Source of the DNA: a virus
Taxonomy: Duplodnaviria; Caudoviricetes
Length of the DNA stretch: 64,000 nt
Strand: one strand, 5' to 3'
Virus record (IMG/VR): IMGVR_UViG_3300033145_002422
Positions 1-64,000 of this stretch are shown here, piece after piece (the first letter of the stretch is position 1; each line of letters opens with the position of its first letter). The notes beneath the pieces are model-generated. The model had not been told where the DNA came from, did not search any database, and saw nothing but the letters and a program-made list of their open reading frames with translations. A program made the translations under genes and the position numbers.

Positions 1-1
1 T

Positions 2-652
2 AACTATTATATAAAATATGGCAAATATTGTTTATTATCTATTCTTAAGAATTCTTTTAATGAAACAATTTTTGTTAGAACTATAGATGCGAAAAATGAT
101 GTGATTAAAGAAATTTCTAGCTTATCTAGTAGAATAAATATAAGTAATATTATTAAACCTATAAGATGCTGTATGAAAGATTTTTCTGCTCAAATTAGAA
201 CAAAAATAATTTCCGAAGAATTACTGAATTATGATATAGAAAAACTATTATATATAGATGCAGATTCGCTTATGATGAGAAGTCCAGAATTGTTATGGGA
301 TTTAGTAAATGAATATGATATTTCAGGTTGGTATTGTGGTTCTACATCAGATATAAGAAGGAGATATAGGACAGGTATTCTTGTTATAAAAAATACAAAT
401 ATTTCAAAAGAAACATGTAAAATATGGAATTGTAGAACATGGGAAAAGATTGCGTTTTGGCAAGACCAAATAGGTCTATGTAATGCAGTAGAATATATGA
501 TAGATAAGGGGTTAAGATTTAATAATCTAAAAAATAAAAATATTATTGATTCAACTGATTTAAAAATAAAAAATTCTATTTTATGGACTCCTGGCGGAAA
601 ATATAAGAGATATTGTAATTTTATAGAACAGCAGCAGAAATTTTTAGAATAA
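2..652 (+). CDS. GT-A fold nucleotide-diphospho-sugar transferase, 5'-truncated by the window edge
   Basis: DxD motif LLYIDADS, TGILVIK and a WQDQ motif. The frame is open from base 2, so the start lies upstream of the window. Confidence 0.7.
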   Translation, partial: NYYIKYGKYCLLSILKNSFNETIFVRTIDAKNDVIKEISSLSSRINISNIIKPIRCCMKDFSAQIRTKIISEELLNYDIEKLLYIDADSLMMRSPELLWDLVNEYDISGWYCGSTSDIRRRYRTGILVIKNTNISKETCKIWNCRTWEKIAFWQDQIGLCNAVEYMIDKGLRFNNLKNKNIIDSTDLKIKNSILWTPGGKYKRYCNFIEQQQKFLE

Positions 653-1441
653 TTATTTTTTAAAAGGACAATCTTCTAATATATTATTAAAATCTATTTT
701 ATAAGTTTTATATAATATTGAGTTTATTAAATCTTTATAAGATGTTTGTTCATTTGTTATAAATGGTTCGGTACTTCTGTCATCATATGTTTTAAAATAG
801 TCTGCAAATTTAAAACCTTCGCCAGTTACTTTATTAGATATTTTAATCCACATTGATGGAATTTTGTATGCATCAGCAGCTATAATTCCATGTAAAGAAC
901 TAGATACTATGGCTTCACAACAATTTATTTGATTTATAACCTTATATACGCCTGCTTTTATATTAATTATAAATATATTTGGATCTTGTTTTATATTTTG
1001 TATAAAATCAGATTTTTGATCTATAAAATGAGGTATAATACCAAGTTTATATTTTTTTATATTATTTTTTGGTTTATAAAATAATGGAAATAATAAAGCT
1101 GGATCTCCATATTTTTGTGGGCATTCTAATCCAAATTTTATGAGTTTTTTTCTTGTTAATGGGCCTCTCACAGAACATATTTTTAAAGGTTTTAATTTTA
1201 AAGATGATTTATCAGATATAAACCCTGTTCCCCAAACTATTGAATTATTATCTGCGAAATTCAGTACGCTGCCAACAGTAATATAATTTTTTTGATTGCA
1301 GATGGTTTGCATTCGAATTACAGTGGGTTTTTTAGACGTTATATATTCAAAAATATAAGGAGCTATGGCATCTCCCCAATTTGGTGCTTTTATAAGACAT
1401 TTTAATAACATATCACTATTTTCTTCGATATTAGGTTCCAT
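653..1441 (-). CDS. Polysaccharide pyruvyl transferase family protein (ExoV-like)
   Basis: NWGD, VGSVL, VWGTG, SVRGPLT, GDPALL, GIIPH and SSSLHGIIAADAY motifs. Confidence 0.85.
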   Translation of the reverse strand: MEPNIEENSDMLLKCLIKAPNWGDAIAPYIFEYITSKKPTVIRMQTICNQKNYITVGSVLNFADNNSIVWGTGFISDKSSLKLKPLKICSVRGPLTRKKLIKFGLECPQKYGDPALLFPLFYKPKNNIKKYKLGIIPHFIDQKSDFIQNIKQDPNIFIINIKAGVYKVINQINCCEAIVSSSLHGIIAADAYKIPSMWIKISNKVTGEGFKFADYFKTYDDRSTEPFITNEQTSYKDLINSILYKTYKIDFNNILEDCPFKK

Positions 1442-1498
1442 TATTTTGTTATGATTTTTAAAAAAGTGTTTTATATTTAGTATACCATTAGATAATAA

Positions 1499-1879
1499 AT
1501 GATCCTTTATACAATAGGCTATAATAATTTCTCGTTTTTCGAATTCAGAGATAAAATAAGATCTTTGGATGTTATTATTATTGATGTTCGTTATTCTCCG
1601 AGCAGCTATTCTTCATTTTTTAATAAGCAGTATCTTGAGGATATATTTGGACACTCATACATTCATGTTCCAGAATTAGGAAATAAAAATTATAAGAATC
1701 CAGAAAAAGAGTTCGATATAGTAGATATAGAAGCCGGTGCAGATAAAGTAATAGAATATATGGGGTTGGGGTTTGACTGCATATTGCTTTGTGCTTGTGA
1801 TGATGTTAATAAATGTCATAGAAAATTAGTAGCTGATAAAATAAAAGAAAAATCAAATTGCGAAATTATTCACATTTAG
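1499..1879 (+). CDS. DUF488 family protein
   Basis: LYTIGY, IDVRYSPSS, YIHVPELG and LLCAC..CHR motifs. Confidence 0.8.
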   Translation: MILYTIGYNNFSFFEFRDKIRSLDVIIIDVRYSPSSYSSFFNKQYLEDIFGHSYIHVPELGNKNYKNPEKEFDIVDIEAGADKVIEYMGLGFDCILLCACDDVNKCHRKLVADKIKEKSNCEIIHI

Positions 1880-1933
1880 TGTAGTTTTTTCTAGTAAAAT
1901 TTAATCAACAGTCAAATTATAAGGAGAGTTTCA

Positions 1934-2368
1934 ATGGATAAGAAAATACCAACTAAAGTACCTTTAAGGAAGATGGAAATCTGGCAAACAGATGATGGAC
2001 GTAGGATTGAAGCGTTCAATAAAACAGGGTCAGTAACTTATATTCATAGAGAAGATGTAGGTGATCAAGAAAAAGCTCCTTCATTTAATGCTCCAGATGT
2101 TTTATATGTGGGCGTAGCTCAAATAGGAACTCCCCAGGGAATGAAGGAAATAAAGTTTGAGATTTCTGCGACTAGCGTTGAAGAAGCTTTTGATAATTAT
2201 CATGAAAATGCCATGATTGCAGTTGAAGAATTAAAGAAACAGATTCTTGAAGCAAGGCAAAATCGGCAGGAAAATGTTGTTCCTAATATAGTCCAAGCTA
2301 CAGAGAATGATCTTCATGAAATAGATGAAGTTGCAAAGGATGCAGGAGATAATATTATAATTCCATAA
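1934..2368 (+). CDS. Conserved hypothetical protein
   Basis: AAGGAG SD; LYVGVAQI.TP.G...FEI.A.SVEEAF core and IIIP C-terminus. Confidence 0.6.
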   Translation: MDKKIPTKVPLRKMEIWQTDDGRRIEAFNKTGSVTYIHREDVGDQEKAPSFNAPDVLYVGVAQIGTPQGMKEIKFEISATSVEEAFDNYHENAMIAVEELKKQILEARQNRQENVVPNIVQATENDLHEIDEVAKDAGDNIIIP

Positions 2369-2379
2369 AGGAAAATAAA

Positions 2380-2700
2380 ATGGAAAATATAGATTTTGCA
2401 AAACATATATTAAAGATGTTAAAAGACGCTTTAAGAAGTGACCCTAAAGCAATGAATACCTTATTAAATCAAAGAGTGTTCTGCAATGAAGTTTTAGCAC
2501 AGCACCAGAATTTTCAAGTTATTGTTTCTCAGGACGATGCTGGGAATCCTATATATATTGTTAGTATGCTTGGTATTTTTAATGGGGTTTTAGATGCTAT
2601 GGATGCTCCAGTTATATCTGCTATAGTTAATGATACGCAAGGAATTGTTGGATTTTCTTTGTATGATTTGAAAAAACAAGAACTTATTGAGGATAAATAA
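2380..2700 (+). CDS. Hypothetical protein
   Basis: ORF with AAGGA SD in a tightly packed operon. Confidence 0.6.
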   Translation: MENIDFAKHILKMLKDALRSDPKAMNTLLNQRVFCNEVLAQHQNFQVIVSQDDAGNPIYIVSMLGIFNGVLDAMDAPVISAIVNDTQGIVGFSLYDLKKQELIEDK

Positions 2701-2701
2701 T

Positions 2702-3037
2702 ATGCCATATATTAAACAAAATAGAAGAGAAGTATTAGATCCTTATGTGGATGCTATAGTTGAAATAATGAAAAAAATTGATGCTAAAGATGGTGATTAT
2801 AATTATTTGATTACCAGAATATTAACATCTGGATTCGAACTTAATTCTAAACCTGGTTATTCCAAGATAAATACAATTGTTGGAGTTTTAGACTGTATAA
2901 AATTAGAATTGTATAGAAGAATTGCTTCAAAATATGAACAGGAAAAAACAATAGAAAATGGAGATGTTAAGGAGTATGAAGAATTTGATCAATGGTTTGA
3001 TGATCTTACTAGGAGATTGGGATGCTTCAGAAAATAA
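2702..3037 (+). CDS. Conserved phage hypothetical protein (MPYIK family)
   Basis: Start moved to ATG 2702 (MPYIKQ) after GAGG SD; KLELYRR..YE.EK..ENGDV motif. Confidence 0.65.
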   Translation: MPYIKQNRREVLDPYVDAIVEIMKKIDAKDGDYNYLITRILTSGFELNSKPGYSKINTIVGVLDCIKLELYRRIASKYEQEKTIENGDVKEYEEFDQWFDDLTRRLGCFRK

Positions 3038-3366
3038 TAGTTAATAAAGAAGTTGAAGAAATCGTAGATATTTTGTGTAATAAATGCGGCAGGAGTTGTT
3101 TGGCAGGAAAAGATGATGGTGTTTATGATGGATATGGTTTAATTGAGGCTTCTGTGAGAGGGGGCTATTGGTCATCGCATCTTTGGGATGATGTTTCTTA
3201 TACTTTTAGTATTTGCGAAGAGTGCCTGAGAGAATTGTTTGACAACTTTATTATTCACCCAGATACCAAGGGTGGCGGTATAGTCTGTCATGGTGAAAGA
3301 GAGTATGAAACGAAAGAAATTAGGGAGAAAAATAAAATAGATTGGGAAAAGAGAGATAAAAAATAA
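3022..3366 (+). CDS. Hypothetical zinc-binding protein
   Basis: CNKC and CEEC pairs; AGGAG SD. Confidence 0.6.
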   Translation: MLQKIIVNKEVEEIVDILCNKCGRSCLAGKDDGVYDGYGLIEASVRGGYWSSHLWDDVSYTFSICEECLRELFDNFIIHPDTKGGGIVCHGEREYETKEIREKNKIDWEKRDKK

Positions 3367-3394
3367 AAGGAATATTGTAATTTTAATCGAAAAA
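3366..3394 (+). promoter_or_regulatory. Putative phage late promoter
   Basis: AAAGG-N17-CGAAAAA upstream of the helicase gene. Confidence 0.45.
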
Positions 3395-3424
3395 GATGGT
3401 ATCTAGAAATAGGTGCCATTTTTT
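3391..3424 (+). terminator. Intrinsic terminator-like hairpin
   Basis: gatggtatct-agaaat-aggtgccatt followed by a T run. Confidence 0.5.
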
Positions 3425-3440
3425 CATTGGAATAAGGTAA

Positions 3441-6400
3441 ATGATAAATATATTCAGTTTATTAAAAGAATCTCAAGCACAACAAATATACATACAAGGA
3501 CAGCCAGTAGATGATTTAATAGGAACTGTTCATACAATGTACGGGAGGGGCGCACCTACAGTTTATGATGATTCTGGATTTAATAAAAATGATTATGTTA
3601 ATCCTGTTTTTCAGAATATAGCAGGAATGGTTAGCGGAGATAGGATTCCAGTTCAAAATTCGATTAAAGCATTATATTTACTTGCTAAATATCAAAATAG
3701 ACAACTTCCTAATTATAATACTCTCAAATTAAATATACAAACTTTAATAAATCAGGTAACAAATGTTACGGTAGATACATCTATTCCTACTAATAAAATT
3801 ATTGCCATGGGGAATAACCAGTGGGGATTAATATTTAAGATAAATAACTTAACTAAGCAGAGAACAATAAATAAAGCTGTTAAAGAAGAGTTGTTAAGGC
3901 AGGGTAGAAGTCCGGATGAGTCTTGGAGATATTTTAGGGCGGATAGTAGTCAAGGATTAGATATTTACCAAATAAGTCCATCTGTTATATCTATTGTTGC
4001 AACTATATTGCAAAATGAGGGATATGACGTTACGGATATGATTCAGAAGCCGCAGGACCAATCACAGCAAGCTCTAAAGAGATTTGATGCAACTCTCCTA
4101 TCAGATGGTGGTGTTGAAATAGGATTCGATTATAATGCCGATTTGGTTAAATTTGTAAAAAAGGCAAGAAGAAGAAGATTTAATGGGAAAGAGAGAAGAA
4201 CTTGGACAATATATGAAGATAAGAAGTTTTTTGAAGAATTGGAAAAATATTTAAGTAGCAACGGATATGACACATCCAAATTAAAGGATATTATAAATGG
4301 TAAGGCGATTGCTGCCCCAGCAGAAGTAAGGCAAGAGAAAAAGGGAGAAGTTCTTTATTATGATATCTATGATTTGACAAATGGTATGTTTCATATATCT
4401 ATTGTTCCTACTGGTGGTTTATTGTCAAAAGATATATCTGAATTTTTAAGATTTAGTTTTCCTTATTGGGTAGGTAGAAAAAAATTTAAAGAGGCCCAGG
4501 ATCCAAATAATACAGAATTAAAAGATGCTGCAATAAGAACTGTTAATTTAAATCCAAGTTATGTTTCTATAGATTCTAGGACTGGAAAAAAATTATGGGG
4601 TCATGAAATAAGAGGATTATTTTCTGATTATTTCGCTATTGAAGGAATTATATCTAAATTCGGATATGATACAAAAGGTTTTAGAGACATCGTTATGAGT
4701 CTTTATAAAAGAGGCGTTGTTCAAAAAGATGCGATTCCAGGAGTTCTTGATGGATTTAGAAAAAAAGACCCAACTGGAGAAAGAGCATTTGCGAATGATG
4801 ATGAGGCTTTTTATAAAACTATAGATAATAACTATAAATTAAGACAAAAAGATGGAACTGAAAAAGAATTATGGCCTTTGCAAAAAGAGGGTGTGGCGTT
4901 TTTATATAGTAGAAAATCTGCTATACTTGGCGATTCGACTGGTTCTGGAAAATGTCAATCCAAAGATACTTTAGTAAACTCTAACTTGGGAGTTTTTGAG
5001 ATACAAGAGTTGTGGAATAAATATGGAAATATAGAAAATATTTATTTTATAGATAATGAAGATGAGGAGATTATATATCCCAAAGAAGAAATATTTGTTA
5101 ATTCTATTGATGATAATGGAAAAGTTGTTAAAGGAAAGGTTAATTTTCTATATAGGGAGAAATATAGAGGTAAGCTTAGAAAAATAAAGACATCGAACGG
5201 TAAAGAGATAACCGTTTCTTTTCCTCATAAATTTTTAACTCACTGTGGTTGGTCTAATAATTTGAAAGTAGGAGATATAGTTTGCTCTTCTTCTAGACAG
5301 CCGCACCTTAGCAATTCATATAGCAACATCAGTAGCGAGTTAGCTGAATTTTTGGCATGGCAAATTGCCGAGGGGCATGAAACAAAATATGGTATAAGTA
5401 TTACCCAATCAGACATAAAAGTGTTAGATAAATTAAAAGATATATTTGACAATTTTGATTTTAGAGTTAGTTATAACAAAGATAGAAAAATCAAATCTTC
5501 CATAATTAAACCTAATAACAGAACATCTTATTTATCTATATCATCTATTTCTTATAAGAAATATCTTGAATCTATAGGGTATCAATGGGGAAGAAAATCT
5601 AAAGACAAAGAAATTCCAGATTGCGTGATGATGGCTAAAGATGATATTGTTAAAATTTTTTTGAAATCGTTTTTTGATGCTGAAGGATATTGTAGCAAGA
5701 AGTCTCGTAGAATTGGTATAACATCGGCGAGTAAAAAACTAATCTTTCAATTATCTATTCTTTTGCAGAGATTTAATATTTTATGTACTTTTAGAACAAT
5801 GATGAAATGTGCTACAAATGGTACAAAGATAAAAAGACCGTATTACGAATTAAATATTATAGGTTCTGGTGTTCATAAGTTTATGGATGAGATAGGGTTC
5901 GGTTATGCATATAAGAATGATAACTTTAATAATATAAAATCAGAGACTAATTTTAATAAAGAGGGGAAGCCAGTACATATAGTTTTATCTAAATTTTTTG
6001 ATAATTATGATTTGCCGTTGAAATTGTTAAATATTCCATCAAAGAATTTTGTTATCGGTGCAAGAGGCTGGAATTCAGATACTATAAATAAAACTATAAA
6101 AAGTTTTGATTCTCTTGTTGTTGGAGATACAAAAGAAGAATATGGAAAGTTACGAAGGTCTAAATGGACGGATAAAACAACTGCTGTTCTAGAACGAATA
6201 GATAATAAATTAGTTCAGGAGATTGTTAAAGACTTATCTATTATGGCGAATAATGATTTACAGTATGAAAAGATAATTTCTATAGAAATTATAGAATATG
6301 ATGATTATATTTATGATTTAAATATAGAAAAATATCATAATTATATAGCAGAAAATCTTATTTGCCACAATACTTATGAATCCTTAGTAGCCGCTGATAT

Positions 6401-7832
6401 GAGATTGGCTATTAGCGGTGGAAAATGTTTAATTATTACACTTCCTGCGGCTATGCTTCAATGGGAAAATTCAATTAAAAATCTTAAGGGAGATAATGAA
6501 TTGATATCTTATGATGTTACAAATGGTTCTAAATGGACAATATTATCATATAATAATTTAACTAATGCATCTAAGGCCGATCCGAATAACCCAAAAATAA
6601 GAAAAAGGGATATATTAATAGATAATATAAAGAAGGTTGGTGGATTTACAACATTAATTATTGATGAATGTCATATGGTAAAAAATAATGCCATACAGAC
6701 AAGAAATATAATGGCAGTGGCAGAAGGTATACCTTATGTTTGGGGATTGAGTGCAACAATTATTGCCAATAAACCTATTGATGCTTACAGGCAATTAAAA
6801 GTTATAGGTCATAGATTGGGGCAATTACCATTAAAGATATTTAAAGAACATTTTGGTGGATTTGTTAGAATTAAGGGGAAAACTAGAAGAGGTAAATTAG
6901 AGAAGGGCGATGAATCTCAGATACTTAAAGCTGCATCTCAGTTAAGAAAATGGCTTACTCTTTCAGGAGTATATATTAAGAGAAGTAAGAGAGATATTAA
7001 TCCAGATCTTCCAAATCATATTATTCAAGATAATGAGGTAAATGTAGATACAAAGGCTTTATTCGCAGATATCGCCAAGAGGATGCAAAATTATACCAAT
7101 CCGGCATTAGTCGTTTCTCAGATGCAAGCCCAAAGAACAGAACTTGCTAAAATAAAAGTTTCTTTTAGTTTGGATCTAGCTAAAAGCGTTTTAATGCAAG
7201 GTAAAAAAGTAATAGTATTTACATGCTTTAAAGATTCTGCGGAAATGCTAATGAGTGGTTTACAAAAGATTATAAATGATGAGGTAGAAGAGGGTGGGGT
7301 AGTTCTTGGTTATTTAGGTGGAGTTCCGCAGGCAACCAGAGATAGTTATAAGGCATTAATGCAAGACCAAAAAAGTCCGGCGAAAGCTATGGTTATAAGT
7401 ATACTGGCTGGTGGAACTGGATTGGATTTGCCAAATGTTGTTGATGATGTTATTATAAATGATTTTAGTTGGACTCCAAAAGATGCTGAACAATCAGAAG
7501 GTAGGGCATTTAGAATTACAAGTGAAAATGATGTTACCACGACTTATGTTGTTGCAGCGAATAGTCCAGATCAAGAATTTTATGACTATGTACAAATTAA
7601 GAAAAATTTATCTCAAATGATTGGGAATCTTACAAGCCTTGAATCTCAGCTTGTTATGCAGGGTAAAAAACCAGTTGATGTCCAAAAGCAAATAGAAGAG
7701 TTGCAGAAGAAAGATCAGAGTTTAGATGTTGGTATATTAGATTATGTTAAAAAGTTTATGGGAAGTTTAACAGGAGTTGGTAATAAATTATCTAGTGACA
7801 AGTTTAATATGAAGCAATATAAAATTAGTTAA
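3441..7832 (+). CDS. SNF2-family helicase with a HARP-like domain (SMARCAL1-like), intein-containing
   Basis: LWPLQKEGV Q-motif, Walker A DSTGSGK|T split by an intein, DECH, LSAT, GGTGLDL and QSEGRAFR motifs; HARP-like FDYNADLVKFVK...WTI. Confidence 0.9.
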   Translation: MINIFSLLKESQAQQIYIQGQPVDDLIGTVHTMYGRGAPTVYDDSGFNKNDYVNPVFQNIAGMVSGDRIPVQNSIKALYLLAKYQNRQLPNYNTLKLNIQTLINQVTNVTVDTSIPTNKIIAMGNNQWGLIFKINNLTKQRTINKAVKEELLRQGRSPDESWRYFRADSSQGLDIYQISPSVISIVATILQNEGYDVTDMIQKPQDQSQQALKRFDATLLSDGGVEIGFDYNADLVKFVKKARRRRFNGKERRTWTIYEDKKFFEELEKYLSSNGYDTSKLKDIINGKAIAAPAEVRQEKKGEVLYYDIYDLTNGMFHISIVPTGGLLSKDISEFLRFSFPYWVGRKKFKEAQDPNNTELKDAAIRTVNLNPSYVSIDSRTGKKLWGHEIRGLFSDYFAIEGIISKFGYDTKGFRDIVMSLYKRGVVQKDAIPGVLDGFRKKDPTGERAFANDDEAFYKTIDNNYKLRQKDGTEKELWPLQKEGVAFLYSRKSAILGDSTGSGKCQSKDTLVNSNLGVFEIQELWNKYGNIENIYFIDNEDEEIIYPKEEIFVNSIDDNGKVVKGKVNFLYREKYRGKLRKIKTSNGKEITVSFPHKFLTHCGWSNNLKVGDIVCSSSRQPHLSNSYSNISSELAEFLAWQIAEGHETKYGISITQSDIKVLDKLKDIFDNFDFRVSYNKDRKIKSSIIKPNNRTSYLSISSISYKKYLESIGYQWGRKSKDKEIPDCVMMAKDDIVKIFLKSFFDAEGYCSKKSRRIGITSASKKLIFQLSILLQRFNILCTFRTMMKCATNGTKIKRPYYELNIIGSGVHKFMDEIGFGYAYKNDNFNNIKSETNFNKEGKPVHIVLSKFFDNYDLPLKLLNIPSKNFVIGARGWNSDTINKTIKSFDSLVVGDTKEEYGKLRRSKWTDKTTAVLERIDNKLVQEIVKDLSIMANNDLQYEKIISIEIIEYDDYIYDLNIEKYHNYIAENLICHNTYESLVAADMRLAISGGKCLIITLPAAMLQWENSIKNLKGDNELISYDVTNGSKWTILSYNNLTNASKADPNNPKIRKRDILIDNIKKVGGFTTLIIDECHMVKNNAIQTRNIMAVAEGIPYVWGLSATIIANKPIDAYRQLKVIGHRLGQLPLKIFKEHFGGFVRIKGKTRRGKLEKGDESQILKAASQLRKWLTLSGVYIKRSKRDINPDLPNHIIQDNEVNVDTKALFADIAKRMQNYTNPALVVSQMQAQRTELAKIKVSFSLDLAKSVLMQGKKVIVFTCFKDSAEMLMSGLQKIINDEVEEGGVVLGYLGGVPQATRDSYKALMQDQKSPAKAMVISILAGGTGLDLPNVVDDVIINDFSWTPKDAEQSEGRAFRITSENDVTTTYVVAANSPDQEFYDYVQIKKNLSQMIGNLTSLESQLVMQGKKPVDVQKQIEELQKKDQSLDVGILDYVKKFMGSLTGVGNKLSSDKFNMKQYKIS
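4953..6371 (+). mobile_element. Intein with LAGLIDADG endonuclease in helicase Walker A (473 aa)
   Basis: GK|CQSKDTLV...NLICHN|T; LAWQIAEG and FLKSFFDAEG endonuclease motifs. Confidence 0.93.
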
Positions 7833-8668
7833 AGTTGTCCAAGTTCTTTTGCGTATTGAAGCATAGATTTTTGATTTGTATTCATTCTTGGTTTAATGCC
7901 TCTTAATCCTTTCTTAAGACTATTGTATTGTGGATGATTGATATATGCTTTTGCAGCAGCGGCCCAATTTCCGGAGTTTATTAAATCAGTAATTTTTTTA
8001 CGATTTCCTTTTGGAAAAAGATCGCCCCTATAGACCGCATTAACTAATGCTATTTGAACATATTGTGGATATGAACCAAAGTTTGGTAATGAATCTTTTG
8101 CTCTATTAATATGCTTGTCTAAATCATATTCATAAAATAATTTATACATTTGATCTTCCGTTAGTTTTTTCTTTTTATCGATTATGTCATTGTATTCTTG
8201 ATTGGATATTCCTAAAACTTTATTAAATATAGAACGTGACTCAGGGATTATAAGATGCCCTATTCCTATGGTCGGTTTTCCAATTCCATCATTATATACT
8301 CTCAAACTTTTTCCTTCGTATGGTATTAAATTTTCAGCAAATGGTTTATAATTTTGAGAAATATTTGTTTTTTCTACAGGTATTTCTTCTTTAGCACCTG
8401 GAATCTCTTTTATTTTATTTTCGGCATATGGAAGGCTTCTTTGTACAAGTGGTATTTTTTTTTCAGAAATCATTGTTTGAAGCTGTTGTTTGATGACTAC
8501 GGGGTTATTATTGTGTTTTTCTGCAATTTTATTTGCTTCTTGTGGAGAAATTCCGAGGTATACTAGCATAGGAATTAATGGGATCATAATTGGAAGAAGG
8601 AATTTTCCCCAATCCCATGAATATTTGTATAGGTAACATTCGTATTGACTTTGTTTGTACCAGTTCAT
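7829..8668 (-). CDS. T4-type (GH24) lysozyme with an N-terminal hydrophobic segment
   Basis: E-x8-D-x5-T triad EGKSLRVYNDGIGKPTIGIGH; starts MNWYKQSQ; hydrophobic FLLPIMIPLIPMLVYLGI. Confidence 0.85.
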   Translation of the reverse strand: MNWYKQSQYECYLYKYSWDWGKFLLPIMIPLIPMLVYLGISPQEANKIAEKHNNNPVVIKQQLQTMISEKKIPLVQRSLPYAENKIKEIPGAKEEIPVEKTNISQNYKPFAENLIPYEGKSLRVYNDGIGKPTIGIGHLIIPESRSIFNKVLGISNQEYNDIIDKKKKLTEDQMYKLFYEYDLDKHINRAKDSLPNFGSYPQYVQIALVNAVYRGDLFPKGNRKKITDLINSGNWAAAAKAYINHPQYNSLKKGLRGIKPRMNTNQKSMLQYAKELGQL

Positions 8669-8716
8669 TTTTTTATTGCTTTTTTTATTTTTTATAGTAT
8701 AATAACCAATAATAAT

Positions 8717-8745
8717 ACTTTATACAATTGTCATTAGAATCCTTT
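8717..8745 (-). promoter_or_regulatory. Putative phage late promoter
   Basis: AAAGG-N15-GTATAAA upstream of the lysozyme gene. Confidence 0.45.
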
Positions 8746-8765
8746 TTATTATTTTAGGAGGAGTT

Positions 8766-9080
8766 ATGGAATTAGATCAAGAGTTAAAAAACTTAGCATT
8801 GGATTGGGCAGAAAAGGTTTATATAAATATTTATATGGCTCTTACAAATCCAGAAAAATCAATATCTGGTAATGAATTAAAAATTTATGAAGAGTTTAAA
8901 GCTTGGGGATTTTTTGATAAATGCCCATTAGATAATGAGGATATAGAGTTTTCTCATACTTTATTTATTACAATTTTGGCTAGGGAAAAATATAATCAAT
9001 TAAAACATGAGAAAGATTATCCACAGCCAAGAAAAAAGTCGAAGTGGGAAGTAGTTACTGGAAAAGTACCAAAGAGATAG
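8766..9080 (+). CDS. Hypothetical protein
   Basis: Strong AGGAGG SD. Confidence 0.6.
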   Translation: MELDQELKNLALDWAEKVYINIYMALTNPEKSISGNELKIYEEFKAWGFFDKCPLDNEDIEFSHTLFITILAREKYNQLKHEKDYPQPRKKSKWEVVTGKVPKR

Positions 9081-9159
9081 TTAAAATAGTTTAATTAAGT
9101 GTTAATATAATGTTATATAATACATAGGGAATATTGTTTTTTTATATAGGAGATTTTTT

Positions 9160-9984
9160 ATGTCAACCGAAGAAAAGTTGACGCAGCTATGGAAGAAATA
9201 TAGAAAATGTCATGATTTGAAAAGTAAAAATGAATTAGTAGAACATTATTATTTTCTTGTTGAAAAGATATCAGCTAATTTGGAGAGGTCTTTTAAGTAT
9301 AAAATATCAAAATACGAATTGGCATCTCATGGAGTAGACGGCTTATATAAGGCTATAGAAAGATTTGATCTTGATCGTAAAATAAAGTTTGAAACATATG
9401 CTCCTCAAAGAATAAGTGGGTCAATGATTGATGGATTAAGATCTGAAGATTGGGTTCCAAGGAGTGTTCGTTTAAGATACTCTGCAATAAATAAGGCAAA
9501 AGAGGTTTTAGAAACTAAGTCCGGTAATAGAATAGATGATGTTGAAGCGGCAAAACATGCAGGGTTTTGTGAAGAAGATTTTGTAAAAAATAAGAAAAAG
9601 TTTATGCCTATTTCTCTTTCTAGTATAGAAGAATGTTCTTCTGAATTTGGTATTAACAATTCCAAGAAAGATTTTAATATATTTTTAAAATCTACTTCTG
9701 TTTCTTCTCCAGATAGCAAAATATTAAGAAAAGAGTTTTTTAATAAGTTATTAGGAAAGAGTTTTTCTCAAAGAGAAAGGAAGATAATATATTATTATTT
9801 TTATGAAGAATTATCGATGGGAGAGATTTCAGAAAAATTAGAATTGTCAGAATCAAGAGTAAGTCAAATGCTAAAGAAGCTTATAGGTAAATTAAAATTG
9901 AGAACAGAATTAAATCCTAACTATTTTAGAAAGGATATACTTTCTATAATTGAAGAATGTAATGATAGGGATTCTTTATTTTAA
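9160..9984 (+). CDS. RNA polymerase sigma factor, FliA/WhiG (sigma-28) family
   Basis: GLYKAIERFD..R.IKFETYA..RI.G.MID.LR..DWVPRSVR (region 2); region 4 LSMGEISEKLELSESRVSQ. Confidence 0.9.
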   Translation: MSTEEKLTQLWKKYRKCHDLKSKNELVEHYYFLVEKISANLERSFKYKISKYELASHGVDGLYKAIERFDLDRKIKFETYAPQRISGSMIDGLRSEDWVPRSVRLRYSAINKAKEVLETKSGNRIDDVEAAKHAGFCEEDFVKNKKKFMPISLSSIEECSSEFGINNSKKDFNIFLKSTSVSSPDSKILRKEFFNKLLGKSFSQRERKIIYYYFYEELSMGEISEKLELSESRVSQMLKKLIGKLKLRTELNPNYFRKDILSIIEECNDRDSLF

Positions 9985-10016
9985 AAGACGAATTACTAAA
10001 AGAAAGGAATTAATAA

Positions 10017-10601
10017 ATGGGAAATTTAAATGAATATACTTTAGTTTTAAATAAAGGATGGACTCCGGTAGCTGTTACGAGAGTTAAAGATGCATTAATA
10101 AAATTATTTAATAATTCAGCAAAAATAGTAGATGAGAGTAACTATGAAACGTTTACTTGGGATGAATGGGTTGATAAATATTCATTTTTTCTTGATGATA
10201 CTAGTAAAGATGATGATTTTAATTTTGTGTTTTCTCAGAGATTGAAAATAAGAGTCCCTGAAGTTATTGTTTTGAATAACTATAGCAAGATACCAGAGAG
10301 AAAAATGAGATTGACAAGAAAGAACTTGCTTTTAAGAGATAGATATAAATGTCAATATACTGGAAAAAAGCTAAATGCTGATAATGCAACTATAGATCAT
10401 ATTCTTCCTCAAAGCAGAGGAGGGAAAAGTGTTTGGGAGAATGTTGTTATATGTTCGCCAGATGTAAATACTAAAAAGGCAAATAAAACTCCTAATGAAG
10501 CTGGAATTAAATTATTAAAAAATCCTCATCAACCAATTTGGCATCCTCTTTTTGCTGTTTCAAATAAAAAAAAGTTAGATTCTTGGAAAAAGTTTTTATA
10601 A
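10017..10601 (+). CDS. HNH endonuclease (McrA-like)
   Basis: TLVLN, RDRYKCQYTG, TIDHILPQSRGG...WENVV...N.KK.NKTP. Confidence 0.88.
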   Translation: MGNLNEYTLVLNKGWTPVAVTRVKDALIKLFNNSAKIVDESNYETFTWDEWVDKYSFFLDDTSKDDDFNFVFSQRLKIRVPEVIVLNNYSKIPERKMRLTRKNLLLRDRYKCQYTGKKLNADNATIDHILPQSRGGKSVWENVVICSPDVNTKKANKTPNEAGIKLLKNPHQPIWHPLFAVSNKKKLDSWKKFL

Positions 10602-10615
10602 AGTAGAAATAATAA

Positions 10616-11314
10616 ATGATATATAAAAGATTAAAGCATAATTCTATTAAGTCCAGAATAAAACCCAAAAAATGGACTAAGGTTCTTTTGAATGAGCCAT
10701 GCTTTATTCTGGGAAATGGACCATCTTTAACAGATGGTAACATACATGTTTTACAAGATAAATATTTTACTATTGGTATAAATAGTTCTTGCGATTTATT
10801 TGATTCTACTATATTAATGTGGCAGGATATAGAATTTTTTTATTCTAAGAGAAAAGTTTTACCTAATTTAAAGTCTATTCTTTTTTGTAGAGATTCTTCA
10901 GACCCTATGAATTTAGCATATCATTTTTCTTTAGAGAGTGGTGGTTTTCATGTTCCAAGAAATGCTTCTGTATTAATGGGCAGGGGATCGACCGGCCCTC
11001 TCGCTTTTCAATTGGCATATGTTCTTGGATGTGATCCAATAGTTTTATTGGGTTTTGATTGTAGGAATAGAGACGGTAAAACAGATTTTTATGGTGTAAA
11101 TAAGTTTCATAAGCCTCATACTATGAATTCTTGTCGAAGGGGATTAAAATGGGTTAGAGATTGTCAACATGATAGAAAAATTATTAATTGTTCAGATAAT
11201 TCTGTTTTTACAGAAAGTTTAAAATTAACAGATGTTGTAGAAGAGTTAAGTAAAGATTATCCATATAGAACAAGAAAATATTTTAATGCGAAGTTAATAG
11301 ATGAATTAGAGTGA
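10616..11314 (+). CDS. DUF115/MAF-like glycosyltransferase-related protein
   Basis: ILGNGPSL, TIGIN and QLAYVLGCDPIVLLGFD motifs. Confidence 0.65.
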   Translation: MIYKRLKHNSIKSRIKPKKWTKVLLNEPCFILGNGPSLTDGNIHVLQDKYFTIGINSSCDLFDSTILMWQDIEFFYSKRKVLPNLKSILFCRDSSDPMNLAYHFSLESGGFHVPRNASVLMGRGSTGPLAFQLAYVLGCDPIVLLGFDCRNRDGKTDFYGVNKFHKPHTMNSCRRGLKWVRDCQHDRKIINCSDNSVFTESLKLTDVVEELSKDYPYRTRKYFNAKLIDELE

Positions 11315-11356
11315 TGATAAAATTGTTATAATAGTTTTTAGAAATAGGAGGAAGTT

Positions 11357-12223
11357 ATGAAAGAACTGAGACGTGGGCAAGGGAATAGTAGTAATAGTTT
11401 AAATGAGAATGAGAGTGGACTTTATAAGATAAAACCATCATTGTATGAAACAAACAATTCTGAAGAATTAGGTCCACCGATTTCTGATGAAGAGAGACTA
11501 GTTAAAGTAACAAATATGAATATAGGGCAATTATATAGATTGTTTGATGGGTCTAATTATAGTTATCAAAGATTTGTTTTGAAAAAGTTTTTTGGAAATT
11601 CTGACTTTTCTTCTATACAAGAAGAGGTTTGTTTTTATAGAAACAATGTTTTGCAATTTGTTCAAAGCAAATTTTTTAAGTCGAATGGATATAAGATTGT
11701 AGCAGAATTGCCATCGAGTAGAAATAACGGTTCAATTCCAAAGAAATCTTCTGTTCAATGCGATATTAATAAGCGTTTTATAGTATATGCTGATGCTTTG
11801 GTTTTTTATGAGAATGATAAGTCTGAAAAGATAGTAATATCCTTTTCTTTGGATTCGTATTCCGGTCAAACATTTTACGAGTTATTTTCTTCTACCGATC
11901 CAGATGTACTTTGGCAGGAATGGCAAGAGTATGGTAAGAAAAACAATCTATATAAGAATAAAAAGATAGATGCTAATTGTGGTTTTCTTAAGATAGATAA
12001 GAAAATCACATGGGGAGATATTATTTTAACAGATAAATTCATAGACATAATAAAATCTAATGTGTTGAATATATTTTCAATGAGAGATCTTCTGGAAAAA
12101 AATAAAATATCTTTGAAGAGAGGAATAATATTTTCTGGAAAACCGGGATGTGTTATAAAAGGAACTAAAATAAAAATTAGAAAGAAAAAAGAAAAAGGAA
12201 GGCACAATATTATATACGAATAA
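11357..12223 (+). CDS. AAA+ ATPase N-terminal half fused to a 24-aa split-intein N-fragment
   Basis: ITWGDIIL...KRGIIFSGKPG (first half of Walker A), then CVIKGTKIKI and a stop. Confidence 0.88.
   Translation: MKELRRGQGNSSNSLNENESGLYKIKPSLYETNNSEELGPPISDEERLVKVTNMNIGQLYRLFDGSNYSYQRFVLKKFFGNSDFSSIQEEVCFYRNNVLQFVQSKFFKSNGYKIVAELPSSRNNGSIPKKSSVQCDINKRFIVYADALVFYENDKSEKIVISFSLDSYSGQTFYELFSSTDPDVLWQEWQEYGKKNNLYKNKKIDANCGFLKIDKKITWGDIILTDKFIDIIKSNVLNIFSMRDLLEKNKISLKRGIIFSGKPGCVIKGTKIKIRKKKEKGRHNIIYE
12149..12220 (+). mobile_element. Split intein N-fragment (IntN, 24 aa)
   Basis: Cys1 block A CVIKGTKIKIRKK directly after GKPG. Confidence 0.85.
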
Positions 12224-12224
12224 T
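12194..12224 (+). promoter_or_regulatory. Putative phage late promoter of the endonuclease gene
   Basis: AAAGG-N18-CGAATAAT embedded in the IntN tail. Confidence 0.45.
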
Positions 12225-12280
12225 ATTATATAGTCCTAATACAGGTAGTTTGAACAATTTTATACCTCTGGAGATATAAT

Positions 12281-13318
12281 ATGAAAGAGAAATTATTTTT
12301 TAGAAATTGCCCAGCATGTAATGTTAAAATGGGATATACAACAAAAAAAGAATGCTTTAAAGCAGAAAAAAATAATAGTTTTTGTAAAAAATGCAGGAAA
12401 TTAAAATTAGAGATAAGCAAAAATGAAAAATGTTTTTTCAGAGAATGTTATGTTTGTGGTAGGAAAGTTGGATATACTAACAAAAAGAACATGAATAGGG
12501 CCAAGAAGATTAATCGCCCTTGTGCAAGTTGTGTATCTAAGGGTGTTCAAAATAGACCTGATATAATAAAGAGAAAATCACTATATGCAATTGCCCATTC
12601 TTTAGGAGAGCTTAATCCTTTTTATGGTAGGCATCATACAGAAAGTTCAAAAAATAAAATAAGAAATAATGTAGATAGATCCTTTTCACAAACTAAAGAA
12701 TTTAGGGAAAAGTCTGCTAGAAAAGGTATTAAAAATGGTATGTATGGAATATCTTATTACGATGTTTGGGTTGTTAAATATGGAGAAGAAGAAGCTAATA
12801 AAAAGTTGATAGATCTTAAAAAGAGAAAATCTATTCAGACATCAGGAAAAAATAATCCTATGTATGGAAGGAAATCTCCTGTAGGATCTGGAAATGGATG
12901 GAGTGGATGGTATAAGGGTTGGTATTTTAGAAGTTTAAAAGAATTATCATATATGATATATGTTATTGAAAAAAATAGGTATAAATGGATTAGTGCGGAG
13001 ACTAAAGAATTAAGAATTCCATATATAGATTATAACGGAAAAGATAAAACATATGTAGCTGATTTTTTTATTAATAATTCTATTCTTGTGGAAGTTAAAC
13101 CAAAGCAATTAATGGGAACTATTAACAATAGGTTAAAAAAAGAGGCTGCTATAAAGTTTTGTAAAATTTTTGGATACAAATATGTTATGGTTGATGTAAA
13201 ACTTATAGAAGTATCTATTTTGATTGATTTGTATAAAAATGGTCAAGTTGTATTAATTGAAAAGTATAATAAGAAATTGGAGAAAATAATATGCAAATTG
13301 GAGAAGAAAAAGAAGTAG
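12281..13318 (+). CDS. Free-standing homing endonuclease (Zn ribbons, NUMOD3 repeats, TnsA-like PD-(D/E)XK domain)
   Basis: Four CxxC pairs; GELNPFYGRHHTESSK and GKNNPMYG; FRSLKE...YVADF...LVEVKP. Confidence 0.82.
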   Translation: MKEKLFFRNCPACNVKMGYTTKKECFKAEKNNSFCKKCRKLKLEISKNEKCFFRECYVCGRKVGYTNKKNMNRAKKINRPCASCVSKGVQNRPDIIKRKSLYAIAHSLGELNPFYGRHHTESSKNKIRNNVDRSFSQTKEFREKSARKGIKNGMYGISYYDVWVVKYGEEEANKKLIDLKKRKSIQTSGKNNPMYGRKSPVGSGNGWSGWYKGWYFRSLKELSYMIYVIEKNRYKWISAETKELRIPYIDYNGKDKTYVADFFINNSILVEVKPKQLMGTINNRLKKEAAIKFCKIFGYKYVMVDVKLIEVSILIDLYKNGQVVLIEKYNKKLEKIICKLEKKKK

Positions 13319-13665
13319 AAATTCAGGATTTATTTGTTTTTGCGCAAGATGATGGAATATATGAGATAGAAACTCCCCAAGGATGGGTTGAGATAGGTGA
13401 TTTAATTATGAAGCGTGATAAAGATTGTTATTTAATTAGAACTAATTCTGGAAAAGAATTGGGAGGTTCTTCGGATCATTATGTAGAGACAACTAATGGT
13501 TGGGAAAAGCTAGAAGATATAAATGTTCAAAATACTACAGTATATACATCATCAGGTGAAGATGATATAGTTTCTAAAGAATATATAGGTAAAGATGATA
13601 CTTATGATTTAGAAGTAAAAAATAATGATCATAAATATTATGCGAATGGGATCGTTTCCCACAAT
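13291..13665 (+). mobile_element. Split intein C-fragment (IntC, 125 aa, no endonuclease domain)
   Basis: Block B GSSDH, block F TYDLEV, block G ANGIVSHN followed by Thr+1. Confidence 0.88.
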
Positions 13666-14322
13666 ACCGGCAAGACTATGTTGTGTAAAATTCTTGCTAA
13701 GGAGGTAGATGCTACTGTAATTTATGTTCTTCCATCTCATGTTAAGCAGTTATTTGATATATCAAGAATATGTGATATGGCAAGAGAACTTGCTCCATCT
13801 TTAATAATTATAGAAGATATAGATTTTTTGACAAAAGACAGAACAGGAGGAAATAATTGGTCTGTTGTAGAACTTATGAATCAAATGGATGGTATAGAAG
13901 ATTTTAAAGATATTATTACATTGGCTACAACTAATATGGTTGATGATATAGAGAAGGCTATTAAGAATAGGCCAGGAAGATTCGATAGAGTTATAGATAT
14001 TCCTTCGCCAGATCTCAAGACGAGAATTAGAATGTTTAATAGATTTTGTGTTAATTTTAATATAGGTAAAGATGTAGATTTTAGTAAAATAGCTAAAGAA
14101 ACGAATAATGCAACAGGAGCCTATATAAAAGATGTATGTATTACCGCTGCATTTATCGCTATACAGGATGGTAGCGTGAATAAGAATGGAAAGGTTATTA
14201 TTTTTAATAAACATTTTAATGAATCTTTGAGAGAAATAAAAGATAAGGATTTTAGTCGTTTTTCTGAAGTAACTAATTCAAAGAGATCTATAGGATTTGG
14301 TGATTCTCCTAAATCTGATTAA
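13291..14322 (+). CDS. Split-intein C-fragment (125 aa) fused to the AAA+ ATPase C-terminal half
   Basis: GGAG SD; intein ends IVSHN|TGKT, completing Walker A; Walker B IIIEDID, TTN sensor and RPGRFDR arginine finger. Confidence 0.9.
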   Translation: MQIGEEKEVEIQDLFVFAQDDGIYEIETPQGWVEIGDLIMKRDKDCYLIRTNSGKELGGSSDHYVETTNGWEKLEDINVQNTTVYTSSGEDDIVSKEYIGKDDTYDLEVKNNDHKYYANGIVSHNTGKTMLCKILAKEVDATVIYVLPSHVKQLFDISRICDMARELAPSLIIIEDIDFLTKDRTGGNNWSVVELMNQMDGIEDFKDIITLATTNMVDDIEKAIKNRPGRFDRVIDIPSPDLKTRIRMFNRFCVNFNIGKDVDFSKIAKETNNATGAYIKDVCITAAFIAIQDGSVNKNGKVIIFNKHFNESLREIKDKDFSRFSEVTNSKRSIGFGDSPKSD

Positions 14323-14388
14323 TTTTTTTAAAGATTTATTTTTATACTATTATAATATATGTTTTAATAATTTAAGAGGGAAAAAATA

Positions 14389-17300
14389 ATGATACAAAAG
14401 ATTTATTCTTATGAAGAGGTATATAATTCTACCTTGGAATATTTTAATGGAGATGAATTAGCGACAAAGGTTTTTATCAATAAATATGCACTAAGAAATA
14501 AAGAACAAGAGTTATTAGAGAAAAGCCCAGATGATATGCATTGGAGAATAGCTAACGAAATAGCTAGGATTGAAAAAGATAAGTTTAAAAATCCAATGAA
14601 TGCTGAAGATATATTTGAATATTTGAAAGGTTTTAAAAGGCTTATTCCACAAGGTTCTCCAATGAATGGGATAGGAAATCGTTTTCAATATACATCGTTA
14701 AGTAATTGTTACGTTATTGAGCCTCCTGTGGATAGTTACGGAGGAATTCATTTATCTGATGAGCAGTTAACACAGATTAGCAAAAGAAGGGGAGGTACAG
14801 GATTAGATATTTCTAATTTAAGACCGGATGGAACTCCAACTTCCAATGCAGCAAAAACTTCCACTGGTATTATACCTTTTATGGAGAGATTTTCCAATTC
14901 GATAAGAGAGGTAGGTCAATGTTTATATTCGTCGTCTATGATTCTTTTATCGAGAGGATTGACAAGAATTGATCGTGTTAATATTGGAGATAGTGTATGG
15001 ACAGAGAATGGGTGGGCTAATGTAGAGAAAGTGGTAAAAAATAAAAAAGATACTATTAAAATAAAAACCAAACGAGGTTTTGAAATTATTTGTAGTCGAA
15101 ATCATTTTTTGCATACTTCTGAGGGGGAGAAAAAAGCCATAGATTTTTCACATGGCGATAGTATAACGGCTATCGCAGGTCAAGAATGGTATGGTGAAGA
15201 AATAAATTTGGTTGTAGGATATAAAAAGAGCAATTATAACAATTCTAATAGACTTAATGAGAATGTAAAAGAACCTCATGTTCTTACTGCTGAATTGGCT
15301 TATCTTATTGGATATTCTTATGGTGACGGGTATGTTGGCAAACATCGTCATAATAAGTCCAACTGTTCGTTGGAACTCGCTTGTTCAAACCAATATCCAG
15401 AAATAATTAAAAAGTTACAATCTATTTTCAAAAATGAATACAATCTTGATGTTAAAGAATCCGACAGGTCTAACCGTGGAGATATGGTTTCGTTAAGAGT
15501 TTCGTCAAGGATGTTGTTAAATCATTTGGAACAAAATAATATTCTTAAGGAACATGCTGGTTGTTTAAAATTGCCTGAATGTTTATTTAAAGCAAAAAGT
15601 GAAGTCGTGTTTGGTTTTATAGCGGGATATTTCGATGCCGATGGGACTGCAATTGAATCAAAAAAAGTTTATAGATTTGCATCAATTGATAATCAATTTT
15701 TGAAAGATATTCAAAAGATACTTTTAGCATATGGAATTGTATCAACGATATATATACAAGATAGATCAAATATGGGTTGGCATAATATAAGTGCTTTGTC
15801 AATTAATGGTCGTAGAAATCAGGAAAAATTTTCAGAGCTTTGCAATCAAAGTGTCAAAGTTAATCATGCTAGATGGGTGCCAAAAGTAAGGGACTTTACT
15901 CGAACAATTTATAATACATCTGATTATACAACTAGAGCCAGTCGCCATGGATATATTATAGATGATAGACAGAAGATTTCTTATTCTACTTCGGAGCGTC
16001 TTTGTTCAGATTTACAAATTAGGGATTCATACTGCTTAATTGAAGATCAAATTGAATCGGTGGATGAGTTTGAGTTAAACAGCGATGTATATGACTTGTG
16101 TTTAGATCATACTCATTTTTTTAGTGCAAATGGTATATATGTTCATAATTCAGGTAGACGTGGCGCGTTGATGATTTCTATTTCAATTCATCATCCAGAA
16201 GTTTCAGAATTTGCTAAAATTAAGAGAGATAAAAAGAAGGTTACTGGAGCTAACATATCAGTAAGATTGTCTGACGAGTTTTTAAAAGCAGTTGAAGAAA
16301 ATAAAGAGTATGAGCAGCGATGGCCTGTCGATTCTAAAGAACCAGTTGTTTCTAAAATGGTTAATGCAAGAGAAATTTGGATGCAGTTTATAGAAAGTGC
16401 ATGGGATTGTGCAGAACCAGGTTTGCTTTTTTGGGATAGTATTATAAGAGAGAGTCCAGCAGATTGTTATCCAGGTTTCCAGACAGTCGGCACTAATCCC
16501 TGTGGCGAAATTCCGTTGAGTGCATTAGACAGTTGTAGACTTCTGGTTATAAATATATTCAATTATGTGAAGAATGCGTTTACGAATAAAGCAGAATTCG
16601 ATTACGATGCTCTTAGGAAGGATGCTATTATTGCTCAGAGATTTATGGATGATATTATTGATTTAGAGTTAGAAGCAATAGGTAAAATTATTAACAAGAT
16701 TAAAAGAGATCCAGAAGAAGACAGAATTAAACGAGTAGAATTGGAAATGTGGCAAAATATTAAAAAAGCATGTCAAAACGGAAGAAGAACAGGTGTTGGA
16801 ACTACCGCTGTTGGTGATACTATCGCAGCTCTGGGATTTAAATACGGTTCTACAAGATCGATAGAAGTTGTTGATGAGATATATAGAACTATTAAATTGG
16901 GATGTTATAGAAGTTCTGTAGATATGGCAAAAGAGTTAGGGGCATTTCCTGTATGGGATTTTGAATTAGAAAAAAATAATCCTTATTTATTAAGAATCAA
17001 AGACGATGATCAAGAATTATGGGATGATAATAAAAAATATGGAAGGCGTAATATATCCAATACGACGTTGGCTCCATCTGGAAGTGTTTCTTTATTATCT
17101 AGAACTACAAATGGAACAGAACCAGTTTTTAAATTGTCATATAAGAGAAGAAGGAAAATAAATCCTGATGAACAAAATACTAGAGTTGATTTTGTCGATG
17201 CCAGCGGAGACCAGTGGGAAGAATTTATAGTATATCATCCCAAGGTTAAGAATTGGATGAAAATAACTGGTGAAACTGATATAGAAAAATCTCCATGGTT

Positions 17301-18045
17301 TGGATGCTGTGCTGGCGAATTGGATTGGAAGAAAAGAGTAAAGTTGCAAGCTACGATACAAAAACATATTGATCATTCTATTTCATCTACTGTAAATCTA
17401 CCTAAAGAAGCTACGGTAGAAGATGTTGCTAAAATATATGAGGAAGCATGGAAGCTTGGATGTAAGGGCATAACTATTTATAGAGAAGGAAGTAGAGCCG
17501 GTGTTTTGGTAGATGAAAACGAATCAGAAATTATTGTAAAAACTTCTGCTCTTAAAAGACCCAAAAAACTCCCATGCGACGTTCACCATCTTACTATAAA
17601 GGGAAATCAGTATTTTGTTTTGGTTGGATTATTAAATGGAGAACCATATGAAGTTTTTGCGGATAAAAATGGAGTAGTTTCAAGAAGTATTAAAAAAGGA
17701 GAAATTATTAAAGTAAAAAGAGGGCAATATAAAGCTATTTTTGATAATGAATTTGAGCTTGATAATTTAACTGAGCATTTAGACGATATGGAAGATACCA
17801 TAACTAGACTTGTTTCTTCTAATCTCAGGCATGGAACCGATATAAAATTTTTGGTTCAACAGCTTGAAAAGTCTAAAGGCGATGTTTTGTCGTTTGAAAA
17901 GGCTATTGCAAGGGCTTTGAAAAAATATATTAAAGATGGGACTATTGTTACTGGAGAGGTTTGTGAATCCTGTAAAGGGACTAATCTTGCTAGACAAAAC
18001 GGGTGTGTTACTTGTATGGATTGTGGTTGGAGTAAATGTTCATGA
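14389..18045 (+). CDS. nrdJ: Class II (adenosylcobalamin-dependent) ribonucleotide reductase, intein-containing
   Basis: SNCY, RRGGTG, TNPCGE, RRTGVG, APSGS, SISSTVN, GCKGITIYR; C-terminal TSCPD/Zn-type domain ending CGWSKC. Confidence 0.92.
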   Translation: MIQKIYSYEEVYNSTLEYFNGDELATKVFINKYALRNKEQELLEKSPDDMHWRIANEIARIEKDKFKNPMNAEDIFEYLKGFKRLIPQGSPMNGIGNRFQYTSLSNCYVIEPPVDSYGGIHLSDEQLTQISKRRGGTGLDISNLRPDGTPTSNAAKTSTGIIPFMERFSNSIREVGQCLYSSSMILLSRGLTRIDRVNIGDSVWTENGWANVEKVVKNKKDTIKIKTKRGFEIICSRNHFLHTSEGEKKAIDFSHGDSITAIAGQEWYGEEINLVVGYKKSNYNNSNRLNENVKEPHVLTAELAYLIGYSYGDGYVGKHRHNKSNCSLELACSNQYPEIIKKLQSIFKNEYNLDVKESDRSNRGDMVSLRVSSRMLLNHLEQNNILKEHAGCLKLPECLFKAKSEVVFGFIAGYFDADGTAIESKKVYRFASIDNQFLKDIQKILLAYGIVSTIYIQDRSNMGWHNISALSINGRRNQEKFSELCNQSVKVNHARWVPKVRDFTRTIYNTSDYTTRASRHGYIIDDRQKISYSTSERLCSDLQIRDSYCLIEDQIESVDEFELNSDVYDLCLDHTHFFSANGIYVHNSGRRGALMISISIHHPEVSEFAKIKRDKKKVTGANISVRLSDEFLKAVEENKEYEQRWPVDSKEPVVSKMVNAREIWMQFIESAWDCAEPGLLFWDSIIRESPADCYPGFQTVGTNPCGEIPLSALDSCRLLVINIFNYVKNAFTNKAEFDYDALRKDAIIAQRFMDDIIDLELEAIGKIINKIKRDPEEDRIKRVELEMWQNIKKACQNGRRTGVGTTAVGDTIAALGFKYGSTRSIEVVDEIYRTIKLGCYRSSVDMAKELGAFPVWDFELEKNNPYLLRIKDDDQELWDDNKKYGRRNISNTTLAPSGSVSLLSRTTNGTEPVFKLSYKRRRKINPDEQNTRVDFVDASGDQWEEFIVYHPKVKNWMKITGETDIEKSPWFGCCAGELDWKKRVKLQATIQKHIDHSISSTVNLPKEATVEDVAKIYEEAWKLGCKGITIYREGSRAGVLVDENESEIIVKTSALKRPKKLPCDVHHLTIKGNQYFVLVGLLNGEPYEVFADKNGVVSRSIKKGEIIKVKRGQYKAIFDNEFELDNLTEHLDDMEDTITRLVSSNLRHGTDIKFLVQQLEKSKGDVLSFEKAIARALKKYIKDGTIVTGEVCESCKGTNLARQNGCVTCMDCGWSKCS
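14920..16149 (+). mobile_element. Intein with LAGLIDADG endonuclease in NrdJ (410 aa)
   Basis: VGQ|CLYSSS...IYVHN|SGRRGA; LIGYSYGDG and FIAGYFDADG motifs. Confidence 0.93.
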
Positions 18046-18062
18046 TATAGAAAGGAAAATAT

Positions 18063-18656
18063 ATGAAAAATGAATATAGTTGTAACTGCGGGTCTATTGA
18101 TAGGTTAAAAATTAGAGTAAAAAAGCTTTCTGAAGATGCTATTTTGCCAAAGAAGGCTCATTCTGAAGACGCTGGTTTTGATATTTCATCTATAGATGAT
18201 GGGACTCCAGTATTTTCTGATGATGGTCATTTACTGTATATAGAATATAAAACCGGAATAGCTGTAGAGCCTCCTGTAGGATATTCTATAGAAGCTTTTC
18301 CAAGGTCAAGTATAAGTAGGTATGATTTGATTTTGGCTAATTCAATTGGATTAATAGATAATCCTTATCGTGGAGAAATTAAATTAAGATTTAAAGTTGT
18401 TGGTCGTCCAGGAAACAATAGCGTTCCAAAAATGGTGTTAAATAATAAAACGGATAAAATAATTATTTCAGGAGCAAAGGTTATTAATTTGGAAGAGGCT
18501 ATTTTTATTTTGAATAATAATTTTAATTTATACATTAAGGGAGATAAGATAGCTCAGCTTATCATAAGGAAAGACTTTTCTAATTTTGATATGATTGAAG
18601 TAGATAAATTAGGAGATACAGAAAGAGGAAGTGGTGGATTTGGTTCTAGCGGATAA
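18063..18656 (+). CDS. dut: Trimeric dUTPase
   Basis: DAGFD, PRSS, GLIDNPYRGEI, IAQL and RGSGGFGSSG motifs. Confidence 0.95.
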   Translation: MKNEYSCNCGSIDRLKIRVKKLSEDAILPKKAHSEDAGFDISSIDDGTPVFSDDGHLLYIEYKTGIAVEPPVGYSIEAFPRSSISRYDLILANSIGLIDNPYRGEIKLRFKVVGRPGNNSVPKMVLNNKTDKIIISGAKVINLEEAIFILNNNFNLYIKGDKIAQLIIRKDFSNFDMIEVDKLGDTERGSGGFGSSG

Positions 18657-18732
18657 TTTTTTCGGGATTATTTTGTCTGGCTTTCGTATATAGTTATGGT
18701 GTCTTAAATAGCTAAGTAGAAAGGAGACAATT

Positions 18733-19752
18733 ATAGAAACTAGATTTAAATGTCAATTCTGTGGAAAAAATCTTAAAGCTGAAGATAATTTATTGAAAGT
18801 ACAATGTCCTCATTGTAAAAATATTATAGAAAGATTTGAAGAATTACCAGAAAAAGAGCAGCAAAATAATATTATTAATTTTGCAGCAAATTATGTTCCA
18901 TCTTGGGGAACTAGTGTAATTATGCATTTAGCTTTATGTCTTATTATATTAATGGCTAGTTGGACTTCTGCTATGAAACCTCCGGATGTTGAATATACGG
19001 CAGATATAATTGTTAAAAAACAAAATAATATTGTTAGAAATGAAAAGAATAGTTCTTCCAGAAAAACAACGTATAGAAAAGTGAATAATACAGGTTCTTT
19101 TGTTTATAATAAATCGTTAAATCCGATTTCGGATTTATTTAAAAATGATCTTAAACCAGTAGATACGATAGGTATAGGTGGTGGTGGTGGAAGAGATTTT
19201 GGTGGGCTTGAGGGATGGGGTAAGGGAAGAGTAGGTAATGGAGATGATTCTTGGTTCGGAGAAGGAGGAGAGAAAAACCATAAGAATATAGTATATATAA
19301 TAGATAGAAGTGGTTCAATGACGGATACTATTATGTATGTGAAACATGAGTTGAAAAAATCTATAGGAAGTATGGATCTTTCTCAAAAGTTTTATATAGT
19401 TTTTTATTCTAGTGGTCCTTCGGTTGGAATGTCATCTGGGAAATTAGTTCCTGCTATAGAACAAAATAAAGAATTAGCTTATGGATTTATAGATTCTATG
19501 ATTCCACGTGGGCAGACTGACCCATCTGATGCTCTTAAAAAAGCTTTTCAAATGTCTCCGGATATTATTCATTTATTGACTGATGGCGATTTTGATCAAT
19601 CAATAATTTCTCTTATAGATAATTATAATAAAGATAAAAAAATACCAATCAATACCTATTGTTTTGTTTATACTACTGGAGAATATGTATTGCAGGAAAT
19701 AGCTCGTAAAAATGGAGGTTCATATAAGTATATTTCAGAATTAGATTTTTAA
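18733..19752 (+). CDS. Zn-ribbon, transmembrane and vWA domain protein (probable ATA/ATT start)
   Basis: MIDAS DRSGS, RGQT and LTDG motifs; TM PSWGTSVIMHLAL; an in-frame CQFC upstream of the track start pairs with CPHC; AAGGAG at 18721. Confidence 0.75.
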   Translation: METRFKCQFCGKNLKAEDNLLKVQCPHCKNIIERFEELPEKEQQNNIINFAANYVPSWGTSVIMHLALCLIILMASWTSAMKPPDVEYTADIIVKKQNNIVRNEKNSSSRKTTYRKVNNTGSFVYNKSLNPISDLFKNDLKPVDTIGIGGGGGRDFGGLEGWGKGRVGNGDDSWFGEGGEKNHKNIVYIIDRSGSMTDTIMYVKHELKKSIGSMDLSQKFYIVFYSSGPSVGMSSGKLVPAIEQNKELAYGFIDSMIPRGQTDPSDALKKAFQMSPDIIHLLTDGDFDQSIISLIDNYNKDKKIPINTYCFVYTTGEYVLQEIARKNGGSYKYISELDF

Positions 19753-19779
19753 AATAGTTTTTATATAATTTAGTTGACT

Positions 19780-19812
19780 AAAGGGATATCTAAAACAGGA
19801 TATCCCTTTTTT
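19780..19812 (+). terminator. Intrinsic terminator
   Basis: aaagggatatc-loop-gatatcccttt followed by a T run. Confidence 0.8.
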
Positions 19813-19818
19813 ATTTAT

Positions 19819-19847
19819 AGAGGATTTTATCATTTTTTTCGATATAA
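19819..19847 (+). promoter_or_regulatory. Putative phage late promoter
   Basis: AGAGG-N16-CGATATAA, just after a terminator. Confidence 0.55.
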
Positions 19848-19873
19848 TAGTATATGTTATGGAGATTTAACTA

Positions 19874-21718
19874 ATGTCAGTTTCAAAAGATAATGTTTTA
19901 TTCATTTATAGAAATAATGATATAGATAGCTATAATTTAGCTATTTATTATCAACAAATTCATGGGCTGGATGATGATCAGCTTTTTGGTATAGATTGTA
20001 GCGATATAGAGATATTACCTAATGGTATTTCATTTGATAATGAAGTTTTTTTTCCTATAAGAGGATATCTGCCTTCACTAGAAGCTTTTCCAGGAGAGAG
20101 AATATGGGTTATAATACTTGGATATAACGTTCCTGGAGGTTTTTATGATGAAGATACTCATGATATAATTTCTTCTACTTCAAGAGTATCAAGAATACAT
20201 TGGGGATATGACAGGCAACAGAATAGTAAATTATATAATAGGGCTATATTTAAAAGATTTGATGAGACTGATGCAGATCGCGCTTTAATTGTTTCTAGAA
20301 TAGATGCTCCTACATATGAAGCAGCAAAAAATATGATTGATAAAGCATACGAAATGAAGAACCAAGCGTTGGCTAATGGAAGGTTTTTCTTTGATCCGTA
20401 TTCTAATTTTAATTCTGGTCAATCTCAGTATATAACAGATTTAACAGATTTTTATATTAATACTCTATTTGATTTAAATATGAAAGTTTGTTCTACAACT
20501 TTTATAAGTCCATATATAGATGTCGTTTTTCCTTATTTAAAACATGATTCATTTTATTGGGGATGGTTTACTGATAGAGCTACGGAATCTTTTTTCAAAA
20601 GCACAGATACAGAAAGAATATTTTTTTATAATGCAGATTTAGATAGTGCATTTACCGTAAAGAATACCGTAGCTGGTAATTTTTGTCCTTTAGCTATATT
20701 GAATGATTATGTTTCTGTTGCTGGTGCTATGTCTGACCCTGGCGAAGATGGTTTTTTAAGACCAAGACCATTTTTTGATGCATTATATCGTGGTGCTACA
20801 ATAGGGGAAGCTTATCTTTATAGTAATCCTTATTATAATTGGACGATGGCATTGTTTGGAGATCCATTGGTTCAAGTTGTTTTTTATAGCGACCCTCTTG
20901 GTGTTATATCTCCATATGGAGCAAGAGTTAGAATACCAGAAGCAGATGATAACAAAAAAGATTCAGATTATGTAGATCAGTCAGAACTTAATAAAGAAAT
21001 GACAATTGAATTGGCTCAAGCCGTTGCCTACTATATGGAGAAGGAGAATGAAGCGTCCAGCTTATTTAATTCTATGGTGTCGAGTGAAGACATTGGTTTG
21101 GAAGTAAAATTATTATATCCTACGTTAGATGTAGCAAGGCAAACAAATAGTAATACTAGATTTTCGAAATTTTACAAACCATCAAAGGACATGCTTACAT
21201 ACATGAGAGATGTTTTAATTCCATATGAAAATAATAAAGGTGCTAATTTGTTAACTGTAAATGATTATTTGTCTTATAAGGGATTAAAGATAAGTAGAAT
21301 ATTATTGCCCATGATTCAAAATATTGATGGAGGAATACTTACTGAGAATTTGTATACAGAAGGGTATTGGGAGTTAGAACATGTTGTATTTGATTTCACT
21401 CCTGAAGATTTTTTCTTTTATGTTACAGATTACAATTTTATTATACAAGTATCAACGGATGATATATTTTCAGATATAGTTTTAACAATAAATAGTTCAT
21501 CAAATAAATCTGGCTGGTATTTTGAAATAGAAGAAAATAGTTTTTCTCTCTTGCCAGCAACTGGTTTTCCTATTAACTATGTCGGTAGAAGAGTTTTATA
21601 TAAAAGTAAAGTTTCTGATTATTTAACAAGGGCTGAAATATATTATTTTAGGGTTATACAAACATATTCTTCTGGCACTAGCATACCTTCTGTTTATACC
21701 CAAATAATATATACATAA
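19874..21718 (+). CDS. TIGR03790-like protein
   Basis: DS..LA.YY, VSRIDAPT, GA.SDP, L.RGATIGEAYL and W.MALFGDPL motifs. Confidence 0.7.
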   Translation: MSVSKDNVLFIYRNNDIDSYNLAIYYQQIHGLDDDQLFGIDCSDIEILPNGISFDNEVFFPIRGYLPSLEAFPGERIWVIILGYNVPGGFYDEDTHDIISSTSRVSRIHWGYDRQQNSKLYNRAIFKRFDETDADRALIVSRIDAPTYEAAKNMIDKAYEMKNQALANGRFFFDPYSNFNSGQSQYITDLTDFYINTLFDLNMKVCSTTFISPYIDVVFPYLKHDSFYWGWFTDRATESFFKSTDTERIFFYNADLDSAFTVKNTVAGNFCPLAILNDYVSVAGAMSDPGEDGFLRPRPFFDALYRGATIGEAYLYSNPYYNWTMALFGDPLVQVVFYSDPLGVISPYGARVRIPEADDNKKDSDYVDQSELNKEMTIELAQAVAYYMEKENEASSLFNSMVSSEDIGLEVKLLYPTLDVARQTNSNTRFSKFYKPSKDMLTYMRDVLIPYENNKGANLLTVNDYLSYKGLKISRILLPMIQNIDGGILTENLYTEGYWELEHVVFDFTPEDFFFYVTDYNFIIQVSTDDIFSDIVLTINSSSNKSGWYFEIEENSFSLLPATGFPINYVGRRVLYKSKVSDYLTRAEIYYFRVIQTYSSGTSIPSVYTQIIYT

Positions 21719-21733
21719 ATATTTGAGGAGTCA

Positions 21734-24076
21734 ATGACTACTGTAAGTAATTATTTATCTGTATCTAATACAATTGGAAATATGTATCAAAGAGAAAAAG
21801 ATATAAAATCCAAGGTTGGTAATATTATTTCTATTATTTCTGATGCTCCGACAGGTATGCAGAATCCTACATCTAATGTTATTTTAAAAAATTATAATAT
21901 TACTGAAGACCAGTTTCAAAATGGAATAGATAATCCATATGATTTAATTAATTTGACAAAGAATTTGAATGAATCAGCTATGTCTGGTTTTGGTTATTTT
22001 ACTGTAGATGATTTCTTGGAAGGAGAGGGAATTAAAGTTATTAGTAATTATGCTGATGTTTCAAATATTATTGGAGGAATGCATTATATTAGTGAATCTA
22101 ATATAGGAGAAATATTTCCTAGATATTTGGCTGGTTATGATAATTTAATAGGATTATCAAGAAGTTTATCTAGTATACAAACAGTTTTAGATTATGCCGT
22201 TTTTCAAGGTTGCAATTCATATGTCTATTTAGTAGGTACTCATTCAACAGTTCCAGCTACAAGATTTGCTATGGATCAAGAATATGATGAAGCTACAGAT
22301 ACTTGGCCTATAGTGGAATTGTTGTTACAAGAATGCGAAGCAAGAGGAATAGATTTATGGTTAACTTTTTATGATCCTAGATTTTATGAACCTGGATATG
22401 TCGGGGTTGTAGAAGGCGAATTGGGCCTTTATGGATCTAATATGTGGTTTAAAAAATGGTTTGCAAGTCTTGCTAAGTTATCTGTTTTAAATCCAAGATT
22501 GAAAGGTATAATTTGGGATGATATCGGAGAATATGAATTTTTTCAAAAAACTAATGTATATTCATGGTTGGATGGAGATGGAGTCCCAATTCTTACAGTT
22601 GATTATTGTCGTGATTTGTATGAAGGAATAAAAGCAGAAAACGAAGCTTTTAAGATGTTGTGGGTGTGCTATGAACCGTATGACTATTGGACTCATGATA
22701 TATGGGCTGAGAGAATGCCATATACTGATGGTTTAGTTTATGCTATATATAGATATACAAATATTGCTGATGGACCAGTAGATCCAGTTCATGGAAACCC
22801 GATACCGTTTCCTTTATGGGCTGACATGACTCCTGAATATTTGCAGAAGATATATGATGAACAAAAAGAAACAATAATAAATAATTTACTTCTTCCATGG
22901 CAAGATTTTTGGTACTGTTTATATGTTAGTGGCACTTCCAGCGGAGGAGCGATGAGCGAGAGTATTCTCGAAGCTCAGATTGATAAGTGTATGACCGATA
23001 GAGATGTAGGTAGTATTTATTATTTTACAGTTAGACAAGATTCAGCTATGTATACAGATAGTTGTCTTTTTGGTGATAGCGGATTAGAATGTAGGAAAGG
23101 ATTAATTGTTAAAAGTGCGTTTGAGGAAACTGATTATGTTCCTTTATACGATTTATATGAACGTTGTAATGATACACTAGATAGTTTGCTCGATGGTAAA
23201 GACCCTTTAACTTCTATGAAGATATATTCTACGCAAATTAATCCCCCTTTAACAGGACCAGGATATGATGCTCCAGGAACATATGTAAGAAATACGGATT
23301 GTTGGATTAAAGATGTGAAGGGTTTAACCGCAATGTCTCCATATCATACTGGTTTCACTTGGGCTGGTGGTGCTAGGGCATGTACTTTAGTTACGCCTAG
23401 ACATGTAATTGGTTGTGCTCATAGTATGATGAGTATAGGTTTTTTGTTAAGATTTGTTGATAGAAATAATAATGTTTATATTAGAGAGATAGTAGATATA
23501 TGGGGAGGAGAATTTCTTTCCGGTGCTCCTGATCCATGTTTGTATGCACAATATAATATTAATAAGGATATTATGATTGGGTTGTTGGATGATGATTTAC
23601 CAAGTAATATAGAATATGTTTCAGTTTTTGCTAACGATATTGAAGATTATTTACCAGTTGTTCCTTATGAAGTGGCAACTGTTTCTATGATTGGCGCAGG
23701 TATTACACAAACTCACCCAGATAGAATGGCTAATGTTAGAAATACAACAAATATTCATGTTGATTGGGGTTTGTATGCATGTTCTTTAGGAATGTGCCAT
23801 TATGTCAATAGTTCTATTCCTTGGGATTCTCCTTTAAGAATACCTTTTTATAATTCTCCACAATCTGGGGATTCTGGAGAACCAGTATTTTTTATAGTTA
23901 ATAATGAATTAGTTTTAATATCTCATCATTATGGAGCTACTACTGGTCCTTCATATCATGATGTTATTGTAGGGATAAATTATGCTATGAAAACGTTAAG
24001 CGAAAGGCAGTTTCCACAATCACCTGTTTATACATTGACAGAATTCGATCTTACTGGTGCAGGAAAATTTCGGTAA
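21734..24076 (+). CDS. Multidomain protein with a possible glycoside-hydrolase-like middle and a C-terminal trypsin-like serine protease
   Basis: TLVTPRHVIGCAH (His), KDIMIG (Asp), GDSG (Ser); middle region ARGIDLW...GIIWDD is TIM-barrel-like. Confidence 0.65.
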   Translation: MTTVSNYLSVSNTIGNMYQREKDIKSKVGNIISIISDAPTGMQNPTSNVILKNYNITEDQFQNGIDNPYDLINLTKNLNESAMSGFGYFTVDDFLEGEGIKVISNYADVSNIIGGMHYISESNIGEIFPRYLAGYDNLIGLSRSLSSIQTVLDYAVFQGCNSYVYLVGTHSTVPATRFAMDQEYDEATDTWPIVELLLQECEARGIDLWLTFYDPRFYEPGYVGVVEGELGLYGSNMWFKKWFASLAKLSVLNPRLKGIIWDDIGEYEFFQKTNVYSWLDGDGVPILTVDYCRDLYEGIKAENEAFKMLWVCYEPYDYWTHDIWAERMPYTDGLVYAIYRYTNIADGPVDPVHGNPIPFPLWADMTPEYLQKIYDEQKETIINNLLLPWQDFWYCLYVSGTSSGGAMSESILEAQIDKCMTDRDVGSIYYFTVRQDSAMYTDSCLFGDSGLECRKGLIVKSAFEETDYVPLYDLYERCNDTLDSLLDGKDPLTSMKIYSTQINPPLTGPGYDAPGTYVRNTDCWIKDVKGLTAMSPYHTGFTWAGGARACTLVTPRHVIGCAHSMMSIGFLLRFVDRNNNVYIREIVDIWGGEFLSGAPDPCLYAQYNINKDIMIGLLDDDLPSNIEYVSVFANDIEDYLPVVPYEVATVSMIGAGITQTHPDRMANVRNTTNIHVDWGLYACSLGMCHYVNSSIPWDSPLRIPFYNSPQSGDSGEPVFFIVNNELVLISHHYGATTGPSYHDVIVGINYAMKTLSERQFPQSPVYTLTEFDLTGAGKFR

Positions 24077-24114
24077 TGTTTAATGTATATAATATTAATG
24101 TAAAACTTATAATT

Positions 24115-24143
24115 AAAGGTATTTTTTGAAATAATCGATAATA
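24115..24143 (+). promoter_or_regulatory. Putative phage late promoter of terL (leaderless)
   Basis: AAAGG-N16-CGATAATA; ATG about 9 nt downstream. Confidence 0.55.
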
Positions 24144-24150
24144 TTATACT

Positions 24151-26025
24151 ATGCCAAGAAAAGAATGGAAATCAATTTCAGATATGATAAGTCAAGCCGC
24201 TACTGTTATTGATGTGTCTGAGATCACCAGTGAAAAGTTTATTCCTGATATTATTACTTTTTGTGAGCATCCAGATTATTTAGATATGAAATCTAGTAAT
24301 ATAGAATTATATCCTATGCAAAGAATAATGTTGAAGGTTTTTTATAGGGGTTCTGTAGGCAACGAGCTTGTTACTTTAACAGAAGAAGAGATGGAATTGT
24401 GTAGGGTATTGAATCTTGACAATCCTGATAATGGAGATGTATTAGGAAAATATAAAAGTATTGAAAGGTTTAGAGAATTAGTTTTAGTGTGGGGTCGTCG
24501 TAGCGGAAAAGATTTTATTTCCTCAGTTGTCGCCCTATATGAGGCTATGAAACTATTAGAATGTCAGAGTGGAGATCCATATATTACATATAATATAGGT
24601 TCTGCTAATCCAATAACTATTTTGACTATTGCGACTGCTAAAGATCAAGCTGATATAGCTTTTCAGGAAGTAAAGGATAAATTATTAAGAAGTAGATATT
24701 TCAAAGATAAAATAGGACAAGATGCGATACAATCTCAGTCTATTTGTTTACTTACTCCAAAAGATAGGAAAGATAATAAAGAATATAAGGAAAGAAGATT
24801 ACCTCTTAAAAAAGGATCTATTGTTATTGAGGTTGGTCACAGTAATTCAGATTCATTGTTAGGTAAAAGTATTTTTGTTTTAATATTAGATGAAGTAGCA
24901 GCATACAAAAATACAGGTGGGTCTTCTGGTGGAGATAGGATATATACAGCTTTAACTCCTTCTTTGAATACATTCGTTAGAAATGAGAAATATATCGATA
25001 CCGATGGAAAAACGGTAGTTAGAAAAGTATATGATAGTAAAATAGTAAGTATTTCTTCTCCAAGAGGCCAGGATGGGATATTCTATAATTTGTTTAGAGA
25101 AAGCGACAATGTTCCTAGTAGATTAGGATGTAGATTACCAACGTGGTCAGTTAATCCAAATCAGGAAGAAGAATATTTAAGACAGACAAATTCTCATATG
25201 ACAGAAGAAATGTTTCAAATGGAATTTGGAGCAGAATTTTCAGGAACTGCTAGTGAAAATTTCTTTCCACGAGAAGTTGTTGAAATGTGTTTTACTCATT
25301 CATTAAAATTAAGAGATATAGGAGAACCTGGAAAAGTTTATTTTGCTCATTTAGATCCAGCTACAACGAGTCATAATTATGCTCTTGTTATTGTACATAA
25401 AGAGTTTTTTATTCATCCAGAAACTAAAAAAGCAGATTATATTATTATTGTTGACCATGTAAAATATTGGCAACCAGATATAGGAAAGCCAGTTAATGAA
25501 GAAGAAGTTGATGAATACGTTATTGGTTTACGAAGAAGGTTTCATCTAGGATTGGTAACATATGATCAATGGAATAGCAGTAAGAGTATATTAAAACTTA
25601 GAAAACATGGAATGCCAGCTAAAAAGACAGCATTTAGTAAAAGATATAAAAATATTATATATGATGAATTATATAGATTAGCAGTTGGGGAAAGGCTGAA
25701 AATACCTTACCATAATTTTTTGAAGGGGGAGATGATGAATTTGCAGAGAAAATATACTCCGAATGGATATAGAGTTTATCCGAAAAGAGATGGTGAGTAT
25801 ACTACTGATGATATTGTAGACTGCGTTGCTGGAGCTTGTTACGATTCTATTTCTGCTGAAATTACAAGACTTCCTGTAGGAAGATTAGTTAACACAGGTT
25901 ATTCTCCGAGTAGTGGTGATGTTGCTTGGAGAAGTATGCAGGGAACCTTATATGGCGTTGGTTCTGGAGAAAGGGTTTCAAAGGAATTGGAAAAAAGAGC
26001 TTCATGGCCTGGATATAAAAGATAA
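24151..26025 (+). CDS. terL: Terminase large subunit
   Basis: LYPMQ, WGRRSGKD Walker A, LILDE Walker B, ISSP coupling motif, HLDPA nuclease motif, YDQWNS, DDIVD. Confidence 0.92.
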   Translation: MPRKEWKSISDMISQAATVIDVSEITSEKFIPDIITFCEHPDYLDMKSSNIELYPMQRIMLKVFYRGSVGNELVTLTEEEMELCRVLNLDNPDNGDVLGKYKSIERFRELVLVWGRRSGKDFISSVVALYEAMKLLECQSGDPYITYNIGSANPITILTIATAKDQADIAFQEVKDKLLRSRYFKDKIGQDAIQSQSICLLTPKDRKDNKEYKERRLPLKKGSIVIEVGHSNSDSLLGKSIFVLILDEVAAYKNTGGSSGGDRIYTALTPSLNTFVRNEKYIDTDGKTVVRKVYDSKIVSISSPRGQDGIFYNLFRESDNVPSRLGCRLPTWSVNPNQEEEYLRQTNSHMTEEMFQMEFGAEFSGTASENFFPREVVEMCFTHSLKLRDIGEPGKVYFAHLDPATTSHNYALVIVHKEFFIHPETKKADYIIIVDHVKYWQPDIGKPVNEEEVDEYVIGLRRRFHLGLVTYDQWNSSKSILKLRKHGMPAKKTAFSKRYKNIIYDELYRLAVGERLKIPYHNFLKGEMMNLQRKYTPNGYRVYPKRDGEYTTDDIVDCVAGACYDSISAEITRLPVGRLVNTGYSPSSGDVAWRSMQGTLYGVGSGERVSKELEKRASWPGYKR

Positions 26026-26095
26026 ATAATAGAAGGATTTATCTATATTTTATTTAAAATAAAGAATTGAAAGATTATCTATTGGAGAATGAGAA

Positions 26096-27112
26096 ATGTT
26101 TAATTTGAATAAAAATTCCAAGGAACAGAGAAAAATAGCCCAAAACGTTGTTGTAATAACTGAAAAAATGCTTATTGAAAATAATGAAAAACTTGGACTG
26201 GAACCAAATGAGGAAGATGGAAACTATAATAAGCTCTTGGAAAGCGATAGGGAGAACTCTGTTGGAGATAAGAATTATGAAAAATTATTAGCAGATGTTA
26301 GAGTTGAATCATCTGATGATAAATCTATTTTAGAGTCAGTTCTTAATAATACTAAAGATACCATGAATAAGCTCAGAGACGAAGAAACTAATGTTCCTTT
26401 AATGGATTTTGCTAAAAAGAATGTAGTTGAAAAAGAAAAAACATATCAAAAAGCTATAAATGCTAGCGATAGCGATACATCTTTTTGGGATAAGTATGTT
26501 GGTCAGCAATTAGATAAAGATCAAATTACAAAAATAACTAATAATATACAGTCTAGTCAACTAGTTTCTAATTATGATACGAGAGAAAATTTTAATAAAG
26601 AAAACCCATCTATTGGAAAGAAAGTCCCTGTGGCAGTTGATGAGATTTTAAAAGATGCAGATGCCATGTTGTATTTTATATATAGAACGGCGGCAGAAGG
26701 GTCTAGGGAACTTAACGACAAAGAGAAGCAAATAATTACTGATATTAATTCTGGTAAGATTAGAATACTTTCTCAGTTTAAACAAGAACAAAATTTATCT
26801 GAAGAAGAATGGGATGAATTGATGAGAGAAGAAAAAATGCTTATGGAAGCAGATGATACAGAATCTCAGGAAATAGCAGAAGCTAATTTAACAGATACTT
26901 TAAATGACCAAAAAATGGAAGATGGATTGGAATTTGGGGATCAATTTTCCCAGAAACAGGATGATTGGGAAACACAGGAAGAGGCAGATGCTTCGCGTAG
27001 GCTCAATAAAGAACAAGAGATATTGAGAGGGGGCATAGATCCGGTAACGGGAGAGTATGGTCGTCATTCCGATACTCCTTCTTTAGATCAACCATGGTGG
27101 GGAGATAGATAA
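26096..27112 (+). CDS. Hypothetical acidic protein, putative head/internal protein
   Basis: MFNL...KIAQ start; VITEKML motif shared with the scaffold region. Confidence 0.65.
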   Translation: MFNLNKNSKEQRKIAQNVVVITEKMLIENNEKLGLEPNEEDGNYNKLLESDRENSVGDKNYEKLLADVRVESSDDKSILESVLNNTKDTMNKLRDEETNVPLMDFAKKNVVEKEKTYQKAINASDSDTSFWDKYVGQQLDKDQITKITNNIQSSQLVSNYDTRENFNKENPSIGKKVPVAVDEILKDADAMLYFIYRTAAEGSRELNDKEKQIITDINSGKIRILSQFKQEQNLSEEEWDELMREEKMLMEADDTESQEIAEANLTDTLNDQKMEDGLEFGDQFSQKQDDWETQEEADASRRLNKEQEILRGGIDPVTGEYGRHSDTPSLDQPWWGDR

Positions 27113-27330
27113 TGAAAATTATAAAAAAATCAGATATTGGAGAAAGAAGATTTAGAGTAGGTATTTATGTGGATATTTTTGTTCCTGAAACTGATAATTT
27201 AGAAGTAGATAGGATGACCGCATCTATGAAAGCAGAAGAAATCGTAAGGAAAATTCCTAATAATGCGTATTTGGGAGATGTTGCTCATTATACCCCAAGA
27301 CTTGATAAGCCATTAGATAGGGATATATAA
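27112..27330 (+). CDS. Hypothetical protein
   Basis: GGAG SD, TAATG coupling, MKIIKKS start. Confidence 0.6.
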   Translation: MKIIKKSDIGERRFRVGIYVDIFVPETDNLEVDRMTASMKAEEIVRKIPNNAYLGDVAHYTPRLDKPLDRDI

Positions 27331-27333
27331 TTA

Positions 27334-27789
27334 ATGAATTTTTATAAAAGAATGAAATTATCATTTCGTGGAAATATTCCGAGAATGGATGAAATGGATG
27401 ATTTAGACCCATACAAAAAGCACAAGCCTGGTGATGGTAATGGATTAGAAATGAAAACGCCAGGTGACGAAGAAGGCTGGAGTGGACTTGGGACTAGAGT
27501 GAGGGGTAAAGATTTTCCGAAGAATATAATGCAAAAAGATGATTATGATTTACAGAGGGATAAAGACATCCCTACTGTTGATCATGCATTAATGGGAGAA
27601 AATGCTCCGCTTCCAGGTGATACCGGGGTAGATAATGGAGAACTTTATGATAGCGATTCGCCATTGAGCATGGAGAGAACAGTTGCTGATAAATTAGAAG
27701 GTCATTACAGTAATCCTAATGGACCTCATAATATGAATGGTGGTGGAAGATTAGGATTATATAGAAGATTAAGAGAAAGGATTAGATAA
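27334..27789 (+). CDS. Hypothetical protein
   Basis: MNFYK..KLS start; operon position. Confidence 0.6.
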   Translation: MNFYKRMKLSFRGNIPRMDEMDDLDPYKKHKPGDGNGLEMKTPGDEEGWSGLGTRVRGKDFPKNIMQKDDYDLQRDKDIPTVDHALMGENAPLPGDTGVDNGELYDSDSPLSMERTVADKLEGHYSNPNGPHNMNGGGRLGLYRRLRERIR

Positions 27790-27799
27790 GGAGGTTATT

Positions 27800-28477
27800 A
27801 TGTCAAAATATATGGTGAATAAGGGGTTAAAAGGAATACTGATTTTAGATGCTGTAAAATTAGATTTGAATCCTGGGCAAGTTTTTAATCTTACAGAAGA
27901 TCAACTTAAAGATAATCAAGTAAAGATATCTATTAGACAAGGATATATATCTCTTGTAGAATCTGTTGAAAAAGAGAAAATAGTAGTAGATAAAAAGTTA
28001 ACTTCTGTCAAGATTGCTAAAAAGGTAGAAATTAAACCGGAAGAAGTTGAAGAAGTTGAAGAGAAAACGAATATGTCTTCTTGGGATGCTTATAACGGAA
28101 AATTGGCAGACAAAGAAGCAAGTGCTAAATTAGTTAGCGAACAAATGAAGTCAAACAAGCAGAAAAAAGTTCAAAAAGGAGATGTAGATTTCAAAAAAGG
28201 AGAAATAGTCAAAAAGAAAAGAGTAAGAAAGAGTAAGAAAAATGCTAAAGAAGTAAAAAAGGAAACTAAATTAAATAAATCCTCAAAAAAATCTAAAATA
28301 AATAGGATATTTGATGAAGCTGTCGAAGAAGTTGATGTTGCTTTTGTTGATTCTAATAAGAAAGTTGAAGAATTATCTTTTGTTGACCAAGAGCAGGAGG
28401 CGGAGAGGCTTAAGAGGCATCCCATATTGTCAAAAAAGAATAAGGATATTGTTCAACAAAATGGAGATGTATCGTAA
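27800..28477 (+). CDS. Hypothetical Lys/Glu-rich protein
   Basis: AAGGAGG SD. Confidence 0.65.
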   Translation: MSKYMVNKGLKGILILDAVKLDLNPGQVFNLTEDQLKDNQVKISIRQGYISLVESVEKEKIVVDKKLTSVKIAKKVEIKPEEVEEVEEKTNMSSWDAYNGKLADKEASAKLVSEQMKSNKQKKVQKGDVDFKKGEIVKKKRVRKSKKNAKEVKKETKLNKSSKKSKINRIFDEAVEEVDVAFVDSNKKVEELSFVDQEQEAERLKRHPILSKKNKDIVQQNGDVS

Positions 28478-28481
28478 TTAA

Positions 28482-28607
28482 ATGAAATATATTTTTACAT
28501 CTAAAAATAAGGATAAAAAGAAAAAAGCAAGAAAAAAGAAATTCAAAAATTATTGGAAAATATTAGAACCTATCCAATATGTTGAATTGCTTGTAAAAGG
28601 TTTGTAA
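28482..28607 (+). CDS. Small basic ORF (41 aa, MKYIFTSKNKDKKKKARKKKF...)
   Basis: Translated by hand; fills the gap between the upstream gene and the terminator; weak SD. Confidence 0.3.
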   Translation: MKYIFTSKNKDKKKKARKKKFKNYWKILEPIQYVELLVKGL

Positions 28608-28611
28608 TCAA

Positions 28612-28647
28612 AAGCCTAAGCGGAATTTATACTGCTTGGGCTTTATT
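28612..28647 (+). terminator. Intrinsic terminator-like hairpin
   Basis: aaagcctaagcgg...ctgcttgggcttt. Confidence 0.65.
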
Positions 28648-28658
28648 ATAACAATATA

Positions 28659-28688
28659 CAAGGAAATGCTATTTTTTTATGTAATTTA
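28659..28688 (+). promoter_or_regulatory. Putative phage late promoter (leaderless)
   Basis: CAAGG-N17-GTAATTT, just after a terminator. Confidence 0.45.
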
Positions 28689-28694
28689 ATATTA

Positions 28695-29510
28695 ATGGAT
28701 AATATGTGGGAAATAATTGTTAAAGAGTTGTCTTACCATGGCATAAAAATTGTTAATGATAAGATATGTCAATATAGTGATGAAAACAGGATTAGGACTA
28801 TTTCCATAGAGAAATGTATAGCTATTTTTAGAGGAAAAATGTCTGTTAATATAAAAGAATTTATGAAATTATGGAAAGAAGTAGGTAACGTTTTGAATTC
28901 TCAAGATGTTCAATTTTATAATGAAGCTATTGATTATAAAAGTGTAAATCTTTTTATAGAATCTATGAAAGATCTATTTAAATTTGGAATGTTTGTTTCG
29001 GAAAATTATGGTTGTTATTATGAAGCAATAGTAAAAACAGGAGTTTTGAATGTAATAAGAAACTCTATTGATAAAGATTATAAGCAATTTTCTAAAGAAA
29101 TAATATTGTCTATTCCTGACTATAAAATTACTCTTGATTGGATATATAGAAGAAATTCTATATTAACATATTTAATAAAACTTTTGAAATTTGCTAAAAC
29201 TGGACAAAAAAACGTTTGTAAATATGTTATAAAAACGGCTAGAGGAGTTCAAGGTCCATGGGGTAATTTAGATCTTCCTATGTTGGAGCGTAAATTCCCA
29301 TGGGATGATATAGAGGAAGAAATAAGAGGAAGAGATAGAGATATTAAGAGACAAAGAAGATATAGAATGGGTCTCGAAAACTATAACAACGATGGTCGAG
29401 TCGGCGAGGGCTATTACTGGCGGGAGATCAGAAATGAGCCGTTTTCTTGGTATAATAGGGCAGATGATAGCCCTTATCCACAAAGAGACACATTGGGAAA
29501 TTGGGGGTAA
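28695..29510 (+). CDS. Hypothetical protein whose 3' end is duplicated downstream
   Basis: ORF; C-terminal VQGPWGNLDLPM...EGYYWRE region. Confidence 0.7.
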   Translation: MDNMWEIIVKELSYHGIKIVNDKICQYSDENRIRTISIEKCIAIFRGKMSVNIKEFMKLWKEVGNVLNSQDVQFYNEAIDYKSVNLFIESMKDLFKFGMFVSENYGCYYEAIVKTGVLNVIRNSIDKDYKQFSKEIILSIPDYKITLDWIYRRNSILTYLIKLLKFAKTGQKNVCKYVIKTARGVQGPWGNLDLPMLERKFPWDDIEEEIRGRDRDIKRQRRYRMGLENYNNDGRVGEGYYWREIRNEPFSWYNRADDSPYPQRDTLGNWG

Positions 29511-29511
29511 T
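29405..29511 (+). repeat. 107-bp perfect direct repeat, copy 1
   Basis: Identical to 30682-30788 by direct comparison. Confidence 0.95.
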
Positions 29512-29626
29512 GAGAAAAAGAGACTTGAAAAGTTCAAATTTTGATCAAAAAATTCTCATAATAAAAAAGGAATATGAACTAAATCCTCTAATTATAGCAT
29601 AGAAAGCTATTTTTGGAGGATTTTTT

Positions 29627-30322
29627 ATGTTTGATTTTTCTGATAATAAGAAAGATTTTTTTATTTGCCCCGAATGCAATAGGGAATTTGTTTCGTCTCA
29701 TAAGCATAGGAAATATTGTTCTGATGAATGTTTCAAATTGTCTCGTTACAAGTATGTAAAAGATAAAGATAAACAAAGATATATTCAGAACAGAATATGT
29801 AAGCACTGCGGAGAAGTCGTTAAATCAGCTAGAAAAGATTTATATAGCGGAGGATGTTGTAAAAAGACAGAATGTATAGAGGCGGAAAAGAAACATAGAC
29901 AGAGGTTGGCTTCTAAAAAATATTATAACAAAAATCGGAAAAGACCAGTTAGAGATAAAAGGAGCGATTCAGAAGCATCTAAAAAATATCGAAAATTACA
30001 CAGGCAGAGAATAAATAAAAAGGACCAATATAGAAAAAAGAAAAACAGGGAATGGATTGCTAATTTGAAAAGAAAATCTCGATGCATAAAATGTAATGAT
30101 AATAGGTTTTATTGTTTAGATTTTCATCATTTAAATCCAGAAGAAAAAGACTTTAGTATTTCTCACGCTATATCAAGGAAATATGGCAAAGAAAGAATAT
30201 TAAAAGAAATAGAGAAGTGTATTGTTCTGTGCAAAAATTGCCATAGCGAAGTTCATTATTTAATGGAAACTGATGGCGATTTTAATTTAGAAGTGTGGCT
30301 GAATTGTAAAGGTATTTTGTGA
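29627..30322 (+). CDS. HNH endonuclease with N-terminal Zn fingers
   Basis: CIKC...LDFHH.NP..KDF...KCIVLCKNCH.EVH; GGAGG SD. Confidence 0.85.
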   Translation: MFDFSDNKKDFFICPECNREFVSSHKHRKYCSDECFKLSRYKYVKDKDKQRYIQNRICKHCGEVVKSARKDLYSGGCCKKTECIEAEKKHRQRLASKKYYNKNRKRPVRDKRSDSEASKKYRKLHRQRINKKDQYRKKKNREWIANLKRKSRCIKCNDNRFYCLDFHHLNPEEKDFSISHAISRKYGKERILKEIEKCIVLCKNCHSEVHYLMETDGDFNLEVWLNCKGIL

Positions 30323-30374
30323 AAAAGTATGTAAAATGATATTAGAGACATTCTTTAATTATAGGAATCAAGAT

Positions 30375-30662
30375 ATGAAAGTTATAAAAACCAGCCAATT
30401 TGAGGATTATAAAAATAAGCAATACACTTATGATTTAGTACTCCTTCCCCTGAGCCATGAGCCGGAAAATACGGGAACAAAGGTTTTATTTACCACGGTG
30501 GCAGATTCGGATGAAGAGGCAGAGCAGCATTTAGAAAGAAGTATTAGATTGAATATTATACCCCTTGACAAAGGTGATAGAATTAAATATTACATATCTA
30601 ATGGATTGGCGAAATGGAATAAGAATTTGAGACCTATCGTTAAAGAAGATACGGAGTTTTGA
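30375..30662 (+). CDS. Hypothetical protein (MKVIKTSQ start)
   Basis: Start moved to ATG 30375 after AGGA. Confidence 0.6.
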   Translation: MKVIKTSQFEDYKNKQYTYDLVLLPLSHEPENTGTKVLFTTVADSDEEAEQHLERSIRLNIIPLDKGDRIKYYISNGLAKWNKNLRPIVKEDTEF

Positions 30663-30681
30663 TTATGGGAAAAGAGATAAC

Positions 30682-30788
30682 CGAGGGCTATTACTGGCGG
30701 GAGATCAGAAATGAGCCGTTTTCTTGGTATAATAGGGCAGATGATAGCCCTTATCCACAAAGAGACACATTGGGAAATTGGGGGTAAT
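30682..30788 (+). repeat. 107-bp perfect direct repeat, copy 2
   Basis: Identical to 29405-29511; in frame with ATG 30665 (40-aa ORF). Confidence 0.95.
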
Positions 30789-30789
30789 T

Positions 30790-31224
30790 ATGAAAATAGT
30801 ATATTCACAATCTGTAGTTGATTTTCTTGTAGATATGTTTCCACAATTTTCTGGAAAAATTAAGCGAGGAAAACATTATATAGATGTAAAAGCTGCTAAT
30901 TGTCTTTATTCTATTTGGAATAATGAAAAAAATCAATTGTCTGATAAAATGCTTAAATCTCCATCTAATGTAAAGGATTCTGAATTAACTTTGATGCAAC
31001 AAGAAGGTTTGGTAAAAAAGATGGGTTCAAATATAGAAATAACTGAAAAGGGTAAGGAAATTATTAAGATAATGATACTCGGAGATGATAGATCTATATT
31101 TGATAATAATAAAAATCAGATAGATTTTAAGATAGCATCTCAAAATGTTGATACTCCAGCAAAGTTAAAAAAACAAAAGAAAAAAGTCGAAGATATGTGG
31201 TGGGGAAATTTGTTTAGGAGATAG
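30790..31224 (+). CDS. Hypothetical protein with a winged-helix-like segment
   Basis: LMQQEGLV...IEITEKGKEII; start moved to ATG 30790. Confidence 0.6.
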   Translation: MKIVYSQSVVDFLVDMFPQFSGKIKRGKHYIDVKAANCLYSIWNNEKNQLSDKMLKSPSNVKDSELTLMQQEGLVKKMGSNIEITEKGKEIIKIMILGDDRSIFDNNKNQIDFKIASQNVDTPAKLKKQKKKVEDMWWGNLFRR

Positions 31225-31227
31225 GTT

Positions 31228-31620
31228 ATGTCGCATGTAGAAGTTTTTAATCTTATTATAAAAGATATCAAGATGGAATGTTTTAAGAGAGACTTACAGT
31301 GGTACGATATAAAGAAGCATGAAATGTTAAAGTTCAATTGTTCAAAATTAGAGTTTATAAGAACGTATGATAACGAATTAAAAGAATATAGGGTATTACC
31401 AAAAGCTGTTAATGAAGAAATTAAAAAAATAAGAAATATACAAGATGAATCATCTGTAGATAAGTGGTTTAATAGATATTTAAATTATAATAATATAGAT
31501 GCTTATGTTACTTCAAATTCTATTGATAGCATTACGTTTTATGTTGATGAAGAAGAAGATTTAAAAGATTTTTTATATGACCTTGAAAGAAATAATTTTA
31601 GATTTTCTGTAACGAGCTAA
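31228..31620 (+). CDS. Hypothetical protein
   Basis: AGGAG SD; operon position. Confidence 0.6.
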   Translation: MSHVEVFNLIIKDIKMECFKRDLQWYDIKKHEMLKFNCSKLEFIRTYDNELKEYRVLPKAVNEEIKKIRNIQDESSVDKWFNRYLNYNNIDAYVTSNSIDSITFYVDEEEDLKDFLYDLERNNFRFSVTS

Positions 31621-31621
31621 T

Positions 31622-32020
31622 ATGGAAACAAAAAATAAAGATCATCCTATTTTATATGCAGAAGTTGTAGAAACTCTTGCTGATACAGCAAGGGGTTTGA
31701 TGTTTAGAAAAACTCTTCCTCCAAGTGCTGGTATGCTATTTAAATTTAAGTATCCAAGACAGTTAAAATTTTGGGGAGATAATACATATATTCCATTAGA
31801 TATAGCTTTCGTAAAAGAGAATGGTAAGATAGATCAAATAGCGAAGATATCTCCATTATCTAGAAAAGTTATTTGTAGTAATGGAGATTGTGTTATGGCA
31901 ATAGAGGCTAATGATGGATTCTTTAATAATAATATGATAAAAATAGGAGATATTATAGAAATAGAGAAAGATGGGATAGGTGGTTGTTGTATATCTTTTA
32001 AGAAAAATAAAGGAAAATAG
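31622..32020 (+). CDS. DUF192 family protein
   Basis: RGLMFR..L...GMLF.F...FW..NT.IPLDIAF...AIEAN.G.F. Confidence 0.85.
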   Translation: METKNKDHPILYAEVVETLADTARGLMFRKTLPPSAGMLFKFKYPRQLKFWGDNTYIPLDIAFVKENGKIDQIAKISPLSRKVICSNGDCVMAIEANDGFFNNNMIKIGDIIEIEKDGIGGCCISFKKNKGK

Positions 32021-32043
32021 ATTTTTTCTTTTAATTTCATAAT

Positions 32044-32604
32044 ATGAAGAAATTGATGACAAAATATGTTTTATCTCAAATATTGAATAAAAAGAAGGAA
32101 GATATTGATCTTTTACCTAATCAGACTGGTACTAGAAATGATTTAAGAGTAGTGACTCCTGAAGATATAGAGCAGAATTTGGAAGACGAATTTCAGTATG
32201 ATAATGGCGTAAGCGATATTGGAGTCCCAGGAAACATTGTTGATGATATCGAAGATTATGAACAAGATCAGCAGGGAGAGGAAGTTAAGGAACGTCCTCA
32301 TTTTGATAATGTTTTTGATGCGGTAAGATGGTCTATGGATAATAATGAGTCTATGAGGATACATTATGTTACTCTTAGAGGAAATCATTTTATAAGAGAT
32401 ATTGAACCTCATGGGCAGCATTATTCTGATAAAAGCCATAGAAGCGTTGTTGTAACATGGGATGATACGATGTCAGATGTTAGGTCATTTGTAATGCAAA
32501 ATATTCTTGAATTTGAATTTTTGGGGAAAAAGTTTTCTCCGAAGTTCTTTTTCTCTGATAGGAGTAAATATGTTCCTAAACTCAGGAAAATAAGACATAA
32601 ATAA
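32044..32604 (+). CDS. WYL-like domain protein
   Basis: MRIHY..LRG...RDIEPH...VTWD...VRSF..NI pattern. Confidence 0.6.
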   Translation: MKKLMTKYVLSQILNKKKEDIDLLPNQTGTRNDLRVVTPEDIEQNLEDEFQYDNGVSDIGVPGNIVDDIEDYEQDQQGEEVKERPHFDNVFDAVRWSMDNNESMRIHYVTLRGNHFIRDIEPHGQHYSDKSHRSVVVTWDDTMSDVRSFVMQNILEFEFLGKKFSPKFFFSDRSKYVPKLRKIRHK

Positions 32605-32614
32605 GGAAACTAAT

Positions 32615-33970
32615 ATGAATAAAATAAATAAAAGATTGGAAAAAGTTTCTTCATTCTTGGACAGTATCGGAGAAAAAGGATTATCTAAAAATGTTGGAAA
32701 TATATCTTCTAATGTTCTTAAGGTAGTTGAAGCTCAGTATGTTGGAATTCAGGGTTATTGGATAAGGAATTCTAGATGCTGGCCTAATTGTTATAGGATT
32801 AAAAGAGCTAAGAGTCCTGAATTATCTTCTCAAGAAGTTTGGCAAAAATGCCATAAAGAATATGTAGAGTCGGTTAAGGGGAATAATGAGACTTGGGATA
32901 AGTATGCAGATAACAAGTCTGATATAATGAAAAAGTTTGCTGAAGTTGGACTTACAGATTTATTGAATAATGTTTTAGATATAGAAAGAATGTCATTTGA
33001 TAAAGCATTAGATAGAAATATATCTTCTGGTATACCGATTGGTATAGCTGTAGATGAATCTATCAATGATTGTGTTAGAAAATATGAAAAAGAGCTTGTT
33101 GCCGAAGCGGATTCTTTGATGAAAGTTGCTGTAACTTTGGATAAGGTAGGATATAAGAAAATAGCATCCGAATTGGGTTCTATATCTGTTGATATTATTA
33201 AAGAAGCTGGATTGTGGGAAAAAACAAAGAATTTTTTTAGTAGAGGTTCTAAAAAAATAGTTAATCAATCTGTTTCTGATTTAAGAGTTACTTTTGGTAA
33301 ATATTATCAAGATTTAATGTCTATGATGTCTGCTACAAATTCAGATCCAGCAGCTAGACAATCTCAATTAGCAGCATGGACAAAGAGTAATATGCAGCAA
33401 CTAATTGGTTCTGTTGTAGAAACAAAAGATATTATTGCAGATTCTCTTGCCAAAGGACCAGATAAACAAACGGCAGCTACTGGTAAAAAAGTATTGGTAT
33501 TTTTAAATCAATGGCTTGCATCAGCTACAAAACAAATGACTGTATCTCATATACAAGTTATGTATAACCAGTTAAATAATGCTATTGCGAATATGACTGT
33601 TGAAAATACTATGCCAAGTCGTGTTGCTCCAGCGGCTCCAGCGGCTCAGTCGGCTCCAGCGGCTCAGTCGGCTCCAGCGGCTCAGGCGGCTCCAGCGGCT
33701 CCAGCGGCTCCAGCGGCTCCAGCGGCTCAGGATATGATTGGCGCACATATATCTAAGTTGTATGATATGAAAGATTTAGATTCTTTGCAGAAAATATATA
33801 ATGAAGTTGCTAGCGCTATACAAGCAATTACTTCTGGACAAGGAGAGAAACAGCAAACTGCTGAAGATGAAACATCTTTACCAGGTTTATTTCCAGAACA
33901 ATATGCTAAGACATTTAATAATAGAAAAATAAAATTAGCAAAAAGTAAGAAAGAAAAAAAGGTTTTTTAA
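32615..33970 (+). CDS. Hypothetical protein with an Ala/Pro linker, putative head/internal protein
   Basis: VEAQYVGIQGYWIRN.RCW.NCYR; KEAG motif; (APA)n repeat. Confidence 0.65.
   Translation: MNKINKRLEKVSSFLDSIGEKGLSKNVGNISSNVLKVVEAQYVGIQGYWIRNSRCWPNCYRIKRAKSPELSSQEVWQKCHKEYVESVKGNNETWDKYADNKSDIMKKFAEVGLTDLLNNVLDIERMSFDKALDRNISSGIPIGIAVDESINDCVRKYEKELVAEADSLMKVAVTLDKVGYKKIASELGSISVDIIKEAGLWEKTKNFFSRGSKKIVNQSVSDLRVTFGKYYQDLMSMMSATNSDPAARQSQLAAWTKSNMQQLIGSVVETKDIIADSLAKGPDKQTAATGKKVLVFLNQWLASATKQMTVSHIQVMYNQLNNAIANMTVENTMPSRVAPAAPAAQSAPAAQSAPAAQAAPAAPAAPAAPAAQDMIGAHISKLYDMKDLDSLQKIYNEVASAIQAITSGQGEKQQTAEDETSLPGLFPEQYAKTFNNRKIKLAKSKKEKKVF
33626..33730 (+). repeat. 9-bp tandem repeat (gctccagcg and variants) encoding APA/AQS
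   Basis: About 11.5 GC-rich units in AT-rich context. Confidence 0.9.
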
Positions 33971-33987
33971 GTAATATATAGAATTGT
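33958..33987 (+). promoter_or_regulatory. Putative phage late promoter
   Basis: AAAGG-N17-AGAATTG. Confidence 0.45.
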
Positions 33988-34039
33988 AATGTAAGTGAAT
34001 GTTTTTATAACAATTTTAGTTAAAATAAGGAGTTAACAT

Positions 34040-34450
34040 ATGGACGTTAAATTTGTAACTGGTTCAATTAATTTGGGAAGTAAAAAGACAATGGCTGATA
34101 TTGCTTCGGATGTTCTTGGTAGAGGAACAAAGAAAGAGGCATCTGCTGAAAAGGTTGTAAAAACAGCTAAAAAGGCTGAAGAAGATAAGGTTGAAAAAAA
34201 GGCTGAAGAAGATAAGGATGAAGAAGATATGGCTGAAAAAGATATGGTTGAAGAAGAAGATGAAGCTGCTGGTGATGAAGAAGAGAAAGAAGCTAAAGTT
34301 AAAGCCAAGAAAGAAGTTAAGGCTGAAACAAAGAAGATACAATTTGTTAAGATCGCTAAACTTACTCCGGAAAGCAGGAATTTCTTAAAGGAATTTTGGC
34401 TTAATATTTATTCCCCAGAGTATGTTGAAGCTATGCTTGCTGAGAAATAA
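34040..34450 (+). CDS. Hypothetical acidic/Lys-rich protein
   Basis: AAGGAG SD; KAEEDK repeats. Confidence 0.7.
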   Translation: MDVKFVTGSINLGSKKTMADIASDVLGRGTKKEASAEKVVKTAKKAEEDKVEKKAEEDKDEEDMAEKDMVEEEDEAAGDEEEKEAKVKAKKEVKAETKKIQFVKIAKLTPESRNFLKEFWLNIYSPEYVEAMLAEK

Positions 34451-34479
34451 TTTGAACCATTTTTTAATAGGAGAATATA

Positions 34480-35163
34480 ATGTCAATTGTTCCTAGTGGG
34501 ACAAGAAGGATCATGCAGGCTCAATCATTTGGGGATACAATGAATCCTCAGAATGGTTTAGGTAAACTCGATTTGGGTCAACTTACTTCTGGTGGTCAAG
34601 AATTTGTTCCACAAAATACTGAACAAATATCTATAGAACCATCTAAAGATGTTGAAAATTTAACATTAGATATTGATAAGAATAAAAAACCTTCTGATAT
34701 TAGCGAATATATATTTGAAAAACTTCAATCTTTTGGATATCCTCCAAGAAGATTAGAAGAATTTGAAAGTGAGTTTGTTAAACAAAAATTTTATCCTGGA
34801 GAAAATAGAGAAGTAACGGTAATTATTCCCGATAGATATTATGGTATGAAGAAGGGTTTATCGGAAGAGGATGTCAATTCTATTATAAAAGAGATATCTG
34901 ATAAATTTGGTTTGAGTTTTTTAGAAGGTGATAGAGAAGATAAAAAAATAACTCTTGAATTTATGTCTCAACAGCAGGCTCAGCAGTTGGCAAAAGATGA
35001 AGAGGCTAGTGCTGTAGCAGGAGATGAATTAGATGAAGTATATGGAGTTCCATCTAAGGAAAAAGATAAAAAAAGAAGTAAGAAGACGAAAGCTTATACT
35101 GCCTGGGAACTAATTAAGATGGGTAGAGAATCTTGGCTTGAATCATTTATGAAGAGAAGTTAA
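34480..35163 (+). CDS. Hypothetical protein
   Basis: AGGAG SD. Confidence 0.65.
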   Translation: MSIVPSGTRRIMQAQSFGDTMNPQNGLGKLDLGQLTSGGQEFVPQNTEQISIEPSKDVENLTLDIDKNKKPSDISEYIFEKLQSFGYPPRRLEEFESEFVKQKFYPGENREVTVIIPDRYYGMKKGLSEEDVNSIIKEISDKFGLSFLEGDREDKKITLEFMSQQQAQQLAKDEEASAVAGDELDEVYGVPSKEKDKKRSKKTKAYTAWELIKMGRESWLESFMKRS

Positions 35164-35178
35164 TTTTAGGAGAGTAAA

Positions 35179-35886
35179 ATGATAGATAGAATGTCCAATC
35201 AAAATAAGATAGGTTTTCTGTTTGGAGATGGAAAACTTGATAGATTGAATAGAGAAGCGAAAGAAGTAAAAAATAATGTGAAGTTGGTTGAAGAGGTTAA
35301 AACAAATGAATTAAAAGATGTTGCAGAATTACAAAAGGCTAAAAAGGCAGATCATCATGATATGATTTCCAGGGGTACAAAAATAATGTCTACAACTGGT
35401 GGAATTCAAACTGATATTGGAGGTCCAAAAAAATATCTTAAATCTGAAACTTCTAATAGTATTTTTGATACAGAAGTTATTGAAAGGTTGATGGAAACAA
35501 AAGGAAGTCAGGAAGAATCCAAAGAAATTAAAGATAATATTCAAAAAGTTAGGAATAGCATTAATGCAGAAGTGATGAATGAACTTACAGACAATTTGAA
35601 AGACACTGACCAGAGAAAAGGTTCTAACGTTTCTTCTTTGAGTGAATATGTTGGTGGTTCTAAATATAGAAAACCAGTTAATGGTTTGAGCATTTTTGAT
35701 GATGATTTTGATTTCTCAAGGGTTCCTGAAAAAACGGCAGGAGAAAAGGTTTCTGATAGAGTTATTGAAGAAAGAGGAAAGAAAGACAATTCTTGGCAAA
35801 AAGTTTCTAAGAGTAAGTCGATGCAAGAATTGCAAAATAAACTTATTGATAGTTTTATACATAGAGATAGGGATCATGAAAAATAA
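35179..35886 (+). CDS. Hypothetical protein
   Basis: AGGAG SD. Confidence 0.65.
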   Translation: MIDRMSNQNKIGFLFGDGKLDRLNREAKEVKNNVKLVEEVKTNELKDVAELQKAKKADHHDMISRGTKIMSTTGGIQTDIGGPKKYLKSETSNSIFDTEVIERLMETKGSQEESKEIKDNIQKVRNSINAEVMNELTDNLKDTDQRKGSNVSSLSEYVGGSKYRKPVNGLSIFDDDFDFSRVPEKTAGEKVSDRVIEERGKKDNSWQKVSKSKSMQELQNKLIDSFIHRDRDHEK

Positions 35887-37180
35887 GATTGCACAAGGAA
35901 TAGACGGGATAGAAGAATTGCAACGTGCTTTGCAAAGTATTTCTTCTGTTGCAGGACAGAATTTTGGTATTCCGGCAAATATATTACAATCTCAAGATAT
36001 GAATCTTGTAATAGATTATTTGAATAATATGGATAGTATTTTGAAGCAATTGCAAACTGTTGTTGGTGATATTTCTAATTCTGTTTATAGGGAGTTAACA
36101 GCAAAAAGAGATTTACAATCTCAAATGGTTCAAAATCAGCAGCAGCAATTAGCACAAACAAAAGGAGCTACTACTATTTTTAATATAAAAAAATTCTCGC
36201 AGTTTGATATGGATTCGCCTTCTTTGAGTGGTGATGTCTCTCTTGATTCTTTAGCTGATATGGATATGGGTGAAGATATGGGTGAAGATATTGGTGTGAA
36301 TATGGATATAAATGAAACTGGTGAAGTTAAATTTGCAGATGGTTCTGATTTAAAAAATTGGCTTGAAACTATAGAACCTATGGATGCTATAGAACAACTA
36401 ACGAATATTTCTGGTGATCAGCTAATGTCAGATAAGTCAGATGTTATGAGAGATCCTGTAGAAATAATTAAGGGCGGTGTAGAAAGATTTTTTAGAGATG
36501 GAACAATAGAACAGGAGAAATTAAGAATAGCTATGGAAATATATGATATTTTACCTAATTCTGCTAAAGTTGAGCAATCTAATGAAGAGAATGTTGTAGA
36601 GGCTCCTTTTGAAGGGTCAACAGAAGTTCTCGGTTTTGTTAACGAGATAGATAAGAGTATAAGAATAAAAGCTAAATCTGATGCTTCTAATGTAAAAAAG
36701 GCATCTAGTTTTAATATGAAAAAACATGCTCAAGCAAAAACGATTGAAAATGTTATTATGTATGGGGCAGACGAGAAAAGGGTAGACCCATTTTCTAGAC
36801 AGCCAGTTTCAGATTGGAGCATTGTAGAGAGGAATAAAGGATTCGGTCTTGTTGTTGATGACGTTTGGAATATAGACTGGGAAGCACTATGGCGTGGAAA
36901 TATTATGGATAAGTACAGTCGTCCATATAGAGATAATAAAGGCGATTGGGTTGGTGGATACATACAGAAAAGATTTGAAGTAGACAAATGGATACCTGTT
37001 GAAAATAATATGCAACTTCCTCCAGGCCAAACAAGAAAGGAATATATTCCTGGACAAGGAAATATGGAAGAAAGATTAGAAACTATGAGGGCTGCAAAAG
37101 CTAAAGAAAGAGGATATGCTCCAGATTCTAGTGGGCATTCTTTTAACTGGAAAGAAGCTTCAAAAAAAAAAGTAAAATAA
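35876..37180 (+). CDS. Hypothetical protein, putative head protein; possible frameshift extension to 37632
   Basis: Start moved to MKNKIAQ at 35876; FNIKKFSQ and FNMKKHAQ motifs; ends at an A10 run. Confidence 0.7.
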   Translation: MKNKIAQGIDGIEELQRALQSISSVAGQNFGIPANILQSQDMNLVIDYLNNMDSILKQLQTVVGDISNSVYRELTAKRDLQSQMVQNQQQQLAQTKGATTIFNIKKFSQFDMDSPSLSGDVSLDSLADMDMGEDMGEDIGVNMDINETGEVKFADGSDLKNWLETIEPMDAIEQLTNISGDQLMSDKSDVMRDPVEIIKGGVERFFRDGTIEQEKLRIAMEIYDILPNSAKVEQSNEENVVEAPFEGSTEVLGFVNEIDKSIRIKAKSDASNVKKASSFNMKKHAQAKTIENVIMYGADEKRVDPFSRQPVSDWSIVERNKGFGLVVDDVWNIDWEALWRGNIMDKYSRPYRDNKGDWVGGYIQKRFEVDKWIPVENNMQLPPGQTRKEYIPGQGNMEERLETMRAAKAKERGYAPDSSGHSFNWKEASKKKVK

Positions 37181-37632
37181 AGCAATCTCAACTTAATTCT
37201 TTAAAAGATCCATTTCAAGATAAAAAACCGAAAGGAAGTTTAGACGATAAACCATTACCAAATGTAAAAATATGTTTAGATTGTAACTCTAGAGTTTCAG
37301 ATAATGCTATGGAATGTCCTAATTGTGGTTCTAAAAAATTAAAAATAATAGGAATTCAACCCAGATCTCCTAATCCAATAGGAATATCGCCTTCTCCTAA
37401 GAAAATAATGCCAGAATATGTACAACAAGGTGTTCCATTGACTAGTTCAGATAATAGTCAAGAATTTTTATTTAATAGTAAACTAGATAACAGATTAATT
37501 GAAGCAAAAAAGAAGCAATATCATTCTGAAGAGTTTAAAATGTTATTAAGTCCTTTGGAAGAAAACGATGAAAATTCCGATAATATAAATGATATTGAAC
37601 AATCTGCTAATGATTTAGCAATTGATGGGTAA
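37147..37632 (+). CDS. Zn-ribbon ORF, probably expressed as a -1 frameshift extension of the upstream gene
   Basis: Frame is open from 37147; CLDC upstream of ATG 37309 pairs with CPNC; no SD before ATG 37309. Confidence 0.55.
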   Translation: MERSFKKKSKIKQSQLNSLKDPFQDKKPKGSLDDKPLPNVKICLDCNSRVSDNAMECPNCGSKKLKIIGIQPRSPNPIGISPSPKKIMPEYVQQGVPLTSSDNSQEFLFNSKLDNRLIEAKKKQYHSEEFKMLLSPLEENDENSDNINDIEQSANDLAIDG

Positions 37633-37650
37633 TAATGGAGATAGAATAAA

Positions 37651-40600
37651 ATGGCTATTAAGTTTCATCTACCAGATAAAAATACTGATAAGAAGAAGAT
37701 GGCGGCATCTTCTGGATCATACCATTCTTCTACTCAAAAAACTCAAATGAGATATGCTTCTAGTCAATCTGTTAATTTACCAATAACTAAAAATTCGCAA
37801 TATGCTGGTTCTGCTGCTAATGTTACAATGACTCAGCCTATGTTTTTCTCGCCTTTACATACGCCTCAGAATTGGCAGATTGCTAGTAAGCGCAGAGAAA
37901 TATATCAATGGTCTAGATTTTATTATGAGAATGAACCCAAGGTAGCTGCTGGAGTAGATTTTTATTCGCAATTTCCAATGAATGGATTTAGATTAGAATG
38001 TAAGAGCAAAAAGATATTAAAATATTTTGAAAAAATAGTAAAAGATTTGAGATTAAATCACTGGTTAAAATTAATTAGTCATGAATATTATTTGTTAGGT
38101 GATGTATTTCCTTTTTTAGAAATTGAATGTCCTATTTGTGGAGGCTCAGGTGTAGATTTAGAAGGAAATTTATGTAATCATCCAGGTGGAAAGATAAAAA
38201 GAATTGTTGTTTTAAATCCTGATTGGATTGAAGTTCAACAAAATGTTATTGCATCTGAACCTCTTGTGGCTTTAATTCCAGATGAAGAATTAAGAATGAT
38301 TGTTACCCGAAGACAGCCAAAACAGATATATGATAGATTGCCAGCTAAATTAATAGAAATGGTTTCTACTGGTCAACCTATTCCGCTATCGAACAGATGT
38401 GTGAGTCATTTAAAACATAATGCAAGTCCATACGGTACATACGGAACATCTATGCTTCGTAGATTATTTACGATGCTTGCATATAAGACAAAACTTATTA
38501 CAGCTAACTGGATTGTTGCTGAAAGATTAATTCTTCCAGTTAGAGTTGTTAAGATTGGAGATAAAGATCGTCCAGCGAGTGTTGATGATATTGCAGATGC
38601 TTCTAATCAGTTGTCTGCTGTTGCTAATGATCCTAATTTAACTATTGTTACCCATCATGCTTTTGATTATGAGTGGTACGGGGCTTGCTATTCTTCTGAT
38701 ACAGAAATACTTACAAAAGATGGTTGGAAACATTTTTATGATATATCTGATAACGGTATAGAGGTGGCAACATACAATAAAGATAGTGGCAAGATGGAAT
38801 ATCAAATGCCTTTGGAATATCATGAGTATGATTTTAAATCAAACAGCAAGTTGAAAATGTATCATTTTAATCACAAATCTGTTGATGTGATGGTTACTCC
38901 GAACCATAGGATGCTTATCGAGAGAAATGGAAAAATGATGGAAATTTATTCTCAAGATGTTAAACATGATGATAAATTTGTATCAACTGCCGACTGGGAT
39001 GGGCAGATTCCTGACGTTATGCCATATAAAAAATCCGCTTTAAGTCACATGAGTCTTGACGATTATTTAAGATTTATTGGTTATTATATTTCTGAAGGTG
39101 GGTTAAAAATAGAAAAAAATAAAAATCTTGTTAAAGATAAGATTATTCAAGCTTGTTCGATAAGCCAATCTAAATTTAGCGATTGTTATAACGACATAGA
39201 AGATGCGGTTTGTACGGCTTATTCCAAATACTCAACATATCATGATGATAGAGGAAGTGGTTGTTCGTTATTCGGTATCAATAGTGTAGAAATAGCTAGA
39301 TATTTAGCAGCAGAATTCGGCACTCATGCTTACAACAAAACTATTCCTTCTTGGATTAAAAATCTACCAAAGGATAGGTTGAAAGTTCTTTATGACGCTA
39401 TGATGAGCGGCGATGGAGATGTTAGAGAAGATGGAGAAAAACCAAGATATAGATATGTAACTACTTCAAAAAACTTAGCTGATGATTTTTCTGAGATATG
39501 TTTTAAATTAGGATATTTTACCACAACTCAGAAAGAGAAGTATACAAAGTCAAAAAATAGAAGAAATATTTATAGATTGTATTGGTCTGAAAAAAGAAAA
39601 GAAACTAAATTTAATATACGAAAACAACATATTTCTAGAGAAGAATATAATGGAAAAGTTTACTGTGTAAAGGTTCCTAATAGTTGGCTCGTTGTCAGAA
39701 GAAATGGACGGATTTCCATTCAAGGTAACACCGGCAAGATACACAATATTACTAGTGAATTAGAACAGATAGGTAAAGAACTTCTTGATGGTTTAATGTT
39801 GAACCAGAGCCTTTTGAACGGGGAAATGGGCGCTTATTGCCATAGTGAAGATACCTTAACATTAACTGATTCTGGATTTAAAAGATACGATGAGATTACC
39901 AAGAAAGATAAAATAGCATGTTATAATCCGGATACTAAGAAACTGGAATATCACAAATATAAAGAAAAGTATGTTTATGATTATAATGGAGAAATGGTTA
40001 ATTTCAAGACCGATAAGATAGATATTAAAGTTACTCCAAATCATAGAATGTTTATACAGCCTAGAGGTAAAAAAGGATTTAGATTTATAGAAGCTAAAGA
40101 TGTTAGGGCAAGAGCAAAGTTGATCCAGTCTGTTGATGGATTCGATGGCAGTTATCAAAAAGAAATTACTATTGGGGATGAAACCTATTCTATATATGAT
40201 TTCTGCCAGATGATTGGATATTATGCTTCTGAGGGTTCTGTTTCAGAGGAAAAGAGAGAAAATAGAATTAAGGGAATAAAAACATTAAATATTCACCAAT
40301 CTATAAATGGAAAAGCTAGAAGTGGAATATGCGAATTATATAGCAGGATGTTTGATACTGGATATGAATCAGAAAATAGCGTTTCTATTTATAAGCCAGA
40401 ATTAGCTAAATATCTTTCTGAAAACTGTGGTCGTCATTCTTATTTCAAAAAAATACCTCAATTTGTTAAAAATCTTTCTTCTGAATGTTTGGAAGTAGTT
40501 TTGAAAGCCTTATTAGATGGAGACGGTTCTTATAATATAAGTAATGATGGAAGGAAGAATGGTCATTATAGATATTATACCAGTAGCGATCAACTTGCAA

Positions 40601-42048
40601 AAGATGTTGAAGAAATAGCATTTAAATGTGGATATACTACATCTGTATCATATCAAAGTGTAGAAGAACAAAATAATAAAAAGAAAAAGTACTATAATAA
40701 ATCTGGATATGAATATATTTCTAAGAAAGGAAGATGGATTATATGTATAAGCAAAAACTTTAAGGGAAAATATCCAACTCTTCAGTCTAAAAAATCTATA
40801 TTTGCAGGAAAAGAGATTACAAAAGAAAATTACAAAGGTAGGGTATATTGTTTTTCTGTTCCTCATGGTTTGTTTGTGACAAAGCGTAATGATAAAATTA
40901 CGATACAGGGAAATTCGTCGGCACAAGTCGGCGTTGAGACAATGATTAGAAGACTTGAGAACTGGAGAAACACTTTATCAGAATGGGTTGAAAATAATGT
41001 ATTTGTTCCAATTTCTATGATGCAGGGATTTATAGATGAGGATGAAACTAAAACTATTGGAGAAACTATGTTTTTATATCCAACAATTAAATGGAATGAT
41101 TTAAATCTTAGAGATAAAACAAATCATTATCAAACAATGATGCAATTACATGAAAGACAGATTATAAGTACTAGGACATTGTTAGAAGACCTTGATTTAG
41201 ATTATGATCAAGAAATTCAGAGAATTAGAGAAGAAGCTGTTATGGCTGGTCCTCAAGGACAAATGGGTGGCGGAGCTATGCCTCCGATGGGTGGCGGAGC
41301 TATGCCTCCGATGGGTGGCGGAGCTATGCCTCCGATGGGTGGCGGAGCTATGCCTGGTGGGGAGATGTTAGGCGGAATGCCAGGCGGAATGCCAGGCGGA
41401 ATGCCAGGCGGGGAGATGCCAGGTGGGATGCCGATGGGAGGAGCTGTTCCAGGTGGAGTAGGGGCAGCATCATCTCCTATGGGTAGTCTGAAGATAGGGA
41501 AAAAAGGAAAAGGTGGAAAAAATTTAGAAGATCAAATGAAAGTTCCTCCTCCTAAATTTATTAAATTAACTAGATTAGAACAGCAGATGTATAAAACATT
41601 ACAAGAGCTAGAATTCCCTTATCAATTATTTGGGCAGTATCAAGTCGTAATTCCTGGTAATCAAAGACCTTATATACTTGATTTTGCATACCCATCTATA
41701 GGTATTGGTATAGAAACAGATGGAGAAATATGGCATGAAAGTATTGAAAATAAATCAAGAGATCAAGATAGAGATAATAAGTTAGCAAGTGTTGGTTGGA
41801 GAATATTAAGATTTAAGCAATCTGCAATAGAGGAGAGTATGGAAGAAATTAAGAAAGTAATATATCAGAATGTAGTTGATGCATCGAGAGAAAAAACTAA
41901 GAGAGTCAAGAGATCGGAAGAAGATTCAACTTTAATTAAAGAAGCTTCAGTAGAAACTTTATTTGAATATATAGATGATAATGATGTAAAATATCATACT
42001 GAAGAAATGGATAACGGTCTTGGTACTATTTATATTATTGGGAAATAA
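37651..42048 (+). CDS. Portal protein with two inteins, a Gly/Met/Pro linker and a C-terminal DUF559-like nuclease domain
   Basis: EP.VAAGVD.YS.FP, EYYLLGDVF, VLNPD, YGT.YGTS.L; lies upstream of the protease and capsid genes. Confidence 0.85.
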   Translation: MAIKFHLPDKNTDKKKMAASSGSYHSSTQKTQMRYASSQSVNLPITKNSQYAGSAANVTMTQPMFFSPLHTPQNWQIASKRREIYQWSRFYYENEPKVAAGVDFYSQFPMNGFRLECKSKKILKYFEKIVKDLRLNHWLKLISHEYYLLGDVFPFLEIECPICGGSGVDLEGNLCNHPGGKIKRIVVLNPDWIEVQQNVIASEPLVALIPDEELRMIVTRRQPKQIYDRLPAKLIEMVSTGQPIPLSNRCVSHLKHNASPYGTYGTSMLRRLFTMLAYKTKLITANWIVAERLILPVRVVKIGDKDRPASVDDIADASNQLSAVANDPNLTIVTHHAFDYEWYGACYSSDTEILTKDGWKHFYDISDNGIEVATYNKDSGKMEYQMPLEYHEYDFKSNSKLKMYHFNHKSVDVMVTPNHRMLIERNGKMMEIYSQDVKHDDKFVSTADWDGQIPDVMPYKKSALSHMSLDDYLRFIGYYISEGGLKIEKNKNLVKDKIIQACSISQSKFSDCYNDIEDAVCTAYSKYSTYHDDRGSGCSLFGINSVEIARYLAAEFGTHAYNKTIPSWIKNLPKDRLKVLYDAMMSGDGDVREDGEKPRYRYVTTSKNLADDFSEICFKLGYFTTTQKEKYTKSKNRRNIYRLYWSEKRKETKFNIRKQHISREEYNGKVYCVKVPNSWLVVRRNGRISIQGNTGKIHNITSELEQIGKELLDGLMLNQSLLNGEMGAYCHSEDTLTLTDSGFKRYDEITKKDKIACYNPDTKKLEYHKYKEKYVYDYNGEMVNFKTDKIDIKVTPNHRMFIQPRGKKGFRFIEAKDVRARAKLIQSVDGFDGSYQKEITIGDETYSIYDFCQMIGYYASEGSVSEEKRENRIKGIKTLNIHQSINGKARSGICELYSRMFDTGYESENSVSIYKPELAKYLSENCGRHSYFKKIPQFVKNLSSECLEVVLKALLDGDGSYNISNDGRKNGHYRYYTSSDQLAKDVEEIAFKCGYTTSVSYQSVEEQNNKKKKYYNKSGYEYISKKGRWIICISKNFKGKYPTLQSKKSIFAGKEITKENYKGRVYCFSVPHGLFVTKRNDKITIQGNSSAQVGVETMIRRLENWRNTLSEWVENNVFVPISMMQGFIDEDETKTIGETMFLYPTIKWNDLNLRDKTNHYQTMMQLHERQIISTRTLLEDLDLDYDQEIQRIREEAVMAGPQGQMGGGAMPPMGGGAMPPMGGGAMPPMGGGAMPGGEMLGGMPGGMPGGMPGGEMPGGMPMGGAVPGGVGAASSPMGSLKIGKKGKGGKNLEDQMKVPPPKFIKLTRLEQQMYKTLQELEFPYQLFGQYQVVIPGNQRPYILDFAYPSIGIGIETDGEIWHESIENKSRDQDRDNKLASVGWRILRFKQSAIEESMEEIKKVIYQNVVDASREKTKRVKRSEEDSTLIKEASVETLFEYIDDNDVKYHTEEMDNGLGTIYIIGK
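38686..39729 (+). mobile_element. Portal intein 1 (348 aa, LAGLIDADG)
   Basis: YGA|CYSSDTEIL...VTPNH...ISIQGN|T; IGYYISEG and AMMSGDG. Confidence 0.92.
39838..40914 (+). mobile_element. Portal intein 2 (359 aa, LAGLIDADG)
   Basis: GAY|CHSEDTLTL...VTPNH...ITIQGN|S; IGYYASEG and ALLDGDG. Confidence 0.92.
41263..41410 (+). repeat. 24-bp (MGGGAMPP) x about 3.9 and 12-bp (GGMP) x3 tandem repeats in the portal gene
   Basis: atgggtggcggagctatgcctccg and ggcggaatgcca repeats. Confidence 0.9.
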
Positions 42049-42050
42049 CA

Positions 42051-42488
42051 ATGGAAAAAAATGGTTTTAATTTTTCTAAGTTCAAAATGGCTGGAAGGAA
42101 AAGAATTAGAGATAGAGGTATCACTTGGAAAGAATCATATAAAGAGAAATCAGAACCTTTGAAAAGAAGATTTGATAAAGCTATAGGTGATGGATCATAT
42201 TATAGATGGGAAGGTCATGATTTTACTACAGATTCTGATTATTTTGTTGTAGTTGGACCTGCTAAAACCAGGAATGATAGAAAAATGTTTTTTTCTGGAG
42301 TAAAGAAATTGCCTCCTAAATTTAAAAGAAAAAAAATATATGCACCAAGCGGAAAATATTTTACTAATATTTTATCTGCTATTAGCCATGCTAGCAAAAT
42401 GTGGGGAGTTAGGTTCCCTCCAAACCAAGTAAATTATACTCAAGCAGATTTGGCAGAAGTTAATATCCCTAGACATATAAAAGCTTAG
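42051..42488 (+). CDS. Hypothetical basic protein
   Basis: ORF directly after the portal; FNFSKFKMAG start. Confidence 0.65.
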   Translation: MEKNGFNFSKFKMAGRKRIRDRGITWKESYKEKSEPLKRRFDKAIGDGSYYRWEGHDFTTDSDYFVVVGPAKTRNDRKMFFSGVKKLPPKFKRKKIYAPSGKYFTNILSAISHASKMWGVRFPPNQVNYTQADLAEVNIPRHIKA

Positions 42489-42503
42489 TTTTTTATTAAA
42501 AAA

Positions 42504-42533
42504 AGAGGAATTTTTATTTCTATTTTTAATTAA
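42504..42533 (+). promoter_or_regulatory. Putative phage late promoter
   Basis: AGAGG-N17-TTAATTA. Confidence 0.45.
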
Positions 42534-42577
42534 TAATTATAGGATGAATTTTGTAAATTATTATTTAGGGATAGAAA

Positions 42578-43207
42578 ATGGATATAACTCAAGAATTATT
42601 ATTAAATGGAGCATTGGCTTTTTTAATTATAAAAGAAGTTTTGCAATTTGTTGTTATTTTTCTTAGAAAAAAAACCATAAGTGGCGAAATGAAATCTATA
42701 GTTAATAATGTTAATAATAATCATCAATTGTTACTTTCTACTATTAATAATATGAGTAGTAATGGTATAGAAAAAAATAAAATTATTTTAAATAGATTTA
42801 AAGAATTAGAAACGGATATAGAAATGTTATTGAAACAATCTAGTGCAATGTATAATTGGCATGATGCTAGAGATGATGATGGAGTTTTTGTATGGTATGT
42901 AAGAAAAAGTTTAGCTAAATCAATAGATGGCGTTACTACATCTTTACTTATTCAAAATGATGCTTTAAAACAAATTATTTTATCTAATAAAGAATTGATG
43001 AAAGAATACTTGGAGATATATTCTATAGTTAGAGAAAGTCAGAAATCTATAGAAGAAAATAGAGGTTTAATAAATCGATATAAAACACTTAAAGAAGATA
43101 TAAAAAATGATTTAGAAAAGATGCCATTATATATGAAAGATTGTAGGGATTTGTTAATTGAATCTGTTAGGAATGAAATTAAGAATGAAATAAGGAATAT
43201 AAAATAG
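42578..43207 (+). CDS. Membrane-anchored coiled-coil protein
   Basis: N-terminal hydrophobic helix, DDDGVFVWYV motif, heptad pattern. Confidence 0.55.
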   Translation: MDITQELLLNGALAFLIIKEVLQFVVIFLRKKTISGEMKSIVNNVNNNHQLLLSTINNMSSNGIEKNKIILNRFKELETDIEMLLKQSSAMYNWHDARDDDGVFVWYVRKSLAKSIDGVTTSLLIQNDALKQIILSNKELMKEYLEIYSIVRESQKSIEENRGLINRYKTLKEDIKNDLEKMPLYMKDCRDLLIESVRNEIKNEIRNIK

Positions 43208-43218
43208 GAATATAAAAA

Positions 43219-46200
43219 ATGAGTATAATAAAAAAAGCTATAAAAATAGGAGAAATGGTAGAATTTGAGACTCTTAATAAACCGAAGTGGTTAGAGTATA
43301 ATATGTCTAAGTTTGCTTCTATGAATATGAGCAGTGATGGTTTGGGTGGATTTGATTTGAAAAATGCTATATCAAAGAATCCAGATCATTTATTTGCTAA
43401 AATATTTGCTATTAAAAAGGATGAAGTAAATGATAATGGGGATGCATTCCCAGAAGAAGAGTTGAGGCTGGCCGCTGAAACTTTTATTGGAGTTCCTATT
43501 TTTTGCAATCATCAAAATGATGATATAGAAAAAGCTAGGGGTAAATGTGTTCATGCATGGTATGATGAATCTAAAGGTGGTATATATATTATTTCCATGG
43601 TTGATAGAGTTGCGTATCCTAGATTGGCAAGGGGAATAGAACAGGGATATGTTAATGGAACGTCTATGGGAGCATCAAGAGGTCATGATTTAGTATTAAT
43701 GAGTAATGGAGACAATAGGAGAGTAGATAAATTGGTTGTAGATGATGAGATTGTTACTCATAGTGGCAAAAAAGAAAAAGTAAAAGTTATATGTAAAACT
43801 CAAGAGCATGAAGAATTATACAATATAACGTGGAATGGAGGAAACAGTTTAGCGTTAAGTTATGAACATCCTGTTTTAATATTGTCTCAGGAAGATATTT
43901 ATTATACTTGTCCTAATGGGAAAAAGTATAGAAAAACTATAGAAGATATAAATAACATAAAAGCTGTTTTTAGAGAAGCTAGTTTGGTGAAAACGGGTGA
44001 TTATGTATTAGAATATATTAATAATGATGTAAAAAATATAGATGGAATAGATGATGATATGGCTTTTATTTTAGGCGTTTATGCCGCAGAAGGATATGTT
44101 TCTGAGAAATCTGTAGGTTTTTGTTTTGGGTTAGATGAAGAATGTATTAATGGTAATTTTACTAAATTAGTCAAGTTATTAAATGAAAAATACCCAGAAT
44201 GTAAAATAAGAATAGATAAAGTTATAGAAAGAAATGGTTTATATATTGTCACGTGGAATCCTGAATTAGCAGATAATTGTAAAAAATATATAGGATGTGG
44301 TAGCCATAATAAATTTGTTCATAACGATTTATTGACATTGGATACAGAAAAACAAAAGATATTTTTATCAGCTTATTTAGATGGTGATGGGTGTATAGTA
44401 AGAAATAGAATATTGAAAGATGGAAATAGTTCTGGACAAGGTTCGATGCAAGTATCATCTGCATCTGAGAGGTTGCTTAGTGGAATTAGAAAGATTTGCT
44501 TAAGAATTAAAGTACCAGCAACTTTGAGTGCTCATGAAAGAATTGCTTCATCATCTACTATTATGAATAATAATACAGAATATACTGAATATATACTGTA
44601 TATGACTAATTCTATTTCTGAAAAACTAGAGAAATATAGTTTAAAAGCTAGAAATAATAAAAAAGCTATTCAAAATAAGTTTGATTCGTTTTTTTACGAT
44701 AATAAAAAATATATAGCTCATAGAGTTAAATCAATCGAAATTATTAATAACGATCAGCCTACTTATTATGTTCAAATAGGGGATACTGATGATAGCAATA
44801 GTGACCATAGTTATATTCTAAATGGTATCGCAACTCATAATTGTTCTGTAGAATATTCAGTATGTTCAATTTGTCATAATAAGGCTCATACAGCAGATGA
44901 GTATTGTGAACATATTAAAAATCATAAAAATAGAAAACATTCAGGAGAAATTGATTGCCAGTTTAAAAAAAGTTTATCAAAACCAGCAGGTGATTGCCCT
45001 ATTTGCGGAAATTCAAGTGGTAAATTAAAACATAAAGAAGCAAATGTATATGAGTTTAACTATGGAGTTAAATTTATAGAGGATAGTTTTGTAGTTAACC
45101 CGGCATGTCATGATTGTTTAGTCGAAGATATTCTTAATCTTTCAGAATTGGCAAGAAAAGTAGCTTATTTGAAGGATAGGGTAGAAAAATTATCTTCTTG
45201 TCCTTCTGGAACTTGTGCAACAAATTCTAATATGATTAAAGCTGCTGGAAAAAAGGAAATAGATGACCTTCATGAGGCAATGGATAAAATAGAAAGAGTA
45301 GCTAAAAGTATGATGTCTCAAAAGGCTCATGTTTCTATGGAATATGTAAGTGATTTAGTTGATGCGCTAGCTAGTGTACAGTCAATTACTGATGAATTGA
45401 TAGAAATGGGATATATTCAACTTCCATCTCCTACAACTGGAGTTGAAGAAGTTGAACTCCCTAAAACATCTACTGGTGAGGTTGATGAAAAAATTGTTCC
45501 GCAGCCACAAATGCAGCAACAAATGCAACAACAACCATCTATTCCAACGCCTCCAGAAGTAGCCGCTGAGAATATTGGCGAGCTTGGAAGTATTACTAAA
45601 CCGAAATTTTCTTTTGAAAATAATGAAAAAAATAAAAAAATAAAAGAGGATTTTTTATCTAAATATGCTAATTTGAAAGAACAGGTTGTTTTATTGCAAT
45701 CTATGTTAGGTAAACTATATTTTGATAGTACTAATAATTCAACAAATAAGGAGTCTAAGATAATGGATAACAAGAAGACTAGTTCAAGTGAAAGTGAGGA
45801 TATAAAGGTAGCAGAACATTCTAATGATGTTATTACTGAAAAACAACTTGATGCAGTTGAAACTGAAGGTTTAGGAAAACGAATTGATAAATCTCCTGAT
45901 GTTATTATGGAGAAGGAGTTGGATAAGGCTCCTTATACAAAAGTTAATTTTACTAATAGTGATAGCCCAACTGAAAGGTCTGGGTCATATGAAACTATTA
46001 CTGAAGATCAGCTTGAAACTATTAGTAGTATTAATGCTGCCAGATGGAATGACTTCCCAGAAGTTATTACAGAAAAACAATGGACTGAAGCTCATAGAGC
46101 TGTTGGTTCTGTCCTTAGTCAGGATCAGTCTGAAGTTATTACTGAAAAGCAGCTTGTTGATTTCTTAGATAAACACAGATATACTACTGATTTAGATATT

Positions 46201-49200
46201 ATTACTGAAAAGCAATTAGATGCTGCAAAGACGGATCAAACACAGAGATGGGCATATAAATATGATGCTAAATCTCTTGTTAAAAAAGCGGAAGAAGTTA
46301 TTTCTGATGCTATAGCATATTATAATAAAACTCCAGATGAAGTTATAACTGCTGCTTCTTATTTTAATGATAGTCCAAAGAATATAGATAAGGCTTCTTT
46401 ACTTGTTTTGATTAATGCACTTCCGAATAAATCAGCTAATAGAAATAATGAAAAGAAAAGATACCAGTATTTTTCTAAGTTAGCTTCTAGTAGCGTTAAG
46501 ACTCCTAATACAATAGATTCTCTTATTATTAGTATGGCAGATCATATTGGCGAAGTTAAAGCTGATGATTTAATTCAAGCTGTTAAGCATGTAGCTAATA
46601 GTGAAAAATCAATGAGAAGGATTAATGAACTTGTTTCTATTAAGTTGTCTTCTGAAATTGATAATATAAAAGTTTTAGATAAAACTTCCCAATTGGAAAA
46701 CGCTATAAAAGAAATTGGTAAACCAGAAGATGGAGTTTATCAGGTTCATGCTAGTGTTGAAGAAATTGGTGTAAGTTCTCAGAATAAAAAAGCATTTTTA
46801 AAGGGTGTTATAAAATTAGCAAATCAAGAAATTGCTAATGATATAGGCGAGAAAATAGATACTGGTTTGGTTAAAGTTGATTTGGATGAGGAAAATGGAG
46901 TTGTTGTAGCTACACTTAAGGATAATAATATATTGACTGAAGAAGAAAAAGATTCCTTAATAAAAACATATGCATGGCTTAATAGTAAGGATGAAGCAGT
47001 AGTAAAGGATGATGAAGATAAAGATATTTGTGAAACAAAGACAGATGAAACCGATAAAGCGGCAAATGTAGTTGCATCTGCGAATAAAGAATCTTTAGTT
47101 AAAGAGTCCCAGATGTTTGGGGGAGAAATGGGCGGTCAAGGCGGAGCTTCTCAGGCTCCTGGCGCTGGTGCTACTCTTCCTCAACCTCCAGCAGCAGGTG
47201 CTGCTCAACCTCCGCTTGAGAGTTTTGAGCAGTCTGATCTTTCTATAGAACCAGAAGACGAAATGGGTTCTATGCAACCAAAACCTCCGGGAACTATGTG
47301 TGCTGTTTGTGGAAGCGATGATGTAGATGTTGTTAAGGGTGAAGGAAAGTGTAATAATTGTGGAGCAGAATTTAAATATAAAGTTGATATAGAAATTACT
47401 AAATATCCAGGAATTATGGATAATGATACGTCTGATGAAAATCAGGATGTTGAATCATCTAATACTGAAGAGGGTATGGAAGCTGGATTACCAGCAGGAG
47501 AAGGATTTGCTATGCCAGAGGGCGGCGCTCCTACGGCTATGCCGATGGCTGCTTCTGTAAAAAATGATTCAGTTCGTAAGTTTGCAGGATTTGCAATGAT
47601 GACTCAGTTAAAACCAGAAGTCGTATCGAAATCTAAATCAGTAAAGATTGGTTCAGTAAGTCCAATTACTGGTTCAACAAATACGCTAAGTCTTGGAAAT
47701 GGTATATATGCATGTTTAGATACAGGTATTAAATATAAACTATCGTTTGCTATACAAAAGGATAATCCTAAAAATATATATGCTGAGTGGAGATGGAATC
47801 CAGCAACAACTGTTGAATGCGAAGGTTGCTCAAGAGCTAAAAAGGCTTTTGTAGATTCTTTAAAATCAATCGGAATGGAAGAAAATGCGTTTGATGCTTT
47901 AAGTTTGAAAGAAAAGGGTAAGACTATTCTTGCTATGAAGGAAAAAGGATTATTTAATCATATTAAGACTGCTTCTAAGAAATCAGGATCAGTCATTGCT
48001 GAATATAAGCAAGCTTATGGAGAATTTAGCGATAAATTCCCAATAGAGTCGTGTGTAGAGAAGCTAGCTCGTAGATATGGAAAAGATGCTTTAGCTTTAA
48101 GCGGTCCATGTGAAGGGAAGCCATTAGCAGATTGTGTATGTAATACTCTTAAGAAGGCTGGAGTTTTCTCTTATGGATTAGCTATGAAAGTAGCTAGTAT
48201 ATGGACAGATAAATCCGGAACAGTAGAATGTTTAGAAGATTGTGTAAGGCAGGGATTTGATCTCAAGCAAGCATCTTCTGTTTGTGAAGCTTTAAGAGCA
48301 AAGTATGCTCAGTTTGATGATCAATTCGCTGATGAGTTAGAATCAGATTTTAATGATGATGATGATGATGATATAAATAATACAGATGATGATGTTGATG
48401 TAGATGTTGGATTCATGGATGATAATGATCCATTTGAAGATGAAGGATCTGGTTCTGTAACTGTTTCGCTTCCATTGGAAGTTTTGGAACAGATTGATGA
48501 GGCTATAGATGTTGCTATAGGAGAAAATGCAGAAGGAGAATCTCATCATAACCAGGAAATACCAGATGTTGATGTTGCCGTAGATATTCCAGAAGGTGCA
48601 GCAGATGTTATTGATGAAGTATCTGATGAAGCACTTGATGAGAATTTAGATATAGATGAAAGATCTGAATCTGATGAAATAGAAGAAGGAGATATGTCTG
48701 ATGGATCAGAGGTTGATGTTGTTGTAGATGTTCCTGGTGATTCAACTATGAATGAAGATGTTAAAGATTTAGAGGGTGGAGAAATTGATTCTTATTCTGG
48801 AAGTAAGAAGGGGCCAGGAATTCCAGATGGGACAGGGCCAGGAAGTCGTGGAGATAAGAAAAATTTAGGTGTTCCAGATGGTACAGGCCCAGGAAGAAAT
48901 TCTGATGAGTGTCCATTTAATGAAGATAAAGATGAAGACGAAGATGAAGAAAAAGACGAAGATGAAGAAAAAAATAAAAATAATAAAGGAAAAAATGATG
49001 AAGATTCAGAACTAGATGAAGAAGAGCCTTCTGATGAAGGGGAAGAGTTTAAAAAAGGACAAGACCAAATAGGAACACAATCTGATATGAATGAATTTGA
49101 ATCCCAGGCTAATTCAATGAAGTCTGGATATATAGGACATACTGGGGAGGTTAATCTTGACCTTTCTAGAGTTGTTGAACTTTTAAATAAGAAAGCTTCA

Positions 49201-50205
49201 GAAGATGGTATTGTAAGTAGAAAAGAGCTTTCTGACAAGTCGAAGGCTGTTGTTCAGGAAAATGCTCAAGATACAAAAGAAATTCAACCAATTTCTGGGA
49301 AATCATCTATAGGTGGAGAGGATGAGTTTAAAGCCGATAAGCCTGATGTTCCATCTGGAAAAGGTACTATTGGAAAAGAAAATCCTCCAAAAGAAATTGA
49401 GCCTGTAGAGATTCCAGTTGGTAGCGAACCTATGGGTAATGAAGAATTAGAAGGTGGTGATGATAGAGCTACTGGCGGATCGGATGGAGCAGGAAATTCA
49501 AAGGCAGCAGGAATGCAGTCAACAAAAGAAAAGTTAGCTGGTCTTGCTGATAGAATAATTGAAGCTGGAGAGAAAAAGATTAAACCTAAGAAACCAGTTT
49601 CTGAAGATGAAGATATTCAGCCAATTTCTGGTGGTGAAAAGAGTAAGATTGGAAAAGAAGAAGCAATTAAAGAGAAAGACGTTGGTAAGGTAAAAACCGA
49701 TAGCGGATTCTTAGGAAAGGAAAAAGAATCTCTTCAGTCAAAACCAGATGATCCAAAAGATCAGCCAAGCATCCCAGCGGGTGGTGGCAAAATGAAAAAT
49801 GAAACTTTAGATCCTGAAAAACAGGATAGAGATAAAGGAACCGTAATTGCTGGTAGCAATAATGCGCCTAAGGTTCAGATCAATAAAGAAGCTTTTAGAA
49901 TTGCTGGCAGAATGATTGCTGAAGGCATGATTTCTCCTCAAAATCTTGAAACGAAGGTTTCTGAATTGAGCAAATATGAACTTCCTCAGTTGAAAGATAT
50001 TGAAAAGGGTATCTTTGCTTCTAGGAAAGGACTCGATACGGTATCTGACGGGTTAGAGCAATCCGTAGTCATTAATGAAACAAGCAACCAGAAGGCTGCT
50101 AAAACAGAGCTTTCTACTAAGTTGGCAGGCTTGTTTAGTTTAACAAGACAAAATGATTTGGCTCAAAAGACAGATATCGAAATGCAGAATGCTTTCGGTA
50201 GATAA
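43219..50205 (+). CDS. Prohead protease fused to a very long scaffold/core region, intein-containing
   Basis: NDNGDAF.EEEL, F.NHQN (His), GTSMG|C (Ser), CSIC, EDSFV.NPA; acidic C-terminal region; directly upstream of the capsid genes. Confidence 0.82.
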   Translation: MSIIKKAIKIGEMVEFETLNKPKWLEYNMSKFASMNMSSDGLGGFDLKNAISKNPDHLFAKIFAIKKDEVNDNGDAFPEEELRLAAETFIGVPIFCNHQNDDIEKARGKCVHAWYDESKGGIYIISMVDRVAYPRLARGIEQGYVNGTSMGASRGHDLVLMSNGDNRRVDKLVVDDEIVTHSGKKEKVKVICKTQEHEELYNITWNGGNSLALSYEHPVLILSQEDIYYTCPNGKKYRKTIEDINNIKAVFREASLVKTGDYVLEYINNDVKNIDGIDDDMAFILGVYAAEGYVSEKSVGFCFGLDEECINGNFTKLVKLLNEKYPECKIRIDKVIERNGLYIVTWNPELADNCKKYIGCGSHNKFVHNDLLTLDTEKQKIFLSAYLDGDGCIVRNRILKDGNSSGQGSMQVSSASERLLSGIRKICLRIKVPATLSAHERIASSSTIMNNNTEYTEYILYMTNSISEKLEKYSLKARNNKKAIQNKFDSFFYDNKKYIAHRVKSIEIINNDQPTYYVQIGDTDDSNSDHSYILNGIATHNCSVEYSVCSICHNKAHTADEYCEHIKNHKNRKHSGEIDCQFKKSLSKPAGDCPICGNSSGKLKHKEANVYEFNYGVKFIEDSFVVNPACHDCLVEDILNLSELARKVAYLKDRVEKLSSCPSGTCATNSNMIKAAGKKEIDDLHEAMDKIERVAKSMMSQKAHVSMEYVSDLVDALASVQSITDELIEMGYIQLPSPTTGVEEVELPKTSTGEVDEKIVPQPQMQQQMQQQPSIPTPPEVAAENIGELGSITKPKFSFENNEKNKKIKEDFLSKYANLKEQVVLLQSMLGKLYFDSTNNSTNKESKIMDNKKTSSSESEDIKVAEHSNDVITEKQLDAVETEGLGKRIDKSPDVIMEKELDKAPYTKVNFTNSDSPTERSGSYETITEDQLETISSINAARWNDFPEVITEKQWTEAHRAVGSVLSQDQSEVITEKQLVDFLDKHRYTTDLDIITEKQLDAAKTDQTQRWAYKYDAKSLVKKAEEVISDAIAYYNKTPDEVITAASYFNDSPKNIDKASLLVLINALPNKSANRNNEKKRYQYFSKLASSSVKTPNTIDSLIISMADHIGEVKADDLIQAVKHVANSEKSMRRINELVSIKLSSEIDNIKVLDKTSQLENAIKEIGKPEDGVYQVHASVEEIGVSSQNKKAFLKGVIKLANQEIANDIGEKIDTGLVKVDLDEENGVVVATLKDNNILTEEEKDSLIKTYAWLNSKDEAVVKDDEDKDICETKTDETDKAANVVASANKESLVKESQMFGGEMGGQGGASQAPGAGATLPQPPAAGAAQPPLESFEQSDLSIEPEDEMGSMQPKPPGTMCAVCGSDDVDVVKGEGKCNNCGAEFKYKVDIEITKYPGIMDNDTSDENQDVESSNTEEGMEAGLPAGEGFAMPEGGAPTAMPMAASVKNDSVRKFAGFAMMTQLKPEVVSKSKSVKIGSVSPITGSTNTLSLGNGIYACLDTGIKYKLSFAIQKDNPKNIYAEWRWNPATTVECEGCSRAKKAFVDSLKSIGMEENAFDALSLKEKGKTILAMKEKGLFNHIKTASKKSGSVIAEYKQAYGEFSDKFPIESCVEKLARRYGKDALALSGPCEGKPLADCVCNTLKKAGVFSYGLAMKVASIWTDKSGTVECLEDCVRQGFDLKQASSVCEALRAKYAQFDDQFADELESDFNDDDDDDINNTDDDVDVDVGFMDDNDPFEDEGSGSVTVSLPLEVLEQIDEAIDVAIGENAEGESHHNQEIPDVDVAVDIPEGAADVIDEVSDEALDENLDIDERSESDEIEEGDMSDGSEVDVVVDVPGDSTMNEDVKDLEGGEIDSYSGSKKGPGIPDGTGPGSRGDKKNLGVPDGTGPGRNSDECPFNEDKDEDEDEEKDEDEEKNKNNKGKNDEDSELDEEEPSDEGEEFKKGQDQIGTQSDMNEFESQANSMKSGYIGHTGEVNLDLSRVVELLNKKASEDGIVSRKELSDKSKAVVQENAQDTKEIQPISGKSSIGGEDEFKADKPDVPSGKGTIGKENPPKEIEPVEIPVGSEPMGNEELEGGDDRATGGSDGAGNSKAAGMQSTKEKLAGLADRIIEAGEKKIKPKKPVSEDEDIQPISGGEKSKIGKEEAIKEKDVGKVKTDSGFLGKEKESLQSKPDDPKDQPSIPAGGGKMKNETLDPEKQDRDKGTVIAGSNNAPKVQINKEAFRIAGRMIAEGMISPQNLETKVSELSKYELPQLKDIEKGIFASRKGLDTVSDGLEQSVVINETSNQKAAKTELSTKLAGLFSLTRQNDLAQKTDIEMQNAFGR
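43672..44841 (+). mobile_element. Ala1 intein with LAGLIDADG endonuclease (390 aa; class 2 candidate)
   Basis: SMG|ASRGHDLVLMSNG...SYEHP...NGIATHN|C; LGVYAAEG and AYLDGDG. Confidence 0.85.
45645..45675 (+). promoter_or_regulatory. Putative internal late promoter for the nested scaffold
   Basis: AGAGG-N18-CTAATTT within an AT-rich stretch of the CDS. Confidence 0.4.
45763..50205 (+). CDS. Putative nested in-frame scaffold protein (internal start Met849)
   Basis: AAGGAG 9 nt before an in-frame ATG; promoter-like motif at 45645. Confidence 0.55.
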   Translation: MDNKKTSSSESEDIKVAEHSNDVITEKQLDAVETEGLGKRIDKSPDVIMEKELDKAPYTKVNFTNSDSPTERSGSYETITEDQLETISSINAARWNDFPEVITEKQWTEAHRAVGSVLSQDQSEVITEKQLVDFLDKHRYTTDLDIITEKQLDAAKTDQTQRWAYKYDAKSLVKKAEEVISDAIAYYNKTPDEVITAASYFNDSPKNIDKASLLVLINALPNKSANRNNEKKRYQYFSKLASSSVKTPNTIDSLIISMADHIGEVKADDLIQAVKHVANSEKSMRRINELVSIKLSSEIDNIKVLDKTSQLENAIKEIGKPEDGVYQVHASVEEIGVSSQNKKAFLKGVIKLANQEIANDIGEKIDTGLVKVDLDEENGVVVATLKDNNILTEEEKDSLIKTYAWLNSKDEAVVKDDEDKDICETKTDETDKAANVVASANKESLVKESQMFGGEMGGQGGASQAPGAGATLPQPPAAGAAQPPLESFEQSDLSIEPEDEMGSMQPKPPGTMCAVCGSDDVDVVKGEGKCNNCGAEFKYKVDIEITKYPGIMDNDTSDENQDVESSNTEEGMEAGLPAGEGFAMPEGGAPTAMPMAASVKNDSVRKFAGFAMMTQLKPEVVSKSKSVKIGSVSPITGSTNTLSLGNGIYACLDTGIKYKLSFAIQKDNPKNIYAEWRWNPATTVECEGCSRAKKAFVDSLKSIGMEENAFDALSLKEKGKTILAMKEKGLFNHIKTASKKSGSVIAEYKQAYGEFSDKFPIESCVEKLARRYGKDALALSGPCEGKPLADCVCNTLKKAGVFSYGLAMKVASIWTDKSGTVECLEDCVRQGFDLKQASSVCEALRAKYAQFDDQFADELESDFNDDDDDDINNTDDDVDVDVGFMDDNDPFEDEGSGSVTVSLPLEVLEQIDEAIDVAIGENAEGESHHNQEIPDVDVAVDIPEGAADVIDEVSDEALDENLDIDERSESDEIEEGDMSDGSEVDVVVDVPGDSTMNEDVKDLEGGEIDSYSGSKKGPGIPDGTGPGSRGDKKNLGVPDGTGPGRNSDECPFNEDKDEDEDEEKDEDEEKNKNNKGKNDEDSELDEEEPSDEGEEFKKGQDQIGTQSDMNEFESQANSMKSGYIGHTGEVNLDLSRVVELLNKKASEDGIVSRKELSDKSKAVVQENAQDTKEIQPISGKSSIGGEDEFKADKPDVPSGKGTIGKENPPKEIEPVEIPVGSEPMGNEELEGGDDRATGGSDGAGNSKAAGMQSTKEKLAGLADRIIEAGEKKIKPKKPVSEDEDIQPISGGEKSKIGKEEAIKEKDVGKVKTDSGFLGKEKESLQSKPDDPKDQPSIPAGGGKMKNETLDPEKQDRDKGTVIAGSNNAPKVQINKEAFRIAGRMIAEGMISPQNLETKVSELSKYELPQLKDIEKGIFASRKGLDTVSDGLEQSVVINETSNQKAAKTELSTKLAGLFSLTRQNDLAQKTDIEMQNAFGR

Positions 50206-50222
50206 TATAAGGAGATTTAATT

Positions 50223-50750
50223 ATGGCTCTAATCGAACAGTATCATGTTGTAGCAGATCAGTACCCTGTAGACCCAGATTGGACCACTGCTATTGAAGAA
50301 GGTTCTCTTGTAACAATTGATGCTAATGGTCTTGTTGCTCTTTGCAATGCGACTTTTAGAGTACTAGGTGTTGCTGGAGATACTCTATCTAGTTCTGCTT
50401 CTGGGACTCCATATGCTGCTAATATTATTGTTAGCGGTTCAGGAGCAGCTCGCTCAACAGAAAATAGAGTAAGTGATTTTTTCAATGAGACATTGGCATC
50501 CAGTTTGATGACAGTTTATCATAGCGGCGGAAGATTTGCAACTGACCAGTATGTTACTGCTGTTACTTTTGCACCTAGAGATATACTATACAGCAACGCT
50601 GCTGGTTTGTTTACTAACGTAAACGGTGGTGGTACTGTTGTTGGTACTTGTGTAGCAGCTCCATCGCTTTATCCTAGTGGGGTTCCAGGCACAGCGGTTG
50701 ATCAATCTATGTCTTTAGGAACGTTCCTAGACTTTATCTTAGATATATAA
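50223..50750 (+). CDS. Capsid decoration/cement protein (putative)
   Basis: AAGGAG SD; small Gly/Ala/Thr-rich beta protein between the scaffold and MCP genes; TDQY motif. Confidence 0.65.
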   Translation: MALIEQYHVVADQYPVDPDWTTAIEEGSLVTIDANGLVALCNATFRVLGVAGDTLSSSASGTPYAANIIVSGSGAARSTENRVSDFFNETLASSLMTVYHSGGRFATDQYVTAVTFAPRDILYSNAAGLFTNVNGGGTVVGTCVAAPSLYPSGVPGTAVDQSMSLGTFLDFILDI

Positions 50751-50855
50751 TCTAGTAGATTATATATTGATGTAGTTTTAGTTTTAGAATTATCTATCGT
50801 TTTGGGATTTGTAAAAAACGAATACCTAAAAATAGAAAATATAAGGAGATTAATT

Positions 50856-51725
50856 ATGGCTCTAGCAAAAAATAGTTTAACTGACCAAGAACGCGAGGAA
50901 ATTATCGCTCAAGCACTTTCAACGGATGAAGGTAGAGTTGCATTGGCGCAAGCCATGGTCGAACCAATCCGCAGAGCACTTGAGTATCAGGCTGTCGGTC
51001 GTAAGTTGCTTATGGTTGATGAACTTCCTCAGGGTGCTTTGGCTCGTTATGAAAGAGATGTTGCATCAACTGCACACATTATCTCTCGTAGGGGTGCTGT
51101 TCCTGATCAGATTACCGAAGGTGAAGAGCTTTTGGTTCCAACTTTTGAAATTGCTGCGAATCCAACGATTCGTTTGTCTGAAATCAAGGCTCGTAGATTC
51201 TACATTGTAGACCGTGCTCAGATTAAGGCAAAAGAAGCAATTCAGAAGGAAGAAGATACAAATATTTTCGCCGCTTTGTTAGCTGCTGCAACTGCTTCAG
51301 GTCAAACCGTGCTTAATCCAGGCGCTTTGACAATTGCTTCTGTTAATACAGCTTTCCGTCTTATTGAGCAGCACGATCTTGTTTGTACTAAGGTTGTCAT
51401 GCATGCTAACCAGTTCGCCACAGTTCGTACTTTCGGATTAACGTTCTACGATCAAGCAACTCAACGTGAAATTATCACTACTGGCCTTTATGGTCATATT
51501 TGGACTGCTGATATTCACGTTTCTAGCAGAATGCCAACAAATACCGTTCTTTGCACCGCTTCTCCTGATACTGTTGGAGCATTTCCAATTCGTCAGGATA
51601 TCACCGTCCTTCCGGCCGATGATCCTAAGAAGCTTCGTTTGGGTTGGGTAATCTATGAGGAAGTAGGAATTGCTGTAATCAACGATTACGCAACTTCACA
51701 GATTCTTGTAACTGCTGCTTCATAA
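50856..51725 (+). CDS. Major capsid protein (HK97 fold, 289 aa)
   Basis: Start moved to 50856 after AAGGAG; GRVALAQAMVEPIR..L.Y..VGRKLL.VDELPQG...VPTFEIA.NP; high-expression codon bias (cgt, atc, ttc). Confidence 0.88.
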   Translation: MALAKNSLTDQEREEIIAQALSTDEGRVALAQAMVEPIRRALEYQAVGRKLLMVDELPQGALARYERDVASTAHIISRRGAVPDQITEGEELLVPTFEIAANPTIRLSEIKARRFYIVDRAQIKAKEAIQKEEDTNIFAALLAAATASGQTVLNPGALTIASVNTAFRLIEQHDLVCTKVVMHANQFATVRTFGLTFYDQATQREIITTGLYGHIWTADIHVSSRMPTNTVLCTASPDTVGAFPIRQDITVLPADDPKKLRLGWVIYEEVGIAVINDYATSQILVTAAS

Positions 51726-51744
51726 TTGATGTAAAATATAAGTA

Positions 51745-51788
51745 AAAAAGAGAGTTATAGGCTAATAACCTATAGCTCTCTTTTTATT
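51745..51788 (+). terminator. Intrinsic terminator after the MCP gene
   Basis: aaaaagagagttatagg-ctaataa-cctatagctctcttttt. Confidence 0.85.
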
Positions 51789-51860
51789 TATAATAAAAAG
51801 GAAAGTGAGAAGATTTTTTGGTATTATACCAGTATATAGGTGAAATAAAAAGGAATTTAT

Positions 51861-54026
51861 ATGCTAAAATCAAATTTAAATTATGGATTATCATTTTTAA
51901 CAGAGAATGTTATAGAAGCTATTGATGGATTTTTGCTTGGAGATGAAGGGATAAATGATTCTACAAATTCAGGTCATGTTGCCAGGTTTCAATGCGGAGT
52001 TCAATATAAAGAATTCGCTCAATATATGATGTCTTTTTTTAATCCGTATTCACCATCTGTAACACCTTATATTAATTCTTCTATGTCTAGCGGAATATGT
52101 TATAACGGTCGAACTTGTTCACATCCAGACATATATAGTCAATATTTTAGATGGTATGTTAATGATTATGATAAAAAACAACCACCTGATGACGTTAGGA
52201 TTACTCCATTGTCTGTTATGATATGGTATTTAGGAGATGGTTCTTTAGTTAAAACAAAAAGTTCAATTACAATTAGACTATCCACCGATGGTTTTGATAA
52301 AGAAAAAAATGAAATGTTGGTTGAAAAATTAAAATATTGTGGTATTAAAAGTAAGGTGAATAGTGACAATAGAATTCGTATAAATAATAATAGCATATCT
52401 GATTTTTTTAATTTTATAGGAAGGTCGTCTCCAATAGGTTGCTATCAATATAAGTTTGATTTACCAATATGGAGATTAGAATCTAAAAGAATGTCTATAG
52501 TTGCTAAAGAGATTGGTGTAAATTATAATAAATTATCGTATTGGGTTAAGAATGGTTTTGTTCCATGTTTAAGAACATCTGAAAAAGCAAGACCAAGATT
52601 TCTTACAGAGCATATATTAAAGATAAAAGAATATATAGAATTTGATAAAAATAATTCAAAAACAGAAAAAACCAGTATGACTAATTTTAAAAAATATGGG
52701 GTTGACAATGTTTTTCAATCTGAAGAGATAAAAGAAAAAATAAAACAATCCCACATGAAAAAATATGGTGTTGATCATCATATGAAAAATGATATAGTAA
52801 AGAATAAGATGATAAAAACTCTTATGGAAAAATATGGAGTTGATAATATTGCTAAGGATATTTCTATTCAAGAAAAGATGAAGAATACTAATAAAGATAG
52901 ATACGGATTTGATAATCCAATGCGGAATGAAGACATTGCTGAAAAATCTAAGATTTTGCATCAAGAAGTTGTTGAATATAATATAAATAATAATTATGAT
53001 TTGATAAATATATTGAGAAATGATGAATTTTGGCAAAAGATGAAAATGGAAAAATATACATTGAATGAATTATGTATAGAATATAATTTGAATTATGGAA
53101 GTTTAACAAATAGATTAGTATCTGACGAATTTTATAAAAAATATTACGAATGTTATTCGTTCCCTAAGCAGCAAAAACAAAAAAAGATATTTGATATACT
53201 AGTTAGTCTAGGTTTGCACCCCATAATGAATGATCGTTCTGTTATATCTCCATTAGAACTTGATATTTATATTCCAGATAAAAAAATAGCTATTGAGTTT
53301 AATGGAAGTTATTGGCATTCTGAAGCCTGCCTATCTTCTATCGAAGCGAGAAATAAACACATAAATAAATTAAAGTTATGCAGAGATAAAGGAATTCGTT
53401 TATTTAATATTTTTGAAAATACGTGGGATGATAGGAGTAAGCAGTATTTGAATTTAATTAAATCTGTATTAGGTTTGAATTCTATTAATATAGGTGCTAG
53501 AAAATGTAAAATAGATGAAAATATTTGTAAAGATTTTTATGATGAATATCACATACAAGGATATGGGAGAGGGACTATAAAATCTTTTAATTTAATGTAT
53601 GATAATAAAATTGTTGCATCTATATCAGCTTCTCATCATCATAGACAAAATACTAATAAAAGAAATATAGTATTAAATCGTTTATGTTTCAAGGATAATT
53701 ATAATGTTCAAGGAGGGGCAAGTAAATTGTTTGGTTGTTTAATTAAATGGGCTAAAAAAGAAATGTATCATAATATAATTTCTTTTTCTGATAATTGTTG
53801 GACGAATGGAAATATTTATAATATTTTGGGATTTGATTTTGTAAAGGAATATGGGCCTGATTATTTTTATTGGGATATTAAGAAAAGATGTTATAGATCG
53901 AAGCAATCTCAGAAAAAAAGTAATACAGGATGTTTAAAAAATCAAACAGAAAGAGATTGGTGTAAAGAAAATGGCTTGTTCAGGATTTATGATTGTGGAA
54001 AAAAAGTATGGAATTATGAATTATAG
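51861..54026 (+). CDS. Composite homing endonuclease (LAGLIDADG, KYGV repeats, PD-(D/E)XK domain)
   Basis: IDGFLLGDEG and WYLGDGS; KYGVD repeats; ELDIYIP...IAIEFNGSYWH; GGASKL...RIYDCG C-terminus. Confidence 0.8.
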   Translation: MLKSNLNYGLSFLTENVIEAIDGFLLGDEGINDSTNSGHVARFQCGVQYKEFAQYMMSFFNPYSPSVTPYINSSMSSGICYNGRTCSHPDIYSQYFRWYVNDYDKKQPPDDVRITPLSVMIWYLGDGSLVKTKSSITIRLSTDGFDKEKNEMLVEKLKYCGIKSKVNSDNRIRINNNSISDFFNFIGRSSPIGCYQYKFDLPIWRLESKRMSIVAKEIGVNYNKLSYWVKNGFVPCLRTSEKARPRFLTEHILKIKEYIEFDKNNSKTEKTSMTNFKKYGVDNVFQSEEIKEKIKQSHMKKYGVDHHMKNDIVKNKMIKTLMEKYGVDNIAKDISIQEKMKNTNKDRYGFDNPMRNEDIAEKSKILHQEVVEYNINNNYDLINILRNDEFWQKMKMEKYTLNELCIEYNLNYGSLTNRLVSDEFYKKYYECYSFPKQQKQKKIFDILVSLGLHPIMNDRSVISPLELDIYIPDKKIAIEFNGSYWHSEACLSSIEARNKHINKLKLCRDKGIRLFNIFENTWDDRSKQYLNLIKSVLGLNSINIGARKCKIDENICKDFYDEYHIQGYGRGTIKSFNLMYDNKIVASISASHHHRQNTNKRNIVLNRLCFKDNYNVQGGASKLFGCLIKWAKKEMYHNIISFSDNCWTNGNIYNILGFDFVKEYGPDYFYWDIKKRCYRSKQSQKKSNTGCLKNQTERDWCKENGLFRIYDCGKKVWNYEL

Positions 54027-54054
54027 AGGAAATGTTATATTTTTATGTAAATTA
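54025..54054 (+). promoter_or_regulatory. Putative phage late promoter
   Basis: AGAGG-N17-GTAAATT. Confidence 0.45.
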
Positions 54055-54062
54055 ATAATAAA

Positions 54063-54287
54063 GTGAAGAGCAAAAAATCTAAAAGAGAAAAGATATTTAT
54101 TGATTGGTTTATAAGAATAATGAGTGGAGATATTCCCATTTCAGAAGAATGGGTTAATAATAGATTATTTTTTTATTTTAAAGATGATTATCAAGTTAGT
54201 TTCACAAGAGAAGAAATGTCAGCTATATTACCAGAGATAGATATATTTTGTAAAGAGTTTAACAAATTATTGGATAATGAAGAATAA
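54063..54287 (+). CDS. Hypothetical protein
   Basis: GTG start just after a promoter-like motif; coupled to the next gene. Confidence 0.5.
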   Translation: MKSKKSKREKIFIDWFIRIMSGDIPISEEWVNNRLFFYFKDDYQVSFTREEMSAILPEIDIFCKEFNKLLDNEE

Positions 54288-55537
54288 TGAATTGGTATAA
54301 AGATTCTCAATATGATTCTCAATATATGGTTGAGGAGCAATATGATACTGATATTGGAGATCTTCCTCCAGTTGAGCCTCCAGGAGACGATGCTGGGGGA
54401 GACGATAGTGCTTATGAGCCAGATAACAATATGCAAAAAAAAATAGCAGAATGGTTTAGTAAAGAAGGATTTAAATTATTTAGTTCAGATATATTCGATT
54501 CTATAATGAATAATGTTGAACCAGAAGTAAAAGTCTATTCTCCTATTAAGAATTATCCTACAACTGATAATTTTAGTGTAAGAGGGGATGCCCAAATCAA
54601 TATTCGTTTTAAGGTTATGGAAAGCAATCCTATTTTAAGTACTTTGGAATTCAATGTAAGGATGGGTATATTAAACTCTTCTATGTGGAAATATTTAGGG
54701 ATTCCATATGAGAAGGCTACTAACTATCTAAATAATGGAATATTTATGCATATAGTTTTTTGGTCTGCATTAAGATCGGCTGTTAAAGAGGGTTCCAATA
54801 ACTGTGCTTTTTGGATGTATAATAATGCAGATCAATATATTAATCAATTAAAAGAAAGGATAGTTGATACAACATATGGTTTTGGTTTTAAAAATTCAGA
54901 TATTAATTCTATAACTATAGACAAGAATGGAAATCCTACTTGTGATGGAGATGTTTATATGAATAGTCTTAATGATCCAACTAGATCATTATTTATTGCT
55001 ACAAGACAGATGTATAGGTATTCTATATCTCCATGGTCATTTAGTCAGAAAGAAGCTACTGGTTTTGAAAGTTTAACTACTAAAAATCAAAAGAATGTAA
55101 TTAATGATTTATCTATGATTATTTCTGATATAGAAGATACGGATATTGTTAATAATTTAGATATTCAATTTTCAACCAGTGGTAAGTACATTCCTGCAAC
55201 AAGAGAAACCCCTCCGGAATATCCAGAAGTATATGTTGATTCCATAGAGCCTTCAAGGATATCGCAACAATTTAAGTTTGATGGAAGCGAATCTATTCTT
55301 AGTAGTTTTTCTCCAGATGATCTGAATATAATATTGAATTCGATTCCTAAAGATTTATTAAAAATGTTTATATATAAACAAGATACTACAGGAAGTGTAA
55401 CAACTTATTCATATGGGGAACCAGTAGAAGATGATGTAGATGTAGAGATTTTTATTAATATCGTTTCTGGGAATTCTATAAAAAATGGTGTAGAATTAGT
55501 ATTTGATATAGAGGGAGATCTTAAAGGATTCGGTTAA
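54287..55537 (+). CDS. Hypothetical protein (MNWYKDSQ start)
   Basis: ORF; PATRETPPEYPE motif. Confidence 0.65.
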   Translation: MNWYKDSQYDSQYMVEEQYDTDIGDLPPVEPPGDDAGGDDSAYEPDNNMQKKIAEWFSKEGFKLFSSDIFDSIMNNVEPEVKVYSPIKNYPTTDNFSVRGDAQINIRFKVMESNPILSTLEFNVRMGILNSSMWKYLGIPYEKATNYLNNGIFMHIVFWSALRSAVKEGSNNCAFWMYNNADQYINQLKERIVDTTYGFGFKNSDINSITIDKNGNPTCDGDVYMNSLNDPTRSLFIATRQMYRYSISPWSFSQKEATGFESLTTKNQKNVINDLSMIISDIEDTDIVNNLDIQFSTSGKYIPATRETPPEYPEVYVDSIEPSRISQQFKFDGSESILSSFSPDDLNIILNSIPKDLLKMFIYKQDTTGSVTTYSYGEPVEDDVDVEIFINIVSGNSIKNGVELVFDIEGDLKGFG

Positions 55538-55574
55538 ATTGTATGGTAGTGTAATATAGTTATTGGAGAAAATT

Positions 55575-55925
55575 ATGAAAATTATTAAAACGGCTCAAAT
55601 TACTGGTGTTTCCAAACAATCTCTTAAGAATAAAATCTATAAAGTAATAGGTCCAAATATTAAGGGGTTTTTTAACGACCAATCCTGGGAAGCGATTAGA
55701 AATAATATTTGGAATGTATTAGATAAAATGGGATTAGATTGGTCTATGACTGATGCAAGTTATGATGGTAATGTTCCTCCGCAAAGTAAGACTTGGAAAT
55801 TCGAAATTGATTTTACTAATAACAAGGGAAGACCAGACAAATTGTATGGAAATGTTGTAGCGGCAGGTGCCGGAAGCGTTTCAGATCCATTGGATCGTTA
55901 TGATATTACTTTTATTATAGGATAG
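55575..55925 (+). CDS. Hypothetical protein (MKIIKTAQ start)
   Basis: Start moved to 55575 after GGAG; AAGAGSV.DPL.RYD motif. Confidence 0.65.
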   Translation: MKIIKTAQITGVSKQSLKNKIYKVIGPNIKGFFNDQSWEAIRNNIWNVLDKMGLDWSMTDASYDGNVPPQSKTWKFEIDFTNNKGRPDKLYGNVVAAGAGSVSDPLDRYDITFIIG

Positions 55926-55930
55926 ATATT

Positions 55931-56233
55931 ATGAAAATTATAAAGACATCTAAAGCTAAAGCTAAAGATATTGAAAGAATTCCTGGAGGAAAAGCTAAAG
56001 GGCATGATTGTTCAGAATACGATAAAAATCAGCTATCCAAGGGTCTAAAGATAGAAAAAGAGCACGTAGAAGGTTCTGATCTTCCTAAAAAGGTTAAAGA
56101 CGAAGTAGCAAGAGAAATTTCGAAAGATCATTTGGAAGAGTCTCAGGATAAGAAAGGTAAAAAAGGTGGTAAGTATTATGATAAGTTGCAGAAATTAGAA
56201 AAACGAATTAAAGAAGAAATAGACGAAAAATAA
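55931..56233 (+). CDS. Conserved phage protein (DUF5661-like)
   Basis: GG.A...QL.KG.KIEKEH...A.EI.KDHL.E...YYDKL pattern. Confidence 0.65.
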   Translation: MKIIKTSKAKAKDIERIPGGKAKGHDCSEYDKNQLSKGLKIEKEHVEGSDLPKKVKDEVAREISKDHLEESQDKKGKKGGKYYDKLQKLEKRIKEEIDEK

Positions 56234-56234
56234 T

Positions 56235-56588
56235 ATGAATGAATTAAAAAGAAAAATAGCAGATAAGAGAAAATTCATTATTGACAAATATCTAAATGGA
56301 GATATTAGTAAAAGTGATAAAAAACAAGTTATAGAAGATTTTAATTATCTTTGTATTCCTTTTTGTGGACAATCCTGTATTCCTGAAAGAATATATACCG
56401 AAGGTATTGTAACAAAAACAAATATTGAAAAATTAAAAAAAGAAATTGATGAAATAGAAATATGTAAGTTGCCATCGCTTGGTTTTTATATACATGAGCT
56501 TCATGAGAAATGGCAATTATCATCAGATGATGCTAAGTATCTTCAGGGATATATATATTTCTCTTTTCTTAAAAGAGATATTAAGTGA
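56235..56588 (+). CDS. Hypothetical protein
   Basis: Operon position. Confidence 0.55.
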   Translation: MNELKRKIADKRKFIIDKYLNGDISKSDKKQVIEDFNYLCIPFCGQSCIPERIYTEGIVTKTNIEKLKKEIDEIEICKLPSLGFYIHELHEKWQLSSDDAKYLQGYIYFSFLKRDIK

Positions 56589-57289
56589 ATTGGTATATAA
56601 AATTATGTTCAAAAAATATTTTTGTATCACAAGATATAAAGATGCAGATTGAAGAAATTTCTTCTGAAATATTTTATAAATTAAATCAATTTAATTTGTC
56701 AAAAAAAGAATCAGAGTTTGTTAAGACAATACAGGTTGGATTGTTGTCTATTAATATTTTTATGGCTAAATCAAACCAGCAATCGACAAGTTCTTTAGCT
56801 AGTACTGGAATAAATAATAAAGAAGAATATTTTATAAATGTATATGTGACTAATTTAAGATGGATGGCAGAGTTTGATAAAGACGATTCATATTATCGTC
56901 GTATTTTATATGATGCTATATTACATGAAGTAGTTCATAATATAGATCCAAAACTTACAACAAGAGAGAATGAATTTAGATACAAGGAAAAACACGAAGA
57001 AATTGAAAGATTGGAATATGAAAATGATAAAAACTGGAAAAATGAATATTTTAATTCACAACCTGAATTTGATGCATTCAGTGCTCAAATCTCAGATAAT
57101 ATTCTTAGTTTTCTTATCTCTAATCCATTAAAAAAGGATTTTGTTTTAGACATATTAAGATCGAATGATATAAGGAAAATAACTGAAATAATAGGAACTA
57201 TTAATGCTGGTTTTATAGTTAATATCGACGAGGGAAATAAACGAAGACTAAAACAAAGAATATATAATGACATTAAGCATTTATTATAG
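56585..57289 (+). CDS. Putative zinc metallopeptidase-like protein
   Basis: HEVVH plus downstream Y.N...EFDAF; MNWY start. Confidence 0.6.
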   Translation: MNWYIKLCSKNIFVSQDIKMQIEEISSEIFYKLNQFNLSKKESEFVKTIQVGLLSINIFMAKSNQQSTSSLASTGINNKEEYFINVYVTNLRWMAEFDKDDSYYRRILYDAILHEVVHNIDPKLTTRENEFRYKEKHEEIERLEYENDKNWKNEYFNSQPEFDAFSAQISDNILSFLISNPLKKDFVLDILRSNDIRKITEIIGTINAGFIVNIDEGNKRRLKQRIYNDIKHLL

Positions 57290-57354
57290 AGAAGGAAATT
57301 GAAAAGTATTGTATAATATAGTAATTGTGTAGTTTAGTTTCTAAAGGGGATAAT

Positions 57355-58836
57355 ATGAGAATTATAGAGTCTGCTAAAAATAAACAGAAACCTAAGAAAA
57401 AAGAATCTTACTGTGGCTGCAATGCTAAAACTGCTCAATATAATCCTGAAGGTGGTGGATATGGAGATTCTGGAAATTATGATAGGGGCAGGGCTTTAAC
57501 AGATGATTTAACAAAAATGGATTATGAAACAGAAGATAATGCCATGGAACCAGAATTTGGAATGGGCATAGATTTAGTTGGTATCTATACAAAAGAAAAC
57601 TATCTTGCTTATGTTGTTACTTTAGAAGAGTATAAGAAAGCAGGAAGTTCTTTTTGGATTGATTATTTAGGAGAAGAGTACGATCCTTCTTCTATGAAAA
57701 TAGTTTTTCTTAAAGATGTATCAGAAGACGATGCTCCTAATTTATTAACTCAGGGAACTAGTAAGCAAATATTCAGAGATGGGTATGAAGCTGCTCAAGT
57801 TGCTGCTCCATATATTGAACAAAGTCTGTTAGAAGCATCTAAAAAATTATATTTTAATTTAACAAAAATGGCTAAAAATGAATCAATATGTAATATAGAT
57901 GATTGTGAGTTGAATCATTGTAAAATTTGCGGAAAACATATTCCTTATGGGCATAACTATTGTAGGGATTGTACGGAACTTGAGGAAGAAAATGAGGATA
58001 GAAAAAGTTCTTCCTATTTCGATTTAACAAAGATAGCTGATGAAGATGCAGATGCAGATGCAGTAAAAGTGCCAAAACCAGCGGATTACCGTCGAGGTAA
58101 AGGTTATGGTTTCGGAGGCGCACCACGAGATCTCAATAAGCCACAGCATGTTAGGTCAAAATTGCCACCAAAGAATCCTTCGAATAAAGGCGTTGGTCTT
58201 GGTGGTGCGCCACGTCCCTCTGAAGATGCAGATAAGAATAAGAATAAGAATAAGAATAAGAAAAAATTACCTCCATGGTTGAAATATAAAAAGAAATCTT
58301 CTTATTATTTTGATATTACTAAAACATCTCAATATGATGACGATTTTGGAGGAGATGATTATCAAGAACAAGAACCTTATGAAAATGATTTGCAAGATTT
58401 TAGCGATCAAGAAGCTTGGGAAGATTCTCAAGCTGACATGAGAGATTTGCAGGGAGATAACGATACTGATCACGAAAATGAAGATTCTTCTTATACTATA
58501 GAACCAGATAGGGATGGAGAAGGTTTTGTAGTCAAGAAACACGATATATATCCCCAAGGTTCTGTGTTAGAAGGGAGAGGAAGAGATTCTAGTATAGATT
58601 TTGGAGATACAATAGAGGAATTAATTGACAAATATCCAGACGCAGAAATTTTAGATAATCCATCTATAAATAGAACTACTTATGAAGATGCAATGAGAAT
58701 GCCAAAAACAGAAGGCTTTGATGAGGCAGATGCTGGTGAAAGATGGGAACAGGAAGAAGAGCCAAGAAGCGATTATGAAAATGATACTCCATTAGGACAG
58801 GAATACGGCGATGGATTTGAAAGCGATTTAGATTAA
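57355..58836 (+). CDS. Acidic modular protein, putative internal head polyprotein
   Basis: Start moved to 57355; repeated YF[ND][LI]TKx[AS] boundaries. Confidence 0.65.
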   Translation: MRIIESAKNKQKPKKKESYCGCNAKTAQYNPEGGGYGDSGNYDRGRALTDDLTKMDYETEDNAMEPEFGMGIDLVGIYTKENYLAYVVTLEEYKKAGSSFWIDYLGEEYDPSSMKIVFLKDVSEDDAPNLLTQGTSKQIFRDGYEAAQVAAPYIEQSLLEASKKLYFNLTKMAKNESICNIDDCELNHCKICGKHIPYGHNYCRDCTELEEENEDRKSSSYFDLTKIADEDADADAVKVPKPADYRRGKGYGFGGAPRDLNKPQHVRSKLPPKNPSNKGVGLGGAPRPSEDADKNKNKNKNKKKLPPWLKYKKKSSYYFDITKTSQYDDDFGGDDYQEQEPYENDLQDFSDQEAWEDSQADMRDLQGDNDTDHENEDSSYTIEPDRDGEGFVVKKHDIYPQGSVLEGRGRDSSIDFGDTIEELIDKYPDAEILDNPSINRTTYEDAMRMPKTEGFDEADAGERWEQEEEPRSDYENDTPLGQEYGDGFESDLD

Positions 58837-58857
58837 TACTAATTATTAATTATTGAC

Positions 58858-58891
58858 TGAGCCTTGAGAATAATATCTTAAGGCTCAATTT
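58858..58891 (+). terminator. Intrinsic terminator-like hairpin
   Basis: tgagccttgaga-ataata-tcttaaggctca. Confidence 0.65.
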
Positions 58892-58912
58892 ATGTATTAA
58901 TTCTTCCGATAA
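58885..58912 (+). promoter_or_regulatory. Sigma-28-like promoter (TCAA-N16-TCCGATAA)
   Basis: Close to the TAAA-N15-GCCGATAA consensus; ATG 8 nt downstream with no SD. Confidence 0.5.
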
Positions 58913-58920
58913 TATATTAT

Positions 58921-60315
58921 ATGAGTAAGGTTAAATTCATCAATAGAAGTGGAAATACTATTTGTATCCCTTCTCTGAATAAGAATATACCCTACATAGA
59001 AGATGGAATTCAAGAGATAGATTTGGATGATATGAAGAAAGCGAAAGGTTTTTCTAAACTTCTTCAATTTGGGAAGTTTGAAATAGTTGAATGTGGAAAT
59101 TCTCTTTTTGAAAGGAATTTGTTAAAAATGCAAAAAAAATCTGTTATAAAAGAAAATAAAGTAGATATAGACATAGAAAAATCTGAGCAAATAGAAGTAA
59201 AAATAAGAGGAAGTTTTTATGAAGCTGGTGGCTATGCCAAAGTCAACAGAAATTTAGCATTTGGATTAAGTGCTAGTAACGTTAAGGTTCAAGCCGAATC
59301 GGTTAATAAGATGAAGTACGGTTTGAACGAACAGGAGGCGATGCTATTATCTAAAATGCAATCTCCAGTTAGTAAAGATGCTATTGTTATTGATAGTATG
59401 ATTCCGTCAATGACAGAAATGTGTTCTGGTAAATATAAGATTTTATATACAACAATAGAAGCTTCTTCGATGCCTAAACAATTTGAAGAAATTATGAATA
59501 TGTATAATGAGATATGGGTTACTTCTGATTTTTGTAAAGAAGTTATTTCTAAATATAAAGTGAATCCTCCAATTTATGTTATACCAGCATCAATTAATAT
59601 TAATTTATATAATGAAAATTGTAAGCCTTATGAATTTGATCCGCCGTTAAAAGATTTTGTTTTTATTAGCGTATTTAGTTGGGGATACAGAAAAGGACAT
59701 GATATTTTATTGAGAGCATATTTAGAAGAATTTTCTGGAAATGAAAATGTTTCTTTATTATTAAGAGCCGGACTCCCTTATGATACTGGAAGAAATAATC
59801 CAATTAAAGATGCTGTTGAAAAATATATAAAGAATTATGGTGGAGAAGACCCTGCTCATATAGCAAGGTGCTCAAGATCTTTTACTGATTCTGAAATGCC
59901 ATCTATATATAAGGCGTGTGATGCATATGTTTTATTCACTCGTGGCGAAGGTTTCGGGTTGCCATTTTGTGAATCATCATTATGTGGATTACCTGTAATT
60001 TCTACAAATCATAGCGGTCATACAATGTTTATGAAAAAGGATAATTCTTATTTAATAGAAATAGATGAGATTGCTGAGATACCAGAGGGATTGATGGATA
60101 TACATTATTGGGATAATCAAATGTTTCCGTTGTTAAAATCCGATAAAGTTATTAAAGATGCTAGAGAAGCTATGAGGTATGTTTATAATAATTATAATAA
60201 AGCAAAGAAAAAAAATAACAAGTTAAAGAGATTTGTTGCCAAAAATTATAATATGGGTACTATTTCTAGATTAGCAGGAAATAGATTAATAGATATATGG
60301 AGGTCAATATCATGA
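58921..60315 (+). CDS. GT4-family glycosyltransferase
   Basis: GGYAKVNR, EIWVTSDF, RKGHDILL.AY and RGEGFGLP..E motifs. Confidence 0.85.
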   Translation: MSKVKFINRSGNTICIPSLNKNIPYIEDGIQEIDLDDMKKAKGFSKLLQFGKFEIVECGNSLFERNLLKMQKKSVIKENKVDIDIEKSEQIEVKIRGSFYEAGGYAKVNRNLAFGLSASNVKVQAESVNKMKYGLNEQEAMLLSKMQSPVSKDAIVIDSMIPSMTEMCSGKYKILYTTIEASSMPKQFEEIMNMYNEIWVTSDFCKEVISKYKVNPPIYVIPASININLYNENCKPYEFDPPLKDFVFISVFSWGYRKGHDILLRAYLEEFSGNENVSLLLRAGLPYDTGRNNPIKDAVEKYIKNYGGEDPAHIARCSRSFTDSEMPSIYKACDAYVLFTRGEGFGLPFCESSLCGLPVISTNHSGHTMFMKKDNSYLIEIDEIAEIPEGLMDIHYWDNQMFPLLKSDKVIKDAREAMRYVYNNYNKAKKKNNKLKRFVAKNYNMGTISRLAGNRLIDIWRSIS

Positions 60316-60965
60316 TAGTCTTTATAAATCAAAAAACAAAGAAGATAGAATTATATGATAAAAATGGTATTGTTTTTATATTATTTAATGAATCTTGGAA
60401 GTTAAAGAATTATGTAAAAGAAGGAAAGGTTTTATATATAACAAATGTTATTGAAACGACTATTGATAAGGTTGCAGAAACTTTAAACGTTATGAAAGGT
60501 TTTAAGAAAGATGCTAAAGGTAAACGGATACATAACGAGAAAGAACCATTATATATTCATATTATAGGAAGGGAATATTTGAATATGGCTTCTATAAAAA
60601 TTATGTTTAAAGGAGCAACAGATTTTTATTCTGTATCTCATATTAAAAAAGATTTTGGAAATGATATTTTTGAAAAAGATAGTACTTTAAGAGCTTATAT
60701 AGAAAATGGAAAATTAGAAATAATTACATCTTCTGAAATGAATCAATTTTTATCAGAATATAAAGATATTAGGGCAGAAAAGATTGAGAAGCAATTATCT
60801 TCTATAATATTAAGCGATAAAGTTGATAAGTTTATGGATGGCGGTCCTGGTGATGAAGATTCTCCAGATAGAGAAGGTGCTGTTATCATCGATTTAGCAG
60901 GTAGGACTATTGGCGGTGGTGGGAGTACTGAGAACGAGGGTAGCTTATTGCCAGAGGATTTTTAA
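60312..60965 (+). CDS. Hypothetical protein
   Basis: GGAGG SD before ATG 60312; ATGA overlap. Confidence 0.6.
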   Translation: MIVFINQKTKKIELYDKNGIVFILFNESWKLKNYVKEGKVLYITNVIETTIDKVAETLNVMKGFKKDAKGKRIHNEKEPLYIHIIGREYLNMASIKIMFKGATDFYSVSHIKKDFGNDIFEKDSTLRAYIENGKLEIITSSEMNQFLSEYKDIRAEKIEKQLSSIILSDKVDKFMDGGPGDEDSPDREGAVIIDLAGRTIGGGGSTENEGSLLPEDF

Positions 60966-60967
60966 TT

Positions 60968-61702
60968 ATGAAATTATTATTAATACATACAGGTGATGCT
61001 TGTGAATGTTTTATTTCTTCTAGCATTTTTAGAGGATTAAATGATGAAGAAAAATATCCAGAGGTTTATGTCATAGCTGGAGATCAATATTGTTTATCTA
61101 TTTTTGAACATAATAAACATGTGAAGAAAGTATATCAGATGGATAATTTACCAAATGAGATTTTTAAGACAGTATTTGATAAACTGATTGTTCTCCATCC
61201 AGATGCTGATAAATCTTTGATAGATAGTATACAATCTCATGATAAATTAGGTTTTCACTGTTCAGAAGATAGTGATTATTTTTTTGATATACTATATGGA
61301 AGGAAGAAGTCAAAAATGAATATGTTTCAAGTTTATTTTAAAATGGCAGGAATGAAATGGCATGGACAGAGATACGATTTTAATTATTTTCCAAAATCAA
61401 AATCGAAAGATAATAGAACTGGATTAGCTGTAGCCAATGCTAATTTAAGAAACTATATTATTGATAAATTGAAACTTGATGAATCCAGACTTTGGACGAT
61501 ACCTTATAAGAAGAATATTTTTAGAAAGATGGATGAGATTAATAAATGTAAAAGAATTATAACAGATGATTTTTTTACTATGAATATAGCTGTTTATTTA
61601 AAGAAATCAATTTATTTTTTGAAAACCATTCCTCATATGACTAGAATAGAGATGTTTGGAAATGGCTATATATATAATGTTCCTACTAATATAATCAAAT
61701 AA
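60968..61702 (+). CDS. GT9/heptosyltransferase-like protein (divergent)
   Basis: LLIHTGD, IFEHNKHV, FDKLI.L and INKC..IITDD...NIA..LKK patterns. Confidence 0.55.
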   Translation: MKLLLIHTGDACECFISSSIFRGLNDEEKYPEVYVIAGDQYCLSIFEHNKHVKKVYQMDNLPNEIFKTVFDKLIVLHPDADKSLIDSIQSHDKLGFHCSEDSDYFFDILYGRKKSKMNMFQVYFKMAGMKWHGQRYDFNYFPKSKSKDNRTGLAVANANLRNYIIDKLKLDESRLWTIPYKKNIFRKMDEINKCKRIITDDFFTMNIAVYLKKSIYFLKTIPHMTRIEMFGNGYIYNVPTNIIK

Positions 61703-61717
61703 AAGAAAGAATTAACT

Positions 61718-62518
61718 ATGCTAACCTTGAAAAGACTAAATCCAAAAATTATAAGCAACATACCTAATCCTCCATTTAAATATGGCATAGATGGAATAAC
61801 ATCTTTGTATAACAATAGTGGAGAAGGTTCAAAGATATGTATTATTGGTACTGGAGTTCCTATACATTCAGATTTAAAAAATATAGTTAATATGGAAATA
61901 TTTGATGAATTTGCAAAAAATCCAGATGATAAGTTTGGATATTCCACTATGATTGGTGGTATTCTGTCTGCAAATAAAAAGAGTTCTTTAATTGGTTTTG
62001 TTCCAAGAGCTTCTTTATATTTTGTAAAAGCGTTTAATGATTCTGGAGTTGCAACACAACAGTCTTTGATATCTTCTGTATTATGGTCAATGATTAAAGG
62101 TGTTGATTTGATTATTATTTGCGGAGAAAAAGGATTGATTTCTCAACCTTTATCGGAAGCTATGAAAAAGGTTTCTGCTGCTGGTATTCCTATATTAATG
62201 TCTTCTGGTAAATATAATAACAAGAAAGAATCAGATATATATAATTCTTGTGGAGTTTTTTGTATTTCTCATGTAACAACTGCGAAAAATAAAATAGAAT
62301 TTAAAAAGAAAGATGAAACGTTTGTTGTTACTGTCCCTAAAGGAAATTATTATACTACTTATGCTGAAGATAAATATGCAAAACCTAATCCTACTGTTTA
62401 TTCTTTAGGAGTTATCGGAAGTTTGTTTTCTTTAATTATAGCTGATAACAAACGCAAAAATAATAAGTTTACATCAAAAAGCCTGTATAGGCAGATGTTT
62501 TCGCTTATAGGAAATTAG
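61718..62518 (+). CDS. Subtilisin (S8)-like protein with substituted catalytic residues
   Basis: G.GSKICIIGTGV (D to G), D.FGYST (HGT lost), G.VP.ASLY.VKAF; no GTS motif. Confidence 0.7.
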   Translation: MLTLKRLNPKIISNIPNPPFKYGIDGITSLYNNSGEGSKICIIGTGVPIHSDLKNIVNMEIFDEFAKNPDDKFGYSTMIGGILSANKKSSLIGFVPRASLYFVKAFNDSGVATQQSLISSVLWSMIKGVDLIIICGEKGLISQPLSEAMKKVSAAGIPILMSSGKYNNKKESDIYNSCGVFCISHVTTAKNKIEFKKKDETFVVTVPKGNYYTTYAEDKYAKPNPTVYSLGVIGSLFSLIIADNKRKNNKFTSKSLYRQMFSLIGN

Positions 62519-62546
62519 AGGTTTTATTTAATTTTTATTTAATAAT
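62517..62546 (+). promoter_or_regulatory. Putative phage late promoter
   Basis: AGAGG-N17-TTAATAA upstream of the tail-fibre operon. Confidence 0.45.
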
Positions 62547-62560
62547 ATAAGGAGAGTTAA

Positions 62561-62749
62561 ATGGCAGAAATTACAAAGGAACAAGAATTAAAATTGGAGA
62601 TATACGACATATTGGAAAGAGAAGCCATTTTGCAAATGCAGTTGAAGAATTTGAGTGAATGCAAGCAAAAAAAGATGGAAGAATTGGGTAATTTTAGAAG
62701 GTCAGAGATTCAAAATAATGCACAGTCTTCAGTGCCGAAAGAAGAATAG
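62561..62749 (+). CDS. Small coiled-coil protein
   Basis: AAGGAG SD. Confidence 0.6.
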   Translation: MAEITKEQELKLEIYDILEREAILQMQLKNLSECKQKKMEELGNFRRSEIQNNAQSSVPKEE

Positions 62750-62810
62750 TTTTGATACAGAGAGTGGGACTAATAGGGAAAATAATTTATAACTCTCATA
62801 GGAAAAATTA

Positions 62811-64000
62811 ATGGTTGATAGGAGTAGAATACCAAATATATCATATGGTTCAGTATCTTCAAGTGGTCCTGTAATTTCAGAATCTACTGATTTTCCTACA
62901 TCAATATATTATTTTAGAGGCGATCAAGTATGGAAAATACTTCAGTTTTCTGCTATTACTGATATATTGTTTGAAGGGTTGTCGAATGAAGATATATTGC
63001 TTTATAATTCAACGACTAATAAATGGGAGAATCAGCCTTTATCTGAAGCAGATATGAAAGTAGCTGTTGATTCTTCTGCTACTTCCGATTATCTTGGAAC
63101 AACTTCTGCGGAAGGAGTTTTTAGAGTAGATGGAACAATGACATATTTAGATGGTGGTAACTTTATAACTATTGGTGTAGATACAAGTGTTGTTGTTGAT
63201 AATAAAGTCGCAATTGATGCAGTAGCTACTGCTGGTTATTTAGGAGCAGTTTTTAATGATGGTGTTCTTAGGACAAACAACACGATTACCTATACTGATG
63301 GTGGAGATTTTATAACTTTATCAGTTCCAGGTGATAATGTAGATCATGGATTATTAGCTGGTCTTGGAGACGATGATCATCCTCGTTATGTCGATATTGA
63401 TGGCACAAGAGATTTAACTGGTGATTGGACAATTTCAACAAATGATATACAGCTTACAGCAGGACAAGTACGGTTCCGTGATGCGACAATTTATATAGAA
63501 TCCGCAGATGCTGGGCATCTTGATTTAATTGCTGGTACGTCGGTAGATGTTAATACTAATACAATTAATTTCGGAACAAATGTTGATACGGATGTAACGT
63601 TGAATTTTCTTGGGGATACAAATGACGGAGTTATTTATTGGCGAGAAGATGATAACGAATTTGAGATTGGTGACGATATATTAATGACTACAAGTAACCA
63701 AATTACTTTTAGAGATGCGGCTATTTATATTCGATCTGCGAATGTTGGACATTTGGATATTAATGCTAACACTATTGTAGATATTAATTCAGATCTTCAT
63801 GTTACTGGCGATATTGATTTGACTATTGCTTCTTATATTCAGTTTAGGGATGCTGCTATTTTTATCAATTCAAATGATGATGGGCATTTGGATTTAACTG
63901 CTGATGTTTCAATAGATTTAAATGCACCAGTAGAAATAGATGGAATTTTGTTTGATTATGATGCTGTAAATACATGGATGGCTATAGATTCTAATATTTA
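62811..64000 (+). CDS. Tail fibre-like protein, 3'-truncated by the window edge (missing from the ORF track)
   Basis: Translated by hand and open to the end: LLYNSTTNKWEN, DHGLLAGLGDDDHPRY, three FRDAxI[YF]IxSxxxGHLD repeats. Confidence 0.75.
   Translation, partial: MVDRSRIPNISYGSVSSSGPVISESTDFPTSIYYFRGDQVWKILQFSAITDILFEGLSNEDILLYNSTTNKWENQPLSEADMKVAVDSSATSDYLGTTSAEGVFRVDGTMTYLDGGNFITIGVDTSVVVDNKVAIDAVATAGYLGAVFNDGVLRTNNTITYTDGGDFITLSVPGDNVDHGLLAGLGDDDHPRYVDIDGTRDLTGDWTISTNDIQLTAGQVRFRDATIYIESADAGHLDLIAGTSVDVNTNTINFGTNVDTDVTLNFLGDTNDGVIYWREDDNEFEIGDDILMTTSNQITFRDAAIYIRSANVGHLDINANTIVDINSDLHVTGDIDLTIASYIQFRDAAIFINSNDDGHLDLTADVSIDLNAPVEIDGILFDYDAVNTWMAIDSNI

Follow-up and report, generated by a model that had tools for sequence, protein, structure and literature searches.

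An eight-residue N-terminal peptide on unrelated proteins of phage G-like huge phages is a candidate head-targeting and processing signal

We analysed a 64-kb stretch of DNA (64,000 nucleotides of IMG/VR virus record IMGVR_UViG_3300033145_002422, referred to as the window) from an uncultured relative of Bacillus phage G. The same eight-residue peptide opens about ten otherwise unrelated proteins encoded there. The motif is real, selected as a peptide, present throughout the clade and portable between unrelated proteins. Judging from where it occurs, it is best explained as a capsid-targeting and cleavage signal for proteins carried in the head, similar to the capsid targeting sequence (CTS) of T4 but not ending in Glu; we give this reading about an even chance. 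For the positions of all features see Table 1.

The full motif has the form [M/F]-[N/D/K]-hydrophobic-x-K-x-[A/S]-[Q/K]. The start Met of the N-terminal tags occupies the slot that is filled by Phe in internal copies, and position 8 is loose (Q, K, D, S or I). The original prediction had described a recurring K-x-[A/S]-Q tag on unrelated proteins. This recurrence was confirmed more strongly than claimed and the core is real, but the wording was too narrow for an anchored unit of eight residues with a variable last position. In seven of the 59 proteins K.[AS]Q begins no later than residue 15, compared to 0.31 expected from composition-preserving shuffles of each protein (maximum of 3 in 500 shuffles). 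This is a clear enrichment over the Lys-rich background of a genome with 30% G+C, in which Lys is the commonest residue. For the whole proteome the total is 19 (7.8 expected), and the N-terminal core hydrophobic-hydrophobic-K-x-[A/S] was seen seven times (0.63 expected). All counts cover the 64-kb window of a 256-kb contig. The residue following K.[AS]Q is Tyr or Phe in eight of the 19 sites (p = 8e-5). A 10-column matrix built from seed sites yielded further, non-seed sites at residue 1579 of the 43219 protein, at the C-terminus of the 35876 protein, at residue 43 of the portal and at residue 2 of the 26096 protein (proteins are named by the first position of their genes).

Table 1. Motif copies and associated features in the window (nucleotide positions)
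Position	Strand	Feature	Remarks
3459..3476	+	Helicase residues 7-12 (L-L-K-E-S-Q)	Core match only, not Met-anchored
8645..8668	-	N-terminal tag, MNWYK form, on protein with transmembrane (TM) segment and lysozyme domain	Gene 7829-8668; Phage_lysozyme PF00959, E 4e-5
26096..26122	+	Tag at residues 2-9 (F-N-L-x-K-x-S-K) of acidic 338-aa protein	Right after TerL
27112..27135	+	N-terminal tag, MKIIK form, on 72-aa protein	
27334..27357	+	Weak tag-like N-terminus (M-N-F-Y-K, without A/S) on 151-aa protein	Under matrix threshold
30375..30398	+	N-terminal tag, MKVIK form, on 95-aa protein	
32717..32737	+	Motif-like site ending A-Q, then Y-V-G, opening conserved domain of 451-aa protein	Gene 32615-33970
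34504..34524	+	Motif-like site (I-M-Q-A-Q) close to N-terminus	Gene 34480-35163; kept in relative G003 as V-M-V-A-Q
35876..37180	+	434-aa acidic protein with degenerate N-terminal tag	Immediately 5' of portal
36179-36202, 36710-36733, 37142-37165	+	Three internal Phe-anchored copies in 35876 protein	
37777..37800	+	Motif copy at portal residues 43-50	Right before conserved portal core
43219..50205	+	2328-aa prohead protease and scaffold-like polyprotein	Intein at aa 153-541
43219-43242, 43303-43320, 45229-45252	+	Motif copies in protease-scaffold	First at N-terminus, last after protease domain
47092-47112, 47953-47976, 48292-48312	+	Further copies in protease-scaffold	First before Gly-rich linker, last before acidic tail
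45826-46218	+	Six evenly spaced V-I-T-E-K-Q-L repeats (V-I-T-[E/Q]-x-Q-L)	In scaffold
50856..51725	+	Major head protein, untagged	phrog_2522, E 6e-64
54287..54310	+	N-terminal tag, MNWYK form, on 416-aa protein	No known family
55575..55598	+	N-terminal tag, MKIIK form, on 116-aa protein	
55931..55954	+	N-terminal tag, MKIIK form ending S-K, on 100-aa DUF5661 protein	
56585..56608	+	Weak tag-like N-terminus (N-W-Y-I-K) on 234-aa H-E-x-x-H protein	GTG start
57355..58836	+	493-aa acidic, zinc-ribbon-containing protein with N-terminal MRIIE-form tag	
57421-57438	+	K-T-A-Q in 57355 protein	Inner site
57853-57876, 58018-58041, 58309-58332	+	Phe-anchored copies in 57355 protein	Inner sites

An all-against-all BLASTP comparison of the carriers without their first 10 residues gave no match better than E = 0.15, which indicates that the proteins behind the tag are unrelated. 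The Ser of the tag is encoded by AGT in one copy and by TCT in another, and orthologues interchange the MKIIK and M[N/S]WYK forms. The 55575 orthologue in relative L038, for example, has an M-S-W-Y-K form in place of MKIIK, and at the position of the 27112 gene the relative G003 encodes a 74-aa protein opening with M-A-N-W-F-K-K-A-Q. Among homologues of the DUF5661 protein, some have the MKIIK form, others have the MNWYK form and others lack a tag. Since the carriers are otherwise unrelated, the codon differences and the exchange of forms point to selection of the tag as a peptide. The DNA 5' of the tagged genes is not shared between them, and a promoter-like 14-mer found 5' of two tagged genes showed no enrichment once mismatches were allowed. 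An SD-like purine run precedes the chosen starts at 30375, 35876, 55575 and 57355, each of which differs from that of the longest open reading frame and was picked partly for the presence of the motif.

Tagged genes make up nine of the 32 genes in the late/structural block of the window and one of the 27 elsewhere (Fisher p = 0.013), which is in favor of the original prediction. As had been stated, the motif is absent from NrdJ, dUTPase, sigma, terminase and the glycosyltransferases. Three of the carriers named at that time had to be reassessed. In the 26096 protein the copy had been placed at R-K-I-A-Q, whereas the true one precedes it and is retained in the G003 orthologue as F-N-L-x-K-K-A-S (residues 4-11). 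The helicase does match the core, but this is possibly the one chance match expected, and the 27334 protein is a weak case. The majority of the tagged genes are accessory, and most lack an orthologue in G003, which is syntenic with the window. Their products are single-domain proteins or belong to no known family, and some tags are directly followed by a TM segment. Gene 55931-56233 scored 26.6 bits against Pfam DUF5661 (PF18905; gathering cut-off 27, E 8e-6); a precomputed database annotation assigns the same family, and phmmer found 199 homologues. DUF5661 is a module of polyvalent proteins, where it co-occurs with SOD, 2H ligase, Topo IB and PolyA_pol. The tagged lysozyme gene is located in the early region on the opposite strand.

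In IMG/VR, 69 copies of MNWYK-x-[A/S]-Q open a reading frame on 37 contigs that share the capsid and scaffold genes of the window. The control pattern F-N-W-Y-K-x-[A/S]-Q, with Phe replacing the start Met, gave unrelated matches only, mostly in off-frame DNA. Phage G has its own version of the tag: about 22 of its proteins start with an MKRLIKK[A/S]-type sequence, compared to about 5 expected for this loose pattern. Examples are encoded at positions 11937, 16055, 17765, 28218, 35181, 38447 and 39023 of NC_023719. The mean column identity of 60 tagged proteins from relatives was 5%. Tagged proteins in the relatives include the anti-Thoeris protein Tad6, GNATs, a Pol-beta nucleotidyltransferase, a kinase-like AAA_33 protein and SLT, together with such odd cargo as glucose-6-phosphate dehydrogenase, an aldo/keto reductase and HTH regulators. 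Our search of the literature, which covered phage G, prohead proteases and capsid targeting sequences as well as the peptide MNWYK, yielded no description of the tag, and the products of the tagged genes are not mentioned in the main text of the multi-omics paper on phage G.

Copies of the motif are also found inside proteins of the head module. The core of five residues is degenerate and occurs internally at dispersed sites in many proteins; only sites that were checked in orthologues carry weight here. The G003 orthologue of the 32615 protein has L-K-I-A-Q followed by Y-V-G at the same boundary, behind a 240-aa extension, and its portal reads F-P-I-T-K-N-A-Q and then Y-A-G at the site corresponding to residues 43-50. 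All three internal sites of the 35876 protein are conserved in register in its counterparts from four relatives, which are 39-45% identical, and the last two bracket its conserved C-terminal domain. A search of the ESM Atlas with this domain returned nothing usable. At least six boundary sites of the protease-scaffold are conserved in register as well. The flanks of the conserved sites in head proteins have diverged and are acidic or Gly-rich. The V-I-T-[E/Q]-x-Q-L sequence is the most conspicuous repeat of the scaffold and matches the tag only loosely. The major head protein, which would form the shell receiving the cargo, is 54% identical to gp27 of phage G and 72-79% identical to its counterparts in the relatives.

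The window encodes a gp21/assemblin-like prohead protease fused to the giant scaffold. Its N-extein matches phrog_18299 with E 4e-6, the intein-free homologue encoded at 7558-8277 of relative L016 with E 2e-19, and the T-N-H and G-x-S-M-G motifs of the protease are invariant. The best fold match in the PDB was T4 gp21 (5jbl; probability 0.96, E 0.013), followed by herpesvirus proteases. These matches give weak support, since the AlphaFold model of the domain was based on an alignment of three sequences and is of low confidence (pLDDT 52). A phmmer search of PDB sequences with the protease domain gave no meaningful match. The motif occurs on both sides of this serine protease domain in four phages (the window, the IMG/VR relatives L009 and L016, and phage G, gp19), which points to autoprocessing. 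A complex prediction that paired the intein-free protease domain of L009 (residues 45-235) and the N-terminal 40 residues of a tagged protein from the same contig gave an ipSAE of 0.02, which we count neither for nor against binding.

Based on these comparisons we propose that the peptide may be the head-assembly address and processing signal of the phage G-like huge-phage clade. Within the head-core proteins, namely the protease-scaffold, the portal and the protein encoded just 5' of the portal, it would mark the boundaries at which a gp21/assemblin-type protease trims propeptides and splits domains. At the extreme N-terminus of small, fast-evolving accessory proteins it would dock these onto the assembling core, so that they become enclosed in the prohead. 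The tag would then probably be clipped off, and the cargo would exit with the DNA at the next infection. Core binding, packaging, cleavage, the exact scissile bond and injection are steps that we infer. The cargo classes (Tad6, GNAT, nucleotidyltransferase, kinase, SLT and DUF5661) fit early effectors that are injected; polyvalent proteins are likewise predicted to be injected with the DNA (PMC5512222). The head-targeting and cleavage function originally proposed is partly supported by comparative evidence, including the gp21-like protease, its motif-flanked domain and the in-register boundary sites. Counting against it are the degenerate, scattered core, the loosely matching scaffold repeat, the odd cargo and the TM segments behind some tags. 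The same holds for the tagged genes of G003, which lie 25-500 kb away from the head module, and for the early, opposite-strand position of the tagged lysozyme gene.

The N-terminal tag could instead be unrelated to the head. As a degron or recruitment signal it would direct its carriers to an AAA+ unfoldase or chaperone, or it would sort them to a membrane or an intracellular compartment, and its likeness to the head sites would be coincidental. Its basic-hydrophobic-basic character resembles that of generic chaperone or ClpX N-motifs, several tags precede a TM helix, and the metabolic enzymes and regulators among the carriers need no packaging. Phage G encodes ClpX and ClpP (PMC12484599); ClpP, however, is missing in three of five complete or near-complete tag-bearing relatives and does not track the tag. 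Given also that head-module proteins have conserved, Phe-anchored versions of these eight residues and that the tagged genes are concentrated in the structural block, we consider this explanation unlikely.

Another possibility is a docking tag that is retained, a short linear motif that attaches to the scaffold, to the portal or to the inside of the HK97-fold shell in the manner of encapsulin cargo-loading peptides, with the boundary copies as contact points instead of cut sites. This would account for the multiple copies in disordered acidic proteins (five in the 57355 and four in the 35876 protein), for the even spacing of the six scaffold repeats and for the poorly constrained last residue (Q, K, S, D or I), which would be unusual at P1. 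Docking without cleavage nevertheless appears rather improbable to us, because the motif brackets the protease domain itself and is positioned exactly at junctions between variable and conserved regions, with Gly-rich or acidic linkers behind it, as is typical of the propeptide junctions of T4 and phiKZ (PMC9026906).

It is very doubtful that the cutter is a zincin-type peptidase in place of the prohead protease. The candidate, encoded at 56585-57289 inside the tagged cluster, contains an H-E-V-V-H motif and its nearest named-family Atlas clusters are LPD23 and SprT-like (0.85-0.86, to be taken as leads only); zincin-like metallopeptidases are predicted to process polyvalent proteins (PMC5512222). 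The protein has no Pfam or PHROG match, however, and it is a serine protease domain that the motif flanks in the four phages.

M-K-I-I-K-like starts are common in AT-rich genomes, but a translation-start or DNA-level effect (A/T-rich codon ramp, recombination cassette or promoter remnant) or an accident of the Lys-rich, low-G+C composition is largely refuted and hardly credible in view of the shuffles, the conservation of residues 7-8 beyond any ramp, the differing Ser codon families, the interchange of tag forms on orthologues, the conserved internal Phe-anchored copies and the unshared upstream DNA.

Returning to the head address and processing signal, we tentatively suggest, at somewhat less than an even chance, that the phage G-like megaphages possess an "unbundled polyvalent protein" system. 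Any gene that gains the eight-residue start peptide would become capsid cargo, and effectors encoded as separate proteins would be pre-loaded by the dozen for co-injection, among them Tad6 and other anti-defence proteins, acetyltransferases, nucleotidyltransferases, kinases, muramidases and even metabolic enzymes. Recognition and removal of the tag would fall to a protease of gp21 fold whose specificity has changed from Glu to a Lys-x-Ala/Ser-Gln type of site. If true, this would provide a rule for reading from sequence alone which of the hundreds of uncharacterized genes of huge phages encode capsid-carried, infection-delivered proteins, and a new specificity within the gp21/assemblin protease family. 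It would also explain how anti-defence proteins are deployed ahead of any gene expression, and offer a minimal tag of eight residues for loading foreign proteins into very large capsids. The hypothesis can be tested directly in phage G, which can be cultured and carries a version of the tag itself.

The closest known parallel is T4, in which the CTS is found on the internal proteins IPI, IPII and IPIII and on Alt and is removed by the prohead protease gp21 (Mullaney & Black 1996; PMC9026906). In both systems an N-terminal peptide of about ten residues is present on unrelated, fast-evolving accessory proteins, the protease has a gp21/assemblin fold, related sites occur in core and scaffold proteins, and the likely cargo consists of early-acting effectors. 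The termini of gp21 itself bear the cleavage motif (PMC9026906), similar to the flanked protease domain described here. The hypervariable genes for CTS-bearing internal proteins of T4 resemble the tagged genes, which are clustered in the structural block and mostly lack a G003 orthologue. The tag system nevertheless differs from the T4 CTS in its unrelated sequence, as judged from the peptides compared: instead of (L/I)-x-E the tags end with [A/S]-[Q/K] after an invariant Lys. That the signal is not Glu-based, as originally claimed, holds for the tags, which have no Glu at conserved positions. Only the V-I-T-E-x-Q-L repeats of the scaffold could fit a T4-type cut; as all six would be compatible both with an I-x-E cut and with one after Gln, it is not established that the phage uses no Glu-ending motif. 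Unlike in T4, a scaffold polyprotein of more than 2000 residues is attached to the protease, which in the window is split by an intein, the capsid protein is of a small HK97 type like gp27 of phage G and not like gp23, and the system is known from sequence alone.

With phiKZ, 201phi2-1 and SPN3US (gp175 / gp245, S/A/G-x-E) the window shares that it belongs to a giant phage, many of whose head proteins would be trimmed at a short motif with a small residue (A/S) and would have redundant sites in their propeptides (PMC9026906, PMC10052503). The phiKZ group is, however, a different lineage and cuts after Glu, whereas K-x-[A/S]-[Q/K] contains no S/A/G-x-E; no portable, fixed-length tag at the N-terminus of dozens of small proteins has been reported for it. 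Encapsulins offer another parallel, as short terminal peptides make unrelated enzymes the cargo of an HK97-fold shell. These cargo-loading peptides stay uncleaved, are mostly found at the C-terminus and have a high content of Gly, Ser and Leu, and encapsulins have no portal, protease or DNA, whereas the HK97-like shell described here is accompanied by a portal, a terminase and a protease. Polyvalent proteins, finally, contain the same modules as the tagged proteins (DUF5661, GNAT, Pol-beta nucleotidyltransferase, kinase and muramidase; Iyer et al. 2017, PMC5512222). They combine two to fifteen disparate effector domains in one giant polypeptide, unlike the tagged proteins, which are encoded by separate small genes, each with an eight-residue tag of its own.

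The motif K-x-[A/S]-Q starts within residues 1-15 in 7 of the 59 proteins of the window, against 0.31 expected from 500 shuffles of each protein (highest N-terminal count in any shuffle: 3). Over the whole window proteome, 19 sites compare with 7.8 expected from the shuffles. Measured against this composition-preserving null, the recurring tag on many unrelated proteins described by the original prediction is real. The proposed four-residue core is indeed enriched, but inspection of the sequences showed that the true unit is longer: eight residues anchored by Met or Phe, [M/F]-[N/D/K]-hydrophobic-x-K-x-[A/S]-[Q/K]. Internal copies carry Phe in place of the start Met, with three such copies each in the products of genes 35876-37180 and 57355-58836. 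A matrix built from seed copies recovered non-seed sites in the giant protease-scaffold protein, the portal (aa 43-50), the C-terminus of protein 35876 (named, like others below, by the first nucleotide of its gene) and residues 2-9 of protein 26096. The motif is directly followed by Tyr or Phe at 8 of the 19 K-x-[A/S]-Q sites (p = 8e-5). The helicase copy is probably a chance match, the instance in 27334 is weak, and so is the tag-like start of 56585. Without their first ten residues, the carriers are unrelated to one another.

Selection acts on the peptide rather than on the DNA, because codons differ synonymously and upstream DNA is not shared. The two copies of the MNWYK form (variants are named by their first five residues) show four synonymous differences, with Ser encoded by AGT in one and TCT in the other. 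Copies of the MKIIK form also differ in codons, and a comparison of upstream DNA among tagged genes found no shared sequence. The element G-T-[G/A]-T-A-A-T-A-T-A-G-T-[T/A]-A occurs exactly at two positions, 12-30 nt 5' of two tagged genes, and is a possible promoter; with mismatches allowed it was not enriched within the window.

The window is part of a 255,885-bp contig, has a G+C content of 30% and holds nearly all of its genes on the + strand (see the table). At 54% identity, its capsid protein matches gp27 of Bacillus/Lysinibacillus phage G; several IMG/VR contigs (58-548 kb) carry ORFs with 72-79% identity to it. The gene just 5' of the capsid gene, kept in the related phages L009, L016 and G003, sits where phage G has gp26, its capsid decoration protein. 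Beyond its protease domain the giant protein is long, acidic and scaffold-like. The best PDB fold matches of a low-confidence model of this domain were T4 gp21, the prohead protease, followed by herpesvirus proteases, which weakly suggests a shared gp21 fold. An intein with an apparent Ala start and an H-N end before Cys follows the catalytic-serine motif. Since it splits the protease there, protein splicing would be needed for head maturation; the homologues of L009, L016 and G003 are intein-free. NrdJ is probably interrupted as well, since its G003 orthologue aligns from aa 585 only. At least four inteins thus lie in essential genes within 64 kb.

Coordinates of features in the window
Feature	Position (nt)	Description
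Helicase intein	gene 3441-7832	aa 520-977; Intein_splicing + LAGLIDADG
NrdJ	14389-18045	probable intein
Large terminase	24151-26025	phrog_2
Portal	37651-42048	two LAGLIDADG/intein stretches; C-terminal DUF559 endonuclease domain
Giant protein	43219-50205	2328 aa; N-terminal head maturation protease (phrog_18299), intein-split
Protease intein	43675-44841	aa 153-541 of giant protein; LAGLIDADG; right after G-T-S-M-G
Putative decoration-position gene	50223-50750	175 aa
HK97-type major head protein	50856-51725	289 aa; phrog_2522, E 6e-64
Free-standing homing endonuclease	51861-54026	721 aa; immediately 3' of major head protein gene; LAGLIDADG N-terminal part + HNH-type part; phrog_3339, E 7e-98
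14-nt upstream element	55549-55562; 57311-57324	
Candidate zincin	56585-57289	234 aa; H-E-V-V-H

Motif sites recur at domain boundaries of the head-assembly proteins. In the window, L009, L016 and phage G gp19, hydrophobic-hydrophobic-K-x-A-x is found on both flanks of the protease domain, in identical alignment columns. Additional conserved sites of the giant protein precede the Gly-rich linker, lie inside the Cys-rich region and precede the acidic tail. Protein 35876 (434 aa) is encoded immediately 5' of the portal; its orthologues in four relatives (39-45% identity) conserve all three Phe-anchored copies in register: one in a diverged acidic stretch and two bracketing the conserved C-terminal domain. 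The portal copy, kept in G003, directly precedes the conserved portal core, and motif-like A-Q sites precede conserved parts of 32615 and 34480. Tagged genes concentrate in the block from the terminase to 57355 (9 of 32, versus 1 of 27 elsewhere in the window; p = 0.013). In a comparison with the syntenic G003, conserved head genes have no tag at their starts, and the small tagged window genes have no orthologue there. One positional analogue in G003 shows no detectable similarity to its tagged counterpart, yet is tagged.

A search of IMG/VR with back-translated M-N-W-Y-K-x-[A/S]-Q gave 69 copies at 55 loci on 37 contigs, almost all ORF-initial and often on several neighbouring genes. Several of these loci encode close homologues of the window capsid, decoration and giant proteins. 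A control pattern with Phe for Met hit only unrelated small contigs, mostly through off-frame copies of one repeated sequence. Sixty distinct tagged proteins of relatives share nothing except the tag (mean column identity 5%). The form can change between orthologues: 55575 carries the MKIIK form, its orthologue in the related phage L038 begins M-S-W-Y-K-Q-S-Q, and homologues of the probable DUF5661 protein 55931 bear the MKIIK form, the MNWYK form or no tag. The version of cultured phage G, M-K-R-L-[I/V/M]-K-K-[A/S], marks about 22 of its roughly 730 ORFs, 8-10 of the marked ones within the first 40 kb, beside head genes; a looser pattern matches 28 ORFs against about 5 expected. Several of the tagged phage G proteins (NC_023719 35181, 81748, 163172 on the - strand, 245994 and 446709) share [F/Y/M]-H-[G/H/T]-T-[S/D] after the tag, and MNWYK-tagged proteins of relatives have similar H-G-T / H-G-S starts. 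These seem to form a tagged multigene family, whose members might be ADP-ribosyltransferase-like.

Tagged proteins of relatives span 29 Pfam families, including HTH regulators, GNATs, G6PD, aldo/keto reductase, the Tad6 Thoeris inhibitor, AAA_33, PolyA_pol and SLT. They overlap the repertoire of the polyvalent proteins of Iyer et al., predicted to enter with injected phage DNA (PMC5512222). DUF5661 is elsewhere a module of such proteins, large and multi-enzyme, with SOD, 2H phosphoesterase, Topo IB, HAD-SAK and PolyA_pol. In large multi-domain proteins of other phages, K-[T/V]-A often stands at most 20 residues before DUF5661 (P0013, P0018, P0020, P0022, P0076, P0130, P0151), in about 10 of 70 cases, some mutually related, against about 1 expected. 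This hints at use of a K-T-A type boundary motif outside this clade.

We propose, at roughly even chances and from sequence comparison, that the tag is a capsid address resembling the T4 capsid targeting sequence (CTS), with a new motif and in a new lineage. A literature search on MNWYK, phage G, prohead protease and capsid targeting sequence found no description of it. G6PD, aldo/keto reductase and proteins with a TM segment fit less well with capsid cargo, which keeps other readings alive. An N-terminal function unrelated to the head, for example as a degron or a sorting signal, is unlikely; the distribution of phage-encoded ClpP does not follow that of the tag. That the tag serves for docking only is slightly less likely still. 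As a minor alternative, the cutter would be a zincin-type enzyme encoded within the tagged cluster. The protein of 56585-57289, with its tag-like GTG start, could be such a peptidase; zincins have been proposed as the processing enzymes of polyvalent proteins. It has no Pfam match, and its nearest named Atlas clusters, LPD23 and SprT-like, reach only 0.85-0.86. A translation ramp, DNA-level effect or composition is largely excluded by the shuffles, the orthologue form swap, the synonymous codons and the conserved internal copies.

If the tag is a CTS-like address, its variable final residue (Q, K, S, D or I) would leave room for a cut after [A/S] or after Q, or for no cut. The giant-protein alignment also contains six V-I-T-[E/Q]-x-Q-L repeats, which could be read as T4-like I-x-E sites, so that the abandonment of Glu-ending sites envisaged by the original prediction is unproven. 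In T4, a 10-residue CTS targets hypervariable internal proteins to the scaffolding core, and gp21 cleaves it off; gp21 itself carries its cleavage motif at its termini (PMC9026906). The window resembles this CTS/gp21 system in having variable small tagged genes and a protease flanked by the motif.

Follow-up and report, generated by a model that had tools for sequence, protein, structure and literature searches.

A split intein related to VidaL interrupts the Walker A motif of a jumbo-phage AAA+ ATPase gene

The 64-kb stretch of DNA analysed here (the window) comes from a jumbo-phage contig that carries portal, sigma factor, RNR and similar genes. Its sequence contains an AAA+ ATPase gene broken inside Walker A, between the second Gly and Thr (GKPG/TGKT, the slash marking the break). 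The two parts are encoded by separate genes, each joined to one piece of a split intein, and an endonuclease gene lies between them. Judged from the sequence and from structural models, protein trans-splicing with Cys1/Thr+1 is the best explanation of the locus, and a very likely one. The N ORF (11357-12223, 288 aa) has the C-terminus ...IIFSGKPG followed by CVIKGTKIKIRKKKEKGRHNIIYE and a stop codon. The C ORF (13291-14322, 343 aa) starts with 125 intein residues ending in IVSHN and continues as TGKT...IIIEDID...RPGRFDR; its ATG is 1068 nt downstream of the end of the N ORF. Both are complete ORFs, each with a ribosome-binding site of its own, and the GGAG of the C-half gene is situated within the endonuclease coding region. 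Coordinates are collected in Table 1.

Table 1. Features of the interrupted ATPase locus, in window coordinates.
Feature	Coordinates	Strand	Basis
AGGAGG ribosome-binding site, N-half gene	11346..11351	+	Direct reading, 5 nt 5′ of ATG 11357
N-extein, 264 residues	11357..12148	+	ORF list; full-length alignment with P0002, P0003
IntN, 24 codons (Cys1...Glu24) and stop	12149..12223	+	Sequence; conservation in relatives
GGAG ribosome-binding site, endonuclease gene	12270..12273	+	Direct reading, 7 nt 5′ of ATG 12281
Free-standing endonuclease gene, 345 aa	12281..13318	+	Pfam NUMOD3, PHROG 15427, structure matches
GGAG ribosome-binding site, C-half gene	13279..13282	+	Direct reading, 8 nt 5′ of ATG 13291
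IntC, 125 residues	13291..13665	+	TIGR01443, PDB profile search, AlphaFold2 model/Foldseek
C-extein, 218 residues and stop	13666..14322	+	Pfam AAA 3.7e-17, AAA_lid_3 5.3e-8

The N-extein is made up of a family-specific N-terminal domain and the start of the AAA module, its last residues being the first half of Walker A (GKPG). The C-extein carries Thr+1, the remainder of Walker A (TGKT), Walker B (IIIEDID), the second region of homology (RPGRFDR) and the AAA lid, and its NCBIfam matches are to AAA proteins of the PAN/CDC48/FtsH type. The Pfam AAA match on the C ORF has residue 125/126 as its exact start and enters the profile at position 8. Thus the start of the P-loop is absent from the C ORF, and it is found at the end of the N ORF. 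A promoter/terminator scan returned 19 sites against 22 expected from shuffled sequences, and in view of this lack of excess separate transcription of the genes is not claimed.

Uninterrupted orthologues of the ATPase, 74-85% identical to both halves, are P0002, P0003 and P0004, in which the junction reads GKPGTGKT, SSPGTGKT and GKPGGGKT respectively. P0002 and P0003 (484/485 aa) align along the entire N-extein, and the C-extein is 85% identical to that of P0002. One of these intein-free alleles, L083, is present in a syntenic contig with a clean GGA/ACA junction, and in the DNA alignment the insert is cleanly bounded by GGA (Gly) on one side and ACx (Thr) on the other. Since the intein-free orthologues read straight through and the DNA junction is clean, the break at GKPG/TGKT is not a matter of chance. 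In GenBank records of isolated phages, tblastn with the C half retrieved distant AAA/FtsH-like genes only (at most 35% identity, confined to the extein), and the N half gave no matches. The initial annotation had described a fractured AAA+ gene whose exteins together restore the P-loop, with a GGAG belonging to the C-half gene; both observations hold at these positions, and the intein-free alleles that it proposed to look for in related phages do exist.

Cys1 of the intein (codon 12149-12151) follows directly after GKPG, and the 24 IntN codons occupy 12149-12220. In IntC, block B is Ser60-x-x-His63, block F contributes Asp106 and His114, and block G is His124-Asn125. Across 16-40 relatives these residues, and likewise Cys1 and Thr+1, show little or no variation; at the +1 position the window has Thr and the relatives have T, C or S. 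The NCBIfam profile TIGR01443 (intein C-terminal region) scored 25.5 bits on the C ORF, above its curated cut-off of 15.6, whereas Pfam Intein_splicing reached 19.4 bits, below its gathering cut-off of 35.8. The intein is assigned to class 1. The C piece models as a Hint fold (AlphaFold2, pLDDT 89.1, pTM 0.80), and the best 50 Foldseek hits of this model in the PDB are all inteins or Hint/bacterial intein-like domains. The first regular element of the model is a helix at residues 11-20. From the model, and from the alignment with the start of VidaL IntC, the split site is S1 (as defined in PMC13014065), lying between the first beta-hairpin and helix alpha1. The atypical split into a 24-aa IntN and a 125-aa IntC, with Cys1 and Thr+1 as the presumed reacting residues, agrees with the sequence, with TIGR01443 and with the Hint-fold model, as first proposed.

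Conservation of the IntN tail was seen in the N-halves P0005, P0006 and P0007, in which it is 75-79% conserved and the whole proteins are only 30-54% identical to that of the window. Cys1, Thr6 and His19 are invariant among the 27 paired IntN sequences from non-redundant loci. A phmmer search of the IntN tail against PDB sequences gave no match.

The contrast in charge between a basic IntN and an acidic start of IntC, pointed out in the initial annotation, is confirmed: IntN has a net charge of +7 and the first 30 residues of IntC one of -8. Among the relatives, the net charge of IntN is inversely related to that of the first 30 IntC residues (Spearman -0.73), as against -0.02 for the rest of IntC. 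At the predicted contacts between IntN 9/11 and IntC 8/10, K,R/E,E swaps to E,E/K,K (Spearman -0.88, n=27). These figures ignore phylogeny and are dominated by two clades, AAA-type and Clp-type. With that reservation, the charge-swap co-variation at contact positions supports association of IntN with IntC, as far as aligned sequences can indicate it. Prediction of the IntN-IntC complex from custom alignments scored 0.85, 0.86 and 0.85 in three runs, the best control scoring 0.00; the mark used is passed by 58 of 80 solved complexes and by 2 of 110 mismatched pairs. Contact agreement between runs was at least 82% and partner pLDDT at least 62, and the predicted interface includes Pro-2, Gly-1 and all 24 IntN residues. 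A comparable complex is already solved (VidaL, 6vgv/6vgw), and the predictor may pass the test by reproducing it. What it shows, as a model, is likeness to the solved complex rather than binding of the window's own copy.

The gene between the two halves encodes a protein with a pair of CxxC...CxxC units, with NUMOD3 motifs and, at its C-terminus, a nuclease domain of the TnsA-like PD-(D/E)xK type. Pfam NUMOD3 was matched over its cut-off (1.1e-6) and the PHROG 15427 'endonuclease' family at 9e-12, and the atlas feature and structure matches fall in Tn7_TnsA-like_N/NUMOD3 clusters (TM 0.85-0.95). GIY-YIG and Vsr were absent from the Pfam results at E<=0.1. The endonuclease ORF overlaps the IntC ORF by 28 nt, and the identical overlap is present in the relative L001. 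Homologues with 43-70% identity occupy the equivalent place in L001, L005, L007 and L010, with ...ADF...VEVKP conserved. The identification of a NUMOD3/TnsA-like endonuclease gene overlapping the start of IntC, made earlier from the letters alone, is in keeping with all of these results. The gene is presumed to be the homing endonuclease of the cassette.

The same split intein was found in at least 27 non-redundant metagenomic phage loci from IMG/VR, in AAA and Clp-type ATPases. At 27 loci the last 23-28 residues of a separate upstream ORF, 24 in nearly every case, are an IntN, followed by a stop. The halves are 7-142 nt apart where the endonuclease is missing and 0.9-1.25 kb apart where it is present, L053 (3.9 kb) being the exception. 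Among 1.84 billion representatives, 34 clusters were recovered at E<=1e-30, and most of them have IntC at residue 1. Between the window and L001, identity is 35% for the N-extein, 79% for IntN, 71% for IntC and 50% for the C-extein; the same ranking was repeated against L005, L004 and L006, so that the intein parts are conserved above the host. Contiguous relatives, the other form sought at the outset, are represented by P0134 and L009. The cassette states of the gene family are the intein-free allele, the split form with endonuclease, the split form without it and an apparently re-fused contiguous form. The initial annotation knew of no such type in an AAA+ ATPase; the wide occurrence of the family in phage AAA and Clp-type ATPases means that its novelty was overestimated.

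The closest solved relative of the window intein, by sequence and by structure, is VidaL (PDB 6vgv/6vgw), a natural atypically split intein with a 16-aa IntN and an S1 split (Neugebauer et al. 2017; Burton et al. 2020, as cited in PMC13014065). Among PDB sequences the IntC profile matched VidaL at E 1.7e-18 in an alignment of 126 residues that starts with the first residues of the two IntC pieces, and the top Foldseek match of the IntC model is VidaL 6vgv (TM 0.82, rmsd 1.6 A, 28% identity). Cys1 and the C-terminal SHN are common to both. The split place is also the same, Met1 of VidaL IntC being aligned with residue 3 of the window IntC, as is the insertion point in Walker A, the VidaL flanks being ESG/SGK in published constructs (PMC10264447) and those of the window GKPG/TGKT. 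The IntN strands align as C-L-P-K-E-A-V-V-Q-I-R-L-T-K-K-G in VidaL and C-V-I-K-G-T-K-I-K-I-R-K-K-K-E-K-G in the window. The window IntN is longer, 24 residues against 16, and has a conserved tail of 8 extra residues, G-R-H-N-I-I-Y-E, which includes the family-invariant His19 and which VidaL is without. The window differs further in having Thr rather than Ser at +1, a strongly basic IntN and an acidic IntC start; its host is a classical AAA+ ATPase. VidaL-type short-N split inteins are a kind already known and already exploited.

AceL-TerL, cited earlier as the main known type of short-IntN split intein, proved more distant. AceL-TerL, GOS-TerL and Cat (Thiel et al. 2014; Bachmann and Mootz 2015; Stevens et al. 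2018, as cited in PMC11766414 and PMC13014065) are likewise atypically split and resemble the window intein in their short IntN (25-37 aa, near the 24 of the window), long IntC and phage or metagenome origin. Their host is the terminase large subunit and their split is S2, after helix alpha1 (PMC13014065), whereas the window has an AAA+ host and S1. CatC (6dsl) matched the window IntC at a profile E of 1.7e-5 and at Foldseek rank 35. Membership of the AceL-TerL group was rejected on the AAA+ host, the split before helix alpha1 and a Cat match far weaker than that of VidaL. PolB16 OarG (PMC10189870) has in common with the window an S1-type atypical split and a very short IntN (15 aa), but it uses Ser1/Ser+1 (cysteine-independent), resides in PolB, has a 168-aa IntC and shows weak similarity (E ~1e-3). 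Contiguous P-loop inteins, such as that at site a of the RFC small subunit (Novikova et al. 2016, PMC4760082), are also inserted in an AAA+ P-loop; unlike the window intein they are archaeal, not split and without a free-standing endonuclease.

The arrangement of the genes has its precedent in the fractured phage genes of Dassa, London, Stoddard, Schueler-Furman and Pietrokovski 2009 (PMC2677866), in which a free-standing endonuclease is located between the halves of a split intein. Overlapping coding frames, expression signals for each piece and the position of the endonuclease gene are shared with the window. The hosts in that study include terminase, DNA ligase, IMPDH, DnaE and NrdJ, and AAA, ATPase, P-loop and Walker are unmentioned in PMC2677866. 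The endonucleases there are GIY-YIG or Vsr-like, in contrast to the NUMOD3 and TnsA-like PD-(D/E)xK protein of the window.

In the trans-splicing model, the ATPase would be made as two polypeptides, each gene being translated from its own ribosome-binding site. The basic IntN strand (residues ~6-12) would insert between two acidic IntC strands (~8-11 and ~24-27), so that the Hint fold becomes complete. Cys1 would then form a thioester, Thr+1 would attack it, cyclisation of Asn125 would release the intein and an O-to-N shift would leave a native peptide bond. The product would be an ATPase of 482 residues whose P-loop is intact. Thr being less nucleophilic than Cys or Ser, the rate and yield of splicing may be low. 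The endonuclease would be a selfish passenger, which presumably spreads the cassette by cutting, in co-infecting phages, alleles that lack the intein or the endonuclease.

A different view of the same pieces is that the intein is a splicing-dead relic, its halves being non-functional remnants or associating only non-covalently via the intein pieces. The L001 endonuclease looks degraded, with its N-terminal part in a separate 117-aa ORF, and parts of such cassettes therefore do decay; the sub-threshold Pfam Intein_splicing score points the same way. We regard a relic as improbable, however. All catalytic positions are intact, and they are invariant across relatives whose exteins are only 22-50% identical; each ATPase half is a complete ORF preceded by a ribosome-binding site of its own; and VidaL, the closest relative, is reported to be a fast trans-splicer (PMC13014065). 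Non-covalent association would moreover leave ~150 residues within the P-loop, a state difficult to square with ATP binding.

It is very improbable that the interruption is removed as nucleic acid, through a group I/II intron or excision of mobile DNA, and that the intein-like flanks are coincidental. Phage introns also house free-standing endonuclease genes (Dassa et al. 2009, PMC2677866), but the flanks here encode conserved intein blocks at the protein level, in frame with both exteins, and no intron or other RNA family of Rfam was found at E<=1 in 11000-14600. In relatives without the endonuclease the short spacing of the halves leaves no room for an intron. Programmed bypassing was rejected as well, the gap being 1.07 kb long and containing a full ORF. 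An assembly or sequencing artefact might be suspected in a contig from a metagenome-type assembly, whether as a chimera or as a contiguous gene with an intein that has suffered a frameshift, but it is hardly credible here. The same trio of genes, homologous endonuclease included, is present in independent contigs of other samples (L001, L005, L007, L010), the 24-residue IntN with its stop is conserved in 27 loci and L001 has the same endonuclease/IntC overlap.

Few natural split inteins have an IntN that is short enough to be made by peptide synthesis (in the literature consulted, AceL-TerL, GOS-TerL, VidaL and PolB16), and short-IntN split inteins are in active use in protein semisynthesis and live-cell protein editing. 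To these the locus contributes a well-supported relative of VidaL that has Cys1/Thr+1, and its relatives bring the family to at least 27 natural pairs; knowledge of how such elements work is unchanged by it. The family has an electrostatic code, the contact strands being charge-swapped between AAA-type and Clp-type members. We offer only tentatively, and with more doubt than conviction, the idea that the inteins with a 24-residue IntN are a distinct, widespread and undescribed S1-split clade specialised on the Walker A loop of phage AAA/Clp-type ATPases. Such a clade would be marked by the extra IntN tail with its invariant His19, which VidaL lacks, and by two charge-inverted subfamilies: in AAA hosts IntN is basic and the IntC strands are acidic, and in Clp hosts the charges are reversed. 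If so, the two subfamilies could be naturally orthogonal, synthesizable ligation pairs, and P0134 and L009 would show that re-fusion of a split intein is possible after endonuclease loss. Trans-splicing as proposed here would make a jumbo-phage AAA+ ATPase dependent on post-translational ligation inside its P-loop.

The three-ORF layout proposed in the initial annotation matches the sequence exactly: the two halves of an AAA+ ATPase gene, broken within Walker A, lie on either side of an endonuclease ORF, in a jumbo-phage contig some 256 kb long. The N ORF ends in a 24-residue intein piece (IntN) and the C ORF starts with one of 125 residues (IntC). The Pfam AAA match to the C ORF begins at profile position 8 (residue 125/126) and is followed by the AAA lid; this ORF therefore lacks the first strand and the initial half of Walker A, which the N ORF carries at its end. 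The ATPase was assigned to the classical AAA clade (NCBIfam; partial PAN/CDC48/FtsH-like matches).

Features of the fractured ATPase locus, of the rest of the window and of related phage loci (L-handles)
Feature	Position	Strand	Description
N ORF	11357-12223	+	288 aa; ends ...IIFSGKPG, CVIKGTKIKIRKKKEKGRHNIIYE, stop
Cys1 codon	12149-12151	+	within N ORF
IntN	12149-12220		contains His19
Middle (endonuclease) ORF	12281-13318	+	345 aa; own GGAG; final 28 nt shared with C ORF
GGAG ahead of C ORF	13279-13282	+	read from sequence
C ORF	13291-14322	+	343 aa; 125 residues ending IVSHN (to 13665), then TGKT...IIIEDID...RPGRFDR
RNR large subunit	14389-18045	+	directly downstream; contiguous intein with LAGLIDADG endonuclease domain (Pfam Intein_splicing 210-587, LAGLIDADG_3 405-484)
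Helicase ORF	3441-7832	+	1463 aa; Helicase_C (SNF2-type in L083); large intein with LAGLIDADG, residues ~520-977
Intein ORF	37651-42048	+	1465 aa; intein and LAGLIDADG matches; C-terminal DUF559/MTES_1575 restriction-endonuclease-like domain
Free-standing endonuclease ORF	51861-54026	+	721 aa; LAGLIDADG_2 domain and DUF7487
L009, contiguous intein	1982-4090		IntN-IntC with 26-residue linker
L002, fractured RNR gene	1470-4392		canonically split intein; ORF1 stops after block B (...LTPDHKVYT...); ORF2 52 nt on, IntC ~44 aa ending ...NNILVSN/CGEIP
L001, Cas12f1-like TNB (TnpB-type) gene and small RHH gene	529-1821	-	between sigma-factor and macro-domain genes; TNB gene absent from corresponding place in window

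A search with the N half retrieved P0002 and P0003 (484/485 aa) and P0004 (421 aa), related proteins with 74-85% identity to both ATPase halves, in which the break is read straight through as GKPGTGKT, SSPGTGKT or GKPGGGKT. The intein-free allele that had been proposed as a check is thus present in related phages. P0002 is encoded on L083, a 46.7-kb contig with the gene order of the window (SNF2 helicase with intein, lysozyme, sigma factor, HNH, MptE-like, AAA, RNR, dUTPase); the ATPase of L083 is without interruption, and its RNR (809 aa) is likewise without intein. In the DNA, the insert separates GGA (Gly) from ACx (Thr) with clean junctions. By comparison with these alleles, the N and C ORFs are a single interrupted gene.

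The intein C-terminal model TIGR01443 (NCBIfam) matches residues 104-126 of the C ORF above its curated cut-off; Pfam Intein_splicing gives a weak match on residues 14-125 (19.4 bits, under its cut-off). In alignments of 16, 20 and 40 relatives, H63 (block B, preceded by Ser60), D106, H114, S123-H124-N125 and a Thr, Cys or Ser at +1 are invariant or nearly so. The AlphaFold2 model of IntC built from the 40-row alignment (pLDDT 89.1, pTM 0.80) was compared with the PDB by Foldseek, and the best 50 matches were all inteins or Hint domains. No Rfam family, intron included, matched the locus region. As judged from profiles and model, the insert at Walker A is an intein.

IntN is conserved far more strongly than its carrier protein, with 75-79% identity in N halves whose overall identity is 30-54%. 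Between the window and L001, a syntenic relative, identities are 35% (N-extein), 79% (IntN), 71% (IntC) and 50% (C-extein), and this ranking was repeated against L005, L004 and L006. For complex prediction, one chain was IntC extended by 15 extein residues and the other was IntN preceded by the final 25 residues of the N-extein; a separate alignment was supplied for each. Scores of 0.85, 0.86 and 0.85 were obtained, the best of three controls scoring 0.00; of 80 solved complexes, 58 reach the mark of the tool, as do 2 of 110 mismatched pairs. The runs share at least 82% of their contacts, and partner pLDDT is at least 62. Pro-2, Gly-1 and the whole 24-residue IntN take part in the predicted interface, IntN 6-12 pairing with IntC 8-11 and 24-27. 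Since VidaL complexes have been solved (PDB 6vgv/6vgw), this pass may reflect likeness to them instead of binding by the present copy. Sequence data at the contact positions are evidence independent of the predictor. AAA-type members carry K/R at IntN 9 and 11 and E at IntC 8, 10, 25 and 27; Clp-type members carry E at the former and K at the latter, and intermediates between the types occur. The charge swap at these positions gives a Spearman coefficient of -0.88 (n=27), a value that ignores phylogeny and comes largely from two clades. The more positive the net charge of IntN, the more negative that of the first 30 IntC residues (Spearman -0.73, n=27); with the rest of IntC there is no such correlation (-0.02).

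An IMG/VR scan based on the IntC alignment found 79 loci, which reduce to 37 IntC sequences when duplicates are removed. For 27 of these, an IntN forms the end of a distinct ORF lying upstream; its length is 23-28 residues (24 in nearly every case) and its pattern C-V-[LI]-x-x-T-x-I-x-[IV]-x-K-...-H19-x-[IF]. The hosts are classical AAA ATPases (GxPG/[TS]GK[TS]) and Clp-type ATPases (GEPG/CGKTAIVEGL, C-extein ~600 aa). Spacing of the halves is bimodal, 7-142 nt without and 0.9-1.25 kb with an endonuclease, the exception being L053 (3.9 kb). Run against 1.84 billion protein representatives, the profile of IntC found 34 clusters with E≤1e-30 and 738 with E≤1e-10, most top matches having IntC at residue 1. 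On this sequence evidence the present split intein is a member of a family and no singleton. His19 is invariant across the 24-residue family (27 related loci); it is absent in VidaL and in contiguous relatives such as P0144.

Contiguous mini-inteins, also proposed as a check, occur in a few relatives. In P0134, an orthologue of the present ATPase, IntN, a 13-residue linker and IntC form one ORF, and P0159 is similar. The linker of L009 is what remains, in frame, of the C-terminal end of the endonuclease (...VLVEVKPK...), which suggests re-fusion of a split intein following endonuclease loss. P0145 and P0147 are each one polypeptide in which a NUMOD3/TnsA-like endonuclease runs in frame into the N-terminus of IntC and the C-extein follows. 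Terminases and other hosts contain further contiguous mini-inteins, more distantly related within this broad family.

VidaL, a natural split intein, leads the IntC family profile search (E 1.7e-18), followed by gp41-1 (6e-12), the Cat (AceL/GOS-TerL consensus) IntC (1.7e-5) and PolB16 (~1e-3), and is also first structurally (TM 0.82, rmsd 1.6 Å, 28% identity). The published VidaL constructs have flanks ESG/.../SGK, a 16-aa IntN, CLPKEAVVQIRLTKKG, and an IntC starting MIEEKKVTVQEL (PMC10264447 supplement). VidaL is therefore, like the present intein, inserted at the Walker A position GxxG/xGK and split at the same point, its IntC Met1 aligning with present IntC residue 3. The two IntN pieces align residue for residue up to Gly16/17, beyond which the present one extends by eight residues (GRHNIIYE). 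VidaL and PolB16 are S1 splits (after beta-2) and AceL/GOS-TerL are S2 splits (after alpha-1) (PMC13014065); the first regular element of the IntC model, helix 11-20, agrees with S1. The AceL-TerL comparison of the initial annotation is thus not the nearest one. By profile and model, the closest known relative is VidaL, which is characterised biochemically and structurally. No split intein was found described in any AAA or Clp ATPase in the literature consulted; P-loop inteins are known in AAA+ clamp loaders as contiguous forms (PMC4760082).

In the middle ORF, two CxxC...CxxC units occur together with NUMOD3 motifs (Pfam 1.1e-6). Its C-terminal domain matches PHROG 15427 'endonuclease' (9e-12) and, in the ESM Atlas, clusters of Tn7 TnsA-like N-terminal (PD-(D/E)xK) domains (features 0.97, structure TM 0.85-0.95). 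The endonucleases of the original fractured genes differ, being GIY-YIG and Vsr-like (PMC2677866). L001, L005, L007 and L010 have homologues of the present endonuclease (43-70% identity) at the corresponding position, with ...ADF...VEVKP kept; the N-terminal part of the L001 endonuclease is in a separate ORF, which suggests that it is decaying. Clp-type loci carry a different ORF of ~390 aa. From the presence/absence polymorphism, the better conservation of the intein than of its hosts, and analogy, we infer that the cassette moves by homing. At least four inteins are present in the 64 kb, counting those of the helicase and the 1465-aa ORF.

In the proposed mechanism, both halves and the endonuclease would be made as separate translation products, and IntN would dock as a strand between two N-terminal IntC strands, completing the Hint fold. 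Standard class-1 chemistry would follow (Cys1 thioester, Thr+1 attack, Asn125 cyclisation, O-to-N shift), yielding an ATPase of 482 residues in which the P-loop reads GKPGTGKT; the pairing of Cys1 with Thr+1 is known (12% of Cys1 inteins; PMC11766414). Natural split inteins with a short IntN are already well known, as are fractured phage genes and insertion into the P-loop. The family goes beyond the textbook case in three respects: IntN is fixed at 24 residues and has an invariant His19, there are subfamilies of inverted charge, and re-fused forms occur naturally.
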